The translations under genes and the position numbers were made by a program. The notes beneath the pieces were generated by a model that saw only the letters and a list, made by a program, of their open reading frames with translations, did not search any database and was not told the DNA's origin. Source: an uncultured virus (IMG/VR IMGVR_UViG_3300021140_000006) (Duplodnaviria; Heunggongvirae; Uroviricota; Caudoviricetes). Taken from it: DNA of 64,000 nucleotides. The stretch is from IMG/VR virus record IMGVR_UViG_3300021140_000006. One strand, given 5' to 3'. Below are positions 1 to 64,000 of this stretch, piece after piece (position 1 is the first letter of the stretch; each line of letters begins with the position of its first letter).

Positions 1-1
1 T

Positions 2-385
2 GAAGGAAACCATGTTACTCACGTTAAAGACCTTGATGGAATGAACGAATCATATCTTACTGAAGTATTATCAAGAATGGAACGCATCAAAGCTGCTATC
101 AGATTCAAGCAATCGCAAGGCAAACGTATACGCAAAATGAAGATTGCTTTACATACTCGTTCTAGTCCACAGAAGATTAATCATCGAGCGCGTAATGCCG
201 CAATCAATGCACTTAAAGCAAAACTTGCAAAGAAACCTTTGAGTCAATTGACCGTCCAAGAAAAAGAACGGATTGAAAGAATCGTAGCTAAGAAAAAGAA
301 ACTAATCGATAAAGCAGCAATGAAGTTAGTGCCTAAAATTAGAAAAATTGAAAATGCTCGTCTTCATCCAATCAACAGAGACTAA
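2..385 (+). CDS. Basic hypothetical virion/head protein (probably 5'-partial)
   Basis: Frame is open from position 2; Lys/Arg-rich; late gene cluster. Confidence 0.5.
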   Translation, partial: EGNHVTHVKDLDGMNESYLTEVLSRMERIKAAIRFKQSQGKRIRKMKIALHTRSSPQKINHRARNAAINALKAKLAKKPLSQLTVQEKERIERIVAKKKKLIDKAAMKLVPKIRKIENARLHPINRD

Positions 386-387
386 AC

Positions 388-825
388 ATGGATAAATTAA
401 TCGCAACCTCGAGAATAGTATTTGCTAACAACTTTGTACTATACTTCAAAAGTGCTTCATACCATTGGAACGTAGAATCATTCTATTTTCCACAATTCCA
501 TGATTTCTTTGGTGATTTTTACGCAGATACTTATGGTGCAGTAGATACACTAGCCGAATTCATTAGAACTTTTGATGTATATGCTCCTATTAGTTTGACT
601 GAATTGACTAGATATAAAACAATCAATGAAGATATGGTTAAACCAGATAATGTCAATACTATGTTAACTAATCTATACGAAGCTAATGTATTGATGATTG
701 AATCGTTGGAATCTGCATTTGAAGCATCACAGGAAGTAAATGAACAAGGTTATGCTAATTTCTTGGCAGACCGTTTAACAGCACACAAAAAGCATCAGTG
801 GATGTTGAAATCAATTTTAAAGTAA
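388..825 (+). CDS. dps: Dps/ferritin-like DNA protection protein
   Basis: YHWNV, FHDFFGDFY, DTLAEFIR and HKKHQWML motifs of the Dps ferroxidase family. Confidence 0.9.
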   Translation: MDKLIATSRIVFANNFVLYFKSASYHWNVESFYFPQFHDFFGDFYADTYGAVDTLAEFIRTFDVYAPISLTELTRYKTINEDMVKPDNVNTMLTNLYEANVLMIESLESAFEASQEVNEQGYANFLADRLTAHKKHQWMLKSILK

Positions 826-835
826 GGAGAACTAA

Positions 836-1636
836 ATGTTAGTAGAACAACTAGAAGCGTTACAATCGATCCAAGAAACTTATATTGCTATGAATGAATC
901 AACTCATGATCTAAGTAATGTCAAGACTGATACCTTGACAAGTCTTCACGCATTACATGCAAAAGAACCTAAAGGTACTCGTAGTTATGACCAAAGACAA
1001 AGAGTTGCAGCGGAACTCAAGAAACGCGGTATTAAAGTTCAAGAAGATGTAATGGACGAAAAATTTGCTCATCCTAATCATAAGAAATTGGATGCTAATG
1101 ATAATGGTAAAGTAGATGCTCATGATTTTGCATTACTTCGTAAAAAGAAAGGAATGAAAAACTTTAAAGAGTTTAAAGAATCATTAGAGCAACTCGATGA
1201 ATACGAAATAATGGAAGCGTTTGCAGTCCATAGACATGGTGGTTCTATTGGTAGCGGTGGTCCTGTTCATGTTAAAACTCATGAAACTAAAGAAGATGCT
1301 AAAGAACACGCTAAAAGATTGAATAAAGGATTATCTCCTGGCGAAAAATCATACTACGGTATTAAATACAAAGTATCTGAAGTCAAAGGCGATGTTAAAG
1401 AAAACCTTGATGAAGGTACTAATATTCCAGTTAGTCGTGCAACTGATGCTGTGAGTAAAGTATTAGGACAAAAAGGTGCAGTTAATTTCTTAGCAAAATT
1501 GAAACCTGGTAATAAAACTCATACATCATGGAATGAAGTAAATGGTGCCTTAGTAGATCAAGGAACTCAATCGGCTCATATTGCTAAAGTTGCTGGTCAC
1601 TTAAAACCAACTCAGTATAACGAAGCTGAAGACTAA
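836..1636 (+). CDS. Hypothetical head/internal protein with EF-hand-like loop
   Basis: DANDNGKVDAHDF loop; internal MKNFKEFKES motif; AGGAG RBS. Confidence 0.55.
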   Translation: MLVEQLEALQSIQETYIAMNESTHDLSNVKTDTLTSLHALHAKEPKGTRSYDQRQRVAAELKKRGIKVQEDVMDEKFAHPNHKKLDANDNGKVDAHDFALLRKKKGMKNFKEFKESLEQLDEYEIMEAFAVHRHGGSIGSGGPVHVKTHETKEDAKEHAKRLNKGLSPGEKSYYGIKYKVSEVKGDVKENLDEGTNIPVSRATDAVSKVLGQKGAVNFLAKLKPGNKTHTSWNEVNGALVDQGTQSAHIAKVAGHLKPTQYNEAED

Positions 1637-1637
1637 A

Positions 1638-1820
1638 ATGATTACCTTCAAAGAATATCTTGAAGAAGTATTGAAACAAGTAGACGGCAAGTGGGCAATT
1701 GTTTCTAAGAAATCTGGTAAACCTCTCGCCTATTATAAAGGTGAGGGGAAACCTTCCGAAGAATGGTTCAATAAGCAAGAAAAGCGTATTGGCTATTTCA
1801 AACATTTAAACAAAGGGTAA
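1638..1820 (+). CDS. Small protein with capsid-targeting-like N-terminus
   Basis: MITFKEYLEE resembles the T4 internal-protein signal MKTYQEFIAE. Confidence 0.6.
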   Translation: MITFKEYLEEVLKQVDGKWAIVSKKSGKPLAYYKGEGKPSEEWFNKQEKRIGYFKHLNKG

Positions 1821-1824
1821 TCAA

Positions 1825-2565
1825 ATGGCAGAATTTGGTGATTTCCTAAAATTGATGTCTGATGCCAAATTGGCAAAGATACAAGAGCAATCTGAAAAAG
1901 AAAATAGATTGATTGAAATATCAGAACGGGTAAAGGAATCAAATCCATTCAAGGTACAAGCGCTTGAAGAAGTTTATATTGAACCAGAACCTATTATGGA
2001 GGAATCACCAGAATCTGTTTTAACGCCGGAACTAACTAAATTATTCAACGAACAATCTTATCAACAACCAGAAGTCAGTCCTGTTGATAATGACGTTAGA
2101 CATATTAGAGATAAGTTAAAGTTTATAGAGCAATGGATGGGTAAGATTTCTCTTGCTGGTCCTGGTAGTGGTGAAGTGAATCTTCGTTATCTTGATGATA
2201 TAGTAAGAAGTTCAATCTATGATGGTAGATATCTGAGATACAATGCAACCTTAAAGAAATTTGAGTTTGCTGAAGTCAATCCACATGATATAGTTTATAC
2301 TACCAACAATGTAACGACTTCTACATATACAGTCTCATCTGATGATTACTATGTTGGTGTTACATATAACGGACCAACTACTATTACTTTACCTAGCAAT
2401 CCAAGTTCTGGTCGGATGTTGATAATCAAAGATGAATCTGGTAATGCTTCAGTTAATCCAATAACTGTTTTAGGAACTGTTGATAATGATCCTACTGGTT
2501 TCATTATTCAATTAGACAATGGTGCAATTCAATTACTTTATAGAAATGGCTGGAGAATAGTGTGA
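1825..2565 (+). CDS. Putative virion structural protein
   Basis: GPGSGEVNLRYLDD motif and a beta-rich C-terminal domain (TITLPSNPSSGRMLIIKDESG). Confidence 0.6.
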   Translation: MAEFGDFLKLMSDAKLAKIQEQSEKENRLIEISERVKESNPFKVQALEEVYIEPEPIMEESPESVLTPELTKLFNEQSYQQPEVSPVDNDVRHIRDKLKFIEQWMGKISLAGPGSGEVNLRYLDDIVRSSIYDGRYLRYNATLKKFEFAEVNPHDIVYTTNNVTTSTYTVSSDDYYVGVTYNGPTTITLPSNPSSGRMLIIKDESGNASVNPITVLGTVDNDPTGFIIQLDNGAIQLLYRNGWRIV

Positions 2566-3947
2566 GTTACCTTTTTACAAACAATCAAGAAATTAAAAAT
2601 GATGTTGGAAATCCTATATCAACTGAAGTGTATAATGATGGATCTGTAGTATCTGATACCAATAGATTTCCTGTTTCTATGAGTGCTGTTACAGGAGGTT
2701 CTGATGCTTTTGGTAGATTAAGAATATCTGAAGCATTTACTTTAGGTGATTATAAACATACTTATGGTATAGATCAAAACTTTCTGAATATCGTATCTAA
2801 TGGTGGAACGATTACTCATAATGCAAATCAAGCATCTGCAAGGTTAACGACAACATCAAATAGTTCAAGTTATGCTATACACCAGACAAAACAGTATCAC
2901 AACTACATGCCAGGTAAAAGTCAACTAATAAAGTCAACAATTAACTTCTATAGTCCTATTGCTAATGTAGTTAAACGGACTGGTTATTTTGACGACAGAA
3001 ATGGAATCTATTTTGAACAAGCTGGCGACGGTACTTTAAGTTTTGTTATAAGAACAGACACTACCGGAACTCCTAGCGATGCTAGAAGAGTTACTCAAGC
3101 TCAATGGAATGTTGATACTTGTAATACGACAATTGTTGGCACTTCTACAGATGGTACTAACAGCGGAGTATCTGGATCGTGGACTCTCGATATTACTAAG
3201 ACACAAATATTTTTCATTGATTTTCAGTGGCTAGGTGTTGGTAGAGTAAGATGCGGTTTTGTTCATAACGGTAATATGATTGTTGCACATGAATTTTACA
3301 ACAGTAATTACTTACCTGTAGTCTATATGAGTAATCCAAATTTACCAGTTAGATGTGAAATAAGAAATACAGGTACAACTACTGGTGGTTCTTTTGACCA
3401 AATTTGTTCAACTGTTGTTTCTGAAGGTGGATATGCAGAATCAGGTATAGATTGGGCAATCGATTCAGGCACTGCATCTCAGAATGTTCCATTAGGCGCA
3501 AATTATCCAATCGTAGCAATAAGATTAAAATCAACATTTAAAGGTTATCCTAATCGTGTAATGTTAAGAATGGGAAATGTTAATGTTTATGCTGAACAGA
3601 ATCCAGTATATTGGAAACTAATAAAACTCTCAGGTCTATCATCAATAACTTTAAGTAGTCCTACTTGGACAAGCGTTTCGTCAGAAAGTGCAGTTGAATA
3701 TACTATATTAGGAACAGCAATATCTGGTGGTGATGTTGTAGATAATGGATTTGTTGGTACTTCAAGCCCTGGTGGTAGTGCTAAAGGTACTGGTACTGGA
3801 TCTGAAAGTAATCCGACTGCAGCAAAAAGAAATTTTATAACACAAAATTTTGATTGTACAGATAGTGAAATCTATGTAGTATGTGCTCAATCTATAGGAG
3901 CGGCAGCAAATGTTTGGTGTGGTATCCAATGGCGAGAAATTTACTAA
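2562..3947 (+). CDS. Beta-rich virion structural protein
   Basis: 461 aa, Ser/Thr/Gly-rich; DAFGRLRIS and IDFQWLGVGRVRCGF motifs typical of T4-like structural proteins. Confidence 0.65.
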   Translation: MSYLFTNNQEIKNDVGNPISTEVYNDGSVVSDTNRFPVSMSAVTGGSDAFGRLRISEAFTLGDYKHTYGIDQNFLNIVSNGGTITHNANQASARLTTTSNSSSYAIHQTKQYHNYMPGKSQLIKSTINFYSPIANVVKRTGYFDDRNGIYFEQAGDGTLSFVIRTDTTGTPSDARRVTQAQWNVDTCNTTIVGTSTDGTNSGVSGSWTLDITKTQIFFIDFQWLGVGRVRCGFVHNGNMIVAHEFYNSNYLPVVYMSNPNLPVRCEIRNTGTTTGGSFDQICSTVVSEGGYAESGIDWAIDSGTASQNVPLGANYPIVAIRLKSTFKGYPNRVMLRMGNVNVYAEQNPVYWKLIKLSGLSSITLSSPTWTSVSSESAVEYTILGTAISGGDVVDNGFVGTSSPGGSAKGTGTGSESNPTAAKRNFITQNFDCTDSEIYVVCAQSIGAAANVWCGIQWREIY

Positions 3948-3980
3948 TAAATATATTTACAAACTAATAAGGAGATAACA

Positions 3981-4574
3981 ATGAGTTTATGGGGAAAAAC
4001 GGATACTGATGCCAGTGTCCCAAAATATTTAAACGAAGAACAACGTGCAAAAGCAATCTTCATTGATAATACTGAAGCCGCTGATGCAGATACAAAAGCA
4101 AAAGGCATTACTGGTCCAGGCTGGTGGTTATATGAACAGTATAAAAATGCGGCTGGAGCAATCCGTCACAAAGCAGAATGCTTAATTCCAATGTCTGTTA
4201 CTGCAGTTGCCGCTGGCGACCGTGCTAATGATGCTGGTATCGACACTGCGGGAACTTATGATATTACTTTAACAACTAAACCAGTTGCACGTTCTGTAGC
4301 TTCTGGTGCTGCTACTACATTTGCAGTTGTTGCTGCAATCAGTTCTGGCGGTGGTGCATTGTCTTATCAGTGGCAAAGATCAACTACTACTAATGGCAAT
4401 GTATATGTTGACATAACTAATACTGGTGTTTACACCGGTGCTACTACAGCTACATTAGCAATCAGTAACGTATCGACTCCTACCAATTTAAACGGATTCA
4501 AATATCGTGTTATCGTTTCAGCTACTAATGCTGTGAGTGAAACATCACCTGCAGTCAAACTTACTGTAGCATAA
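3981..4574 (+). CDS. Virion protein with C-terminal Ig-like domain
   Basis: LSYQWQ...GATTATLAI...KYRVIVS Ig pattern; AATAAATA late-promoter variant and AAGGAG upstream. Confidence 0.75.
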   Translation: MSLWGKTDTDASVPKYLNEEQRAKAIFIDNTEAADADTKAKGITGPGWWLYEQYKNAAGAIRHKAECLIPMSVTAVAAGDRANDAGIDTAGTYDITLTTKPVARSVASGAATTFAVVAAISSGGGALSYQWQRSTTTNGNVYVDITNTGVYTGATTATLAISNVSTPTNLNGFKYRVIVSATNAVSETSPAVKLTVA

Positions 4575-4575
4575 G

Positions 4576-4923
4576 ATGAAATTAAGCACTGAGAATTTTA
4601 TACAATTTGCAATGAATTGCTATGAAAACCCTCAGTGCTTTTCCATTAGAGAATTCGAATCGGACCTATGTAGATTCGATTATATAAATAAATTATTCAA
4701 GCGGTACGTGGAACAAGATACACTGAGAGAACAATTGATTCTGAATCATATAATTGTTCTCTACAATGTATTTGGTGATAATGCTACCAAAATGTTACTT
4801 TTTAAAATAGATGAAAGTTATGGTGATATGTTATTGCCATTCTTATTGTATCTTAACAGAATACCAGAACAAGACTTAGGTCGTCTGGATCCAACTATAA
4901 TATCTGTCCTTCGGAAACTATAA
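4576..4923 (+). CDS. Conserved T4-like hypothetical protein
   Basis: YENPQC and LILNHIIVLYNVFG motifs. Confidence 0.65.
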   Translation: MKLSTENFIQFAMNCYENPQCFSIREFESDLCRFDYINKLFKRYVEQDTLREQLILNHIIVLYNVFGDNATKMLLFKIDESYGDMLLPFLLYLNRIPEQDLGRLDPTIISVLRKL

Positions 4924-4964
4924 TAAAGAAGAACTCCAACAAGGAAATTTAATAAATGAAAAAA

Positions 4965-5030
4965 GTTACTCGCGGACTCCTACATCCCAGTAACTCTAAC
5001 CATACTAACAAGAATACAAGGAGTAATCTA
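4965..5030 (+). ncRNA. Candidate cis-regulatory leader RNA, copy 1
   Basis: GTTACT-CGC-GGA/loop/TCC-C-AGTAAC, then TCTAACCATACT and AAGGAG; same architecture before three other endonuclease genes. Confidence 0.6.
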
Positions 5031-5726
5031 ATGATCAGCAAAAGTATTTATATACCGTATACATATATTTTAAAATTCAAAGTAACAGGACAATTGTATT
5101 ATGGATCCAGTTATGCAAATAGTACAAATAAAATAGCAAATCCATCTCAACTGTGGAATACGTATTTCACATCATCCAAAGAAATACACAAATTAATAAG
5201 TGAATACGGTATCGATTCTTTTGATTATCAAATAAGAAAAGTCTTTACTACTGTAGAGCAAACACTAGCGTGGGAAACTAAAATACTGACTAAATTTGAT
5301 GCTGCCGCTAATGATATGTGGATAAATAAGCATAATGGTGGAACTAAGTTTAAAAATATAGGTCGTGTTCACGATGATGAGTGGAATGAAAATATATCAA
5401 TTGCATTAAGCGGTAAAGTAAAATCAGACAATCATCGTAAAAATATATCATTAGCGGCTCAAGGTAGAGTCCCTTGGAATAAAGGAATGTCTGGTTTTGT
5501 ATACGGAAAGCAATCTGAAGAGCATACGTCATTAAGAATTTCTAATGGAAAAAAAACTATACACGAAAAGTATGGTGTGACGAACCCAAGTCAAATAGAC
5601 TGGGTTATTGAAAAAATAAAAGAAACTAAGAAAAATAAACCATATTTATTTTGTCCAATTTGTAATAAGAAATATAAATATAAATATTATTACGATTTGC
5701 ATATCAATCAATGTATAGAGGAATAG
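5031..5726 (+). CDS. Free-standing GIY-YIG/Seg-like homing endonuclease with NUMOD3-like repeats and C-terminal zinc finger
   Basis: YTY...YYG strand pair; NISxA repeats; CPIC..H..C; start moved to ATG 5031 after AAGGAG. Confidence 0.75.
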   Translation: MISKSIYIPYTYILKFKVTGQLYYGSSYANSTNKIANPSQLWNTYFTSSKEIHKLISEYGIDSFDYQIRKVFTTVEQTLAWETKILTKFDAAANDMWINKHNGGTKFKNIGRVHDDEWNENISIALSGKVKSDNHRKNISLAAQGRVPWNKGMSGFVYGKQSEEHTSLRISNGKKTIHEKYGVTNPSQIDWVIEKIKETKKNKPYLFCPICNKKYKYKYYYDLHINQCIEE

Positions 5727-5727
5727 C

Positions 5728-6237
5728 ATGAAACGTATAGTCGATAATCTTATAGCGTGGAGAATACTTTCAATGTTAGTAACTCCATTTGATAAATCTG
5801 AAGCATACAAACTGGGTATTATAGATGCTGATGGTAAAATCCTCAAAAAGCAAAACCAACTTACTACTCCAGAAGAAAAGGATGCTTACACGTATCTTCA
5901 ACGTCTAGTATTCAATCTTAAAAGATTACTCAATAAGTTACCTGGTGGAGACAAATACACCAAGAACCTTATTGCTGCTTATTTTCTAATCAAAGAATCA
6001 TACCAACATAATGACGATTCAAATTTAGAATCAAGATTTACTACATTACTTGAAACCATCGACCAAAAGAATATCATATTGGTCGAGGAAGAAATACTCG
6101 TTAATAAATTCCTCGATGAAGAAGGTGGAGTACTTCCTGCTAATAATACTTCAGGTGTTGCTAATCCCGAATTCAAATTAGGCCAAAAGAAAGTCATTAA
6201 GAGAAAAGTCAATGTTTCTACTGAATCTAATTCCTGA
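5728..6237 (+). CDS. Conserved T4-like hypothetical protein
   Basis: LVTPF..AYKLGIIDADG and LVFNLKRLL motifs. Confidence 0.65.
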   Translation: MKRIVDNLIAWRILSMLVTPFDKSEAYKLGIIDADGKILKKQNQLTTPEEKDAYTYLQRLVFNLKRLLNKLPGGDKYTKNLIAAYFLIKESYQHNDDSNLESRFTTLLETIDQKNIILVEEEILVNKFLDEEGGVLPANNTSGVANPEFKLGQKKVIKRKVNVSTESNS

Positions 6238-6793
6238 GTGGTTAACCTACCTTCTTAGTGGCATCTCATTCTTAGGACTTGTTCTAGGTGTATTGATACC
6301 AATTCCTGCTCATTACAAGATGGCTCTGTATTCTGGGTTAGGCATGTTACTATGCCTGAATTCATTTGCTATAGGAGTTTCGGTAAACGAAGCAAACTGG
6401 CAAGTAAAAGTTAAAGATATGCAAATCCAGATTGCACAACTAGAAACCAAAACTGCTGAAGTGACAACAAAGGTTGTTACTGAATATATAGAAAAAGTCA
6501 AAATAGTAGAAGGCAAAACTCATGTTATTATTAAGAAAGTTCCTGAATATATTACCAAAGAATCTGATGCTAAGTGTAGTATCAATACTGGTGCTATCGA
6601 GTTGCTCAACGCTGCCGCAGAAAACAAAGTTCCCGAATCCTCCAGAACTTCTCATGAAGGACCCTCCGATGTTAAACTCTCTACCCTTGTTGAATCCGTC
6701 AGTGGAAACTACGGTACATACTATCAAGTAGTAGAACAACTTAAATCGCTCCAAGATTGGATTAGAAAACAAAAGGATTTGAACAATGAGTGA
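6212..6793 (+). CDS. Inner-membrane spanin (Rz-like)
   Basis: N-terminal TM helices, coiled coil, IIKKVPEYIT..D.KC; contains an embedded lipoprotein ORF. Confidence 0.75.
   Translation: MFLLNLIPEWLTYLLSGISFLGLVLGVLIPIPAHYKMALYSGLGMLLCLNSFAIGVSVNEANWQVKVKDMQIQIAQLETKTAEVTTKVVTEYIEKVKIVEGKTHVIIKKVPEYITKESDAKCSINTGAIELLNAAAENKVPESSRTSHEGPSDVKLSTLVESVSGNYGTYYQVVEQLKSLQDWIRKQKDLNNE
6567..6731 (+). CDS. Outer-membrane spanin (Rz1-like), embedded in the i-spanin gene
   Basis: MLSVVSILVLSSC lipobox followed by a Pro-rich mature region, in the +1 frame. Confidence 0.75.
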   Translation: MLSVVSILVLSSCSTLPQKTKFPNPPELLMKDPPMLNSLPLLNPSVETTVHTIK

Positions 6794-7223
6794 CCATAAT
6801 TCACCATGTAATGACCTTAATAAACTTGTAACTGAAGTAGCTGTTCTGCAGAATGTAGTTTACAAGATAGATAATACAGTTGCAGAAATTGCTAAAGCAT
6901 CTTCAGAAGTATCAAGATTATTAATAGTACACGACAACAGACTAAACAATCTCGAGAATAATAATAAAGAAACTACAACTGATGTCAAGGACCTATACAA
7001 GAAAATGGAAGAAACTACTAAAGAGATTGTGGATAAGTTAGATGATATGGAATCCCGTATTGAATCTAAACTTAAAGAACATGAAGATAAATCGGATGAG
7101 TACAGAGAAGATATTTCTAACAGAATTTCTGCCTTAGAAACTTGGAAGTGGTTAGTAGTTGGAGGTAGTATAGTAATTGGATACCTTATTGATCACTCTG
7201 ATGTCCTAAAGCTATTCAAATAA
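6786..7223 (+). CDS. Coiled-coil protein with C-terminal TM helix (lysis-cassette associated)
   Basis: Heptad pattern, then LETWKWLVVGGSIVIGYL. Confidence 0.6.
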   Translation: MSDHNSPCNDLNKLVTEVAVLQNVVYKIDNTVAEIAKASSEVSRLLIVHDNRLNNLENNNKETTTDVKDLYKKMEETTKEIVDKLDDMESRIESKLKEHEDKSDEYREDISNRISALETWKWLVVGGSIVIGYLIDHSDVLKLFK

Positions 7224-7439
7224 AGCCATTAGTACTATAATACCACCAAAGTCAACTTTATACAACATTCAAATCAAAGTACTTTATAGTTTACGTAACT
7301 CCTGAATTATAAAGTACTTTCTAGTAAACACTAGTTTATTACCATTAATCGGCATTATTGCTCGAATTCATCAAAAACACTAAAATATCACGTATAACTC
7401 TTTGATTCTAAAGAGGGTAAAACACTAAATCGCGTTATT
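7223..7439 (-). repeat. Non-coding element A, diverged inverted copy of 47779-47976
   Basis: Collinear shared blocks AATAACGC, TTTTACCC, AATCAA-N2-AGTTA, ATGCC, GTTGACTT, GTATTATAGT-N-CTAATGGCTT. Confidence 0.8.
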
Positions 7440-7508
7440 CATAATAATGTTGAACAATCCTAAGCCTTCCTGTATACTTCTTTATAATAGTTCATTTGGG
7501 GACATATT

Positions 7509-7820
7509 ATGATGTGTGTTGATAAGAAGTACATTTTGAAAATTTCTTCTCAGTTGAGAAACTTCAAGGTAGTGAATGAGAATGCTTGGAGATTTAGTTG
7601 TGTTTATTGTGGAGACTCTTTGAAAGATCCAAAGAAAGCACGAGGGAATATATACCACAAGCACTATAAATTGCTTTATAAGTGTTTCAATTGTGGGATT
7701 TCAAAATCAATTCAAGAATTCATCCAGGATATGGATTCTGTGATGTTTCAGGAATATCAGTTGGATAATTATAAGGCAGGAGATGACACTATCAATTTAG
7801 AAATATTTGGAGGCAAATGA
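7509..7820 (+). CDS. gp61-like primase zinc-binding domain only (no catalytic domain)
   Basis: FSCVYCGDS.KDPKKARG...YKCFNCG matches the gp61 N-terminus; stops at 103 aa. Confidence 0.75.
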   Translation: MMCVDKKYILKISSQLRNFKVVNENAWRFSCVYCGDSLKDPKKARGNIYHKHYKLLYKCFNCGISKSIQEFIQDMDSVMFQEYQLDNYKAGDDTINLEIFGGK

Positions 7821-7925
7821 ATAATCCAATATTAGACTATCTAGTAATACCTTTGGTAATCACATTGGTAATTTTATTTACAATTATATTATAAGGAATT
7901 TTATGACAATAACAAAAGGTGACGT

Positions 7926-8921
7926 ATGAGCATTAGACTACTAACTCCTAAATCGGAATACATTGTTGATTACCCTACAGCTATAGAATTTGCTGAACAA
8001 CAGGCATCTATCATTTGGTTTCCTGATGAAATTGATGTAGAAAAGGATCTACACGATCTCAAAACCAATTGCACTGAAGCAGAATACCATGGTGTAATAT
8101 CTACCCTAAAATTATTCACATTATACGAACTCAATGTTGGTAATGATTATTGGCAAAACTATGTAAGTAAAGTGTTTCCGAGACCAGACATCCAACGTAT
8201 GGCTTCTACATTCTCTTTTATGGAGTTGGGAGTTCATGCTCCATTCTATAATAAGATTAATGAAGTGTTGGGATTGGATACGGAAGAATTCTATAACTCA
8301 TACAAAGAAGATAAAGTATTAGCTAACAGAATGAACTGGATTGCTAAAAGAACCACTAAGAAAGATACCGTATACAATGTACTTAAATCGGTCGGTGTGT
8401 TTTCTATGATCGAAGGTGCTATCCTGTATAGTTCATTTGCTTTTCTTAAACATTTCAACTCTGTAGGTAAAAATAAGTTGATTAATGTCAATGCTGGAAT
8501 CAACTTTTCAGCTATTGATGAAACTCTTCATTCTCAAGCTGGCGCGTGGTTATACCGTACTCTGGATAAAGAAGCCTTTGAAGATGATCAGTTAACCATC
8601 AGCGGAAGAGAACAGCTCAAAGAAGAACTAGAAGAAACTGCAAGAGTCATTCTCGAGCACGAATCTATTATTATTGATAAGATATTCGAGAAGGGCAATA
8701 TTAAGGGGATTACTGATAAACAATTAAAAGCGTTTGTTGAATCAAGATTGGATATTTGTTTGGAAAATTTAGGATACAAAGCAATTTTTAAGCCTACATA
8801 CAACCCAATTAAAACCTGGTTCTATAAAGACATAGATTCGACGGGAGTATTGCACGATTTTTTCAGTTCTCAAGGTTCATCATACACGAGATCGTGGAAA
8901 GAAAAATCATTCAGTTGGTAA
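7926..8921 (+). CDS. nrdB: Class Ia ribonucleotide reductase beta subunit
   Basis: WFPDE, ELGVHAPFY, EGAILYSSF, DETLH di-iron motifs; DFF near the C-terminus. Confidence 0.95.
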   Translation: MSIRLLTPKSEYIVDYPTAIEFAEQQASIIWFPDEIDVEKDLHDLKTNCTEAEYHGVISTLKLFTLYELNVGNDYWQNYVSKVFPRPDIQRMASTFSFMELGVHAPFYNKINEVLGLDTEEFYNSYKEDKVLANRMNWIAKRTTKKDTVYNVLKSVGVFSMIEGAILYSSFAFLKHFNSVGKNKLINVNAGINFSAIDETLHSQAGAWLYRTLDKEAFEDDQLTISGREQLKEELEETARVILEHESIIIDKIFEKGNIKGITDKQLKAFVESRLDICLENLGYKAIFKPTYNPIKTWFYKDIDSTGVLHDFFSSQGSSYTRSWKEKSFSW

Positions 8922-9746
8922 GGGTTTAAATTTACAATTATCAAAGTGCCATCTACCCATTATGCCTCCTTTGCCAGAAACATCGCAATAGGGGCATTTT
9001 ATAGGAGGTCTTTTAGAGCATGTGTCTTTATAGGTTTGGATTTTTCTTTCTTGAACTTCTGGATTGAGGCTTGGGTGAGTATATCCAGTATTTTGAAAAT
9101 ACGAATCATATTGGTGTGCTAACACTTCTGGATTTTTTGAGGGGTTAGCATATCCCGTTTTTTCAAAATAACTATCTGATCTCTTTTGAATAGTTTCTGG
9201 ATTTTTTGAATTATGAGTATATCCAGTATTTTGAAAATACGAATCTTTGCATTTTTGAATAATATCTGGATTTTCAAAATTAGAGTAATATCCTGTTTTC
9301 TCAAAACATTTGGTTCTTTCTGAAAGTTTCCGTTCTTTAGATTTTGGTGTTCTCATATTTAGTTTATGAGATTCTGATTTTGGTTTTCTCATATTGGATA
9401 CTGTTTTTTCGGTGAGTTTATATCCACCAACATTATTCCACTTTAGATCGCCATTATGACCATTGAGCCATTCTGGATGGTTTGCTGCATTTATTTTTGT
9501 AAGGAATTTTGTTTCCCAATATAGAGCAGAATCTTTATTGATAAATGTTTTTCGAACTTCAAAGGTGAATGAATCTTTGCTATATTCTTCTATAAGATTG
9601 GATATTATTTTTGATGAAGTGAAGTAGGTCGTCCAAAGTTGAGAAGGATGACAACCTTTTGCATATCGAACACCATAGTATCGTTGCCCTGTTGGGAGAA
9701 ATGTGATACAATAAGTGAATGGTGTATATATAGTTGTGCTGGACAT
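8907..9746 (-). CDS. Free-standing GIY-YIG/Seg-like homing endonuclease
   Basis: FTY...YYGVRY; DSYFxxTGY repeats; CPYC..RWHFDNC; start moved to ATG 9746 after AGGAG. Confidence 0.8.
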   Translation of the reverse strand: MSSTTIYTPFTYCITFLPTGQRYYGVRYAKGCHPSQLWTTYFTSSKIISNLIEEYSKDSFTFEVRKTFINKDSALYWETKFLTKINAANHPEWLNGHNGDLKWNNVGGYKLTEKTVSNMRKPKSESHKLNMRTPKSKERKLSERTKCFEKTGYYSNFENPDIIQKCKDSYFQNTGYTHNSKNPETIQKRSDSYFEKTGYANPSKNPEVLAHQYDSYFQNTGYTHPSLNPEVQERKIQTYKDTCSKRPPIKCPYCDVSGKGGIMGRWHFDNCKFKPLPTE

Positions 9747-9838
9747 AATAGTCTCCTGATTATTGATAGAATGTTTAGAGTTAGTAGGAGTGCAATCCGT
9801 GACTAACACCTTTTTGCTTTACATATAACGTATTTATA
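9747..9838 (-). ncRNA. Late promoter plus candidate leader RNA, copy 2
   Basis: TATAAATA (9838-9831), then GTTAGT-CAC-GGA/loop/TCC-T-ACTAAC-TCTAAACATTCT...AGGAG. Confidence 0.6.
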
Positions 9839-9864
9839 TAAATTAAAACTTGAGGAAATTTTAC

Positions 9865-11004
9865 ATGGTGAATGAATTATCAATTTATGAAGAATTAGGT
9901 GAAGAACGTAAACTCCTTCAAGAACAAGGATTATTACCTAACTGGTGTACTACTGCTGCATGGCAGATGCTTAAAGGTAGCTACTTGACTCCATCTCATC
10001 CAGACTTGAAATCCGTATATACAAGAGTGGCTAGTCATGCTGCTTCGTATACAAGTAATCCTGCTGAATGGGAAACTAAATTCTTCAATCTATTATGGAA
10101 CGGTTGGTTAGCAGCTTCGACTCCTGTATTGTCTAATATGGGTACTGGATTTGGTTGTCCTGTTTCTTGTTCAGGAGGAGTAGTAGGAGATTCTATTTTC
10201 TCATTCTATAACTCACAAACAGAAGCTGCTATTCTTTCAAAGAATGGATTTGGTACTTCTAGTTACTTGGGAGGTATTAGACCTAGAGGTTCTAAAATCT
10301 CGGGCATTAAAGGTAGTGCTTCTGGAGTACTTCCTGTATTCAAAGATTACGTTCAAATGTCGAGAGACGTTAGCCAAGGTTCACAACGTAGAGGAGCATG
10401 GGCTGGCTATATTGAAATTGACCACCCAGATTTCTTTGAATTAGTTAACTATATTAACAAACAACCTGATGATGCTAATATTGGTTGGAATGTTACTGAC
10501 GCGTTCATTGCTAGATTAGAAGCAGGAGATCCTGACGCAATTGAACGATATCAGAAAGCATTGAAACTTAAAATGATTACTGGTAAAGGATACTTTGAGT
10601 TCATCGATAAAGTAAATCGCCAAAATCCTCAAATGTACAAAGACTTGGGCCTTACAGTAAAGGCATCTAACTTGTGTTTATCGGGCGACACTAGAATCAA
10701 TATCAAAGGTGATATGAGTGGTGAGATTGAAGTATCTATGGAAGGTTTGAATAATTACCTAGGTAAAAATGATGATGTTGAAAATTGGAAGGTTTGGTCG
10801 TATAATGTAGAAAGTGGTGTGGGTGAGTGGAAGAAAATTACCAAGTCCGCTCAGATGAGACGTAATGCAAAACTCATGAAAATTACAGATAAACGGACTG
10901 GCAAGTTTATAAAATGTACTCCATGTCATAAGGTATTCACTGAGAATAGAGGATACGTCGAAGCAAGCCAACTTCAAGAAAACGATATTCTGCTATTGAA
11001 ATAG
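9865..11004 (+). CDS. nrdA: Ribonucleotide reductase alpha subunit N-part fused to split intein IntN
   Basis: STPVLSN, PVSC, SQGSQRRGA, then KASNL|CLSGDT; intein TPCH motif. Confidence 0.93.
   Translation: MVNELSIYEELGEERKLLQEQGLLPNWCTTAAWQMLKGSYLTPSHPDLKSVYTRVASHAASYTSNPAEWETKFFNLLWNGWLAASTPVLSNMGTGFGCPVSCSGGVVGDSIFSFYNSQTEAAILSKNGFGTSSYLGGIRPRGSKISGIKGSASGVLPVFKDYVQMSRDVSQGSQRRGAWAGYIEIDHPDFFELVNYINKQPDDANIGWNVTDAFIARLEAGDPDAIERYQKALKLKMITGKGYFEFIDKVNRQNPQMYKDLGLTVKASNLCLSGDTRINIKGDMSGEIEVSMEGLNNYLGKNDDVENWKVWSYNVESGVGEWKKITKSAQMRRNAKLMKITDKRTGKFIKCTPCHKVFTENRGYVEASQLQENDILLLK
10675..11001 (+). mobile_element. Split intein N-fragment (109 aa)
   Basis: Block A CLSGDTRI, block B CTPCHKVFT, ends GYVEASQLQENDILLLK. 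Confidence 0.9.
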
Positions 11005-11016
11005 TTCTGTGTAGTG

Positions 11017-11058
11017 AAATCTCCTTTATTATAAATACTATATCATTAAAGGAGATTT
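11017..11058 (+). promoter_or_regulatory. RBS-sequestering hairpin with a late promoter in its loop
   Basis: Perfect 12-bp inverted repeat AAATCTCCTTTA/TAAAGGAGATTT; TATAAATA at 11030-11037. Confidence 0.85.
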
Positions 11059-11059
11059 T

Positions 11060-11974
11060 ATGAATTATAAAAAATTATACGACGAATTTGTTTCACATTG
11101 CCAGAATACTGATCCTAGAAAAAGGATGTTAGAACGCAATCAACATGACTTTAGATTACAATACGATTCATTATATACAGAGGTTCATCATATAATTCCG
11201 AGATCGGTTGGTGGAACTGATATAGACACTAATTTAGTAGTATTATTGCCTGAAGAACATTTGTTTGCTCATAGATTGAGATATAAAGCCTATGGTGATA
11301 GGGGCGATTTTGTTGCAGTTAGATGTATTATAAACGGCATCAAAACTAACCCAAGGTACGGAAGCATTCCTACCATAATATCTAATAAGGTAAGATCATC
11401 TTATGCCTGGATGAAACAAAATAGTTCAGATTTTCGACACAATCATGGATGGCAAACTGAAGATGGTATAAGAAGGATTTCTGAATCAAGGAAAGACACA
11501 TTTCCAGTTAAATGTGTAATTACTGGAGATATAATGGGATCTTTTGATAAAAATCATCCAAAAATATTATCAGGTGAATGGGTTCATCATTCTAAAGGAA
11601 ATCATACATATTATAATAAGGTGACAGGTGAACGTATATATTGTTCAATAAATGATGAAAGGTTGACTGAAGATTGGAGTGGCGCTACTAGTAATACGGA
11701 TGGCGAAAATAATAGCAGGTTTAGTGGTATAACAAACGAAGAGTTTTTACAAGAATTTATACTACTCAGCAACAAGTTGCAGAATATTCCATCACTGGCA
11801 TTTTTCAGAAAGGTGTATATGTTGAAAACTGGTTTACAATTTCCAAAATCTTTGTCCAAGTATAGATTCAATTATGGAAAGGATCTATTTCCGATAGTAG
11901 AAGAACGAACTGGATACAAGCGTGAGATACATCAAAAGTGGTGTAAAGATTTAAACCCTATAGATTATATTTAA
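11060..11974 (+). CDS. HNH homing endonuclease (MobE-like) between the intein halves
   Basis: EVHHIIPRSVGG.D...NLVVL...EH..AH motif. Confidence 0.88.
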   Translation: MNYKKLYDEFVSHCQNTDPRKRMLERNQHDFRLQYDSLYTEVHHIIPRSVGGTDIDTNLVVLLPEEHLFAHRLRYKAYGDRGDFVAVRCIINGIKTNPRYGSIPTIISNKVRSSYAWMKQNSSDFRHNHGWQTEDGIRRISESRKDTFPVKCVITGDIMGSFDKNHPKILSGEWVHHSKGNHTYYNKVTGERIYCSINDERLTEDWSGATSNTDGENNSRFSGITNEEFLQEFILLSNKLQNIPSLAFFRKVYMLKTGLQFPKSLSKYRFNYGKDLFPIVEERTGYKREIHQKWCKDLNPIDYI

Positions 11975-11983
11975 GAGGATAAC

Positions 11984-12979
11984 ATGATAGCAATTGAATA
12001 TTTAGATTATGAAGAAGACGTTTATGACATATCGGTAGAAGATAATCATAATTTTTTTGCCAATGACATATTGGTACACAATTGTTCAGAAATACAATTG
12101 TTCTCTGATGACGACCATACCTTTAGTTGCGTATTATCATCAATGAATGCTTCTCTCTATGATGAGTGGAAAGATACTACTGCGGTATTTGATGCAACAG
12201 TATTTCTTGATTGTGTGAATCAAGACCTAATCAATATTGGTAGTAAAATTACTGGGATGGAAAAGGTAGTACGATTTGCTACTAAAAGCCGAGCTCTAGG
12301 ATTAGGATTGTTAGGATTCCACACATATCTCCAAGAACACAATATTGCATTTGAATCATTCGAAGCTAATCTGAAGAATACAGAAATCTTCAAACATCTT
12401 CATGATGAATCGTTAAGAGCTTCTCAATGGATGGCTTCAGCATTTGGAGAACCAGAATGGTGTAAAGGATATGGTGTAAGAAATACTCACAGAATTGCTA
12501 TTGCTCCTAACCTGAGTTCTGCTCTGATATGTGGTTCCGTTAGCCAAGGCATTGAACCAATATACAAAAACGCCTTCGTACAGAATACTGCAGCTGGAAA
12601 GATTGATCGAGTGAATCCTACCTTACTCAAACTAATGAAAGAGAAGGACGTTTATTCTGAAGAAGTAGTGAAGGACATTATCAATCATAAAGGTTCAGTA
12701 CAGCACGTTGATTGGCTTACTGACGAAGAGAAGTTAGTGTTCAAGACTGCTTTTGAAATTGACCAAACTCAGATCATTAGATTGGCTTCAGTACGTCAGA
12801 AGTATATTGATCAAGCTCAAAGTATCAATCTGTTCTTTAGTTCTGAAGAGACTGAAGAGTATATTAGTTCAGTTCATAAGATGGCATTTTTGGACCCATA
12901 CATTAAAAGTCTGTACTATATTCGATCAGAAAGTGGAGTGCAAACTAATAAATCCGAGTGCATTTCGTGCCATGGTTGA
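11984..12979 (+). CDS. nrdA: Split intein IntC (33 aa, 11984-12082) fused to ribonucleotide reductase alpha C-part
   Basis: VYDISVEDNHNFFANDILVHN|CSEI; IAPNLSS, SQGIEP, DQAQSINL, KSLYY; terminal CISC. Confidence 0.93.
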   Translation: MIAIEYLDYEEDVYDISVEDNHNFFANDILVHNCSEIQLFSDDDHTFSCVLSSMNASLYDEWKDTTAVFDATVFLDCVNQDLINIGSKITGMEKVVRFATKSRALGLGLLGFHTYLQEHNIAFESFEANLKNTEIFKHLHDESLRASQWMASAFGEPEWCKGYGVRNTHRIAIAPNLSSALICGSVSQGIEPIYKNAFVQNTAAGKIDRVNPTLLKLMKEKDVYSEEVVKDIINHKGSVQHVDWLTDEEKLVFKTAFEIDQTQIIRLASVRQKYIDQAQSINLFFSSEETEEYISSVHKMAFLDPYIKSLYYIRSESGVQTNKSECISCHG

Positions 12980-12982
12980 TTT

Positions 12983-13222
12983 ATGAAACGAATCATTCAC
13001 ATTAACCAACACGTGATTAAAGCTAATGCTAAATCAGGAGAACGTAATCCTGTTATCACGTGTAAGACATACAAGGAGAACTTGTATGGCCATGAAGTTG
13101 ATTTTGTAAATGGGAAGGTGATATATAAGCCAGATGATCCATTATCCTGTGGTGCTAAGGTTTGGATCGAGACGGAAGATCCTGTTAAGGTTCGAACTGA
13201 AACTGGTTGGAAAACTTTATGA
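12983..13222 (+). CDS. Conserved phage hypothetical protein
   Basis: IHINQH and PLSCGAKVWIET motifs. Confidence 0.6.
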   Translation: MKRIIHINQHVIKANAKSGERNPVITCKTYKENLYGHEVDFVNGKVIYKPDDPLSCGAKVWIETEDPVKVRTETGWKTL

Positions 13223-13644
13223 AGAAATTATTTTTATTATTACTGTTAAGCTCCTCGGTTTCGGCCGAGGTTTATAACTTCCCCATCACTAGAGTCATTG
13301 ATGGGGATACTGTAGAATTCAAAGCAGAATTCTTACCCAAACCACTGAAACCTGTATTATCGCTTCGGGTATTAGGTGTTGATACTCCTGAGAAAGGATT
13401 CAGAGCTCATTGTACTATTGAAGCTAGTAAAGGTAATTCAGCTACAGAATTCACAAAACGATTGGTTGCTAGTTCTAAAGTTCATCAAGTCTCTATTAAA
13501 GAATGGGATAAATTTGGTGGACGAGTATTAGGTGACGTAATATTGGATGGCAAATTGCTATCTGAAGAATTAATTAAACAAGGCTATGCTCGACCTTACT
13601 TTGGAGAAAAGAAAGAGTCTTGGTGTAGTATAACAGGGAAGTAG
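13219..13644 (+). CDS. Thermonuclease (SNase-like) with signal peptide
   Basis: RVIDGDT, RVLGVDTPE, DKFGGRVL, LIKQGYA. Confidence 0.9.
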   Translation: MKKLFLLLLLSSSVSAEVYNFPITRVIDGDTVEFKAEFLPKPLKPVLSLRVLGVDTPEKGFRAHCTIEASKGNSATEFTKRLVASSKVHQVSIKEWDKFGGRVLGDVILDGKLLSEELIKQGYARPYFGEKKESWCSITGK

Positions 13645-13648
13645 AAAG

Positions 13649-13798
13649 ATGATAAAACAAATGTTTGATTGTGATTCATGTGAAACACAAGGAATGGTAA
13701 CTATAAGAACAGATGGCGTCGAGAAGAATGACGTTATCTATTGTCCGGTATGCGGTAGTCCTATCTTGCATGATGACGATGGCCTAGAGGACGAATGA
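13649..13798 (+). CDS. Small zinc-ribbon protein (49 aa, not in ORF track)
   Basis: CDSC...CPVCG with acidic tail; ATGA overlap with the next gene. Confidence 0.7.
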   Translation: MIKQMFDCDSCETQGMVTIRTDGVEKNDVIYCPVCGSPILHDDDGLEDE

Positions 13799-14226
13799 GT
13801 TGGACCTATAATGGTAATCCAGTGACCGAGCTACCAGATTGTGAAGGATTTGTTTACCTAATCACTAATCTGGTAGATGGTCGCCAGTATATTGGAAAGA
13901 AGCTAGCAAAGTTTGCTAAAACTTCCATCAAGACAGTCACTCTAAAGTCTGGTGAGAAAAAGAAGAAACGTATCAAAACTAAAGTTGACTCCGATTGGAG
14001 AACTTATTGGTCATCTTCCTTAGAACTCCAGAACGACGTTAAAGCACTAGGAGAAGATAAATTCACTCGTGAAATTATTCACTTCTGCCAAACCAAAGGT
14101 GAATGCTCCTATCTTGAAATGAAAGAACAGATTATTAATGAAGTACTAATTCAACCAGACAAATGGTACAATGCCTTTGTTGGTGGAAAAATACACAGAA
14201 ATCATGTACGGACATTATTCAAATGA
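13795..14226 (+). CDS. GIY-YIG family nuclease
   Basis: GFVYLITN...YIGKK, DWRTYWSSS, FTREI, WYN. Confidence 0.8.
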   Translation: MSWTYNGNPVTELPDCEGFVYLITNLVDGRQYIGKKLAKFAKTSIKTVTLKSGEKKKKRIKTKVDSDWRTYWSSSLELQNDVKALGEDKFTREIIHFCQTKGECSYLEMKEQIINEVLIQPDKWYNAFVGGKIHRNHVRTLFK

Positions 14227-14393
14227 TAAATATTGATGGAATTAAGATATACGAATTCCTAACTAAGGAGCAGAGGATGGAGTTGCTCTATAAGGCAAAG
14301 ATTCTGGATAAGGATGGAAACTACCACCCAGATTTCTTTAGTGAAGAGACCATTCGGAGAAGTAAGGAAGCTAACAGAATCAAGGAGTAGCCT

Positions 14394-14894
14394 ATGGTTA
14401 CCATAGAATTTACCTATGATTATGATTCGAAGTTTCTACCAATCTATAGAGAATTTTTTGAATCTGAATTTACTGGTAGAGACTGGTTTGATAGAATACA
14501 CTATATACCAGACAGAGTTCTGGAATTTAGACTTAGAAAAAGATTACTAGAGCGATTGTTGGACGAAGCTCAAATGCCAATGATGGTGATCAAGTACAAT
14601 GACGATCCAGTAGGATTATCATTCCCCCGAAATACATTCACAGAAGAAGAGAAATTCCACTTTGAAGTTGAGGATTTCCAATATTACAAAATTGGTTCAA
14701 TTATAATTCTGAGACGATACAGAAATCAAGGGATTGCTTATGAATCATGCAGACTCTTCATGGACCAATATAATCCTATCACTTATCATGTAGATGCAAA
14801 GAATACTGCTTCTATCAGACTCGCAGAGAAGCTAGGATTATCGATATCACACCTAACTATGATAAACGATATCCAATACCTCGTATTCAAATAG
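14394..14894 (+). CDS. GNAT-family acetyltransferase
   Basis: RYRNQGIA acetyl-CoA motif; NTASIRLAEKLG. Confidence 0.75.
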   Translation: MVTIEFTYDYDSKFLPIYREFFESEFTGRDWFDRIHYIPDRVLEFRLRKRLLERLLDEAQMPMMVIKYNDDPVGLSFPRNTFTEEEKFHFEVEDFQYYKIGSIIILRRYRNQGIAYESCRLFMDQYNPITYHVDAKNTASIRLAEKLGLSISHLTMINDIQYLVFK

Positions 14895-14916
14895 CCAGCC
14901 TCGTGCTGGCTTTCTT
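14893..14916 (+). terminator. Rho-independent terminator
   Basis: AGCCAGC/GCTGGCT stem plus T-rich tail. Confidence 0.75.
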
Positions 14917-14967
14917 ATTATCAATATTTCATTGATAATTAATTTCTTCAAATGATATAATAAAAGT

Positions 14968-15032
14968 GTTGACCTTTTCCTATAATCAAGGATAATGGCC
15001 GTAAGTTAAATAAATTGAAGAGGAATTATAAA
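14968..15032 (+). promoter_or_regulatory. Repeated early promoter/RBS cassette
   Basis: GTTGAC-N17-GATAAT-GGCCGTAAGTT...GAGGAATTATAAAATG. Confidence 0.85.
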
Positions 15033-15245
15033 ATGAACAAAGAACAACAAATCCAAGCAAGTTTAGATGCATTATTTGAAAATGCAAAAGAATCATCTCG
15101 AAATGCTAGTTGGAATGTTGATAAAACAGTGAACTATGCTTATGTCACTGGTTACTACGAATCTGCTTTCAGCAATATGTTGAAAGATATGAATCTGACT
15201 AAAGCTCAGATGGATATTTTAATAAAAAGATGTGAAATTATTTAA
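15033..15245 (+). CDS. Early hypothetical protein
   Basis: ATG directly after the cassette RBS. Confidence 0.7.
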   Translation: MNKEQQIQASLDALFENAKESSRNASWNVDKTVNYAYVTGYYESAFSNMLKDMNLTKAQMDILIKRCEII

Positions 15246-15252
15246 ATAAAGT

Positions 15253-15337
15253 GTTGACCTTTCCATCAATTGATGGATAATAGCCGTAAGTTAACCAATC
15301 GGGTTAACAAATTTAAACTTGATATAGGAATTATAAA
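15253..15337 (+). promoter_or_regulatory. Repeated early promoter cassette with GTTAACC/GGTTAAC stem-loop
   Basis: Same consensus as 14968. Confidence 0.85.
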
Positions 15338-16045
15338 ATGAGAAAAGGTACTACTAAATTTGTTTCGGCTACTCCAGCTTTCCAACAAACTTCTAACAAA
15401 CAACTAGAACAAGCATTCAAAGTGATTGCTTTTGCTAGAATGAAAAATGCTAACATCACTTCAGTAGAAGAAATTGAAGTTGAAGCAAATCGCGTTGAAA
15501 GATGTGTAGAGTTCAACTATGCATACAACAGCCACGACTTATCGTTCTCTGATTTTGCTACACAATTCCTGAAAGATAACTTCAAAGAAATGGTGTTTGG
15601 TACTAAATTCAATGGCGATTACTTAGAAGACATCCAAGATCCTATTGCTGAACGTGAATACTTCTCTCCTGAATTCGTATTGGTGGCTTAAATGATAAAT
15701 GCAAAGAAAGAACTTGTTGATGCTCTTGATGATATTACTAAAAAATATTCAGTATCTGTAAAGTGTGCTTGGGTATCATACAAAAGATTTTCAGAGGTGT
15801 CTAGTGCTCACGCTTACTTACCAGTAGGTTTTGAACAATATGAGTTAGAGTCCTTTATGAAAGATTTAGATTTTAACTATGATGATGGGTATGGTAGTCA
15901 AGAGCTGCATGGTGAAGTGTATTTTGATGATGGATCCTGGATGGAACGAGCAGAGTATGATGGTTCTGAGTGGTGGGAATACAAAAGAACTCCAGAGATT
16001 CCAAGTTTCCTTACAGTAGAACAAGATTGGATTTCTAATACATAA
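15338..16045 (+). CDS. Two early hypothetical proteins (15338-15691 and 15692-16045)
   Basis: Abutting ORFs behind the cassette; the second has a YDDGYGSQEL..EYDGSEWW motif. Confidence 0.6.
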
Positions 16046-16047
16046 TT

Positions 16048-16114
16048 GTTGACCTTTCCACAAGGACGTGGGACAATAGCCGTAACTTAATAAAACTTGA
16101 AGAGGAATTACAAA
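16048..16114 (+). promoter_or_regulatory. Repeated early promoter cassette
   Basis: GTTGAC-N17-GACAAT-AGCCGTAACTT...GAGGAATT. Confidence 0.8.
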
Positions 16115-17398
16115 ATGAGCATCTATCCTATCATTAATGAACTTAAATCTACATCATCAAGATTAGACAAAGAGTCTATCTTGAAAAGTCATGTAGATAA
16201 CAGTTTACTCAAATCTGTTCTCGTGAGAACCTTTGCTTCTCATATCAATTACTACCAACGTAAGATTCCTGCTTATTCTACCAATGGAAACAACATTGAG
16301 TTGGTTGAAGCATTGGAACGTATGAATGATCTTGCTGATCGTAAAGTGACTGGTAATAAAGCAATCGAAGTCTTATCTAATATCCTTTCTGACGTTTCTG
16401 TTGATGATGCTAAAGTAATCGAGTTGATTATTAAGAAGGACCTTGATTGTGGTATTGGTGTTCCTACTATTAACAAAGTGTGGAAGGATTTGATTCCTAC
16501 CTTTGACGTTATGTTGTGTTCTCCAATGAACGACAAAGTACTTGCTAAAATCAAGTATCCTGCTATGGCTCAACTCAAGATGGATGGGTTGAGATGTAAT
16601 GTTGTAGTTTACAATGGTGCAGTTACTTTTTATTCTCGTAATGGTAAGACATTTGATTTGTTAGGAAATCTTGAGCAAGAATTCCTAGATGCTGCTCGTG
16701 GTATGAATGTAGTATTTGATGGAGAATTGTTGGTTACTAAATGGGGTGTGGTGGTTCCTCGTGCAATCGGTAACGGTATTCTGAATAAAGCTAACAAAGG
16801 TACGATTACTCCTGAAGAAGCTGAATTGATTACTATGACTGTATGGGATATTATTTCCTACGATAATTGGGTGAAGGGTAAAGAAGAAATGATTTACGTT
16901 CACAGATATAATCGTCTCATTAGTCTGAATCTTCGTGGTAAAATTAATCTAGTTCCAAGTGTAGAGGTCAAATCATTAGATGAAGCAAAAACTGTATATG
17001 AGAATTACTACTCTAAAGGATATGAAGGTATCATTCTTAAAAATACTGATACTATTTGGGAACCTAAAAGATCACAGACTCAAGTTAAATTCAAAGGTGA
17101 AGAAACTACTTCTCTCCGAGTAGTAGGAATTCAGCAAGGTAATGAAGGTACTAAGTATGAAGGTCAGATTGGTGCTCTTATTTGTGAATCTGAAGATGGC
17201 CTTTTGAAAGTCAATGTTGGTTCTGGTCTGAATGATGATGATAGACTCAATGGAGATTTCCTCGGTAAAATTATTGAAGTAAAATACAATGCTAAAATTA
17301 GTTCGAAAGGTACTGATACTTGGTCACTATTCCTTCCTAGATACTTAGAAGTAAGAATTGACCGTGATACTGCTGATACATTAGACCACATTAAATAG
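16115..17398 (+). CDS. 30: ATP-dependent DNA ligase (gp30)
   Basis: QLKMDGLR, VFDGEL, EGIILK, VGSG, SLFLPR. Confidence 0.95.
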   Translation: MSIYPIINELKSTSSRLDKESILKSHVDNSLLKSVLVRTFASHINYYQRKIPAYSTNGNNIELVEALERMNDLADRKVTGNKAIEVLSNILSDVSVDDAKVIELIIKKDLDCGIGVPTINKVWKDLIPTFDVMLCSPMNDKVLAKIKYPAMAQLKMDGLRCNVVVYNGAVTFYSRNGKTFDLLGNLEQEFLDAARGMNVVFDGELLVTKWGVVVPRAIGNGILNKANKGTITPEEAELITMTVWDIISYDNWVKGKEEMIYVHRYNRLISLNLRGKINLVPSVEVKSLDEAKTVYENYYSKGYEGIILKNTDTIWEPKRSQTQVKFKGEETTSLRVVGIQQGNEGTKYEGQIGALICESEDGLLKVNVGSGLNDDDRLNGDFLGKIIEVKYNAKISSKGTDTWSLFLPRYLEVRIDRDTADTLDHIK

Positions 17399-17407
17399 GA
17401 AAATATT

Positions 17408-17770
17408 ATGAATATCGAAACACACTCAACAAAGAAGCGAATCATTATTACTGAAGGTGTTGATAGTATTATTGTTAAGTTTAAACATATTCCCATCTTT
17501 CTAATGATGCTCCAGAAACATTATGGAGAGTTTTCTGAAGGTGATGTATTTGGAAAGTTTGAAGTTGTGAAAAGATCTGGAGGAGTCGATACTATTGTTA
17601 GAAAAATAGGTAAGTCTGGTTCTAAGTATGCAATAGGTAATTACGTCGATGGCGATAGATTATATGGGTTAGAATTTGATCCTTATCTTGAAGTGACTGA
17701 GGAGTCGGTAAAACAATTGATTCTGTTGTTGGCTGATCATTATATTAAGGTTATGAATGAAGAAAATTGA
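17408..17770 (+). CDS. Hypothetical protein
   Basis: ORF with AGGA RBS. Confidence 0.55.
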   Translation: MNIETHSTKKRIIITEGVDSIIVKFKHIPIFLMMLQKHYGEFSEGDVFGKFEVVKRSGGVDTIVRKIGKSGSKYAIGNYVDGDRLYGLEFDPYLEVTEESVKQLILLLADHYIKVMNEEN

Positions 17771-18035
17771 TATACTGTTAAGAATGTTGGGTAATAGATT
17801 TTGTAGGATTCCTAAACGTATTGCTAATGCTAATAGATTACACAAGATGCTAACAGGAAGAAACAAAAAGATGTACTTTCATGGGAGAAGTAACAAGTGG
17901 ACACGATGGAAGAAATAGTCGAATATCGGCATAACTGGGTTAAGGCAGAATTAGCTGACCCAAAGTACAGACACAAAGTAATCAAGCTGAAAACTGATTA
18001 TAAACGTGAACAGAAATCTTTGACTAAATTGAAAT

Positions 18036-18308
18036 ATGAACTGGATACTGATAATGACTAGAGAAGACTTACTGAACCAACTTAAAGTGTCTGACGTTAC
18101 AATCGTATTCACTAAGAAGGACGGTACTGAACGAACATTGATAGGAACTTTGGATCCTTCTAAATTTCCTGCAAGAGAATCTACTGAACCTAAAGAGGGT
18201 AAACGAGAAGTTTCGACTGATGCTATTGCTGTAGTCGATACTGAGATTCAACAATGGCGTTCATTCAATTTTGCCAATGTAATTTCTATTAATGGAGAAC
18301 CACAATGA
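18036..18308 (+). CDS. SH3/WYL-like small protein
   Basis: FTKKDGTERTLIGTL...WRSF. Confidence 0.7.
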   Translation: MNWILIMTREDLLNQLKVSDVTIVFTKKDGTERTLIGTLDPSKFPARESTEPKEGKREVSTDAIAVVDTEIQQWRSFNFANVISINGEPQ

Positions 18309-18386
18309 TCTTATTATACATGGTAACTGGTGCAACTATTGCTACTGGAATTTGGTTAACATTCTATACATTTAAAGGATAACAAA

Positions 18387-18779
18387 ATGGTCTGGTTTAC
18401 TAACGAAAAAAAGATACAAGAGTTGGGAAATAATCTTGCTAATCTGCATGTTAAGTACGACAATCTAAAACGTAAGAATAATGAGTTAGAAGATAAAATA
18501 TCAAATTTAGATATGCAACTCAAAAGACTCGAAATAGATAATCGTAATCTTAAAATTGCTTTTAGTGAGAATTTTAAAAAATCGATAACTACGTTTCCAG
18601 TTACTGAAAGTCTAGTCGACCATTCTATCGTAGTTACTAATGCTAATATAGTTTCAACTGTCGTAACCAACCCATACAGTACTAATGATATTATTAGCAG
18701 CTCATCATCTGCAAGTTCTTGTGATTGTGCTTGTAGTTCTGATTCATCTTCATCTAGTGATTGTGGATCATGCGATTAA
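18387..18779 (+). CDS. Coiled-coil protein with Ser/Cys-rich tail
   Basis: Ends SSSSDCGSCD. Confidence 0.55.
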   Translation: MVWFTNEKKIQELGNNLANLHVKYDNLKRKNNELEDKISNLDMQLKRLEIDNRNLKIAFSENFKKSITTFPVTESLVDHSIVVTNANIVSTVVTNPYSTNDIISSSSSASSCDCACSSDSSSSSDCGSCD

Positions 18780-18786
18780 AATAATT

Positions 18787-18850
18787 GTTGACATTCCCAC
18801 ATGGACGTGGGACAATGGTACATCATTTTTAATCAACGAGGATTTATATT
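18787..18850 (+). promoter_or_regulatory. Divergent copy of the early promoter cassette
   Basis: GTTGAC-N17-GACAAT...GAGGATTTATATTATG. Confidence 0.7.
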
Positions 18851-19948
18851 ATGGCTACAGCATCAGAAACTAACAGAGCTACTAAACGTAGAGAAACAGT
18901 TGCTAAACTTAATGCTAAGGTGAAAGGAGTAGGTGAACCCACTATCAGTTTTCTAACATACAAACTTGATCTTATTCAAGCTCTCAACTGGTACAACATT
19001 TACGCTACCAATACCGAAAAGAAGATTTGGGCTTTGGCTTACATCACAGATCACAAGCAGAAAGTACTATTAAATAAAGTTGATGAATCCTCATTCCGTC
19101 AAGTCGGTACTCTTGCTAGACTCATTAGTAATGATCAGTATTTGGATTCTAACGAACTTGCTTTCATGAACAATAAATTCAAAGAGCTTTTGAATTCTGT
19201 TGTATCTACTAAAACCAAGTCTGCTCCTAAGAAGGCTTCTAATCAAGACAAGTATAAAGATGAGCTATCAACCTTCATTGCTGATATTGATGAGGAGATT
19301 GATATATTCATTAAGCAAGGATATCCTAAAAACTTTTCATTCAAAACTTCTGCTAAGTCTATTACTGGGCAAGCAGCTAAATTAGTTCCTAGTGTGTATA
19401 AAGCACAGATTGATGAATTACAAGAGACTATCAACGGTACTTGTGAACAATTGAATGAAGGATATGGTCATTTGAAATCTACTCAGATCAAATCATATTT
19501 GAAGTTATTGAAAGATTTGGTTATGTCGTGTTCTCAACAAGTGGTTAGTGTTAAGAAGCCTACTGTTACTAAGAAACCAAAGTCTCCTGCTGTAGCTGTA
19601 AAATTACTGAAGTTTCTTGCCAAGTTTGATGAGCTAAAGTTGGTATCAGAAAAACCAGTCAAGATTGTTGATTGTCAGGAAGTATGGTTGTATGATACTG
19701 TTAAAAGAAAGTTACAAATGTATAAGGCTGTAAAAGGATCCAAAATTTCAGTCAGTCGTTCCTCTATAGTAGGATTTGATATTGAGGCATCTTGCTCCAA
19801 AGCAATTAGAAAACCAGAACTGTTGGTAGAGTATGCTAAACTTGGTAAGAGAGAACTTGGGAAGTTGTTCCAAGATATGAAATCCAAAGCTCATTCTGTT
19901 ACTGGTCGTACTAATGAGAATGTTATTATTTTAAAAGTATTTGCATAA
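18851..19948 (+). CDS. Conserved T4-like hypothetical protein preceding rnh
   Basis: ALNWYN, L.EGY, WLYDT..RKL, GRTNEN motifs. Confidence 0.7.
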   Translation: MATASETNRATKRRETVAKLNAKVKGVGEPTISFLTYKLDLIQALNWYNIYATNTEKKIWALAYITDHKQKVLLNKVDESSFRQVGTLARLISNDQYLDSNELAFMNNKFKELLNSVVSTKTKSAPKKASNQDKYKDELSTFIADIDEEIDIFIKQGYPKNFSFKTSAKSITGQAAKLVPSVYKAQIDELQETINGTCEQLNEGYGHLKSTQIKSYLKLLKDLVMSCSQQVVSVKKPTVTKKPKSPAVAVKLLKFLAKFDELKLVSEKPVKIVDCQEVWLYDTVKRKLQMYKAVKGSKISVSRSSIVGFDIEASCSKAIRKPELLVEYAKLGKRELGKLFQDMKSKAHSVTGRTNENVIILKVFA

Positions 19949-19958
19949 GGAATCTAAA

Positions 19959-20849
19959 TTGATCATCATCGACTATTCACAAATATCATTAGCTTCAGTA
20001 TTCATGATGGAAAAGGAGTTTTCATCTGATCTGGAACAGAATCGTAACATTATTAAGCATACTGTCATCTCTAGTATCTTGGCCAACAAAAAGAAGTTTG
20101 AGGGAGAATATGGTTCTGATATTGTACTTGCTTGTGATGGTACCAATTATTGGAGAAAGGCTGAGTTTGCTTATTATAAATCTGGTAGAAAGAAGAAACG
20201 GGATGCATCTAACCTGGACTGGAAGTTTGTGTTTGATGTATTAAACGAGACTAGGGATGAATTGAAAGCTCATTTCCCATATAAAGTAATCGTACTTGAT
20301 AGAACAGAAGCTGATGATGTTATTGCTTGCTTATGTAAATGGACTCAGGACAATTATCTTACTGAAGGAGGACTCGAACCAATTCCTAAGAAGACTCTCA
20401 TCATTAGTTCAGATAAAGATTTCAAGCAACTACATAGATACGCAAACATTAGACAGTACAGTCCTCTATTCAAAAAGTATGTAGAGAAACCTAAGAGCGT
20501 TCCTGAATTCATTAATGAGCATATTGCTTGTGGTGATTCTGGAGATGGTATTCCAAACATACTTAGTATAGATAATAGTCTTGCTGATAGTATTAGACAG
20601 AAAGCAATGAAGAAGGATAGACTAGAACAATTTATCAAGTTAGGAATTGAGGCTTGTAATACTGATGAAGAAAAACGTAATTGGCAACGGAATGAGTTGC
20701 TAATCTCATTCGATAAGATACCTCAAGAAATCAATGATAATATTATTACTGCTTTTGGCGATAAGCCATTAGGAAATAAGAATTCAATCTTTGGTTACTT
20801 GGTGAAGAATAAGATGAGATTGCTTTTGAATGAAATAGATAATTTTTAG
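19959..20849 (+). CDS. rnh: T4-type RNase H (5'-3' exonuclease)
   Basis: IIDYSQI, YWRK...YK..R, EADDVI, SSDKDFKQL, GDSGDGIPN; likely TTG start after AAGGA. Confidence 0.93.
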   Translation: MIIIDYSQISLASVFMMEKEFSSDLEQNRNIIKHTVISSILANKKKFEGEYGSDIVLACDGTNYWRKAEFAYYKSGRKKKRDASNLDWKFVFDVLNETRDELKAHFPYKVIVLDRTEADDVIACLCKWTQDNYLTEGGLEPIPKKTLIISSDKDFKQLHRYANIRQYSPLFKKYVEKPKSVPEFINEHIACGDSGDGIPNILSIDNSLADSIRQKAMKKDRLEQFIKLGIEACNTDEEKRNWQRNELLISFDKIPQEINDNIITAFGDKPLGNKNSIFGYLVKNKMRLLLNEIDNF

Positions 20850-20857
20850 GAAGGAAT

Positions 20858-21409
20858 ATGGAATTGAATAAACGTGAGACTGTAGTAGAAATGCTTCAAC
20901 GCTTTAATGATGGAGATACACTTCAGTTATTGAAAGATAACTCGTCTAACGAGATTTTGAAGTTGTTGTTTGGGTATGGGTTCATTCCTAAAGGTAAGTG
21001 GTTATTACCTGAAGGAACTCCTCCTTATAGAGAAGATGCTGCTCCTGTAGGAATGGTCAAAGCAAACTTATGGATGGAGATTAAGAAATTTGATAGATTT
21101 CTGAGAGCCGATATAAACAAACTTAGAAGAGAGCAATTGTTCATTCAATTATTAGAAGAAGTACATCCTGCTGAAGCAAAATTAGTGATAGCAGTAAAGG
21201 ACCAAAGTATTCCAAGTATATTTCCCAATATCACCTTGGACAAAGTTGTCGATGCTGGATTCTTTATTTGGCCACACGGAATTGATGAAACTGAGTATAG
21301 AAATTCTGTGAAGAATAAGGAGGTCATGCCAGCACCAATCCCAAAGTCAGAATTGACCCAACCAGTCTCTGGGAAAACAAGAGGCAGACCAAAAAAGCTA
21401 GTCGCTTAG
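20858..21409 (+). CDS. Conserved T4-like hypothetical protein
   Basis: LPEGTPPY and REQLFIQLLEEVHPAEA motifs. Confidence 0.7.
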   Translation: MELNKRETVVEMLQRFNDGDTLQLLKDNSSNEILKLLFGYGFIPKGKWLLPEGTPPYREDAAPVGMVKANLWMEIKKFDRFLRADINKLRREQLFIQLLEEVHPAEAKLVIAVKDQSIPSIFPNITLDKVVDAGFFIWPHGIDETEYRNSVKNKEVMPAPIPKSELTQPVSGKTRGRPKKLVA

Positions 21410-21508
21410 AATCGATTCATGTTTGGTTAGTAAAGATTTCAACTTATCTTGTGTGGTAAGTTGAAATTTTAGAGAATTGTGATATAATATTATTTTTGGG
21501 AGAATATA

Positions 21509-21934
21509 ATGAGTGCAAACTGGTGTTTGGATATTGAAGATATGCATGATAAGTTTGATGTGAATACTACAATGAATGAACTTACTCCTAATCAACTAGC
21601 ATTCTTCTTGAGATTCAAATCACGAAATATCGAACGAGAGTTTGAAAAGTTCTCTGATGCTAAGAATGCTGAAGCAGTAGTAAGTTCGTTGATTAATCTT
21701 TGTTTCGAATGTGTTTCTTCATTGGATGCTCTTGGAGTTGATACGTATGAGGCTTGGGATAGAGTGATCGCGTCTAATATGGCCAAAGAACGTCAACTAG
21801 AACCAGAATCTACTAATCCACTCGATCTTCCCAATTTAATCAAACCAGAAGGGTGGATTGCTCCTACTCATGAAGACAATGTAGGTTTGCTTAGTAAAGT
21901 AGTATTCATTAATACTGTGGATTATACTTCATAA
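21509..21934 (+). CDS. MazG-like nucleotide pyrophosphohydrolase (possibly degenerate)
   Basis: AWDRVIASNMAK and LIKPEGWIAP motifs; the usual acidic EExxE cluster is weak. Confidence 0.65.
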   Translation: MSANWCLDIEDMHDKFDVNTTMNELTPNQLAFFLRFKSRNIEREFEKFSDAKNAEAVVSSLINLCFECVSSLDALGVDTYEAWDRVIASNMAKERQLEPESTNPLDLPNLIKPEGWIAPTHEDNVGLLSKVVFINTVDYTS

Positions 21935-22911
21935 TGTACTCACTAACTGCTTTTAGTTCGATTTATGATAACAAGACTCATAAGCAGTTACAGCACGACA
22001 CGTGGGATTCTTTTGAGAAGATGTTGTATAGTATGGCTAGAATTCCTGGGTATAAGTTAAAGAAAGGAGAATTCCGAGCACCTAAGGGTGTAAAGGCTTC
22101 TCCTTTAATTACTCCAGCAACATACAAACCAGATACAACAAGATCGAATGATGCTGTAATTGAATGGTCAGGTTGGGCTGCTCTTGATATCGATAACCAC
22201 CAATTTGAAGGCAATCTTGAACAAGAATTGAAAAATAAATTTGGTGAGTATTACTACGTCTGCTATTCTACTTCTAGTTCAAAACCAGAATATCCAAAAT
22301 TCAGATTAGTATTTCCATTAACTCATTCTGTCAGCAAAGATAAAATCAAACACTTCTGGTTCTCTTTGAATAAAGAATTTGATGATCTTGGTGATGGACA
22401 GACTAAAGACTTATCCAGAATGTATTACGTTCCTGCAACGTATCCTGATGCTCATAACTTTATATTCACCAATGTTGGTTCATTCATTAATCCTACTGAG
22501 TTAATGATTAAGCACCAATTTGAGCAACCTAGAGGACCTTTGACTCTATTGGAACAAATGCCTCCTGATATACAGAAGATGATTGTTGCTCAGAGACAGG
22601 ATATGCTTTTAGATGCGGCCGATAAGAACTATACTTGGACCTCATATGAAGATTGTCCATTTGTTAATAAGAAACTGATATCAGAATACGTTTCTATTGC
22701 TCGTACTGATGGTACAGGAAGATATCGGATGATTTACAAGATTATGGCTAGTATTGCTTGTAATGCAATCAAAAGAAAGTATCCACTCACTGCTCATCAA
22801 TTAGAAGAGCTTATTAGACAACTAGACAGAAACACATCAAATTGCTATGCAAAAAGACCACTACACAGAGAAGCATCAGGAGCCATCGAGTATGCTTATA
22901 AAACAACCTAG
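21934..22911 (+). CDS. AEP-superfamily primase-like protein
   Basis: ALDID, YSTSSS...PKFRLVFPL, D..TKDLSRMYYVP; helical C-terminal domain. Confidence 0.7.
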   Translation: MYSLTAFSSIYDNKTHKQLQHDTWDSFEKMLYSMARIPGYKLKKGEFRAPKGVKASPLITPATYKPDTTRSNDAVIEWSGWAALDIDNHQFEGNLEQELKNKFGEYYYVCYSTSSSKPEYPKFRLVFPLTHSVSKDKIKHFWFSLNKEFDDLGDGQTKDLSRMYYVPATYPDAHNFIFTNVGSFINPTELMIKHQFEQPRGPLTLLEQMPPDIQKMIVAQRQDMLLDAADKNYTWTSYEDCPFVNKKLISEYVSIARTDGTGRYRMIYKIMASIACNAIKRKYPLTAHQLEELIRQLDRNTSNCYAKRPLHREASGAIEYAYKTT

Positions 22912-23344
22912 TTGGAATGAAAGATTTATGGAGATGGCTGAGTTAGTATCTACTTGGTCGAAAGACCCATCAAGGAAGATTGGTGCAGTAGCAGTAGGAT
23001 CCAAACGACAAATCCTATCTACAGGCTATAATGGATTTCCAAGAGGTATAGATGACACTGAAGAAAGATTGAACAACCGTGAATCGAAATATCAGTATGT
23101 GGTTCATGCAGAACAGAACATGATTTATAATGCTACGTATAATGGTATATCGTTGGATGGTGCTTCATTGTACGTATATGGATTACCAATCTGTCACGAG
23201 TGTGCTAAAGGCATTATACAGGTAGGAATCAAAGAAGTGTTTATATGCAGAAAATCGTTATTGGATAGACCAAACTGGTACGATTCGTATTTGAAATCTA
23301 AAGAAATGTTTGATGAAGCTGGAATTGTGGTAAAATTAGTGTGA
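22892..23344 (+). CDS. cd: dCMP deaminase
   Basis: SKDP, GYNGFPRG, HAEQN, PICHEC. Confidence 0.93.
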   Translation: MLIKQPSWNERFMEMAELVSTWSKDPSRKIGAVAVGSKRQILSTGYNGFPRGIDDTEERLNNRESKYQYVVHAEQNMIYNATYNGISLDGASLYVYGLPICHECAKGIIQVGIKEVFICRKSLLDRPNWYDSYLKSKEMFDEAGIVVKLV

Positions 23345-23416
23345 ACGTCCTTGTCCAAGCATATCCCTATGCTATCCCTCAAAAGTATTTATGTCGAAAT
23401 TTATTTTCATTTGCCT

Positions 23417-23500
23417 GTTGACCTTTTCTTATAATCAAGGATAATAGCCGTAAGTTAACCAATCGGGTTAACAAATTTAAACTTGAAGAGGAATTATAAA
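23417..23500 (+). promoter_or_regulatory. Repeated early promoter cassette with stem-loop
   Basis: Consensus match. Confidence 0.85.
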
Positions 23501-24944
23501 ATGGCTTATTTCAACGATGCAGTAAAAGAAGGTGGATTATTCAGTAATGGTTTTGCTAATTTCGAATACAGAGTTAGTGAAGGTAAAGCTGAAGGTCAAG
23601 GAACTTGGGGTATTGATAATGGATTCAAATTTGAGATTGCAATCTGTGATGGTTCTGTTAGATTTGCTAACATCAAGAAAACTGTAGCTTACATTTGCAC
23701 TGGTATTGATGATATGGGTAAGCCAGTTGTTGAAAAGTGGAAAATAAAAAAACACTTTTGGACCAATATCAAGTTTTAAAAGTTGACTTCTGGCTATTAT
23801 CGTTGATAATAGCCTTATATTATTATTTTGACGAGGAATTATATCATGCTATCAAAAATCACCAAAGCAAATCCTGCTTTCAAAACCAACATCCTATTTG
23901 CTGTTTATGGATTGATCATCGGTGCTGTTCTTACTAGTGGAATCATTTATCAAACCACTAAGAATTCATATTTCAAAGTATTCAACACCAAGATTGGCCT
24001 GATGGTTATCGTCAATGGCGGAGTCTATACACTTGAAGAAATCCGTAAATGTTCTAACGATTGCTAGGAGAACTGAGATGAAAGACAAAATTAAAGAACT
24101 TGCTTACCAGGTTAAACTGCTTGATGATGACGGATGGAATACTTCTAACTTGACTCGGGACGTCGAAAAGTTTGCTGAATTGATTATTCAAGAATGTATG
24201 AGGGTTATCGAGGAAGAACAAGAAAAATTATCTTGTGACAATGTATACCATACTGGAATTAAACATGGTGTATGGCAAGCAAGAGATGTTATATCTGAAC
24301 ACTTTGGAGAAAAATAATGACTACTGTAGCTGAATTGATGACGTATCTACAAACTCTTCCTCAGGATGCACAAGTTAAAGTTTTATCATATGATACTGGA
24401 AGATGGGAACCGTTGTTCATCGCGGGAGAATTAGATCCTTATTACAGTGATACTTGTTGGTTCGATGTTGATGGCAATGAACTTAAACTTGGAGAATACT
24501 AATGGCTAATGTATATGTTGTAACTGCTTATCGATTTGGTGACCGTGAAAGACATTCTTACGTGGTTGGAGTTTTTACTAATGCAGAATTAGCAATTGAA
24601 GTTGCTGAACAAGTACCGGATGAACGTGCAGGAAAATATTACGCTGAAGTACTCAAGTTCAAGATAGATAAGCTCGATAATGATGAGTTCGAAGCTGTAT
24701 GGCCATTATCACGGTATGATGAAATTAAAAAACTTTATGGAGAAGGGGTGTGAGAAGATTCAAACTAAACACTGGTATCCATCTAATGGAAGAATCCATT
24801 GATGATGGTTATTGGGTACGGTACGTAGATTTAGAACCTATTGTTAAAGCAATAGCATCAGGCAATACAGATGAGTATGGTGATTTGATTATCCCAGTAG
24901 AACAAGTAAAAACACTTTTAGATTTTGCACAGGTTAAACGATGA
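23501..24944 (+). CDS. Cluster of small early hypothetical ORFs (23501-23779, 23846-24067, ~24078-24317, 24317-24502, 24502-24753, 24750-24944)
   Basis: Tightly coupled ORFs with RBSs; a second cassette lies at 23782-23845. Confidence 0.55.
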
Positions 24945-25930
24945 AACAATATTATGATCTTCTTCAGAAAATATTAGATACAGGTAATTCTGCTAATGAC
25001 AGGACAGGAGTAGGTACCTCGTCATTATTTGGAGAGCAAATCAAATTTAATCTTCAACATGGATTTCCATTGCTTACTGGCAAGTTTACTTCATTCAAAG
25101 CAATCTCAAATGAGCTTCTTTGGTTCTTGAATGGGTATACAAACAATGAAGAGCTTCGGAAATTGAATGGTAATGATAAGCCTACTATATGGGAAGAGTG
25201 GGCTACTGAAGATGGTTCTCTTGGGCCGATTTATGGTAAGCAATTTAGGAATTGGGGTGGTGTGCCAATTCCTAATATGCCTGAGGAGTCGATGGACGGA
25301 ATTGATCAAATCGATAATCTGATTAAGGGATTGAAAGAAAGACCGTTTAGCAGACGTCACATTATTTCAGCTTGGAATGTGGCCGATCTTCCTGATGAGT
25401 CTTTGTCTCCTCAAGAGAATGTTCAGCAAGGAAAAATGGCTCTTGCTCCTTGTCATGCTTTTGTACAATTTGGGGTAAGAGAAATTCCATTTAGTGAACG
25501 TGCTATTCTTTATGTACAGAAACATCTTGGAGTTCATTATGGGTTAGGTTACGACCGAGATTATGAACATCTTATGGATAATGTAGGAGTTCCTAAATAT
25601 GCATTATCGTGTCATTTGTACCAAAGATCGTGTGATATATTCTTGGGCGCTCCGTTCAACATCGCATCCTATGCTTTACTGACAGAAATCATTGGCAATA
25701 TTACTAATATGCTTCCTGATCAATTAGTAATCTCGTTTGGTGATGTTCATTTGTATAATAATCACGTTGCTCAAGCTAAAGAATTATTATCGAGAAATCT
25801 GACTGAGTATGGAATTCCCTCCTTAGTGTTCAAAGATAATTATAATTCCATCGATGAGATTTATGAGTACAGTTATGAGTTGATGGGATATCGTTCTCAT
25901 GGTACAATAAAGGCTGAGGTTGCTGTATGA
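24941..25930 (+). CDS. td: Thymidylate synthase ThyA (no intron)
   Basis: DRTGVGT, ELLWFL, LGPIYG, MALAPCH, YQRSCDIFLGAPFNIASY, DVHLY. Confidence 0.96.
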   Translation: MKQYYDLLQKILDTGNSANDRTGVGTSSLFGEQIKFNLQHGFPLLTGKFTSFKAISNELLWFLNGYTNNEELRKLNGNDKPTIWEEWATEDGSLGPIYGKQFRNWGGVPIPNMPEESMDGIDQIDNLIKGLKERPFSRRHIISAWNVADLPDESLSPQENVQQGKMALAPCHAFVQFGVREIPFSERAILYVQKHLGVHYGLGYDRDYEHLMDNVGVPKYALSCHLYQRSCDIFLGAPFNIASYALLTEIIGNITNMLPDQLVISFGDVHLYNNHVAQAKELLSRNLTEYGIPSLVFKDNYNSIDEIYEYSYELMGYRSHGTIKAEVAV

Positions 25931-26400
25931 AGCCATTTGATAATCTATACCTGATTGCTGCTGTAGCAAAATTTGGTGTTATTGGGGATTCTTGTACTAC
26001 TGGTATGTTGTGGCATTGCCGAGAAGAACTTAAACACTTCAGAGACACTACAATGGGTTCTGTTATTGTGATGGGTAGGATTACTGCCGAAACTACTGGT
26101 AAATTGCCTGGTCGTGATTGTATTGTATTAAGTAGAGATCCAAGTTACGAATTGGCAGGATTCACTACAATGACTATTGATAATTTCTTGACTTATACTC
26201 AACGCAATCCAACATTAAGTTTTATGATTTGTGGTGGTGGAGAAGTATATTTTGCTCTTGTAGATTACTGTAGGATTGCTATTGTATCAAGAATGAAGTT
26301 GGAAGTCAAAGGTGATATTACGTTCAACGTTCCAATGGAATTCGAAAAGTACAATGTCAGAGAATTTGATCAGTTTACTGTTAACTACTATTCACGTTGA
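25927..26400 (+). CDS. frd: Dihydrofolate reductase
   Basis: MLWH..EELKHF, VMGRIT, LPGR, ICGGGEVY. Confidence 0.9.
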   Translation: MKPFDNLYLIAAVAKFGVIGDSCTTGMLWHCREELKHFRDTTMGSVIVMGRITAETTGKLPGRDCIVLSRDPSYELAGFTTMTIDNFLTYTQRNPTLSFMICGGGEVYFALVDYCRIAIVSRMKLEVKGDITFNVPMEFEKYNVREFDQFTVNYYSR

Positions 26401-26990
26401 GGAATTATGAAGAAACTATTCTGTATTTTAGCCTTGTTTGTATCTACTGGATGTGTAGTGCATCCAACTTCTTATCACGGATATAATCCTAATCCTGTTG
26501 TGGTGTATCCTAGCCATCATAATTATTGGCATGGATATAATCATCACCATCATCACATGAGACATTGGTAATGTATTGGTTACACGATTATGCAGCAAAG
26601 GCTGGATTCAATGTGTCTGATGATGGAGTTATATCGTCAGACAACGACTTAAAAATCCCACTGGAAAATTTTGCCGATATGATTGCTCATGAAACACTCA
26701 AACAATATATTGCCGGAGTATGTGGTGTCATGAGAAATGGCCAGACCCTTCATTGAGGTTGTAATGTATTTTGAAAAGACTGACGATTATCTTATAATTA
26801 ATGAGAAATTAAAAACTCCTACCCAAAGTGCTAGATCATTAAGTAGTGCTATAGCTATAGTAAACTCATTAAATGAACGATGCTATAAACTAGGCACTTC
26901 TGCTAGATACAAAGTTATAACAAAACCTGATTGGGAATATGTAGATTGGGATCGAGCTAATATATTAATTGAAATTTGAGGAGAACTTAT

Positions 26991-28037
26991 ATGCCTGTAG
27001 AATTTAGAAAAATGGTTACTATCAATCCAGTAGTTGAAGTCAAATCTATTCCTGGTGCTGATTTGATTTGTGCATACCGAGTTAAAGGTTGGTGGGTTGT
27101 TGACCAAGTAGGAAAATATAATGTGGGCGATTTAGTACTATATGCCGAAATCGATTCTTGGATTCCACATGTGATTGCTCCATTCTTATCTAAAGGTAAA
27201 GAGCCTAGAGAATATAATGGCGTTAAGGGTGAACGATTAAGAACTGTCAAGTTGAAAGGTCAAGTTTCTCAGGGATTGATATTACCGATGAATCTCTTGG
27301 ATTCTACTGAATATGATAGTTATTTGCCAGACTTAGCAGAAACTATAGATGTATCTGATTTTTTGAATGTTCAGAAATGGGAAGCTCCTATTCCCGCAAA
27401 TCTTCGTGGTCAAATGAAAGGTAATTTTCCTGCATTTATCCGTAAGACTGACCAAGAAAGATGCCAGAACCTAGTACACGACATTGCTCAAGCGTATCAA
27501 GATCAAGTGCATTTTGAAGTATCTTTGAAGTTGGATGGTTCATCTTGTACCGTTTATCATAATGCTGGTTTGGTAGGTGTCTGTTCAAGAAACTTAGATT
27601 TGGAACTTGAGCAAGAAGGCAATTCGTTTGTTGAGATTGCCAAGTCGACTGGATTACTGAAAGCATTGATTGAACTGAATGAGAATATTGCTGTACAAGG
27701 CGAATTGATGGGTCCAGGTATTCAAGGTAATAAAGAAGGATTTGATTCTCATAAGTTTTTTATCTTCGATATCTTTGACATAGACAACCAATGCTATTTT
27801 GTTTGGGCAGATAGAATGGAAGCCATTCAAAAATTACGAAATTTGGGTTATACTGGTGATACTGCTCCAGCACTTGGATTAGGACCATTAGAAAGTGGTA
27901 ACATCGAAGACCTATTGGAGATGGCTGATGGTCCATCGATTAATGCTAAGGTTAGAGAAGGTTTGGTGTTCAAACGGACTGATGGTCAGTTCTCATTCAA
28001 GGCAATCTCGCAGAAGTTCCTACTGAACGAAAAGTAA
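26991..28037 (+). CDS. RNA ligase (Rnl2/DRB0094-like)
   Basis: N-terminal OB-like domain; KLDGSS, QGELMGPGIQGN, FDIF, REGLVFK, SFKAIS. Confidence 0.9.
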   Translation: MPVEFRKMVTINPVVEVKSIPGADLICAYRVKGWWVVDQVGKYNVGDLVLYAEIDSWIPHVIAPFLSKGKEPREYNGVKGERLRTVKLKGQVSQGLILPMNLLDSTEYDSYLPDLAETIDVSDFLNVQKWEAPIPANLRGQMKGNFPAFIRKTDQERCQNLVHDIAQAYQDQVHFEVSLKLDGSSCTVYHNAGLVGVCSRNLDLELEQEGNSFVEIAKSTGLLKALIELNENIAVQGELMGPGIQGNKEGFDSHKFFIFDIFDIDNQCYFVWADRMEAIQKLRNLGYTGDTAPALGLGPLESGNIEDLLEMADGPSINAKVREGLVFKRTDGQFSFKAISQKFLLNEK

Positions 28038-28054
28038 CTTGATGACATATTGAT

Positions 28055-28082
28055 AAAGCCAGTCTTTGTACTGGCTTTTTTA
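28055..28082 (+). terminator. Rho-independent terminator
   Basis: AAAGCCAGT/ACTGGCTTT plus poly-T. Confidence 0.85.
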
Positions 28083-28113
28083 TTGTCTGGAGGAAATTTA
28101 TTTTCATTTGCCT

Positions 28114-28354
28114 GTTGACCTTTTCATATAATCAAGGATAATAGCCGTAAGATAGAAATTTTGAAGAGGAACTGGATAATGTTAGAATTAGAAATATTTG
28201 TTAAGTTGGTATCATACACCATCGCATATGCATCACCATTCGTAGCAATGGTTGTTTTTGGCATGGCATCTTTTTAAGAATATAAATGTTGACCTTTTGG
28301 TCAAATGATTGATAATAGCCGTAAGTTAATAAAAATTTGAAGAGGAATTATAAA
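28114..28354 (+). promoter_or_regulatory. Two tandem early promoter cassettes (28114-28178 and 28288-28354)
   Basis: Consensus GTTGAC-N17-GATAATAGCCGTAAG. Confidence 0.85.
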
Positions 28355-30455
28355 ATGAAAGAGTTTCAAGAAGAAGTAGTCAATATGTATTTTGCTGGTA
28401 TGTCTGTTAGAGACATTGCTCTTGATGCAGGAATCACTACTGAAGAAGTGAAAGACATTATCGCATTTATGTTGTCGTTGGAGAACTAAGATGAGCATAT
28501 ACACAGAATATGGTTTTGAAAGTCGCGATCAGTACTTGGAATCGTTATCTGAAGACTTTGGAGTTGACATAGATATCATTGAAGAACTCTCTGATATCCT
28601 TGGTCACGAAGAAGACTTTGATGGATTGGTATCAGAATTAGAAGATTTTAGTCACTACAATTAGGAATCACATGAAAGGTCAAATCAGATTCATACTAGC
28701 ACTGTTTATTATATTCAGTGCAGTAAACTTAGAAGGCATTGTTGATATGCCAACAGAACTTGCTATAGCATTTGTTGGCATTGCTATTGGTGTTTGGGGT
28801 GTAATTTCTGCATTGGAGAGAAAATAATGAGTGGCTTGCGTCTTATCAGATTCATCGATGGTCTATTAGTACTTACTATACTACCATTTTTCTATTACAT
28901 TGCTACTTCAGGATTCTTTGTTGTTGCAGCATTCTTCATCATTCTAATAATCGAGATGATGGTCGATTATACTCGTGTTAGAAAGTACTTTGTCAATATG
29001 ATGTTAAGAGCAAAATGTGATGTCTGATATAATTAACAAACTTAGAGAAGAACAATCAAGATTGTATTGTAATTTACAAGTCAAATACGATCAATTGTTC
29101 CGACTTGAAGATGAAGTAAAACGATTGAAGTATGAAATATTTAGAATGGAAATAGATAAGTGTTTAGTTGAACATGAATTAGGAAAGGAACTCAAGAATG
29201 AAAATAAATCCAACGGTAATTAACTACATTATCAACAGTAATATCAAGTACAGACAAGACCTAGAATCAATGGTGGATACTATGCAATTCAATCAAGTGC
29301 TTACTCAAATCAAAGAAGCTAATGCAACTGCTCATTTGATTGATGTTCAAAATAAACAACATAATGATGGATTATCTAAAGATCCTACTTGGATTAATGG
29401 TGTTCATTGTCACAATTCAATCAGCAAACACAACTATACTAAACTATGAAAATTGAGATTGGAAAAACTTACGTCACTGACAATGGTATTAAAGTTGCTA
29501 TTGTGGCAACAGATTATACCATTAGTTCTGGTTATAACTTTATTGGCACCACTTTCGATTGTGCAGAAAGAACTTATGCTAATTACAATGAGCAAGGTAT
29601 TGTCAGTTACGCATGGGATGATGGTAAGATGAATTTAGTAAAAGAACTTACCAGACCATTTGGATTTCCTGAAACTGAAAAACCTTATCATGGAACTCCA
29701 TACTACTTTCCAAATATGGGACCTAATGGATATACTGGTTATACTTGGTCCGAAGATGCATTTGACAATTGGTTATTGAAAAATGGACTGCTGTATTTGG
29801 ATAAAGAAGATGCTATTCAGGCATCTGAAATCATAGTTAATTTATTCAAGGATTACAATGAAAACCGTATCAATAAAAGAGATAATGGAGAGACTTGGTT
29901 GCTCAAAAATTCAGGTTGAGATGGCAGAATATTCTGGTTATATTCCACCTTCCAAGGATGGAGTTTGGGATGCTGATAAACTTGAAGAGTACTTGGTAAG
30001 ATGGGATGCTAAACTCAAGAAGAAAGCGGAATCAATGTTATGACAAAGCATTGCAAAGGATGTAAATTCCATCATGTTGCAGGACACCCTAAAGATTCTA
30101 GATTGATAAAGTATAATGATTGGTGTTGTGCTTTTGGTAAGACAGCACCAAAATGTATTGGTCATTGTAAACAACAAAATGCTAAGGAACTGAAATGAGC
30201 GATTTGATCCAACTAGTAAGTAAGAAGGAAAAAGAAAAACCATCTGATGCTGAATTCCAAAAGCAACTTGATGATGAGTATTACGAACAAATGAACGAGA
30301 TTAGAGACGAAATAGATTTGGCTCTTACTCTTGCTTACACCAAAGAAGGATTGCTTTTGACTGTATCGAATGGTGTCGATGCTAAAACTGCTCTTTGGAT
30401 GATCGAGGAGTTTCGAATGAATTTGTTAACTGGTTCATTCAATGATTATAAATAA
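28355..30455 (+). CDS. Cluster of small early hypothetical ORFs, including 28355-28489 and 28491-28664 missing from the ORF track
   Basis: Coupled ORFs with RBSs. Confidence 0.5.
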
Positions 30456-30466
30456 TAAGGAATAAA

Positions 30467-30700
30467 ATGCAGGTATTAGGCAAAAACGTATTAGTGTTAA
30501 AACAGAAACCAGAATACACTGGATTGATTCAAGGTGTAGAGTCTGATGATAATATTAGAGCAAAAGCAATGAATCTTGGTGATGATGTTACCCTAGTAGA
30601 ATTAGGCAATATTCTTATCCTCAATTGGAAGAAAGCTAAATGGATATCTGGTGAGTTGTATGTTGTTCATGAAGATGAAATAGCCGCAATTATTGAATAG
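30467..30700 (+). CDS. GroES-like co-chaperonin
   Basis: MQVLGKNVLV...G.DV..V..G...VHEDEIAAII; TATAAATA at 30447-30454. Confidence 0.75.
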   Translation: MQVLGKNVLVLKQKPEYTGLIQGVESDDNIRAKAMNLGDDVTLVELGNILILNWKKAKWISGELYVVHEDEIAAIIE

Positions 30701-30936
30701 GATTAGATTATGTGTGAAGTAGTAATGACAGCAATAAAAGTTAAAATCATTAAAGCCAACATGAGAACCTATTGGTATGCTGGTAAGATTGATGAGGAAT
30801 TTTGGGTACTTAAAGATGATGACAATTCAGGTTTTAAATTAGTCGAACACACTGCGGGTCGGTGGATTGACTTTGATGACTGTGAAGTTATCCGTGCTGG
30901 TAATCTTCGAGTCATTACTACAATAGAGGAATTATA

Positions 30937-31728
30937 GTGAAAATAGACGTCATGAGTGATGTCCATCTTGAATTTGGTTTCTATGAACCAGTGAACGAGA
31001 ATGGTGCTGATGTTCTCGTTCTTGCCGGTGATATTTGTGTACTTGAGCAATTAGGAAAAGAGTCTTATACTAGTATAAAAGAGTTCTTTGAGATGGCATC
31101 TCAAAACTATGATGATGTTGTCTATGTTATGGGTAATCATGAACACTATCATGGAGATATTCTGGATGCGACCACAATTTTTAAAGAAAAGTTCCATATC
31201 CTCAAGAATATTCATCTCCTGGATAATAGTAGTATTGCTATCGGCGATACTGCTTTTATTGGGGGCACACTTTGGACGAACTTTAATCATGATTCTTATG
31301 CAATGAAAACTATTGCTAGGATGATGAACGACTATATATGCATTGACTATGATGGTAAATTGTTTACTGCAGGTAAATCGGTAGAATTGCATTACAATAC
31401 TATGGAATACTTCAACAAAACAGTACCAGCATTCCATAAAGTCGTTATGGTCACTCATCATTCTCCTAGTTTTAAAAATCTTAGCGAAAGATTTTCTCAA
31501 GGACAATCGTGTTCATTTAATGATAATAATATAAGAAATATGGCATACCATTCTGATCTTGATTATTTCATATTAGGACATCCACAAATCAAAGCATGGA
31601 TTTCTGGCCACACTCATGACCCGTTTGATCATTATCTTGGTGATACGAGACTAGTATGTAATCCTAGAGGATATCTTGGGTACGAGGATACTGCTATCAA
31701 TTACAAACCTAAAACAATTGAGGTATAA
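30937..31728 (+). CDS. Metallophosphoesterase
   Basis: SDVHLE, LAGDI, GNHE, THH, GHTH, NPRGY. Confidence 0.9.
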   Translation: MKIDVMSDVHLEFGFYEPVNENGADVLVLAGDICVLEQLGKESYTSIKEFFEMASQNYDDVVYVMGNHEHYHGDILDATTIFKEKFHILKNIHLLDNSSIAIGDTAFIGGTLWTNFNHDSYAMKTIARMMNDYICIDYDGKLFTAGKSVELHYNTMEYFNKTVPAFHKVVMVTHHSPSFKNLSERFSQGQSCSFNDNNIRNMAYHSDLDYFILGHPQIKAWISGHTHDPFDHYLGDTRLVCNPRGYLGYEDTAINYKPKTIEV

Positions 31729-32289
31729 ATGAAAGTGTATCTAGGGAAACCTAAAAATTGGTGGTTTGGTCCTTATCAACTAGCAGACCTTTTACAGCAC
31801 GTTGGTTGGACCGAAGACGAATGTTGGGAGCTAGGAGAAAAATTAGCAAATACTTGGGTAAATGATTTCCTCAATTGGGCATATGAAAATAATCCATTAA
31901 GAAAACCAACTGAAGTAATTCACATAGATGATTGGGATACCTGGAGTATGGATCATACTCTGGCCCCTATCATTCTCAAGATGCTAAAGAAATTCAAAGT
32001 GAACCTTCATGGTGCTCCTAATGTTGATGATTCAGACGTACCTGATAGTATCAAATCTATGAATGCTCCTAGAGTCAAAGAACCTTATGATACTGATGAG
32101 TTCTACTTTAAACGGTGGGATTATGTCATCGATGAGATGATATGGGCATTTGAACACATTGTAAATGATGATTGGGAGCATATGGTACTAATACAGTTCA
32201 ACGACTCAGAAGCATACGAGTTCATGCAAGAACGAGTAAACAATGGACTAAGACTTTTTGGAAAATATTTTAGAAATTTATGGAATTAG
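31729..32289 (+). CDS. Conserved phage hypothetical protein
   Basis: DTWSMDHTLA and GLRLFGKYF..LW motifs. Confidence 0.65.
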   Translation: MKVYLGKPKNWWFGPYQLADLLQHVGWTEDECWELGEKLANTWVNDFLNWAYENNPLRKPTEVIHIDDWDTWSMDHTLAPIILKMLKKFKVNLHGAPNVDDSDVPDSIKSMNAPRVKEPYDTDEFYFKRWDYVIDEMIWAFEHIVNDDWEHMVLIQFNDSEAYEFMQERVNNGLRLFGKYFRNLWN

Positions 32290-32297
32290 GAGACAAC

Positions 32298-32903
32298 ATG
32301 ATAACAGTAGACAAGTTCAAACAAATCTTCCCAGCTTGTAAAAACCCAAATGATACAACCAAAGCACTTAATATCATTCTTCCCAAATATCAGATTACCA
32401 CCAAAGAACGTCTAGCAGCATTTCTTGCTCAGACTGGTCATGAATCTGGTAGCTTCAATACCCTCAAAGAAAACCTCAATTATAGTGCAGAAGGACTCTG
32501 TAAAGTATGGCCAAAACGATTCCCTACTTTAACAGAAGCTAAAGCCTATCATCGTAATCCTGAAAAGATTGCTAATAAAGTGTATGCAGATAGAATGGGA
32601 AATGGTACTGAGGATTCTGGAGAAGGATTCTTGTATTGTGGTAGAGGAGCAATTCAGTTAACGGGTAAAGAAAACTACACAAAGTTTGCTTCTAGTATTG
32701 ATATGGCCATTGATGAAGCCGTAGCCTACTGTGAAACTATCAACGGTGCAATCGAGTCTGCTTGCTACTTCTGGAATACTCATAATTTGAATACAGTTGC
32801 TGATTCAGGTGATTTTGTAGCATTGACTAAGAAGATTAATGGTGGCACTACAGGACTTCCTGAACGCCAAGAAATCTGGCATAAAGCATTGAAAGTACTT
32901 TAA
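32298..32903 (+). CDS. GH19 chitinase-like endolysin
   Basis: FLAQTGHES, ENLNYS, GRGAIQLTGKENY, TKKINGG. Confidence 0.92.
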   Translation: MITVDKFKQIFPACKNPNDTTKALNIILPKYQITTKERLAAFLAQTGHESGSFNTLKENLNYSAEGLCKVWPKRFPTLTEAKAYHRNPEKIANKVYADRMGNGTEDSGEGFLYCGRGAIQLTGKENYTKFASSIDMAIDEAVAYCETINGAIESACYFWNTHNLNTVADSGDFVALTKKINGGTTGLPERQEIWHKALKVL

Positions 32904-32933
32904 TAATAAATATGTTTATTTCAAGGAATAACA

Positions 32934-33137
32934 ATGTTGTCATTTAAAGAATACTCATTAATGGAAGATGGATCTGCTGACGTTGCCAAGATTGGTGATG
33001 ATATGACTAAAGTAGATATTAATGTGCTTACTACTCATCTAGCGTTTCTTGCCAATGCTATTCCTGGTACAGTACAGTTCCAGATGAAGCAGGATATCGA
33101 GGCTGAGTTAGCTAATCGTAATGCTAAACTTGGGTAG
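32934..33137 (+). CDS. Small protein with capsid-targeting-like N-terminus
   Basis: MLSFKEY; AATAAATA upstream. Confidence 0.55.
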   Translation: MLSFKEYSLMEDGSADVAKIGDDMTKVDINVLTTHLAFLANAIPGTVQFQMKQDIEAELANRNAKLG

Positions 33138-33216
33138 AAAAAAGTATACTTTATTATGGTTCTGTGATATAATAGGACCATAATAACTTACTACAACACT
33201 TTACTAAGAATAATCA

Positions 33217-34107
33217 ATGAAAACATTTTACGAATATCTAACAGAATCGCCTCAAATTCCCAACTTCACATTGACTTTGGATTCTTTGACTCCAAAGAAT
33301 AAGGATAAATTTGACACTGCATTAATTACCCTTCGTGATGCTATGGATCAAGGAAGCATTCGTAAAGCAGAATTGGATAATCTGAAAACCATTTTCAATA
33401 ATTCTTGTGAAGCTACTTGGGAAAAGCATTACCGAGATCCTTTTCTCAACCAGTCTCGTGAAGCTAGAGATGCTTCTCCTTATGCCACAGAAGAGGAAGA
33501 TATCTATTACAAAGACAAAGGTTTTAGAAATATGGATGGCATTATCAAGAAATATTCTAAATTAGCAGACAAATCAGAATTGATTGGATATGCTATTAGA
33601 ATTGCTTCTGAATATGCACCATTGAAAGATATAATGGATCATTTGAAAACTAATGCTACTAAAGGTAGAGCTCCTTCTGTTGCTATCAAACCAGTTAATC
33701 CTAATCAAGTCAGAGGAACCTGTGGATGGTGTTTGCGTGATATTGCTATTGATAAGACTGGTCTCATGACTCATCATGGATTTACTCGTCCAGGAGTAGG
33801 ATACCAAACTCAGTCTTGTTCTGGAGTGAACTATAAGAATTTAGAAGTATCATTGGATGGATTGAAAGCTAGAATCAAAGTCACTGAACAAGAAAAGTCT
33901 AATTTAGAATCTCGTTTGAAAGACTTGCCAAAATCAATAACTCTTAATATACGGAAAACAGGGAGTCGTGATATTGTTGTTATAGGAAAAGAGGATCCCA
34001 ATTGGGAAAAAGCTCAACGTAATACTAAAGCTAATCTCGAGTCTGAGATTCACAGTATAACTAAAGAACTTGAACACTTGAATAATGAATTGTCTAAAAG
34101 AAAATGA
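33217..34107 (+). CDS. Hypothetical protein with capsid-targeting-like N-terminus and CxxC/H/C motif
   Basis: MKTFYEYLTE; GTCGWC...HHG...SCSG. Confidence 0.65.
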   Translation: MKTFYEYLTESPQIPNFTLTLDSLTPKNKDKFDTALITLRDAMDQGSIRKAELDNLKTIFNNSCEATWEKHYRDPFLNQSREARDASPYATEEEDIYYKDKGFRNMDGIIKKYSKLADKSELIGYAIRIASEYAPLKDIMDHLKTNATKGRAPSVAIKPVNPNQVRGTCGWCLRDIAIDKTGLMTHHGFTRPGVGYQTQSCSGVNYKNLEVSLDGLKARIKVTEQEKSNLESRLKDLPKSITLNIRKTGSRDIVVIGKEDPNWEKAQRNTKANLESEIHSITKELEHLNNELSKRK

Positions 34108-34310
34108 TAACCCTAGTCGAAAATTGGCTTAAAATGTTTGATAATGGTCGTGTTATGGAATATCCTATAATTAGCAATGAGTACCGGAAGCGTCCTGGAT
34201 TAGTGAAGATAGAAGAACATCATAAACTAGTATCCGAGATTGCTTATTATTTGTGGCTGAATGGGTCACATGACGAAAAACAAAACTGGCTTGATGCTGA
34301 ACAGCAAGCC

Positions 34311-34643
34311 CTAAACTCGTACTCTAACTGATTCACTTAACTCAGTATAAAACTCTGCTAACAACTGCAATTCTCTCAGAGTTGCATCTCTTTTAAGAAT
34401 GTTGGCTCTGTTAGATATCACTACCAAATTCCCTGGTACGTATCCAACAGAGCTATCAATTCGGTCCACAGAATAACTATTATCCCCTGCAGTTCCTCTA
34501 TTCCAATCAAGTCTAATGCCTAGTACTGGGCAAGTCATAGGAAACGATAAATCGTGCAAATCCGTCTTCGTAATGGAGAATTCTATGCCTCTGGATTTTG
34601 CTGAAGATTTCAGTTGAGAATATAATGTAGAAATTTCTTTCAT
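34311..34643 (-). CDS. Small HNH-type endonuclease
   Basis: CPVLG...SVDRIDSSVGYVPGNLVVISNRAN.LK. Confidence 0.8.
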   Translation of the reverse strand: MKEISTLYSQLKSSAKSRGIEFSITKTDLHDLSFPMTCPVLGIRLDWNRGTAGDNSYSVDRIDSSVGYVPGNLVVISNRANILKRDATLRELQLLAEFYTELSESVRVRV

Positions 34644-34748
34644 ATAATGTTGCCCTATCTCTGTTTATGCTGGATAATGGTCGTAAGGTTTGCTAAAGGG
34701 GACCAATAAGAACCTATAAAGCATTCTAAAATATATTTTCATATCCCT

Positions 34749-35092
34749 GTTGACATTTATATAGAACCAAGGATAATAGCCGTAAGTTAATCAATTGAAG
34801 AGGAATTATAGAAATGACTGGTGCAATTTTAACAATGCTGATGTACTTTACTGCTGATCAGATTTCACATGGGACTCCTGAAGTTACCGTGATGACATTC
34901 GATACTTATGCGGAATGTGAGTTTTATATTGAACAACATACTCCTGAAATCCAAAAAGAACTGGAAGATGGATTACTTGGCTATTCTATGAAATGTGAGG
35001 TGTTATAATTATAAAAGAAATTAGTGTTGACCCATTCCTAATAGTATAGGACAATAGCTGTAACTTAATAAAACTTGAAGAGGATTTATATC
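34749..35092 (+). promoter_or_regulatory. Early promoter cassettes at 34749-34813 and 35026-35092 around ORF 34814-35008
   Basis: Consensus match. Confidence 0.8.
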
Positions 35093-35869
35093 ATGAGCAC
35101 AAATTCTACTATTGCAGTTCAACACACCGATGGAACCATTCACCAAATCTATTGCCACTGGGATGGATATCTCGAGTACAATGGTAGTATGTTAAAACAA
35201 TTCTATAATACTCCCGAGTTAGCTAAGGAATTAGTTTCCCTTGGTAATCTATCTTCATTAAACAAAAGAATTGAGCCAAATGGATATTTACATACATTTG
35301 CATATCCTGAAGAAGGAACTTGTGTTTATTATGGAAGGGATCGTGGAGAAGCAAATAATGAAACTAACATCTACGAATCTTTCGATCATTACAGACTGAG
35401 ATATGATCGTCAAGAATATAACTACTTGTACGTTGAAGTTGATGAGAAATGGTATGTTGTATACAAAGATGGTAGCTTGAATGAATTTCTAACTGAACTT
35501 GATAAACCTAAAGAGGAACCACCCATCATGATACATGCAGCAGTGGCTTATGCCAAAACTAAAGAAGTAGAAACTGAACTTAACAAGATCAAACAAACGG
35601 AAATCACCAAAGCTCTTCAAGAAATTCAAGTATTGATTAATGATGCTATTAAGAATGGAAAATACTCAATTTCTTTTAACAAAGTTGATGGGTTATCTGA
35701 CCAGACCTTTAACAAGATTGCTGGAATTCTGGTAACCACATTGACGGAATATGGTTATGTAGCAAACTGTATTGCTAGTAGGTCACCAGATATGGCAGCA
35801 TATGCAAGTTCTGGAATACGTTTTGACACTAACAATGCTGTAATTACTATCAGTTGGGAGAATGCGTAA
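35093..35869 (+). CDS. Early hypothetical protein
   Basis: IYCHWDGY...YYGRDRGE motif. Confidence 0.7.
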   Translation: MSTNSTIAVQHTDGTIHQIYCHWDGYLEYNGSMLKQFYNTPELAKELVSLGNLSSLNKRIEPNGYLHTFAYPEEGTCVYYGRDRGEANNETNIYESFDHYRLRYDRQEYNYLYVEVDEKWYVVYKDGSLNEFLTELDKPKEEPPIMIHAAVAYAKTKEVETELNKIKQTEITKALQEIQVLINDAIKNGKYSISFNKVDGLSDQTFNKIAGILVTTLTEYGYVANCIASRSPDMAAYASSGIRFDTNNAVITISWENA

Positions 35870-35984
35870 TGATTGATATTGGACCAAACTTGTTTGAATT
35901 ACTATCAACAGTAGTACATACCATTGGTGTAGTATTTGTGGTTTTTCTAATAATGAATGCTTATAACAAAATTTGAAAATAAAT

Positions 35985-36061
35985 GTTGACCTTTTGGTAT
36001 AATCAAGGATAATAGCCGTAAGTTAACCAATTCGGTCAACCAATTGAAGAGGAATTATAAA
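35985..36061 (+). promoter_or_regulatory. Repeated early promoter cassette
   Basis: Consensus match. Confidence 0.85.
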
Positions 36062-36508
36062 ATGTTAAAAAGTAACCCGATTATACAAGAACATCAATTA
36101 CAAGAAGGCGTTTATCTGAGCGATTATTCGTTTCAGTTACATGCACTCGAGCGTTCTAAATCATATATAAGCAATTATTCGTCTCGGTTACATGCAATCG
36201 AGCATTCTAAATCATATATTAGAGATCCTGAATTTCTAACAAATGATTCTGCATGGTATTATGGCGTATGTGATGGAATTGAAAATTTACTTGAAGTCAT
36301 TCCTGAACTGTTATCACCTGACCGTGAATTCGTAGTGCTATTGCATAAAATCACTAAATCTAGTCAACCTAGATATGAAGGTTGGAGATGGCACAAATGG
36401 GGCGACTATATTGGTACACAAACTCCTACTACTGAATACATTTATGACGAACCAATAATCGATTTAGTTTACTGCTACCATATCTACGAGACAATCAGTG
36501 AAAACTAA
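36062..36508 (+). CDS. Hypothetical protein with a 17-aa internal duplication
   Basis: GWRWHKWGDYIG motif; 51-nt tandem duplication at 36119-36220. Confidence 0.65.
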   Translation: MLKSNPIIQEHQLQEGVYLSDYSFQLHALERSKSYISNYSSRLHAIEHSKSYIRDPEFLTNDSAWYYGVCDGIENLLEVIPELLSPDREFVVLLHKITKSSQPRYEGWRWHKWGDYIGTQTPTTEYIYDEPIIDLVYCYHIYETISEN

Positions 36509-36719
36509 AATCCTAATCATGATGTTGGTGTCATTACCCGTAAAGGCTAATTGCATCAACATCGTTAATCTTATGGAACAATGTTACACAAAGCAATACC
36601 TTGATAGTATTGCTAGTCAAAAGAAGTTCTTCAAGACTCATAAGAAATGCTCTCCCATGAAGTATGTTAAACTTACCGAGCAATGCCCTAAAGGCAAACC
36701 TAAGAAGGCAAAGAAATGA
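36498..36719 (+). CDS. Small secreted Cys-containing protein
   Basis: Signal-like N-terminus ending VKA; four Cys. Confidence 0.5.
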   Translation: MKTKILIMMLVSLPVKANCINIVNLMEQCYTKQYLDSIASQKKFFKTHKKCSPMKYVKLTEQCPKGKPKKAKK

Positions 36720-37225
36720 TTAAGACCATTCTGATAGTATCATCAATGATGGCTCCTAGTACTCAAATCTATACAAGTACAGGAACTGCCAAGTTCGTTA
36801 ATCATTCATACCAAATGGTTACAACTAAGCCGAAGATTACTCCTAAAGACATTGACCGTTATATCCATAATGCTTCATTGAAGTATCAGGTGGACGAAAA
36901 GCTGGTTCGTGCTGTAATCAAAACTGAAAGCACCTATCGAACCAAAGCTGTTAGTAAGAAAGGTGCGGTAGGATTGATGCAACTGATGCCTGCTACTGCA
37001 GAAAGGTTTGGTGTATCAGATCGTACCAACGTCAAAGAGAACATTTATGGTGGTGTACGGTTTCTTAGATTCTTATTGGATACCTTTGATGGTAATAAGA
37101 AGTTGGCATTAGCAGGATATAATGCAGGAGAGAATGCTGTAATTAGACACCACAGAAAGATTCCTAATTATCCCGAGACGATAAACTATATCACACTGGT
37201 ATTAACTGAATACAAGAAGGGTTGA
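36716..37225 (+). CDS. Lytic transglycosylase (SLT domain)
   Basis: AVIKTES, GAVGLMQLMP, ALAGYNAG, ETINY. Confidence 0.93.
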   Translation: MIKTILIVSSMMAPSTQIYTSTGTAKFVNHSYQMVTTKPKITPKDIDRYIHNASLKYQVDEKLVRAVIKTESTYRTKAVSKKGAVGLMQLMPATAERFGVSDRTNVKENIYGGVRFLRFLLDTFDGNKKLALAGYNAGENAVIRHHRKIPNYPETINYITLVLTEYKKG

Positions 37226-37232
37226 AATAAAT

Positions 37233-37306
37233 GTTGACCTTTTCCTATAATCAAGGATAATAGCCGTAAGTTAACCAATTCGGTCAACCAATTGAAGAGG
37301 AATTAA
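37233..37306 (+). promoter_or_regulatory. Repeated early promoter cassette
   Basis: Consensus match. Confidence 0.85.
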
Positions 37307-39179
37307 ATGATGCAAAAATATATTGTTACGGTTGAAACACCCTATGATACAAAACTTATTTTAGTAAGTAACATTGGGGTAGCAAATTCAAAAAGATTAG
37401 AAAAATTTACCGAAATAGTTCTGGAAGAATATCCAGATGGCAAGATTATACAAATTGTTCCTATATCGCGTGAAATAGAATTTTATTAAAATAATAAACC
37501 TTGATGAGGAACTTTGAAATGAAACACAATGCTCTATTCAAACTGGTTGAAGAAATAGAAAAACCAACCAAAGCATCTGAAATGATGGAATACTCTAATT
37601 CTTATTACAGACAGATGAATCCTAATGAATGGCATATTCCATTTGCTGATAAGGATATTCAATATGTAAAACTTTTCGAGTTTTTGGATTGTACTGATAG
37701 AGAAAAAGACATCATGTTTATTTCCAATTTCTTCCATCCTGCTTACGTTACTTTGCATGTAACGATTCTTGCTTTAGGTGAACGACCAAGTCCTGGTTCA
37801 CTTATCGATTTAAAAAGAACATTTGATACACTACAAAGATTAGATGCAATAGAAACATTGCTGAATGGTAAGATTACAGTTGAAGAATTTAATGAGATTA
37901 TTAGGTACGATAAAGAACACTTTGGAGTAAACTGATGGCATCCTCATATTTTATATGTTGTACGAATATAGAAACTAAATTATCAGAGCATTTTAAAGTG
38001 CCGCATTCAATATATGTTTATGTTAAACAGCTGGAATGTCAAATATACAAACTTAAAAAACAAAATAGTAATGGAGATAAAATGGAAATCACGCATGACG
38101 AATTTATAGAAAAATATGCTGATGTTAGAATGACAATAATGCACAACAGGAAATAACATGAGATCTATGAGACCAGAAGATTTATCATTCTTAGATTATA
38201 TGTCTGTAGTAATGATAACTATTGTTATAATTTACACCATTGGATATTTCTTAGCAAGTATCTTATTGACACTTGAAAAGAGGTTTCCAGGAACCATTCT
38301 TAGAGGACTCTTAATCATCATTGGTATAATATCATTGAATGGTGCTTGGGTAATCTTTGAACATTATAATGGATAACTTATGAATATTGCTAATTGGCTT
38401 GTGGTTATCCTGCTACTATTCTTTCTTACACTATTGGTAGCACCTCTAGTAGCTTTTAGAATATCGATTGTAGCAGCAATCATTTTACCACTTTATATGA
38501 TCTGGAATTTAGGAAAACCAAGATGAATAACAGAATTAGAATCTATTGTAATGGCGGTGACATTGTATTAGCAATAGATAAAATAACATCAATGACGATG
38601 GCCAAAGAAACTGCCGACGGTGGAATCGAATATTATAAACTTGTGATTAGAGTTGGATATACTGAGACCTTTACTTTTCGTAGTGATAAAAGATACAAAA
38701 ATAGCGATAACTACTTAACTGAACCAGTACTATGGTCTATCCATAATCAATTTGCTAATGGAGAATAAGATGACTGAAATTAGATTACACAGAAGTGAAC
38801 TTGAAAAGATTGTGAAATTACTTGACCGTTTTAGTGACGTGAATAACTTTTCCTTGCTATATCAAACTAACGGTATTGGCAATACCGTGGATATTCAATT
38901 CAATTATAAACTAGTTGACCTAGATGCAACAGTTACTTTGCCTGTTACTGGTGTGGAGTCTTGGTAGTGGATAGTTATCTTGACTATTGGTGGCCTTGGC
39001 TAATGGGTATTATATTTGGATTCTGTATTGGATGGGATCCAGAGTTTAAAAATATACACGTACACAAAGAAGATGTGAAACGAGTGTGGGCTAAAGATTT
39101 CTGTGGTAATGATGACTGTAAACGAATCGTTGGAAATACTTTAGAAACTTCTTATTATCAAAACCATAAACCGGAATGA
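37307..39179 (+). CDS. Cluster of small early hypothetical ORFs, some membrane
   Basis: Coupled ORFs in the ORF track. Confidence 0.5.
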
Positions 39180-39180
39180 T

Positions 39181-39708
39181 ATGGCAACTTGGATAACTTC
39201 AGACCAACACTTCAATCACAAGAATGTTCTAAAGTTCTTGAATGAAGATGGCACAAAAATGAGACCTTGGGATGATATCGATGAGATGAACCAAGAGCTT
39301 GTTAGACGATTCAACGAGAAAGTAAAATTTGGTGATGAATGCTTCATACTTGGTGATGTTGCACTAAACAGATCAGGATTGAAGATGCTGGATCAGATAC
39401 ATTGCTCGAACTTGATTCTCATCAAAGGCAACCACGATTTCTTTAGAGTAGATGAGTACATGAAATATTTTAAAGATATCCGTTCTTATCATACAGTGGA
39501 AAATGTATTGTTAAGTCATATACCAGTACATCCATCTCAATTAGAATACAGACACAAGATGAATGTACACGGGCATCTTCATAGTAAAATTATTGATGAT
39601 GCCCGGTACTTGAATGTTTCAGTCGAACAAACTGATTATTATCCTATAATGCTAGACGACATTTTACAGTTCAGCAGGAACATAGAAAATATCAGTAATA
39701 TTGCTTAA
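39181..39708 (+). CDS. Calcineurin-like phosphoesterase
   Basis: SDQHFNH, LGDV, GNHD, SHIP, HGHLH, NVSVE. Confidence 0.9.
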   Translation: MATWITSDQHFNHKNVLKFLNEDGTKMRPWDDIDEMNQELVRRFNEKVKFGDECFILGDVALNRSGLKMLDQIHCSNLILIKGNHDFFRVDEYMKYFKDIRSYHTVENVLLSHIPVHPSQLEYRHKMNVHGHLHSKIIDDARYLNVSVEQTDYYPIMLDDILQFSRNIENISNIA

Positions 39709-40450
39709 ATTCAGGATAATGTCTGGAAAGATTTCCCTTGTCATAAGTCTTTCTAGTTTCAATAATTGAAAAGAATTTTGATTTAGGAACTCTTAACTTG
39801 GCTTTATGTTCTGCTGTACGAGGAGGTTTAGGAACACCTTTCATTGCAGCAGATACTTTTGCACCAAATCCTTCTGGTTTAGGAACACCTTTCATTGCCG
39901 TAGATATTTTTGCTTTAGTTTCCTCTGATAGAGGAACGCCTTTTTGTCTGGCAGATAATTCTGGTTTAGGAACGCCTTTCTGTCTAGCAGATATTTTAGC
40001 ACAATGTTCTGCTGTACGGGGAGGTTTAGGAACACCTTTCATTGCAGCAGACATTTTGGCTTTAGTTTCTTCAGATCTTGATATTCCTTTCTTTGCTACA
40101 GACAGTTTGGCTTTGGATTCTTCGGAAAACTTCCTGCCAGAAGCACCACCATTCAAGCCATTTTCTGGTTCTAGATTTGCCCATTCTTTAGATTCAACAA
40201 TATTATTATCGAATGAAAAATGTAGTGCAATATCAACAATTGATGTGTCGTAGTACAAATCAGAAACCCACAAGGTAACAATATGTTCTTTTCCATGCTT
40301 CTTGATATGTTTGGACCAATATTCGCCAGAACCATTATATTTGTATGGGTCTCTAGTAGTCTTGCCAAAATATTTCTTTTTGGTAACGGAATGTTGTTTG
40401 ATATAAAGGTAGGTAGGTACTATTGATTGATATATACTTGTGCTGGTCAT
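39692..40450 (-). CDS. Free-standing GIY-YIG/Seg-like homing endonuclease with tandem NUMOD3-like repeats
   Basis: YLYIKQH..KYFGKT, YNGSG, WANL..ENG; repeated K(I/M)SAxxKGVPKP. Confidence 0.82.
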   Translation of the reverse strand: MTSTSIYQSIVPTYLYIKQHSVTKKKYFGKTTRDPYKYNGSGEYWSKHIKKHGKEHIVTLWVSDLYYDTSIVDIALHFSFDNNIVESKEWANLEPENGLNGGASGRKFSEESKAKLSVAKKGISRSEETKAKMSAAMKGVPKPPRTAEHCAKISARQKGVPKPELSARQKGVPLSEETKAKISTAMKGVPKPEGFGAKVSAAMKGVPKPPRTAEHKAKLRVPKSKFFSIIETRKTYDKGNLSRHYPEFKQYY

Positions 40451-40541
40451 GGTAGACTCCTGTTTATCTTGGAATGATTAGTGCTGGTGGGTGTTGGTAG
40501 CACCGCGACCAGCCTTTTTAGTTTATACAATATTATTTATA
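40451..40541 (-). ncRNA. Late promoter plus candidate leader RNA, copy 3
   Basis: TATAAATA (40541-40534); GCTGGT-CGC-GGTG/loop/CACC-C-ACCAGC-ACTAATCATTCC...AGGAG. Confidence 0.6.
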
Positions 40542-40568
40542 AAATACAAAAACTCGGTACAATGTTGT

Positions 40569-40838
40569 CTAATCAGCCGAACTTTCTTTAGTTGATGCTA
40601 ATTTTTCCTGGGTGCGGCCATGGGCAGAAATGCCTAAGATTGCACCCATGGCAAGATGATATAAACCTCCACCCTGCAAGGTTATTGCTTGCCACATATC
40701 TACGTGTTGACCTGGATTATAGAATTGTAGGAAATTGTATATGATTGGGCCAATACAGAAATCAAACATACAGATTATTACGTAACTCCATGCCAAAGCA
40801 GTTCTCCAACCACCTTGTAATATTTTACTTTTTCCCAT
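40569..40838 (-). CDS. Holin-like membrane protein
   Basis: WR.ALAW.Y..IC.FDF...GGGLYHLAMGAILGISA.GRTQEK; two TM segments. Confidence 0.7.
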   Translation of the reverse strand: MGKSKILQGGWRTALAWSYVIICMFDFCIGPIIYNFLQFYNPGQHVDMWQAITLQGGGLYHLAMGAILGISAHGRTQEKLASTKESSAD

Positions 40839-41162
40839 TTAACTTCTCCAGTTCAGTTACTCTCCAAGTCAATAAATTAATCTGACCATTATTTTGTGTA
40901 TGTCTTATCAGACTTTCATTCTGTTCATTAACAAAATCCAACCTTAACTTTTCTCTTGCTAATTCTGCTGCTTGGTTTGGTCTTGGTTTGGTCTTGGTGT
41001 ATTTTCTGGAGATACTACTATAGAAATCTTATTATCCAATTCAGTCAATTTAGTTTTGGCAGTATTCAAATCTGATACTAGGTACACAATACAGCTGAAC
41101 AGAATAGGAACTGCGGCAAATACAATCTTTTCGATGAATTCACCCTTTGTCGTTTCGCTCAT
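40825..41162 (-). pseudogene. Membrane protein gene frameshifted by an 11-bp tandem duplication
   Basis: Removing one CTTGGTTTGGT unit (40971-40998) gives a 108-aa ORF that overlaps the next start. Confidence 0.65.
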
Positions 41163-41427
41163 CTTCTTTTTCCTTATACATGAATGGTTCGACGCCTTTA
41201 AGATGAAGAACCACGTTTACTTTCTGGGTTAGCCTTAGCATATCATTATCCAACAATCTGACTCTGTCGATGAGTGCTATAAGAACAGTATTAACTTCTG
41301 ATATTACCGGCTTGACTTTAGTCGTGGTCCAAACCCACACATAATAAAGAATATACGCAATGCCTATAGTCTCGATAATAGGAAATCCATATTCATTGAT
41401 AACTTTTGCTACATCATTAAGACTCAT
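41140..41427 (-). CDS. Small membrane protein (holin-like)
   Basis: INEYGFPI TM segment, then DRVRLLDNDMLRL; paralogue of the next gene. Confidence 0.6.
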   Translation of the reverse strand: MSLNDVAKVINEYGFPIIETIGIAYILYYVWVWTTTKVKPVISEVNTVLIALIDRVRLLDNDMLRLTQKVNVVLHLKGVEPFMYKEKEDERNDKG

Positions 41428-41428
41428 A

Positions 41429-41719
41429 CTAGTCTCCTCTATGATCTGATTGTTCAGAACGTGCTATTCTACTTGTATCAGGCTTCAATCCAAGAGCACT
41501 GGATACAAGAACATCAATTCTTATTAGGTCGTTCGACATTATATCGATTCTATGATCTAGCCGAATAATGATACTCGATATATTCTTGAGTGAACTTAAC
41601 GTGCCATCCAAGATAAATTTCAGAGTTAAGAAAATGAAGTATCCTGCTGCAATAGCAGAAACAATGGGGAATCCAACTTTACCAATTAAATCAAGCCAAC
41701 TAGTGATCTCGCCTTCCAT
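41429..41719 (-). CDS. Small membrane protein (holin-like)
   Basis: IGKVGFPI TM segment, then DHRIDIMSNDLIRI. Confidence 0.6.
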   Translation of the reverse strand: MEGEITSWLDLIGKVGFPIVSAIAAGYFIFLTLKFILDGTLSSLKNISSIIIRLDHRIDIMSNDLIRIDVLVSSALGLKPDTSRIARSEQSDHRGD

Positions 41720-41762
41720 GCTACGTCTCCTAAATTCCTTTCATATTATTTATTAAATAATT

Positions 41763-41846
41763 GTTGACCTTTTGGTATAATCAAGGATAATAGCCGTAAG
41801 TTAACCAGTTTGGTTACAAATTTAAACTTGATATAGGAATTATAAA
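41763..41846 (+). promoter_or_regulatory. Repeated early promoter cassette
   Basis: Consensus match. Confidence 0.85.
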
Positions 41847-43113
41847 ATGAGATCAATAAACTTAAACGAACTAAGCAAATTCCTTCCAGCTAATATGAAA
41901 TCTTTTGAAGTGGAATATGAAAAATTCGATTACTTCTTCAAAAAAGACATTGTCCACGGATTTGACTACATTGTAGCGTTTAATGAAGAAGATGCAAAAG
42001 CAAGAGCAATTTTCAAACACGGTGATGGTTTGGATATTTTATCAATTTCGGAGGATGTGTAATATGAAAAATACTATAAGTGACTTAGAATTAATAACTG
42101 AAGTCTATAATTACTTCGAAGACGATGAGTTACCTTTCAGTTACACTATAGCGGGAATGTTAGATAGCAAAATCGATGTAAGCAGTGATTGGTCATCCCT
42201 TAGAGATGCTTACATCAATGGAGAATTCACCCCAGCCAATGTTATATTTATGATTAGTTATATGGAGCATTCAAATGTTAGCAACATTGAAAGAGATAAA
42301 AGAAATTTAGAAATCAAAGAACTTGAGGAACGATTAGCTGTATTGAAAAGTGAACAATAATATTTTACTAACCGAGGAATACAAATGCCATACAATTTTA
42401 TCAAACATACTGCTGATGTTCAACCTATCTCAGATGATGCTGTAGTAGTTTACCGTACTATTTGTAATGATGGTACTATCAGTCACGTTCATATGCCTAT
42501 CCGTGCTAGTGAACTCAATTGGACTAATGAACCTGATTTAGGCAAAATCTACGAATATGCTATTACTTCGGTCAAAAAAGCTGTTGTTGCTGATCCGGAT
42601 AAGTACGCTGAACAACTACCATTATCAGGATTCTGTGGATGAGCGATACTGAAATGCAAACTATATACGATGAAATGATTGCTATGTTTGGAGTCCTGCC
42701 TGATCATAAGCAGGAACCAATACAATTTGCTCATTATGTTAAATTGTATCAATATTATAAATCTAGGGAGGTTTGATGGCTGGACAGTGGGAAGGTGGTA
42801 AGGGCGACAAAGACCGAGTCGATATGAAGAAATACAGGGACAATTGGGATGCAATTGATTGGAGTAAGGCTAAGGAGCCTACTAAGGAATCCAAACCTAC
42901 TGAACCTGAATTCAATCAAGAGGATTAAGTGTGTACCAGTTTACTCCAATCAAAGCTGATGACAATAAACAGTATGCTATGCTAGACGGATTTGGACAAC
43001 TTCCTAATCACGTTGGTCCTTTCAGGAAAAATGGCAGAGTAATGTATTACAGTATAGAACGGGGTGAGTTTTATGATCCAACTAAAGACCAATATTCAAT
43101 GAAGGAATTTTAA
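41847..43113 (+). CDS. Cluster of small hypothetical ORFs
   Basis: Coupled ORFs with RBSs. Confidence 0.5.
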
Positions 43114-43358
43114 TGCCAACCTACGATTTCAAGAATAAGGAAACAGGTGAAGTCACAGAACGGATTATGAAGATGTCCGAACTTGATTCATTTAAGAAAG
43201 CAAACCCACATTTAGAAATTCAACTATCTACTCCTGCATTATGTAATTCAGTAAGAATGTCAGGAGGCTTGACTAAAGGAGGAGCCTTTAAGGAAGTACT
43301 TTCTCGGATACACCAAAGAACCTCAGGTAGTATATTAAATAAGACTACCGACATCTAA
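43113..43358 (+). CDS. FmdB-like small protein
   Basis: MPTYDF.N.ETGE...NPHL...FKEVLSRI. Confidence 0.65.
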   Translation: MPTYDFKNKETGEVTERIMKMSELDSFKKANPHLEIQLSTPALCNSVRMSGGLTKGGAFKEVLSRIHQRTSGSILNKTTDI

Positions 43359-43378
43359 TCAAACCAAAAAGGAATTTT

Positions 43379-44137
43379 ATGGCCAGAAAACCCAGAATTA
43401 TTGAAAAGCATTTTGACGATCTTAAACAGGAACCTATCAAACAGACTCCTACTGCTTCTAATAGAATCAAGATGCGGATTGAAGATCTAAAAACATTCTC
43501 ACCTCTGACTGATAACCAAAGAGCATTCTTTGATGCTTATAAGTTAGGTGATTATTTTATGATGTTGTCTGGTTCGGCAGGTACAGGTAAAAGTTTCATC
43601 TCCATCTATAAAGCATTAGAAGAAGTCATGGATCGTGGCACTCCATACTATAGGTTAATCATTATCCGTTCAGCTGTACAAACTAGAGATGTTGGATTCT
43701 TGAAAGGTACCTTAGAAGAAAAGAATTCAATCTATGAAGAGCCATATGTTCAGATATGTGCCGACTTGTTTGGTAAGAAAGATGCTTATCAGAGACTGAC
43801 GGAACAGGGATTTGTTGAGTTCACTACAACCACTGCGTTACGTGGGATGACTTTCGATAATGCTATTGTGATTGCTGATGAATGTCAGAACTTTAGTTTC
43901 CAAGAGCTGGATACAGTAACTACTCGTATAGGTCATCAATCTAAACTTATCTTTGTTGGTGATACTGCACAGAATGATCTGTTGAAGAAGTCCTCTGATG
44001 TTACAGGTTTACCTGAGTTCATAAAGATTGCAAGTTCAATGGAAGAATTCACTAGAATCAACTTTACTAGTGACGATATTGTGAGGTCAAGTTTAGTCAA
44101 GAATTATATCATAGCAAAAGAAAAATTGGCAGTGTAG
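43379..44137 (+). CDS. phoH: PhoH-family ATPase
   Basis: GSAGTGKS, GFLKG, RGMTF, DECQN, TRIG, GDTAQND, DIVRS. Confidence 0.95.
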   Translation: MARKPRIIEKHFDDLKQEPIKQTPTASNRIKMRIEDLKTFSPLTDNQRAFFDAYKLGDYFMMLSGSAGTGKSFISIYKALEEVMDRGTPYYRLIIIRSAVQTRDVGFLKGTLEEKNSIYEEPYVQICADLFGKKDAYQRLTEQGFVEFTTTTALRGMTFDNAIVIADECQNFSFQELDTVTTRIGHQSKLIFVGDTAQNDLLKKSSDVTGLPEFIKIASSMEEFTRINFTSDDIVRSSLVKNYIIAKEKLAV

Positions 44138-44140
44138 TCT

Positions 44141-44171
44141 GAAGGCCCATTAGCACTGTTGATGGGCCTTC
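44141..44171 (+). terminator. Hairpin/terminator after phoH
   Basis: GAAGGCCCATTA/TGATGGGCCTTC; weak U-tract. Confidence 0.65.
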
Positions 44172-44202
44172 TCCATATTATTAAATTTATTTTGCTTCCC
44201 CT

Positions 44203-44280
44203 GTTGACCTTTGGCTATTATGATGGATAATAGCCGTAAGTTAACCAATTCGGTTAACAAATTTGAAGAGGATTTATATC
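44203..44280 (+). promoter_or_regulatory. Repeated early promoter cassette with stem-loop
   Basis: Consensus match. Confidence 0.85.
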
Positions 44281-44885
44281 ATGGATACACAAACCAACTA
44301 CTTTTTCATTCCTTCTGCTTCTTTCGCAGCAATCGCAACTTCTGAGGAATTGGCGCTTGCTCGCGTCTATCCTGTGGTCAACGAAGTAGACATCAACAAA
44401 GTGTATCGTAAAAAAGCCGATGCTAAACGCTTCACTGATGCAGGCTTCAAACTCGAATACGTTACCAAAACTCAATTTGTAATCGATGACCAATCTATTG
44501 GTACTATCGGTTCGTCTACTATTGGTCCTATGGTTTTCATCTATAAAATAGATGACAAGTATGATGATTCAATGGGAGCTTTTCAGGTTGCTTATGGTCG
44601 TGATGCTGAAGGTAACGAGATGTCAGAATCCAATATGTACTCAACCAATTCAGTATTTGTATTAGGAGAAGTGAAATGAGCAAGTTCTTTGTAGTAGAAG
44701 CATTACGCTGGGGTGATAGAGAATCACATAGTTATGTAATTGGTATCTTTTCATCATTTGGTGAAGCTACTAAAGCAGGTAAGGCAGAGGTATCGTGGAG
44801 AGGTGGTAAATACGAATACCACATTACTGAACATGAACTTGATTTTATCCGTCAAGAAAAACTGAACAATTTCACTGGAGAATAA
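44281..44885 (+). CDS. Two early hypothetical proteins (44281-44679 and 44676-44885)
   Basis: The second resembles 24502-24753. Confidence 0.6.
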
Positions 44886-44930
44886 TATGAGTTTATTGAC
44901 TGAAGAACAACTTCAAAAAATACAAGGGGA

Positions 44931-45560
44931 ATGCAAATGAAAAAACCTAGTTTACCAGAAGAATCGTGCGCTGCTGAGGGTAGCGATGTTATCTTTGATG
45001 GAGTAATTACACATTATATCAATTGCCAAGTTGGTGAATGGTATGTAAGTAGAGGTCAATTTAAAAATTTAGTTTTTGGTGGTGCGGGTAACGATATAAT
45101 TCACAGCGGCGGGCACGATGATACATTGATTGGTGGTGCTGGGATCGATTTTATTAGAGCCGGTGAAGGAAACGATGAAATTGTTGGCGGCTCAGACGGC
45201 GATATCCTGCTAGGAGATGCTGGAGCGGATACATTCAAATGGTTCACAGGCGACATATCTAAGGATACTCGAGAAGTAGATGTTGTGTATGATTTTACTG
45301 TAGGGCAAGATAAAATCGATTTATCTAAATTGGATGCAAATTTAAACAAAGCTGGAATGCAAAGTTGGAAGTTTACTGGAAACTTCCAACACTATCACAC
45401 ACCTAAAGTAGGTGAAGTTTATTACTGTAAAGATCAATACGCATTGATCGGCAACATCGACGGAGACAAAAATCCTGAACTTATAATACAGCTAATTGGA
45501 GTTCTCAATCCATGTAACCCGCCTAAAATTACTATTACTAGCGCAGATCTTATTCTTTAA
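44931..45560 (+). CDS. RTX calcium-binding repeat protein with serralysin-like C-terminal domain
   Basis: GGAGND, GGAGID, AGEGND, GGSDGD, GDAGADTF nonapeptides; DF..GQDKIDLS.LDAN. Confidence 0.85.
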   Translation: MQMKKPSLPEESCAAEGSDVIFDGVITHYINCQVGEWYVSRGQFKNLVFGGAGNDIIHSGGHDDTLIGGAGIDFIRAGEGNDEIVGGSDGDILLGDAGADTFKWFTGDISKDTREVDVVYDFTVGQDKIDLSKLDANLNKAGMQSWKFTGNFQHYHTPKVGEVYYCKDQYALIGNIDGDKNPELIIQLIGVLNPCNPPKITITSADLIL

Positions 45561-46102
45561 ATTGTCACAGTACTCGTAAAATTAAATGCCGAAAAGGGAT
45601 TGGTTCCGTATTGTGATGCAGCAGGACCAGAGATACCTGTATCTGTCACCGATTTAAATAAAAATGTTCTAACTCCTAATGTAGGAGTTGGTGCATCATT
45701 TTTATAAGCTAATGTTGATATTAAGGTATTTGGTGAACTAAATCCGCTGGTGTTTGTCAGTGTGATTATTCTGGTTGTTCCTATCGAAGAAATTGCGTAT
45801 GTTCCACCGGATGGTAGTGGTTTTGCAGCACTTAATACAAGTGGGACTTCTAACCCGCTAATAATTACCTTTTCATTATTACTATCAGTAACTCCTGTTA
45901 CTTGCAGCACAATCTGTTTTATCTTGTAGTTGGTACCAGAATGAGAAGTAGCTCCGAGTATGCTAACATTAGTAAATGGTATTACTGATGAATTTGCACT
46001 ATAGATAAGGTTATTAGTTGTCATAGATGCAACTGGTACTTTATTGTTAGTCGGCGGGGCAGCTGATGGTTTTTGGTACGATGCGATTAAAATAGCACTC
46101 AT
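45557..46102 (-). CDS. Beta-rich adhesin-like domain protein
   Basis: Ser/Thr-rich; QIVLQVTGVTD..NEK..I.G and LAY.N...PT.G.R motifs. Confidence 0.5.
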   Translation of the reverse strand: MSAILIASYQKPSAAPPTNNKVPVASMTTNNLIYSANSSVIPFTNVSILGATSHSGTNYKIKQIVLQVTGVTDSNNEKVIISGLEVPLVLSAAKPLPSGGTYAISSIGTTRIITLTNTSGFSSPNTLISTLAYKNDAPTPTLGVRTFLFKSVTDTGISGPAASQYGTNPFSAFNFTSTVTI

Positions 46103-46120
46103 GTTTAAGGCTCCAATCGG

Positions 46121-46606
46121 TTAAGTTAAATTTGTTCCAGATATGATCCATTCAGTAGCCGACAGTTTAATTGCAGTACACATTCCGTTGGCAGTCAGCG
46201 TTCTATTTCCAGTTATACCAGAACCTGCCAACCGCATAGTGTCCCCACAAACAATGGTAAGGGTTCCTGCAGAATTTTGATTGATAATTGTTATGGTAGT
46301 CCCTAGTTCATAATTCACAGACGATGACGCAGGTATAGTTATTGTCCTAGCAGTAGTATCTGTTGTTGGGTGCAATATGTGTTTACCAGAGTCGGATAAT
46401 ACACAAACATAATTATTTGATATTGCTACCTGCGGAATATTAATATACCCTGTCGGTATTTCTATTCCTCCAGCTGATGCGCCATCACTGAGTTTTAAAA
46501 TTGGCAGTGATGGGTCGTAAAATACATCGCCATAATTACCTACGAACGTCGACACATTAGAATTGCCTAATTTTTCAACATATAATCTGTACACAACATT
46601 TGACAC
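46121..46606 (-). CDS. Tail-fibre-like accessory protein
   Basis: LKLSDG...GG, then TITIPA.SSV.Y..GT.I...EWIISG. Confidence 0.6.
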   Translation of the reverse strand: MSNVVYRLYVEKLGNSNVSTFVGNYGDVFYDPSLPILKLSDGASAGGIEIPTGYINIPQVAISNNYVCVLSDSGKHILHPTTDTTARTITIPASSSVNYELGTTITIINQNSAGTLTIVCGDTMRLAGSGITGNRTLTANGMCTAIKLSATEWIISGTNLT

Positions 46607-47253
46607 TAAAATTCTCCTTTATAACGTTTACTTTTAAACCACAATACTATATAATAAATTATTATTTATTAATTATTTAGGAGTTCCAAATGAAAAGTGA
46701 GTACAATTTGAGTTTGATAGGAGTTGCAATTTTGATTGTAATCATTATCTTCGGCGCATTTTATAATGCCAATAAAATTAATACACTAATTAACGAGTGT
46801 GAGAAAAATTTACCAAGAACCCAGCATTGCCACCTTATAGGAGTTCCTGATGACAATTGAAAGATTAGCAATCACTTCTAATCCTGTTAATAAGACTGAT
46901 GCTATTAAAGCATTAGAGCAATTGGGTTCTGTATGGAGATTACCTACTAAGGATGAGCTATTCCTGATTACTCATTCAATAGGATCGTATTGGGTATCTG
47001 ATACTTATAACCCTGATGATGCTTATTCTATATCTATTATGTGGGGCGGTCCTATTCAGTACTGGTCGGCTATGGGCCAAGTTATTCTGATCAGGAATAT
47101 ATAAATATACTACCAATAATAGAAAGGAGCAGCCTATAAGGTTACGATACACAACTCCCACAAATTATCAACTGGCAAAACAAGTCGACCGATACTAGGG
47201 AAATACTATATCCGTTTTGGGTATAGTATCACTGAAAACAGGAGAACTTCAAT

Positions 47254-47721
47254 ATGCGACTATTAATATTGATGTTATTATTATCAGCTTCCACTGAGTT
47301 AACAGGAAATGAAGTAGTGGAACCGATAAAACAAACACATTCTGTGCTCTTGAAGCACATTCCAATCAAACCAAAGTATTTTAACGTACGTGATATTCAA
47401 TGTACGGCTGAGACCATTTATTCCGAAGCTAGAGGAGAACCCTTAGTAGGAAAGCATGCTGTCGGCTATACCATAGTCAACAGGTCAACTAAAATACTCC
47501 ACAAAAGACCCTGCTCAGTAGTCAAACAACAATACACACAAAAACGTCTTCCTAATAAGGACCGTATGGTATTCCTGACTCTAGCAGAAAATGTATTGGA
47601 TGGCAAGGTACCTAACCCAATAGGCAACCTAGACTCATTTGATTCATTCCCAAACAAACCTCATAAACGTGGATCCATTCATATTGGAAATCACTTTTTC
47701 TATAAAGCAATCAAAACCTAA
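47254..47721 (+). CDS. SleB/Hydrolase_2-family cell wall hydrolase
   Basis: C.AETIYSEARGEP..GK.AV...IVNR; IGNHFFY; signal-like N-terminus; TATAAATA at 47100-47107. Confidence 0.88.
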   Translation: MRLLILMLLLSASTELTGNEVVEPIKQTHSVLLKHIPIKPKYFNVRDIQCTAETIYSEARGEPLVGKHAVGYTIVNRSTKILHKRPCSVVKQQYTQKRLPNKDRMVFLTLAENVLDGKVPNPIGNLDSFDSFPNKPHKRGSIHIGNHFFYKAIKT

Positions 47722-47738
47722 TCCAATCAGTCTACGAT

Positions 47739-47764
47739 AAGTCTTCTTCGGAAGACTTTTTTTT
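47739..47764 (+). terminator. Rho-independent terminator with UUCG tetraloop
   Basis: AAGTCTTC-TTCG-GAAGACTT plus poly-T. Confidence 0.9.
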
Positions 47765-47778
47765 CATTAGAATTCCAA

Positions 47779-47976
47779 AATAACGCTATTTCGGGATTTT
47801 ACCCGCTTTATAATCAATCAGTTAGAAGCCATTTTTCTGACTTTTTCAGGAATATGTACATTCATGCCATTAAATTTAACGAAACTGGCGTTTAATTATA
47901 TTCCTGTTGATTAACAATGGGATACTAGGAGTGTTGTCTTTTGTTGACTTCTATAGTATTATAGTCCTAATGGCTT
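47779..47976 (+). repeat. Non-coding element B, diverged inverted copy of 7223-7439
   Basis: Collinear blocks shared with element A. Confidence 0.8.
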
Positions 47977-48036
47977 CTATTGGTATTAGTTAGCTGTTAA
48001 ATAGAGTTTACATTATAACTTCAAAAGGAATTCAAT

Positions 48037-48609
48037 ATGGCTTCAAACAAGATGTTCAGTAAGATTAACGAATCACTTTCAGGTAACCGCGACCAACAAT
48101 CGTTTTTCCTTCTCATGGACGATATAGAGAATGATTCTATTAGACCATGTATAGAATGGATTATTGATTCGAATTTCTCAGAAGAGCCTGCTGAGATGCT
48201 TAACTTGATGATATGTTCTTCAGGAGGAGATCTCAATGCAGGATTTGCTTTAATAGATGTTATTAGAGGTTCTCATATTCCTGTAAGAACTATTGGGATT
48301 GGTCAGATTGCTTCTGCTGGACTAATGATATTCATGGCAGGATACCACGGTCATAGAATTCTTACTCCTAATACTGCTATCCTTTCTCATCAATACTCAT
48401 ATGGATCAGTTGGAAAACATCATGAGCTAATAGCTGCAAATAGAGCATTTGATTTGACTAGAGATATGTTAATGAATCATTACGTCAAATTCTCTAATCT
48501 TGCTGAAGATCAAATTAACAAAATTCTATTACCACCCCACGATGTTTGGTTAAGTCCACAAGAGGCTCTTGAATATGGACTTTGTGACGAGATTAAGGAT
48601 TTAAATTAA
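48037..48609 (+). CDS. clpP: ClpP-like protease
   Basis: ICSSGGD, GQIASAG (Ser), ILSHQ (His), DVWLSPQEALEYGLCD. Confidence 0.9.
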   Translation: MASNKMFSKINESLSGNRDQQSFFLLMDDIENDSIRPCIEWIIDSNFSEEPAEMLNLMICSSGGDLNAGFALIDVIRGSHIPVRTIGIGQIASAGLMIFMAGYHGHRILTPNTAILSHQYSYGSVGKHHELIAANRAFDLTRDMLMNHYVKFSNLAEDQINKILLPPHDVWLSPQEALEYGLCDEIKDLN

Positions 48610-48677
48610 ATGTTGTCAAAATGGAGTTCTATAGTATAATAAGTTTTTAAATTGACCCCACCAAAGGAATCTAAATT

Positions 48678-48938
48678 ATGCATACCGTTAATGAAATTGC
48701 TACCCTTTACGCTTTGAAAGATAAAGAGCAGCTACGTGAAATATTCTATGAACTCCAACTCCATATTGATAATCTAAACAAGTGGTTCGATGGGTATATC
48801 AAATCATTCTCTGACTCAGTATGGTCTAATGCTCCACTCAATTCTGATATTAGAAAACCTTATAATGAGAAATTTGATCAATATGAAGACTTCCTAAAGT
48901 TGTTTCGTGTGGCGAGATATTACTTGGAGAAATTATGA
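48678..48938 (+). CDS. Hypothetical protein
   Basis: ORF with AAGGA RBS, coupled to gp33. Confidence 0.55.
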   Translation: MHTVNEIATLYALKDKEQLREIFYELQLHIDNLNKWFDGYIKSFSDSVWSNAPLNSDIRKPYNEKFDQYEDFLKLFRVARYYLEKL

Positions 48939-49156
48939 ATAGAATTACTTCCGCTAATGAATTCAGTCTGTTTATCGAAACCCTAGCCAGTGAAAAGAAT
49001 CTTTCTAAGATGGAAGCAATTCTTGAGTACTGTGCTGAGAATTTCATCGATCCTGTTGAAGTAGTTCCCCATATCAGTAAATCTTTGAAAGATAAGATTG
49101 AGTATGAATTGCAACAGGAAGGCAGATTACCAAAATCGACTACAATGACTTTATAA
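48935..49156 (+). CDS. 33: Late transcription co-activator gp33
   Basis: FSLFIE...MEAILEYC.EN.ID...ISKSLKDKIE; synteny 33-59-32. Confidence 0.88.
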   Translation: MNRITSANEFSLFIETLASEKNLSKMEAILEYCAENFIDPVEVVPHISKSLKDKIEYELQQEGRLPKSTTMTL

Positions 49157-49746
49157 TGAACGGTTTTCAGTTATTCAAGTTTGACCGAGCTACTAAACTT
49201 CATTTTACCACAGAGAAGTATAATGTGTTTGAGTATAAGGGTTCAGTAGCTGGTACCTCATTTGAGAAGTTTCTTGCTAAACGGGATTATAATGTATACA
49301 ATGCTGTTGCAAGAAAGTTTGATAATGAACGTGACGCAATCCAGTTCTTGGTAGCAAATTATGCTTATAGGAATGACAATCCAATTCATAATATTGCTAC
49401 CAGTGAACGTAATATTACTATATGGAATAAACGAAAACAGAGTATCACTAACATCTTCAAAGAAGACTTAGATCAACTAGGATTGTACCTTGAGAAGAGA
49501 CAATTATCCAAAGATAGTCTCTTTCTCAGTAAGAACGGTGATGTTCCTGAATTGTTCAAATTGTATATGGGAGGAAAGGTTACTATTGAAACTATGCACA
49601 TCCTAAATGAAATGAATAATTACTTGGATGAATGGAAACCTCAACATTCTGTTATTTGGAGTAAGGAATTCTTGATTATTGAGAAGTTGAAGAAATTTGT
49701 AAAATTTGATATCGATAAACTAACAATGATATATGATGAACTATAG
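49156..49746 (+). CDS. 59: Helicase loader gp59
   Basis: KLHFT.EKYN.F.Y.G, F..KRD, FLVAN; synteny. Confidence 0.88.
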   Translation: MNGFQLFKFDRATKLHFTTEKYNVFEYKGSVAGTSFEKFLAKRDYNVYNAVARKFDNERDAIQFLVANYAYRNDNPIHNIATSERNITIWNKRKQSITNIFKEDLDQLGLYLEKRQLSKDSLFLSKNGDVPELFKLYMGGKVTIETMHILNEMNNYLDEWKPQHSVIWSKEFLIIEKLKKFVKFDIDKLTMIYDEL

Positions 49747-49842
49747 GAGGCATAATGTTGACTAAATACCAATACTAGGAGATACTATCCTAGTGACACA
49801 AAAACATACTTCGTACATAATACATACTTCGGGAATATAAAA

Positions 49843-50760
49843 ATGGATATCGCATCTTTAAGAAAAACACGTAACAACAACTTCGCTAGCATCACTTCAG
49901 AATTTGAGAAAATTGTCAATCCTCAGTCTACTAATGGTTCATTCGGTGACGATCGTTATTGGAAATTAGAAAAAGACAAAGCAGGAAATGCTTCAGCAGT
50001 CATTCGTTTCTTACCAGTCGTAGGAGATGATGAATTGCCATGGGTTCGTATCTTCACACATGGATTCCAAGGTCCTACTGGTAAATGGTATATTGAAAAC
50101 TCTCTTACTACTCTGAATGAGAATGATCCAGTAGGTGAATTGAATTCTAAATTATGGAATTCTGGTAATGAGTCAGACAAGAAAATTGCTACAAAGCAAA
50201 AACGTAAGTTGAATTATACTTCTAATATTCTGGTTATTAGTGATCCTAAACATCCTGAGAATGAAGGTAAAGTATTCTTGTTCAAATACGGTAAGCGTAT
50301 CTTTGATATGATTATGGATAAAGCTCGTCCAACATTTGAAGATGAAGCTCCAGTCAATGTGTTTGATTACTGGGATGGTGCAAACTTCAAAATTAAGATG
50401 CGTCAAGTTGATGGATGGCCTTCATATGACAAATCGGAATTTGAATCTCCTTCTGAATTGTTCAAAGGTGACGAAGAAGCTATTCTGAAGATTGCTAATA
50501 AGCAACATAAGTTAGCTGAGTTGTTAGATAGAAAGAATTTCAAATCTTATGATGAATTATCGAGAAAGTTGAATTCTGTGTTGAATGGGGAAGGTGGTTC
50601 AGTAAGTGCTTCTCAGATTGCTGAGAAATCGATTGAAGCTCCTACTCCTGCTAGAGCAGCTCCTGCTCCAAGTTTCAAATCAACTCCTGCTAAATCTGCT
50701 CCAGTAGACGATGACGAAGATATCATGAACTACTTTGCTCAGATTGCAGAAATGGATTAA
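49843..50760 (+). CDS. 32: Single-stranded DNA-binding protein gp32
   Basis: DDRYWK..DKAGN.SAVIRFLP, HGFQGPTGKWYIENS, acidic tail. Confidence 0.96.
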   Translation: MDIASLRKTRNNNFASITSEFEKIVNPQSTNGSFGDDRYWKLEKDKAGNASAVIRFLPVVGDDELPWVRIFTHGFQGPTGKWYIENSLTTLNENDPVGELNSKLWNSGNESDKKIATKQKRKLNYTSNILVISDPKHPENEGKVFLFKYGKRIFDMIMDKARPTFEDEAPVNVFDYWDGANFKIKMRQVDGWPSYDKSEFESPSELFKGDEEAILKIANKQHKLAELLDRKNFKSYDELSRKLNSVLNGEGGSVSASQIAEKSIEAPTPARAAPAPSFKSTPAKSAPVDDDEDIMNYFAQIAEMD

Positions 50761-50776
50761 CAAGTTGTGATATAAG

Positions 50777-50804
50777 AAAGGGGCCATTAAGGCCCCTTTT
50801 TATT
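50777..50804. terminator. Bidirectional terminator between convergent genes
   Basis: AAAGGGGCC/GGCCCCTTT. Confidence 0.85.
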
Positions 50805-50806
50805 GT

Positions 50807-53800
50807 CTAGTAGAAACTGTTTCTATTCTGGAAGAATTTTGATATTGTTGATTCAGTATTTCTAGGATTCATTGGTGGTTGTTGATTTGTTGAGTGTTGA
50901 GTAACATTATTAGTCGGAGCTGAAATGTTATTGACCACAGTAGAAGTATTACTAGCCTCTTTTGAAACTTCTGCAGATTTATCATAAACTACATTAGCAG
51001 CTTCTGGAGCAAGAGTTTTTGGTTTGATTGCTTCGGGTGCTATTTTAGTTTCTGGTTTAATTTTATCCAAGCTCAATTGTTGTGCAATTGGCTTAACTTC
51101 GCCCATAGCAATATTGGAATAAATCTCTAGTCCTTTAGATTTTGCTTCTGCTACAGCATCTTCCAACAATTCATTTTTAGTAATACTATACTTGTTGTTT
51201 TCTTTCAAATCATTATAGATCTTCTTGACATCTTCAGAATATACATTACCGATTTCAGATTGAACTTCTGGTTTACCATTAACTTCTGTTGGTTTACCAT
51301 TAACTTCTGTTGGTTTTACTACTTCTGGTTTACCATTAACTTCTGTTGGTTTTACTACTTCTGGTTTACCATTAACTTCTGGTTTACCGATTTCAGATTG
51401 AACTTCTGGTTTACCATTAACTTCTGGTTTACCGATTTCAGATTGAACTTCTGGTTTACCGATTTCAGATTGAACTTCTGGTTTACCATTAACTTCTGTT
51501 GGTTTTACTACTTCTGGTTTACCGATTTCAGATTTAGTATCTCTAGTTACTAATTTATGAGTCAATACTTCATGAAGTTTAGCGTCATCTTCTGGTTTGA
51601 ATCTTATTTTAGCATCAATGAGTTTCTTCAAATCTTCTGTTGGTAATTCTTGAATACCTTTCCAATCTAGTACTTCCGAATCACCGAAATTATACGATAT
51701 GATCTTTTTATGATGAAGATCTTGTACTACTTTCTTGCCACCTTCACCAAACGATTCATCATAAGCGTCTATAGCGGTAGATCCAACTTCATAAGCAGCT
51801 AATGCAGCAGCTGCTGGACCTGCTAATCGTAATGCCATTTTACCAGCATTCTTCAATACGGAGGCACCAGGAATCTTATTGAATACGCCTTTAGCTTTAT
51901 CAAGTATTCCACGTCCAGTAGAAGTCTTAGGTACTTCCGGTGTAGTTGGTCTAGGCGCATTAGTTGTTCTGTTTGGAAACCTTTCTTCTGGCACGACATC
52001 AGCTAAAGAAGGTGTATGATTATCATCAGTACTCATTTCTGCAACACTAGCGGCAACTGCAGTACCTAATCCTAATCGACCAAATAATCCTCTACGTCTA
52101 CGACCGTTATTTCTAGTAGGAATTGGTCTTCTATTGGTTCTATCGTTTTTAGTTTTTCTTGGTTTGTTAACATCAATATCTTTATCAGCATCATCTGGTT
52201 TTTTAGTAGGTGGTTCTTTTTTCTTGATGATTTCTTCAGTACGTTTTTTGAGTTCTTCGAGAATTAACTTTTGGACTTTGAGAGTTTCGTCTAGTAATTT
52301 ATTCTGGTCATTTGTCGAGGATAATTGATTGTCTTGGAATAACTCAGTTGATCTTGCTGTTTCCAATTTAGTTTCTATATTGGAACTAGTACTTGCATTA
52401 CTGGTAATAGCGTTGCTTGCATTATTGGTATTTGCATTACTTGCATTACTGGTAATAGCGTTGCTTGCATTATTGGTATTTGCATTGCTTGCATTATTGG
52501 TATTTGCATTACTTGCATTACTGGTAATAGCGTTGCTTGCATTATTGGTAATAGCGTTGCTTGCATTACTGGTATTTGCATTACTTGCATTACTGGTATT
52601 TGCATTACTTGCATTATTGGTAATAGCGTTGCTTGCATTATTGGTATTTGCATTGCTTGCATTATTGGTATTTGTATTGCTTGCATTATTGGTAATAGCG
52701 TTGCTTGCGTTGCTTGCATTATTTGTATTTGCATTACTTGCATTATTGGTAATAGCGTTGCTTGCATTATTTGTATTAGCGTTGCTTGCATTATTTGTAT
52801 TTGTATTGCTGATAGTACTAGCATCGGAAACTACATTACTAGAAACTAACGGGGCAATTTTATTTGATAACTTTTCTATAGTAAATTTTATCGAATCTAT
52901 AGCATTAGATAATTCTTCACAGCAATCAGTTTTTTCACATTCACATTCTTGTGAATCATCTGCAGAATCCTTATCTATTTTTACCGTAATAGGTTCGTTT
53001 TCAATTACTACTTTTAATGGTTCAAGTATGGCCAAACCATCACCTGAAATCGGATGTTCAGTTGGTGATGGTTTATCGGATGGAGGCGTCGGTTCAGTTG
53101 GTTTAGCTTTCCAAGAGCCTTCTTTGCCAAAGAATCTAAGATCTTTTTCTCTATCAGATTTCTGTGGATTGGTATATTTGTATCTTGAATCGATTTCAGA
53201 TAATCTACTACCAATTTGTTGTTGTTCTTCTCTGTACTTTTTAGCATCAGGTGAAGTTGATTTGAGGAATTCTTCTTTAGATAGAAGACCTCTATTCTCG
53301 TTCATATTTCTTTCATTCTTATTATTAAGGTATAAAAGTTTTTGTTTCTCTTTATACTGTTCTTTCAACTGCTTATCAGTTTTTACTGAACCAGCAGCTC
53401 GTTCAGTAGTAATGTACTGGTTTCTATTTCTAGCATTCTTAGAAAAAATGGATGATACGTTATTAGTTATTCCTTTGAATGTACTACCAACAGTTGTTTT
53501 ACCAGTATCATTATCCTTAAACGTATTTTTGAGTTTACCAAATGACTCTTTTAACAAATCCATACGAGTAAACATATTATGGTAAACTGGATCATTAAGT
53601 GCTTTATCCGCTACATCTACATTATGTTGAGACTTTAAAGCAGCAGATATCTTTTTAAGTTCTTCTAGCGATTTGTCTTTACTAGACTGGTCGTCCTTTT
53701 TATTGTCAGACTTTTCTTTATCTTCTACCTTAGCAACATCAGCTTCTTTGATATCTCTTTCCTTACTAGATGCCATAATAGTAGACATCTTTTCAGATAT

Positions 53801-53926
53801 ATCGGACAAGTCTTGAGCCATGCTTTGAAGTTCTATATTACTAGCATCAAGGGCATCATTGCTAATGATTGCAAGTTCTTCCAATTTTACTAAATGTTCT
53901 ATTTGTTGGTTGAGAATTTTCTTCAT
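50807..53926 (-). CDS. Tape-measure/gp29-like protein with low-complexity repeats
   Basis: 1039 aa, helical; follows gp26/gp51-like genes; C-terminal VVNNISAPTNN motif. Confidence 0.65.
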   Translation of the reverse strand: MKKILNQQIEHLVKLEELAIISNDALDASNIELQSMAQDLSDISEKMSTIMASSKERDIKEADVAKVEDKEKSDNKKDDQSSKDKSLEELKKISAALKSQHNVDVADKALNDPVYHNMFTRMDLLKESFGKLKNTFKDNDTGKTTVGSTFKGITNNVSSIFSKNARNRNQYITTERAAGSVKTDKQLKEQYKEKQKLLYLNNKNERNMNENRGLLSKEEFLKSTSPDAKKYREEQQQIGSRLSEIDSRYKYTNPQKSDREKDLRFFGKEGSWKAKPTEPTPPSDKPSPTEHPISGDGLAILEPLKVVIENEPITVKIDKDSADDSQECECEKTDCCEELSNAIDSIKFTIEKLSNKIAPLVSSNVVSDASTISNTNTNNASNANTNNASNAITNNASNANTNNASNASNAITNNASNTNTNNASNANTNNASNAITNNASNANTSNASNANTSNASNAITNNASNAITSNASNANTNNASNANTNNASNAITSNASNANTNNASNAITSNASTSSNIETKLETARSTELFQDNQLSSTNDQNKLLDETLKVQKLILEELKKRTEEIIKKKEPPTKKPDDADKDIDVNKPRKTKNDRTNRRPIPTRNNGRRRRGLFGRLGLGTAVAASVAEMSTDDNHTPSLADVVPEERFPNRTTNAPRPTTPEVPKTSTGRGILDKAKGVFNKIPGASVLKNAGKMALRLAGPAAAALAAYEVGSTAIDAYDESFGEGGKKVVQDLHHKKIISYNFGDSEVLDWKGIQELPTEDLKKLIDAKIRFKPEDDAKLHEVLTHKLVTRDTKSEIGKPEVVKPTEVNGKPEVQSEIGKPEVQSEIGKPEVNGKPEVQSEIGKPEVNGKPEVVKPTEVNGKPEVVKPTEVNGKPTEVNGKPEVQSEIGNVYSEDVKKIYNDLKENNKYSITKNELLEDAVAEAKSKGLEIYSNIAMGEVKPIAQQLSLDKIKPETKIAPEAIKPKTLAPEAANVVYDKSAEVSKEASNTSTVVNNISAPTNNVTQHSTNQQPPMNPRNTESTISKFFQNRNSFY
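51251..51533 (-). repeat. Coding tandem repeats (GKPEV with QSEI/N/VKPTE variants)
   Basis: Repeated AACTTCTGGTTTACC units. Confidence 0.9.
52391..52805 (-). repeat. Coding 24-nt tandem repeat NASNA(N/I)T(N/S), about 16 copies
   Basis: Repeated TTGCATTA(T/C)TGGTA units. Confidence 0.92.
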
Positions 53927-53940
53927 GACCCATCCTGTGG

Positions 53941-54120
53941 TTATTTGTTCTGTTGATCCCTTTTTCTTTCTTCTAAGTATTCTACTAGCATAGCTATGTA
54001 AATTTCCCTCTCGAACGGTATCATATTTTCAATATCTGACAAAGCATATTTGTGATACTGCATTAAGGCAAAGTTCAGTTTATAGAAATTTGCCAACGAG
54101 TCATGCGAGAGGGCTACTAG
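53941..54120 (-). CDS. gp51-like baseplate assembly domain in the -1 frame of gp26 (not in ORF track)
   Basis: LVALSHDSLANFYKLNFALMQYHKYALSDIENMIPFEREIY; first ATG only at 54063. Confidence 0.8.
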   Translation of the reverse strand, partial: LVALSHDSLANFYKLNFALMQYHKYALSDIENMIPFEREIYIAMLVEYLEERKRDQQNK

Positions 54121-54830
54121 AAAAAACTATCAATCCCTTCGATATACTTGTTATGCGCTAATCCACACAATGGGCAAGTATACTTTACATCTTGTCTTAA
54201 TTTTGGCATGGTCTCGAAAAACTTAACCAATTCTTGGAATTGTACTTGTGTTAAGTTATTAATGAACTCATGCAGTTCTTGTCTAGTCTGGTCTTTTGCA
54301 TAGAAGAATTCATCATCTGAATAGATATAATCAATACTACTAATGATAAGATCAAATATGCCATTAATATCGTCATCTTCTAATGTATCAAATTTAGAAA
54401 TTGCACTAACATCAGGATACTTTAATACTACTCCAGTCGTATCAAATAACTTTATCTTGTTAGTATGATTAGGATCTTTCTTAACTTTCAATTGAGTCAA
54501 ATCAAAGTTGATCTTTGTTTTGGCTTTAGGATCAATGCAAGTATCACATGAGAAAATTAATGCTACAATCTCTCCAATTGATTTTGCCCTAATTTGGAGT
54601 AACAAGTATTCGAGATCAAACATTGCCAAAGATTCAACATCTATATCATCAACCACACAATGCTTTACAACATCTTTCAGTGTATCCGCCATGATACCTT
54701 TATCATCACTTTGTTGAGCTAATAGTAATGCTTTTTCTTCTCTTACTTGGAACGGTTTAAATTTGATTACTTTTCCAGTTGAAGGAAGTTCTGTTGAGTA
54801 TGTTGGTAGTATTTGTTTTGGTAAAGCCAT
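54117..54830 (-). CDS. 26: gp26-like baseplate hub assembly chaperone
   Basis: MALPK..LP.Y...LPSTGK...PFQVREEKALL, FDLEYL.LQIRAKSIGE, FFETMPKL; ends IDSFF. Confidence 0.88.
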   Translation of the reverse strand: MALPKQILPTYSTELPSTGKVIKFKPFQVREEKALLLAQQSDDKGIMADTLKDVVKHCVVDDIDVESLAMFDLEYLLLQIRAKSIGEIVALIFSCDTCIDPKAKTKINFDLTQLKVKKDPNHTNKIKLFDTTGVVLKYPDVSAISKFDTLEDDDINGIFDLIISSIDYIYSDDEFFYAKDQTRQELHEFINNLTQVQFQELVKFFETMPKLRQDVKYTCPLCGLAHNKYIEGIDSFF

Positions 54831-54832
54831 AA

Positions 54833-55243
54833 TTAGTCGCCTTTATTCATTTTGTCTATAAGTTTCGAGAGTTCTGCTGTAGAACCAACAAATATAGAAT
54901 TGTTAGTCACGTTGGTTGCTTTTTGGTCAGGTTCTTTAGTTTCAAGTTTTTGTTTCTTTGTGTGTACGTCAAGTAACTGATGATTTATATCAGCAAGTTG
55001 TTTGATAAGATTACCAACAACTTCAAATGCTCTTGGGTGTTCGGATTGTTTAGCAATCTCAAGAGCAGCATCAAGGGCATCCTGTCCACTTTGAAGTAGT
55101 CCATATAAGTTACTCCTAGTCTGATCGCAGTCATAAGATACAGCATCATCTTTAGGAGGAATTATTACTCCCTTCTTAGTAATCAAGTCTCCATCCATAG
55201 GAGTCAAGTCAAAGACATCATTTAGTTTTGCATCAATGTTCAT
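54833..55243 (-). CDS. Terminase small subunit (gp16-like)
   Basis: SEHPRAFEV, NNSIFVGSTAEL. Confidence 0.8.
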   Translation of the reverse strand: MNIDAKLNDVFDLTPMDGDLITKKGVIIPPKDDAVSYDCDQTRSNLYGLLQSGQDALDAALEIAKQSEHPRAFEVVGNLIKQLADINHQLLDVHTKKQKLETKEPDQKATNVTNNSIFVGSTAELSKLIDKMNKGD

Positions 55244-55995
55244 TGTAACCCTAATAATAAAATAGGTTGTTCTAAAGCCTGAATAGTAGATTCCTTCATA
55301 ATGTCTGAAATTGTCTGTTGTTTGGCTACATTCTTTGCTAGAGATGATAAAGAAACATTACCAGTACTCAACACAGTATCAATAGTAGTTCCTTTGGATG
55401 TTTCTATAGTATTCTGCTTAGTATAATCAAACACACTGTAATTTCTATATTGTAAAGTCACATTCAATTTCATTACACCTTCAGAACTATAACTCATGGA
55501 AATTTCACCCACTGACTTTGGATAGCATTCATGAAGAGTTACTTTGTATTTTTCATTATGTTCTACATCATAAACGTAAATATCAACTGTAGTAGTGTAA
55601 TCACTATAGTATGCATGATTTCTAGTTATTGGATTGATAATGTAATTTAGCCACAAATCGAAGAATTTTTTAATCTTGAAATCAACATCCACATAAAATG
55701 TCAAATTGACTGGATCATATATTCTTTGAGTTGGCTGTTCTCTTATCTCACCATAAGGAGAAACGTCAACAGTGCTCAATGATGTTCCTGGCAACGGAGC
55801 CGAATCACAAAACATAATATATCGCTTCATGGCATCAGCAAAGGCTATTTCATCTTTAATGACTACTTCACCATTAGCATTAGTAGGAGTATGAATAAGA
55901 ACACCAAAATGAGTATTCCTCATCAATCCTTTATTTTTTACTTCGGATATGAAGTTTTGTAATCCTGTTATAGTATCGTGGTGTGCAGCACTCAT
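55240..55995 (-). CDS. gp54/gp19-like baseplate tail-tube initiator
   Basis: CDSAPLPG, YDPVNLTFYVD, ECYPKSVGEI.MSY. Confidence 0.75.
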   Translation of the reverse strand: MSAAHHDTITGLQNFISEVKNKGLMRNTHFGVLIHTPTNANGEVVIKDEIAFADAMKRYIMFCDSAPLPGTSLSTVDVSPYGEIREQPTQRIYDPVNLTFYVDVDFKIKKFFDLWLNYIINPITRNHAYYSDYTTTVDIYVYDVEHNEKYKVTLHECYPKSVGEISMSYSSEGVMKLNVTLQYRNYSVFDYTKQNTIETSKGTTIDTVLSTGNVSLSSLAKNVAKQQTISDIMKESTIQALEQPILLLGLQ

Positions 55996-56003
55996 AACTT
56001 TCC

Positions 56004-56756
56004 TTATTGTTTCCAGATGTATTCTTTAGTCTCACCAACAAACATTTCATTTGGTAGTAATGATGCCATTACCCAATTATCAGAATGAATCTTTTTGATT
56101 GGTGTCTTGAAATGGTCGTACAGATATCTGTGAATACATTTCTCAAAATGTTTTCCCTTTGCTACTGTTCTAAGTATATCATAAGAAATAGTCAACTTTG
56201 CACTAGTAGTTTTTCTTGGGCTCTTTGCAATTTCTTGAAGAGCATCCAACAATAATATTCTCTGTTTATAATGAAGATAATGAAGATTTATTCCTATAAA
56301 TCCATCAGGCATCATTCTAAATGGAAACACTAATGGAAACTTATCCCAGTACGGTAAAGTATCTTTATGTTTAGCATCATAATAGTACATATACAACTCA
56401 CCAGGAACAGGATGTGATACTGTAGTACTAGTCAATTTGCCTGCTCTAACCGATGCTAATCTTTTTGCTTCTGAATTGAACCATGATTTTGAATTCTTAA
56501 TGATATCCTTCAATTCATAATTGGAAGCATCAACCACTTGTTTTTGAATGGATTTCTTAGGAAGCGATTGAGTCTTAACATTGATCTTGTCCCATATCTT
56601 ACCAGGCATCTTTATAGAACCAGATTCCATCTTGACGTATGCTGCTTCAGAAACACCAGCATACTCTGCAGCTTGCTTAGTAGTCAATCCATGTAGTTTA
56701 CGTAGGTCTTTAAGTTGTTGGATTGATGGACTTTCTGTTGGTTCTTGCTGTATCAT
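56004..56756 (-). CDS. 2: DNA end-protector gp2 with N-terminal XRE-type HTH
   Basis: LKDLRKLHGLT.KQAA..AGVS...Y...E.G, then YDAKHKDTLPYWDKFPLVF and GINLHYL; TATAAATA at 56791-56784. Confidence 0.85.
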   Translation of the reverse strand: MIQQEPTESPSIQQLKDLRKLHGLTTKQAAEYAGVSEAAYVKMESGSIKMPGKIWDKINVKTQSLPKKSIQKQVVDASNYELKDIIKNSKSWFNSEAKRLASVRAGKLTSTTVSHPVPGELYMYYYDAKHKDTLPYWDKFPLVFPFRMMPDGFIGINLHYLHYKQRILLLDALQEIAKSPRKTTSAKLTISYDILRTVAKGKHFEKCIHRYLYDHFKTPIKKIHSDNWVMASLLPNEMFVGETKEYIWKQ

Positions 56757-56791
56757 AAAGGTTCCTTAATTATTCACTCATTCTATTTATA

Positions 56792-57235
56792 TCAAAAAAG
56801 ATGTTTTTCAGTTAATACTATAAATTCCCATCCCCTATCAGTTGCCCATCTATTAGCGGCTTCCCATTTTGCTTGATTAACCATAAAAGTAGCACATTCT
56901 GTCAAGTATCGTTTAGTCTGTCTTGATGGTGCTTTTGGTGGTCTACATTGAGCATCAGGTTTGATTTCTACCAAATATGTTTTGATTTCACCTTTGGAAT
57001 TCTTAACCTTTATTTTGAAATCCAAGAAGTATCTGTGTGGTTTGTTATCGACTGGAGAACGATAAGGAACAATAGTTTCTTCTGAAGACCATTTGATAAC
57101 ATTAGAGTTACCATCGACCCAATTCATGAATTTCAATTCCCAACTTGATCTATAGAAAATTTGGCTAACATTACCTTCATATTTCTCTGGATGCTTAGGT
57201 TTCCAATTACCTTGGTGATATTTTTGTTTCTTCAT
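56792..57235 (-). CDS. 4: Head completion protein gp4
   Basis: YRSSWE, WSSEE, HRYFLDF, EIKP, NQAKW, LTEKHL. Confidence 0.92.
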   Translation of the reverse strand: MKKQKYHQGNWKPKHPEKYEGNVSQIFYRSSWELKFMNWVDGNSNVIKWSSEETIVPYRSPVDNKPHRYFLDFKIKVKNSKGEIKTYLVEIKPDAQCRPPKAPSRQTKRYLTECATFMVNQAKWEAANRWATDRGWEFIVLTEKHLF

Positions 57236-57241
57236 AATTCC

Positions 57242-57258
57242 TATTTATTATATAAATA
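57242..57258. promoter_or_regulatory. Back-to-back late promoters
   Basis: AATAAATA on minus and TATAAATA on plus between divergent gp4 and gp48. Confidence 0.8.
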
Positions 57259-57289
57259 ATACTAATTATGTATTACTACGAGAATACCA

Positions 57290-58357
57290 ATGGCAAAAAG
57301 AACCGCATTTCAAAAACAAGATTTTACGAGTACTTACAAATCTAATGAATATAGTTACCCATCTGATTTAGTTAATAGTGCTGAATATGGTGGCAACTTT
57401 GTTGTGTTCTATATTAATGTACAATCACAATCAAAATTAAGACCATCAGACCAAGTAGTATTGGGTGCCATTACTGGACTCAATAATAATATAGGTAAGA
57501 TATCTACAACTACTGCTGAGATAGTTCAAGGAACGAAAGGAGCTATTGCTGGTGGAGCAGTATCTGCTGTTACTGGATTGATTACGGGCAGTGGAAATGC
57601 TGGTACTAAGTCATTTGGAGATTCACTTGGTGCTGCGGGTAAAGCTCTTGCTGCTCCAGTATTGGGAGCAGTCGCTAAAGCTGGAGCAGTTGGTTTGATT
57701 GCTGCTGAAAGCGGCGGATTTTCTCAACCAGTAAAACGATTAAAAACTGCCATTGCTCTTTATATGCCACCGCAAGTGTCAACAACTTATGGCGTGAATT
57801 ATTCTGAAGCAGAAATGCCAATGTCATTTATGGGATTGCAAGCATTAAGTGATGCAGAAGGTTTAGGAAATACTGTAAATACTGCGGCATCAATTGGAGC
57901 AGCATTATCATTGACTGGTTCTTCTGCTGCCGATGCAATGTCTAAATTATCCAAACTAGCAAGCAATCCAACAACTGAAATGATATTCAAATCGGTTGAT
58001 ACTAGAACGATATCATTCAATTATCGGTTTGCTCCTAAATCTGAAAAAGAAGCACAGAATGTATTGAATATTATCCAAGAATTCAAATTTCACATGCACC
58101 CAGAATTCAAAGATGCTACTAGCTTTCTATACATTTATCCATCTGAATTTGATATTGTATACTATTCTGGTGGTACTGAGAATGATAATATTCATAGACA
58201 TACTTCTTGTGTACTAATGAATATGGTAGTAAATTATTCTCCTAATAGTATATTCTCTACCTTTGATAACGGTATGCCTACTCAGATCGAAATTACCTTA
58301 TCATTCAAAGAATTGGCTAAACTAGATAAACAGAAAATTATGGAAGGAGGATACTAA
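57290..58357 (+). CDS. 48: Baseplate tail-tube cap gp48
   Basis: YPSDL, IALYMP, NP..EMIF..V..R, APKSEKEA, YPSEFDI, LSFKE. Confidence 0.85.
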   Translation: MAKRTAFQKQDFTSTYKSNEYSYPSDLVNSAEYGGNFVVFYINVQSQSKLRPSDQVVLGAITGLNNNIGKISTTTAEIVQGTKGAIAGGAVSAVTGLITGSGNAGTKSFGDSLGAAGKALAAPVLGAVAKAGAVGLIAAESGGFSQPVKRLKTAIALYMPPQVSTTYGVNYSEAEMPMSFMGLQALSDAEGLGNTVNTAASIGAALSLTGSSAADAMSKLSKLASNPTTEMIFKSVDTRTISFNYRFAPKSEKEAQNVLNIIQEFKFHMHPEFKDATSFLYIYPSEFDIVYYSGGTENDNIHRHTSCVLMNMVVNYSPNSIFSTFDNGMPTQIEITLSFKELAKLDKQKIMEGGY

Positions 58358-58914
58358 TGTACTTCGATAACTTTGATAAGATATACTACGATTTTGAGAT
58401 CAATGGTAAGACTCAGAAATCTATCATGACTAATATTATGAAGAATGTTAGAATAAGAAAAGAAGTCTTATCTAATATTACTCTTTACGACCAATACATT
58501 ATTCGTGATGGTGAGTCTCCAGAATTCATTGCTGAAAAGGTATATGGCAAACCAGAATACCATTGGGCAATTATGTTAGCTAACGATATGTATGACTACT
58601 TGAATGATTTTCCACTAGCAGAAAGATCAATGCCTAAAATGATATCAGACAAGTATGGAGAGGATCACGTGTATGATGTTCATCACTATCAAGCCACTAT
58701 AGATGGTCAGATATTTATAGTATCTCAGGACCCAGGTGGAGTAAGTCGAAGTACTTATTCTAATATGGCCTGGAATAACGAAGAACCTAATCCATATGTC
58801 GTTGCGGTATCTAATTCAGACTACGAGTACTCAGTAAACGAAAGTAAAAGGGTAATCAAGATAATTTCTCCTACAATAATTGAACAAGTGGCAGCAGAAT
58901 TGAGTAAATTATAA
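58357..58914 (+). CDS. 53: Baseplate wedge gp53
   Basis: MYF..F, DGESPE.IA.KVYG...YHWAI.LAN, HHY, NESKR.IKI. Confidence 0.9.
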   Translation: MYFDNFDKIYYDFEINGKTQKSIMTNIMKNVRIRKEVLSNITLYDQYIIRDGESPEFIAEKVYGKPEYHWAIMLANDMYDYLNDFPLAERSMPKMISDKYGEDHVYDVHHYQATIDGQIFIVSQDPGGVSRSTYSNMAWNNEEPNPYVVAVSNSDYEYSVNESKRVIKIISPTIIEQVAAELSKL

Positions 58915-60188
58915 TGTCAGAAATTACTACAGATTTACAATATGCTGGCGATGTTAATATCGAATTCATAGAGATTATATCATCAAAACTCAACTCATTG
59001 AATATAAGAAACCAAGTCGTATCACTTAACATATATGAAGATATATTTTCACCATTTATTACTGGTACTATAGTAGTTAAGGATGCTCTCGATCTTGTTA
59101 ACTTCTTTCCGTTGGTAGGTGATGAAACTATAAAGATAAAACTATCGACTCCAGGATTTACTGATAAGAAAGGTATCATTGATTTAAACTGTAAAATCTA
59201 TAAAATGTCTAATCGAGAAATGATTGGTAATCGTGTAGTTGGGTACATGCTTCATTTCATTTCATCTGAAGCCATCATGGATCTGAACTTGAAATTGAGT
59301 AAAGCATATACTGGTAATATTAGTGATATTGTAGCATCTATTCTTACTGAATGTAGTATAAGTGATCCAGAAAGATTCCATATAGAACCAACAATCAATG
59401 CAGTAACTTATGTTTCTAATTATTGGTCTCCCGTCAAGAATCTAAATTATCTTGCTGAACATGCTATTAGTAATCACAACTCACCAACATTCTTGTTCTT
59501 TGAGAATCGAAATGGACTGAACTTTGTTTCATTAGGAGAACTTTATACCTATCCGGTAGTAAGAAACTTCATCTGTAATGATTATTCAAGAGACTATATT
59601 CCTGCTTCTAATGGTTCGATAAGAAATATTGAGAAGGATTTCAGTCAGGTTATTGATGTCAATATTCCAGTAGCATTTGATTACATAGATAGAATTACTA
59701 ATGGAGCATTTGCTTCTACTTTGATTACTCATGATATTACAACCAAGACTTACAATTATGCCGGGTTCGATTTCCTAAAAGATTATGAGGATGACAAGAG
59801 GCTTAACAAGTATCCATTGATTAGCAAGAATATCCTACATTCTCCTGCTGCAGCAATTGCTACTATTCACAAAGCTAATGGAGTACTTCCTGGTAATAAT
59901 GATATTACGAATTCTAAGATATTCCAGAAGAGAAGATCATTGTTGACTTTGGCCGATAGTGCTAAGATTGAAATTACTGTATTGGGTAGAACTGATTATA
60001 CTGTTGGCCAAAAGATTAACGTATACTTCAATCAAATAAAACCTATCGATAAAGAAGACAAAGATATTGACGACTTGGTATTTTCTGGTGACTATATTAT
60101 TTCTTCTATTAAGCACTTTATTGATAGAACATCTCACAAGTGCATTTTCGAGCTCATTAAAGACTCGACGATGTGTCAGACAACATAA
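58914..60188 (+). CDS. Baseplate hub gp27-like tail protein
   Basis: IYEDIFSPFITG, FLFFEN, SGDYIISSIKH, ELIKDS; position between gp53 and gp5. Confidence 0.75.
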   Translation: MSEITTDLQYAGDVNIEFIEIISSKLNSLNIRNQVVSLNIYEDIFSPFITGTIVVKDALDLVNFFPLVGDETIKIKLSTPGFTDKKGIIDLNCKIYKMSNREMIGNRVVGYMLHFISSEAIMDLNLKLSKAYTGNISDIVASILTECSISDPERFHIEPTINAVTYVSNYWSPVKNLNYLAEHAISNHNSPTFLFFENRNGLNFVSLGELYTYPVVRNFICNDYSRDYIPASNGSIRNIEKDFSQVIDVNIPVAFDYIDRITNGAFASTLITHDITTKTYNYAGFDFLKDYEDDKRLNKYPLISKNILHSPAAAIATIHKANGVLPGNNDITNSKIFQKRRSLLTLADSAKIEITVLGRTDYTVGQKINVYFNQIKPIDKEDKDIDDLVFSGDYIISSIKHFIDRTSHKCIFELIKDSTMCQTT

Positions 60189-60200
60189 TATGCCAACTTT

Positions 60201-60289
60201 TATAAATACATATAGTACAAAAAGCTACTCGCGATGTTACAAGCATCCAGTAGCACTAATCATTCTTCAAGACAATTATAGGAATTATC
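60201..60289 (+). ncRNA. Late promoter plus candidate leader RNA, copy 4
   Basis: TATAAATA; GCTACT-CGC-GATG/loop/CATC-C-AGTAGC-ACTAATCATTCT...AGGA. Confidence 0.6.
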
Positions 60290-61072
60290 ATGACCAGCCA
60301 AACTATATATCAGCCAATCGTACCAACTTATCTCTATATCAAACAACATTCTATTACAGGAATGAAATATTTTGGCAAAACTTCAAAAGTCGATCCGTAC
60401 AAATATAACGGATCCGGCAAATATTGGAAAAGACATATAAAGAAATATGGCAAAGAATATATTGAAACTTTATGGATATCGGAACCATATTTCAATACAT
60501 CAATATCTGAATTTGCACTTAATTTTTCTATTGAATATAATATAATAGAATCTAAAGAATGGGCAAATCTAAAACTAGAAAATGGATTAGATGGCGGATC
60601 ATTTGGACCTCTTTCTGAAGAAACTAAAGCAAAAATATCAATGGTAAAGAAAGGAAAGAAACAGCCAAATGTATCTAAAGCAAAGAAAGGAAAGAAAACT
60701 GGTCCATGTACAGAAGAACGCAAAGTAAATATATCTAATGCACTAAAAGGTATTCCTAAACCAGAAGGATTTGGTGCTAAAATTTCTGTTGCTCTTATGG
60801 GTAAAATACAATCTATTGAATCTAATGCTAAAAGATCTGCTACAATGACTGGTAAGAAAAGAAGTCCTCACTTAGAAGAAACTAAAAATAAAATATCTGC
60901 TTCAAAGAAAGGTATTTCTAATGGACCTCGGTCAGAAGAATCAAAAGCAAAACAATCTGCTTCTACTAAAGGAATTCTTAAAATCAAATTCTTATCTATA
61001 ATTGAGACTAAAAAGACATATGATAAACCTAATTTATCCAAATACTATCCAGAGTTTAAAATGTATTACTAG
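60290..61072 (+). CDS. Free-standing GIY-YIG/Seg-like homing endonuclease, close paralogue of 39692-40450
   Basis: Very similar N-domain and C-terminus (SIIET.KTYDK.NLS..YPEFK.YY). Confidence 0.82.
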   Translation: MTSQTIYQPIVPTYLYIKQHSITGMKYFGKTSKVDPYKYNGSGKYWKRHIKKYGKEYIETLWISEPYFNTSISEFALNFSIEYNIIESKEWANLKLENGLDGGSFGPLSEETKAKISMVKKGKKQPNVSKAKKGKKTGPCTEERKVNISNALKGIPKPEGFGAKISVALMGKIQSIESNAKRSATMTGKKRSPHLEETKNKISASKKGISNGPRSEESKAKQSASTKGILKIKFLSIIETKKTYDKPNLSKYYPEFKMYY

Positions 61073-61114
61073 TTTGATAGTTGTAGATTCTACTAATGTT
61101 ATTATGGAGGCTAA

Positions 61115-61804
61115 ATGAGCCAAGTTTTTTATACTGGATGTGTTGAATCGAGAGCAGATCCACTTATGCTAGGCAGATGCCAAGTAAGAATTGTTGGATT
61201 GCATACTCATGATAAGGTATTGTTGCCAACAAAAGATTTACCATGGGCTCATCCTATGGGACCAATTACTAGTGCGTCGATGAATGGTATTGGTTGGTCA
61301 CCTACTGGAGTAGTTCAAGGTACTTGGGTTATTATTATATTCCTGGATGAATATCAACAGCAACCAATTATGCTTGGTACTATTGGTGGTATTCCAATGA
61401 CTCAATCTGCTGCATTAATTGCTGAAGTTACTAATGGTGTTGTATCGACCGACGAAGATGGTGATCTTATTAGTTCTACTGGAGATATCGTTACTGATTT
61501 AGTATCTCAGATTGCTGACGAAATCAATGCTGATTCGGGTACTGAACAGAAACGAGGTGACAAATACCAAATAAAAGCTGTTACAGTTCAGACATCTAAT
61601 GGTCCTGTTACTACTTATAATATTGTTAATATGGAAGATAGTACGATTATTGGCACTGCACTCATAAACGAATACACCAATCTATATGAAGTCACTTTAC
61701 TGAATCAAGAAAAATATACAGTAGAACAATATACTCCATTTGCATTACCGAAAGAATTTGATACTATAGATTCAATTTCTTCTTATTTCGAAACTAATTT
61801 TTAG
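61115..61804 (+). CDS. 5: gp5 N-terminal OB-fold part
   Basis: G.VESR.DPL.LGR.QVRIVGLH, LPWAHP, GTWV..F.D..QQPIMLGT. Confidence 0.88.
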   Translation: MSQVFYTGCVESRADPLMLGRCQVRIVGLHTHDKVLLPTKDLPWAHPMGPITSASMNGIGWSPTGVVQGTWVIIIFLDEYQQQPIMLGTIGGIPMTQSAALIAEVTNGVVSTDEDGDLISSTGDIVTDLVSQIADEINADSGTEQKRGDKYQIKAVTVQTSNGPVTTYNIVNMEDSTIIGTALINEYTNLYEVTLLNQEKYTVEQYTPFALPKEFDTIDSISSYFETNF

Positions 61805-61812
61805 GATACATT

Positions 61813-64000
61813 ATGGCAGATCCAATAGTAGATGCACCTATACCAGATACTCCGCCACCTGAAGCAAAACTGACTGGACACAAAGCCAAGATTGCTATGA
61901 AAGGTATTAAGGCAATCAAAGAACAAATGATTGCTGGAGGATTTACTTCAAAATATGCTCAATGTGCTATGTTGGCTATTGCTGGCGGTGAATCGTCTTG
62001 GCAATGTATTGGGGAATTCTGGCCACATAGTAAACAAAAACTACTAAGTGGTACGTTTAGTAATGTATCTGAAGCAGATGCAGAAAAATACAGTAAATTT
62101 AGCAAGAAGAATGGAAATACTGCTGTAGAATATTTTGGTTGGTTGTATGGTACTAGAAAACATAAACCAGCATCTGAAGGTAATTACTATGGTCGAGGTT
62201 ATATCCAACTGACTTTTTCAGATGCTTATAAAGCAATGTCAAAAAGGATAAATGATCCAACAATAGATTTATATGCAAATCCAGAATTACTTGAAGGTGA
62301 AAGTGATGAGGCAATTCTTACAAATGCAAAGTATGTTGTAGCATTTTTGAAATGGAAACTAAAGGATTGGAAAACTGTACAACACAATCCTGGATTTATG
62401 GATATTGCATTAAGTGCAGTTGGCGGTGATGATAAAAGATGGCCATTAAAGAGAAGATATAATGAATACTTTTTAGGTGGTAAACCTGCTCCTGCTCCGG
62501 CATCAGATAAAGATCCAGCTACATCTACTATTCAGAAGACTCCTAAAGAAATTGCTACTGCTCCTCCTCATAAGAAAGAAGCGTACACTGAATCAAGAGA
62601 AGAGAATTTTGATAAGAATGGTTTTACCGATCCAGAAGGTAAGTATCCTTTAAGGGATTACATGAATGAGCCAGATACCAATCGTCTTGCTCGTGGAATT
62701 CTTAAAGGTACAAATGTAGAATATAAAGACCAGACTAGACATAAATCAATACCAACTCCTAATGGAGGAAGTTACGAACAACCTAGAGCAGGATTTAGTT
62801 CTGTCTATCCATACAATAAAGTGTTTGAATCTGAAAGTGGTCATGTTCTTGAATTTGATGATAGTCCTGCTGGTGAGCGAGTAAACTTGTATCATAAGAA
62901 AGGTACATTCATTGAAATTGATGCTAATGGTACTCAAGTCAATCATATTATTGGCGATGGGTATTATATCGTAGAACATAATGGTAACATATTTGTTAAT
63001 GGATGTTGTAATATTACAATCAATGGTAATACCAATCTGTTATGTGGCGGAGATGCTACCGTTGAAGTAAATGGTACTAGTGATATTATTCTTCATAATG
63101 ATGCTAATATTGGTGTTGCTAAAGACTTGAATATTGCTGTCGGTGGTGACATGAATGTTCTTGTTGAAGGTAACTATAATCTTGAAGTTGGTAAGACATT
63201 CAATACTCGTACTGTTGGTACAATGTCTCTCGAATCCAATGATGCATTGAAATTGAAAACTCAAAAGAATATCAGTATGGAAGGTGGAGATACTCAATCT
63301 ACCGCTGAAACTCTTATGAAACTTTCAGGCGATATTAAAATAGAAACAGATGGTGCTTACCAAATTAAATCCAAATCATTCAAGTTAGATATTGCAGAAG
63401 CAATTGAAATCAAATCTAAAACATTACAATCGGATACTAGTGAAACACTTACACTTAATGCTACAGGCAATCTTGTTGGAAAGGGTAAGAAAATTAGTCT
63501 AAATGGTAGCGAATCACCAACAGCAATAAAAGCACTTGATAAACTTGGAGAGAAAAAGAAACCAGTTGATTTCAAAGGTGAAGAAATTAAAGACAGAGAT
63601 GAAGAACATGTCTTGGTAGACACAACACTGAATCCAGCTGGAAACTATAATCCAAATACATTAAACGATTCATTAGTAGATTCTATTCTTAATAACTTGC
63701 CTTTATCAGATACACTTAAAGGGATGTTAGGTAGTTCTAAACCAGACATATATGATAAAAAATATGCCGATGCTCCAGTTGAAAATAAAACATCATTGCA
63801 AGCTGCTGGTTCTACTAGAAATAGATTGGTACCACCTCCAATAGCAATCTCCAACAGTGCAATCATTGATAATTTACCATCGCCAGATAGAATATCAGAA
63901 ATGAGATATGATACTGAAGAAGATGCTTCTAGCGTAAAAGGTGCTAAAGCAATTGCTGCTCAAAATAATACAGAAGAAGCAAAGGATGAATTGTCAAATA
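61813..64000 (+). CDS. gp5 C-part: GH19-like lysozyme domain plus beta-helix needle (3'-partial, not in ORF track)
   Basis: Hand translation MADPIV...AGGES...YYGRGYIQLT...DPEGKYP...EPDTNRLARG...YPYNKVFESESGHVLEFDDSP..ER...H..GT, then VxG repeats. Confidence 0.85.
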   Translation, partial: MADPIVDAPIPDTPPPEAKLTGHKAKIAMKGIKAIKEQMIAGGFTSKYAQCAMLAIAGGESSWQCIGEFWPHSKQKLLSGTFSNVSEADAEKYSKFSKKNGNTAVEYFGWLYGTRKHKPASEGNYYGRGYIQLTFSDAYKAMSKRINDPTIDLYANPELLEGESDEAILTNAKYVVAFLKWKLKDWKTVQHNPGFMDIALSAVGGDDKRWPLKRRYNEYFLGGKPAPAPASDKDPATSTIQKTPKEIATAPPHKKEAYTESREENFDKNGFTDPEGKYPLRDYMNEPDTNRLARGILKGTNVEYKDQTRHKSIPTPNGGSYEQPRAGFSSVYPYNKVFESESGHVLEFDDSPAGERVNLYHKKGTFIEIDANGTQVNHIIGDGYYIVEHNGNIFVNGCCNITINGNTNLLCGGDATVEVNGTSDIILHNDANIGVAKDLNIAVGGDMNVLVEGNYNLEVGKTFNTRTVGTMSLESNDALKLKTQKNISMEGGDTQSTAETLMKLSGDIKIETDGAYQIKSKSFKLDIAEAIEIKSKTLQSDTSETLTLNATGNLVGKGKKISLNGSESPTAIKALDKLGEKKKPVDFKGEEIKDRDEEHVLVDTTLNPAGNYNPNTLNDSLVDSILNNLPLSDTLKGMLGSSKPDIYDKKYADAPVENKTSLQAAGSTRNRLVPPPIAISNSAIIDNLPSPDRISEMRYDTEEDASSVKGAKAIAAQNNTEEAKDELSN

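Follow-up and report, generated by a model that had tools for sequence, protein, structure and literature searches.

Free-standing homing endonucleases are dangerous guests, since they cut DNA. What, then, is the function of a structured element that precedes four dispersed homing endonuclease genes in one phage genome, and which of the two DNA strands does it serve? To our knowledge, only simple mRNA hairpins and one case of autorepression are known for the control of homing endonucleases in T4, and only a single antisense RNA is known, in a cyanophage. According to a 2010 review (PMC3014915, in the sections available), functional characterisation was still lacking for any small regulatory RNA of T4. 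We addressed the question in 64,000 nucleotides of a freshwater T4-like phage (the window, i.e. the whole stretch of DNA analysed) and in relatives of the element found in viral contigs.

Four copies of the module in the window

All parts listed in the preliminary description, namely four stems with an asymmetric bulge, a WCTAAHCATWY tail, an AGGA(G) box and the start ATG-NNC-AGC, were found in place, and a covariance model built from the four copies gave 53.8-58.5 bits for them and 9.7 bits for the next best match (64 kb, both strands). The hairpin of copy 1 (P1; 4965-4994, + strand; 56.4 bits) has 6 bp followed by a bulge, a single G-C pair, a second bulge, 3 bp and a loop of 8 nt, and precedes a gene for a SegE-type GIY-YIG endonuclease of 231 aa (5031..5726, +). 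P1 of copy 2 (9807-9780, -), in which the bulge reads CAC/T instead of the CGC/C of the other window copies, belongs to a SegE-type GIY-YIG gene with a DUF7487 domain (8907..9746, -; 279 aa) located between nrdB and nrdA. Copy 3 (P1 at 40513-40483, -) precedes a Seg-like gene with NUMOD3 repeats (39692..40450, -; 252 aa), and copy 4 (P1 at 60224-60254, +) another Seg-like gene with NUMOD3 (60290..61072, +; 260 aa), situated between baseplate genes. Copies 2 and 3 are oriented against their neighbour genes, copies 1 and 4 along with them. A sense late promoter, TATAAATA, lies as previously noticed upstream of three of the hairpins: 23 nt from P1 in copy 2 (9831..9838, -), where it would serve the endonuclease gene, 20 nt in copy 3 (40534..40541, -) and 15 nt in copy 4 (60201..60208, +), whereas the sense side of the copy at 4965 has only TAATAAAT.

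Distribution and sampling

One pattern scan of viral contigs yielded at least 126 copies of the module, up to eight of them in one phage (74 kb), and with few exceptions the copies are located 5' of a homing endonuclease gene. The link to endonucleases proposed earlier is confirmed in this larger sample, while its restriction to Seg-like GIY-YIG genes is not: unrelated types, both GIY-YIG and HNH, are found downstream, so that the module abuts genes of at least two nuclease superfamilies with differing DNA-binding parts. These non-Seg-like neighbours had gone unnoticed before. Since the same module stands before unrelated superfamilies with different DNA-binding parts, the autoregulation by the endonuclease that had been considered is unlikely. 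The sampling pattern fixed a TCGCG core and a CTAAHCAT tail; the set of 72 instances additionally demanded perfectly complementary outer stems, and the model-derived alignment A3 is the sole set free of this outer-stem filter (the pattern filter still applies to it). Among the representative viral loci searched, a model match was absent from only two of 70 (L052 and L090). The same pattern, when run over prokaryote genomes (596 Gb), matched at 69 places, only three of which had a complementary outer stem. No Rfam family was matched at gathering score in the window, nor at E up to 1 in the loci of ten relatives (6349 nt), which bears out the earlier impression that the module belongs to no named family. 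The region is covered by unstranded contigs of one freshwater metatranscriptome study, which are silent on strand, ends and level.

A covarying hairpin and a second helix

Among 66 distinct relatives, 99.3% of the 594 stem cells of P1 are paired and seven of the nine stem pairs have changed on both sides (153 cells), a result matched by none of 500 shuffles; the structure that accompanies these endonuclease genes is conserved and covarying, as had been suspected from the four copies alone. The few exceptions carry information about the strand. All four non-standard cells of the 594 are A·C in the sense orientation, i.e. G-U in antisense, and three more relatives with sense A·C exceptions were read from the sequences (L198, L199, L235); a counter-example is L185, whose terminal pair is G·T in sense, and the loop-closing pair shows a mixed bias (eight antisense U-G against five C·A, the latter being U-G in sense). 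Antisense P1 carries two bulged G residues, the hairpin folds in sense RNA as well, and the helix-only energies of the two strands are nearly equal (-10.5 vs -10.8).

The module is longer than first described. A second helix, P2, which the preliminary description had not noticed, joins the "tail" to the region of the start codon; in copy 1 the tail strand CTAACCAT (4996-5003) pairs with ATGATCAG at 5031-5038. On the antisense strand P2 is a continuous helix of 8 bp, CUGRDCAU/AUGHUUAG, and among 66 distinct rows 528 of 528 cells are paired (the types being, in order: CG; UA; GU 60/AU 6; GU 54/AU 12; AU 34/UA 24/GU 6/UG 2; CG; AU; UA), whereas on the sense strand two of the pairs become A·C mismatches in most copies. 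What had been taken for an AA/YC "loop" thus consists of G-U or A-U pairs on the antisense strand, and only C or U is found opposite the two tail A's, as expected if, on the other strand, U has G or A as its partner. For the variable base of the tail the strongest partner is the first position of codon 2, and vice versa (mutual information 0.96 bits, next 0.38; 0 of 10000 permutations), in the combinations A-T (35), T-A (24), A·C (6) and C·A (2), and the sole copy found with a tail G carries ATG CCC, matching the prediction. In eight relatives, termed class B, the four inner P2 pairs change together (27 Watson-Crick and five antisense G-U pairs in 32 cells), TTTAA accompanying TCAAC in two of two cases.

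Folding predictions point the same way. The antisense minimum free energy is the lower one in 67 of 67 copies (mean -22.27 vs -14.52 kcal/mol), and RNAalifold returned both helices for the antisense strand (-20.35) and the hairpin only for the sense strand (-14.14). For the upper stem above P2, antisense is the more stable strand in 59 copies and sense in two; in 62 of 67 antisense folds every one of the 8 nt following the first G is paired. Of 67 predicted folds, 46 have CC in the apical loop, matching the anti-SD CC/UCC, and this feature is present in all four window copies. The folded strand therefore appears to be the one antisense to the endonuclease gene, given the A·C/G-U asymmetry, a continuous helix of 8 bp confined to the opposite strand, the energies and, as described below, a promoter-like 8-mer at fixed spacing. 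The same four points speak against the sense-strand leader initially assumed, while the alternative guess of a partner ncRNA is supported.

Constraint on the coding start and possible promoter and terminator signals

The beginning of the ORF is under constraint at the nucleotide level; the preliminary description had missed that conservation reaches 21-22 nt into it. In the first seven codons even synonymous sites are conserved: AGC is used for codon 3 in 65 of 67 copies (AGC makes up 4% of the Ser codons in the gene bodies) and TAT for codon 7 in all 67 (76% in the gene bodies), and the conservation ends sharply at +21/22. In class B the block YCAGC-5 nt-TATTTAT lies partly upstream of the ATG with its spacing unchanged. 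Read as the complement, +15..+22 is TATAAATA in 22 of 67 copies and contains the core ATAAATA in 34 of 67, and in all copies read this promoter-like 8-mer keeps a fixed spacing of 5 nt from a conserved G; in three of the four copies of the window this place is taken by TATATATA or GATATATA and not by a perfect TATAAATA. The promoter motifs of the module are of the late type, and on the sense side TATAAATA is found from 3 to more than 40 nt upstream of the hairpin.

Past the other end of the hairpin, 49 of 72 copies have at least five T among the next 8 nt of the antisense strand, and 36 of 72 have a T-run of at least five; about one third of the copies are devoid of a good U-run. A scan with a simple terminator consensus left the hairpins of copies 1 and 2 uncalled, and the two conserved bulges of the stem are not accounted for by a plain terminator.

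A putative cis-antisense RNA

We consider it probable, on the basis of these sequence features, that the module encodes a cis-antisense RNA of about 80 nt, which overlaps a free-standing homing endonuclease gene at its 5' end. Transcription would be driven by an antisense late promoter, a T4-type 8-mer (TATAAATA or a near variant) complementary to codons 5-8, and after the invariant 5-nt spacer would start at the conserved G, which lies opposite the C in the AGC of codon 3. The RNA would begin with a 5' stem-loop, consisting of the 8-bp base helix, the upper stem and an apical loop whose UCC(U) is complementary to the SD box, and P1 with the U-rich run would form a 3' end resembling an intrinsic terminator. 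In copy 1 the RNA is predicted, from its individual fold and the consensus structure, at 4959..5039 (-), probably running from the G opposite C+9 of the ORF (5039) through P2' and P1' to a U-run complementary to the A-run 4959-4964; its proposed promoter, a perfect TATAAATA at 5045..5052 (-), lies opposite codons 5-8 and 5 nt upstream of that G. For copy 2 the minimum-energy fold, which has both domains, and the consensus structure suggest an RNA at 9738..9815 (+), with P2' formed by 9739-9746 and 9771-9778, P1' at 9780-9807 and a U-run at 9811-9815, preceded by the promoter-like TATATATA at 9725..9732 (+), opposite codons 5-8 and with one mismatch to TATAAATA. The putative RNA of copy 3 (40442..40519, +; consensus structure and a fold of -30.1 kcal/mol, z -2.91) comprises P2' (40443-40450 with 40474-40481), P1' (40483-40513) and a U-run (40515-40519), and that of copy 4 (60219..60298, -; individual fold and consensus structure) P2' (60290-60297 with 60256-60263), P1' (60224-60254) and a U-run opposite 60219-60223.

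Such an RNA could pair with the endonuclease mRNA across the SD box and, in most copies, the start codon, and pairing would delay the translation of this DNA-cutting enzyme or hold it at a low level. The face-to-face late promoters may in addition interfere with each other.

Alternative explanations

A 5' leader of the endonuclease mRNA, whose hairpin binds a common trans-acting protein or stabilises the 5' end and whose tail damps translation through HCAU:AUGD pairing, seems unlikely to us, although it can draw on the folding of P1 in sense RNA with similar helix energies and on a covariation between tail and +4 that is Watson-Crick on both strands. In 17 of 72 copies, moreover, TATAAATA lies only 3-5 nt from the hairpin, which would then be nearly 5'-terminal on a late mRNA, and leader structures are described to control endonuclease genes of the T4 family in the relevant sections of PMC3014915. 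Against this, P2 in sense is reduced to 4 bp, a 2x2 A·C loop and 2 bp, has a mean pair probability of about 0.2 (above 0.5 in only nine of 67 copies) and is missing from the sense consensus fold; the stem exceptions are A·C and not G-U, the restriction to C or U opposite the tail A's is the one expected from pairing on the other strand, and the synonymous-site conservation at +10..+22 with its sharp end is left unexplained. Both strands may be functional.

It is hardly probable that the structure is a by-product of a DNA recombination cassette similar to PeSLs, in which a block of about 110 bp would be the crossover point for swapping endonuclease bodies and flanks. One spacer-plus-start block does occur with different hairpins and one hairpin loop with different outer stems, the module is joined to unrelated endonuclease bodies, and an HNH member bearing it has an N-terminal extension of 16 residues in comparison with the module-less member of the window; PeSLs, as described in parts of PMC4122927, are composite promoter/terminator motifs that mediate exchange. 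Homology, however, needs neither covarying arms with drifting sequence nor a long-range compensating pair in the start region, and past the stop codons there is no conserved 3' partner, the commonest 8-mer occurring in seven flanks; shuffling is better viewed as a consequence of the shared block. Least probable is a mere terminator against read-through from the opposite strand (for example from nrdB in the direction of nrdA across copy 2) that yields no regulatory RNA. Copies 2 and 3 do oppose their neighbours, so that read-through would meet a hairpin and a U-run, and a U-rich stretch follows the hairpin in the 49 of 72 copies mentioned above, but copies 1 and 4 are co-oriented with their neighbours and still keep the whole module, and such a function explains neither the conserved 5' stem-loop with its anti-SD loop nor the fixed 5-nt spacing of the promoter-like 8-mer.

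Implications

Returning to the cis-antisense RNA, we tentatively suggest, as a speculative extension from the sequences, that two face-to-face late promoters and the antisense RNA may constitute a portable cassette, which unrelated endonuclease families would have captured repeatedly and whose antisense promoter would lie inside a shared N-terminal peptide of seven residues; the antisense RNAs of one phage could then form a network. The latter is conceivable because all copies share the conserved portions of the RNA but have stems and loops of their own. If true, the network could tune endonucleases separately and silence incoming endonuclease genes with the same cassette in mixed infections; homing elements would in this way have a control of copy number or of competitors, similar to the multicopy inhibition of IS10.

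The module is conserved and covarying, occurs in more than 100 copies and is attached to endonucleases of different superfamilies. If the cis-antisense RNA is confirmed, antisense control would be a general and transferable solution for homing endonucleases in environmental T4-like phages, and the module a clear case in which a non-coding gene dictates the N-terminus of the protein whose gene it overlaps. Its compact sequence can easily be synthesised and offers defined compensatory mutations.

Comparison with known systems

Hairpins that sequester the SD box are described for I-TevI, mobE, segB and the Vsr-like genes in "fractured genes" (PMC2677866, PMC3014915, as far as the accessible text goes), and one of this classic type is also present in the window, before the endonuclease gene at 11060. 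In the portions consulted, these T-even and marine phage hairpins share with the module the post-transcriptional control of homing endonuclease genes beside a late promoter, but they are single sense hairpins containing the SD/AUG and often TATAAATA. The hairpin of the module ends 22-38 nt upstream of the ATG and leaves the SD box outside, as had been recognised from the start, and its structure suits the opposite strand; an assignment to the I-TevI/mobE type was rejected, the SD being outside the hairpin and TATAAATA upstream of it, neither inside nor in its 5' arm. The motifs in Supplementary Figure S4 of PMC2677866 are sequences unrelated to the module. PeSLs resemble it as short promoter-plus-stem-loop blocks that are repeated in a T4-like genome and tied to modular exchange (extracts of PMC4122927 and PMC2839356); unlike the module, they have early promoters, flank small variable genes and show no tie to endonucleases, and the corresponding parts of PMC4122927 mention neither an antisense RNA nor a long-range helix. 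Membership of the module in this group was rejected, its promoter motifs being of the late type and its neighbours endonuclease genes.

As in cis-antisense regulatory RNAs, the predicted structure suits the strand opposite to the target, and the modelled loop is complementary to the site at which ribosomes bind the target. By analogy, the closest known cases seem to be RNA-OUT of IS10 and CfrI of cyanophage S-PM2. RNA-OUT likewise belongs to a selfish element, in which an outward promoter just inside the 5' end of the transposase (nuclease) gene, face-to-face with the promoter of this gene, gives rise to a short stem-loop antisense RNA over the Shine-Dalgarno box and start codon; unlike the module, IS10/Tn10 is a bacterial element with sigma-70 promoters, in which RNA-OUT guards a transposase and consists of one stem-loop, a separate terminator hairpin being absent. 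CfrI is an expressed RNA antisense to the start of a homing endonuclease gene of S-PM2 (Millard et al. 2010, ISME J; available parts of PMC2984593 and PMC5931967). According to the same portions, the host is again a T4-like aquatic phage and the endonuclease gene free-standing, and CfrI, like the RNA predicted here, starts within the first codons (58 nt into F-CphI in the GenBank annotation), crosses the ribosome-binding region and ends upstream. CfrI resembles the module neither in sequence nor in structure: S-PM2 gave no match to the module model at E up to 5, and direct reading of the sequence showed neither a P1/P2 motif nor TATAAATA where they would be expected. In those sources CfrI has a length of about 200-225 nt and extends into psbA, whereas about 80 nt are predicted for the module RNA, and it represents a single locus, whereas the module is portable and common to many endonuclease families.

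Occurrence of the module

The four hairpins (4965-4994 and 60224-60254 on the plus strand, 9807-9780 and 40513-40483 on the minus strand), their bulges, tails, AGGA boxes and ATG-NNC-AGC starts are present exactly as the preliminary description had them. The covariance model suggested there, built from these four copies, detects no others in the window; they score 53.8-58.5 bits, the next best window score being 9.7 bits. Nothing in Rfam matches the module.

A pattern scan of IMG/VR with bulge core and tail fixed and the outer stem left free returned at least 126 matching stretches in one scan, with 71 distinct 50-mers among the matches listed; all representative loci but two (L052, L090) were re-found by the covariance model. 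The 72 distinct instances considered below were selected for perfectly complementary outer stems and are therefore a filtered set, just as the core was fixed in the pattern by which the family was sampled. The proposed covariation is borne out in a model-derived alignment of 66 distinct rows, in which 99.3% of 594 cells pair and seven of the nine hairpin pairs show changes on both sides (153 cells), a value reached by none of 500 shuffles; slid registers of the hairpin alignment are only 32-49% paired. In 596 Gb of prokaryote genomes the same pattern gave 69 matches, three of them with a complementary outer stem, and two of these three are true copies, located on short metagenome-bin contigs. 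Searching whole contigs recovered the motif in 50/50 viral contigs already carrying one, where as many as 8 copies occurred within 74 kb, and in four of the five large contigs searched. No significant model match was obtained in the cultured relatives HTVC008M and Mosig (both Pelagibacter phages), S-CREM1 and ACG-2014d (both Synechococcus phages) and S-PM2 (best E 0.22), and a blastn search of GenBank phages with two of the leaders returned no related one. The best blastn hit (E 0.09) was an exact match of 22 nt between the inner part of hairpin 3 (40483-40504) and an intergenic hairpin of many lambdoid phages, whose outer stem in phage mEp460 (L166, 598-631) also reads GGCTGG/CCAGCC; this identity is probably due to chance.

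Downstream genes and their shared N-terminus

An ATG-NNN-AGY start lies within 90 nt of the motif in 69 of the 72 distinct instances. That the module travels with endonuclease genes is supported by 35 of the 47 longer products, which match endonuclease PHROGs (E up to 1e-8), including the Seg-like phrog_314, the HNH family phrog_655, and phrog_3339, 12131, 12324, 10820 and 1271; Pfam matches comprise NUMOD3, DUF7487, SegE_GIY-YIG, GIY-YIG and HNH. Judged by these matches, the proteins are diverse. All of them begin with M-x-S-x-x-[I/T]-Y, and in a module-bearing HNH enzyme residue 18 aligns to residue 2 of the module-less HNH-family gene at 11060 of the window, so that the heptapeptide is part of the module and not of the enzymes.

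Constraint on the ORF start acts at the level of the nucleic acid. At codon 3, 65/67 copies have AGC, which makes up 4% of the serine codons in the gene bodies; at codon 2 most copies have C in the third position, where the gene bodies have C in roughly 12% of codons; codon 5 has a third-position T in 65/67 copies, and codon 7 is TAT in all 67, compared with 76% in the bodies. Conservation stops abruptly at +21/22. No conserved element was found 3' of the stop codons.

A second helix between tail and start region

In the class A copies, the variable base H of the tail CTAAHCAT changes together with the first base of codon 2 (A-T 35, T-A 24, A·C 6, C·A 2). Their mutual information, 0.96 bits compared with 0.38 for the next best of all column pairs outside the hairpin, was reached in none of 10000 permutations, and the two positions are mutually best partners. 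With the invariant CAT/ATG and CT/AG this covarying pair makes up a helix between tail and start region; the only copy with a tail G in the viral collection carries ATG CCC, matching the helix prediction. Besides the one covarying pair, no extra cognate complementarity was found near the tail/start pair in class A.

Divergent relatives (class B), which were obtained by the model search and not by the pattern, carry YCAGC 5' of the ATG (…ATCAGC ATG AAT ATT TAT) and a tail without CAT. Their inner four pairs are rewritten jointly (TACT/AGTA, TGTC/GACA, TGCC or CGCT/AGCA, and others), and TTTAA is accompanied by TCAAC in both cases. Among the eight class B rows, 27 of the 32 inner cells are Watson-Crick pairs and the other five are C·A in the sense strand.

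Which strand folds

The preliminary description read the module as a sense-strand leader. A novel structured module travelling with endonucleases stands, while the assignment to the sense strand probably does not, as pairing and folding favour the antisense strand. In the sense RNA, the second helix consists of 4 bp, a 2x2 loop (A opposite C/U) and 2 bp, with a mean pair probability of about 0.2; in the antisense RNA it is an unbroken 8 bp of CUGRDCAU with AUGHUUAG, the sense "loop" becoming G-U or A-U pairs, and 528/528 cells in the 66 distinct rows are standard pairs. Likewise, all four non-standard cells of the hairpin alignment are A·C in sense and hence G-U in antisense, and three loci (L198, L199, L235) add further A·C-in-sense stem exceptions, read from their sequences. 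In L185 the terminal pair is G·T in sense, and the loop-closing pair is mixed, 8 against 5.

The antisense fold is better in 67/67 copies, with a mean of -22.27 kcal/mol compared with -14.52 for sense, and in 62 of the 67 the antisense minimum-energy fold places the helix right at the 5' terminus. RNAalifold predicted both helices for the antisense strand, at -20.35, and only the hairpin for the sense strand, at -14.14. On the grounds of covariation and modelled folding, the preliminary description was probably wrong on the strand.

Anatomy and proposed role of the antisense RNA

The complement of +15..+22 in the 67 copies reads TATAAATA in 22, TATAAGTA in 15, AATAAATA in 7 and TATATATA in 6, and contains the core ATAAATA in 34/67. 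In classes A and B alike, there are always 5 nt between this promoter-like 8-mer and a conserved G 3' of it, which is opposite the C of AGC and lies at 5039, 9738, 40442 and 60298 in the window copies. T4 late promoters presumably carry TATAAATA at -13 to -6, in which case transcription would start at the conserved G; the antisense helix begins at the very next base. The upper stem is more stable in antisense in 59 copies, as against 2 in sense, and its apical loop contains a Shine-Dalgarno complement in 46/67 predicted folds, including all four window copies. Beyond it the antisense RNA would continue with the helix's 3' strand, a single base, the hairpin of the preliminary description and a U-rich stretch, which has at least 5 T of 8 in 49/72 copies, a third of the copies being without a good U-run; a simple terminator scan did not call the hairpins of copies 1 and 2. 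In the window, one module copy has a perfect promoter 8-mer and the other three deviate from it. Perfect TATAAATA occurs 13 times in the 64-kb window, no excess over the 10.3 expected from shuffled sequence, and five of these 13 belong to endonuclease modules. The late promoter consensus of this phage clade may be looser: many module copies have NNTAAATA variants upstream.

From sequence and modelled structure we infer that the module most likely encodes a cis-antisense RNA that guards the gene of a selfish nuclease. The A-tract noted in the preliminary description would be the U-run of an antisense terminator, the shared heptapeptide the footprint of the antisense promoter and the RNA 5' end, and the conservation edge at +22 the upstream edge of that promoter; an antisense architecture would account for several features, these among them, for which the sense reading offers no explanation. 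The conserved bulges lie outside what it explains. The antisense RNA would pair with the endonuclease mRNA over the ribosome-binding site and so limit or delay translation, as RNA-OUT does on the IS10 transposase mRNA, and interference between the convergent late promoters, which lie about 100 bp from each other, might contribute. It is also conceivable that the antisense RNA protects the mRNA. Contigs of one freshwater metatranscriptome study span 4500-10500 and carry no strand, end or level information. In a single metatranscriptome run, one contig stops at 5028 and depth is lower past that point, a single weak hint on which the antisense reading does not rest.

Three other readings of the module were rejected. 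A tRNA-like structure might be suspected from the 11-12 bp helix, yet ARAGORN calls no tRNA and the loops are unlike a T-loop. Pairing of the loop with the Shine-Dalgarno sequence in the sense RNA can be drawn for copy 1 only and is absent from copies 3 and 4, while pairing of a sense promoter RNA with codons 5-7 would amount to 8 bp of AU only, without compensation where the codons vary.

The phage and its endonuclease genes

The window phage is T4-like, with 35% G+C. Its single-strand-binding protein shares 51% identity with the Pelagibacter phage HTVC008M protein and about 50% with those of cyanomyoviruses; megablast with 6 kb found no close relative among 50,697 GenBank phage records. The four module-bearing genes are homing-endonuclease-like, two being SegE-type GIY-YIG genes, one of them with DUF7487, and two Seg-like with NUMOD3 repeats. 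The module is absent at three other endonuclease-like genes of the window (11060-11974, 13207-13644, 13795-14226). The first of these, an HNH-family gene (phrog_655), splits the gene for the large ribonucleotide reductase subunit into two pieces (9850-11004 and 11984-12979), and a classic hairpin at about 11011-11059, which holds the Shine-Dalgarno sequence and has TATAAATA in its loop, lies 5' of it; the arrangement resembles Aeh1 mobE/nrdA and "fractured genes".

Just 3' of nrdA, the small genes 13207-13644 (phrog_452) and 13795-14226 (phrog_447, GIY-YIG-type matches) enclose a small CxxC-rich ORF. Within endonuclease gene 2, 138 nt (9076-9213) are skipped in contigs of two of three metatranscriptome runs; the flanking 32 nt fits either side, and the skip is a repeat-number variant of the C-terminal DNA-binding array. 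Elsewhere, two adjacent paralogous small genes on the minus strand (41140-41427, 41429-41719) both match phrog_18771. A 1039-aa ORF (50807-53926, minus strand) between the gp32-like gene and the baseplate hub has as its sole family match a weak one of residues 808-892 to phrog_31248. The neighbouring ORFs 6786-7223 and 7509-7820 both match phrog_451, the second also a primase PHROG, and with a gap of ~290 nt without a listed gene they may represent a split or decayed gene.

Comparison with known systems

Hairpins of T4 and Aeh1 endonuclease genes (PMC3014915) and of Vsr-like genes in "fractured genes" (PMC2677866) sequester the Shine-Dalgarno sequence and often hold TATAAATA; the classic motifs in Supplementary Figure S4 of PMC2677866 are unrelated to the module. 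PeSLs (PMC4122927) are like the module in being a repeated promoter/stem-loop cassette, but they carry early promoters and are not tied to endonucleases; by analogy, PeSL-like exchange may explain the mosaicism of the module. A 2023 catalogue of >10,000 candidate viral RNA structures contains unnamed entries, DNAVirus_227 and DNAVirus_8080 among them, that lie no more than 25 bp from GIY-YIG/HNH genes (supplement 5, PMC10690425), and the module hairpin may be one of these candidates.

Searching full texts for the combination of antisense RNA and homing endonucleases led to work on CfrI of S-PM2 only. CfrI is annotated opposite F-CphI, from 58 nt inside the gene, over the leader and into psbA. 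It shares no sequence or structure likeness with the module and is its nearest biological precedent. What would be new in the module is its portability between endonuclease families, together with the N-terminal peptide that their products come to share through it.
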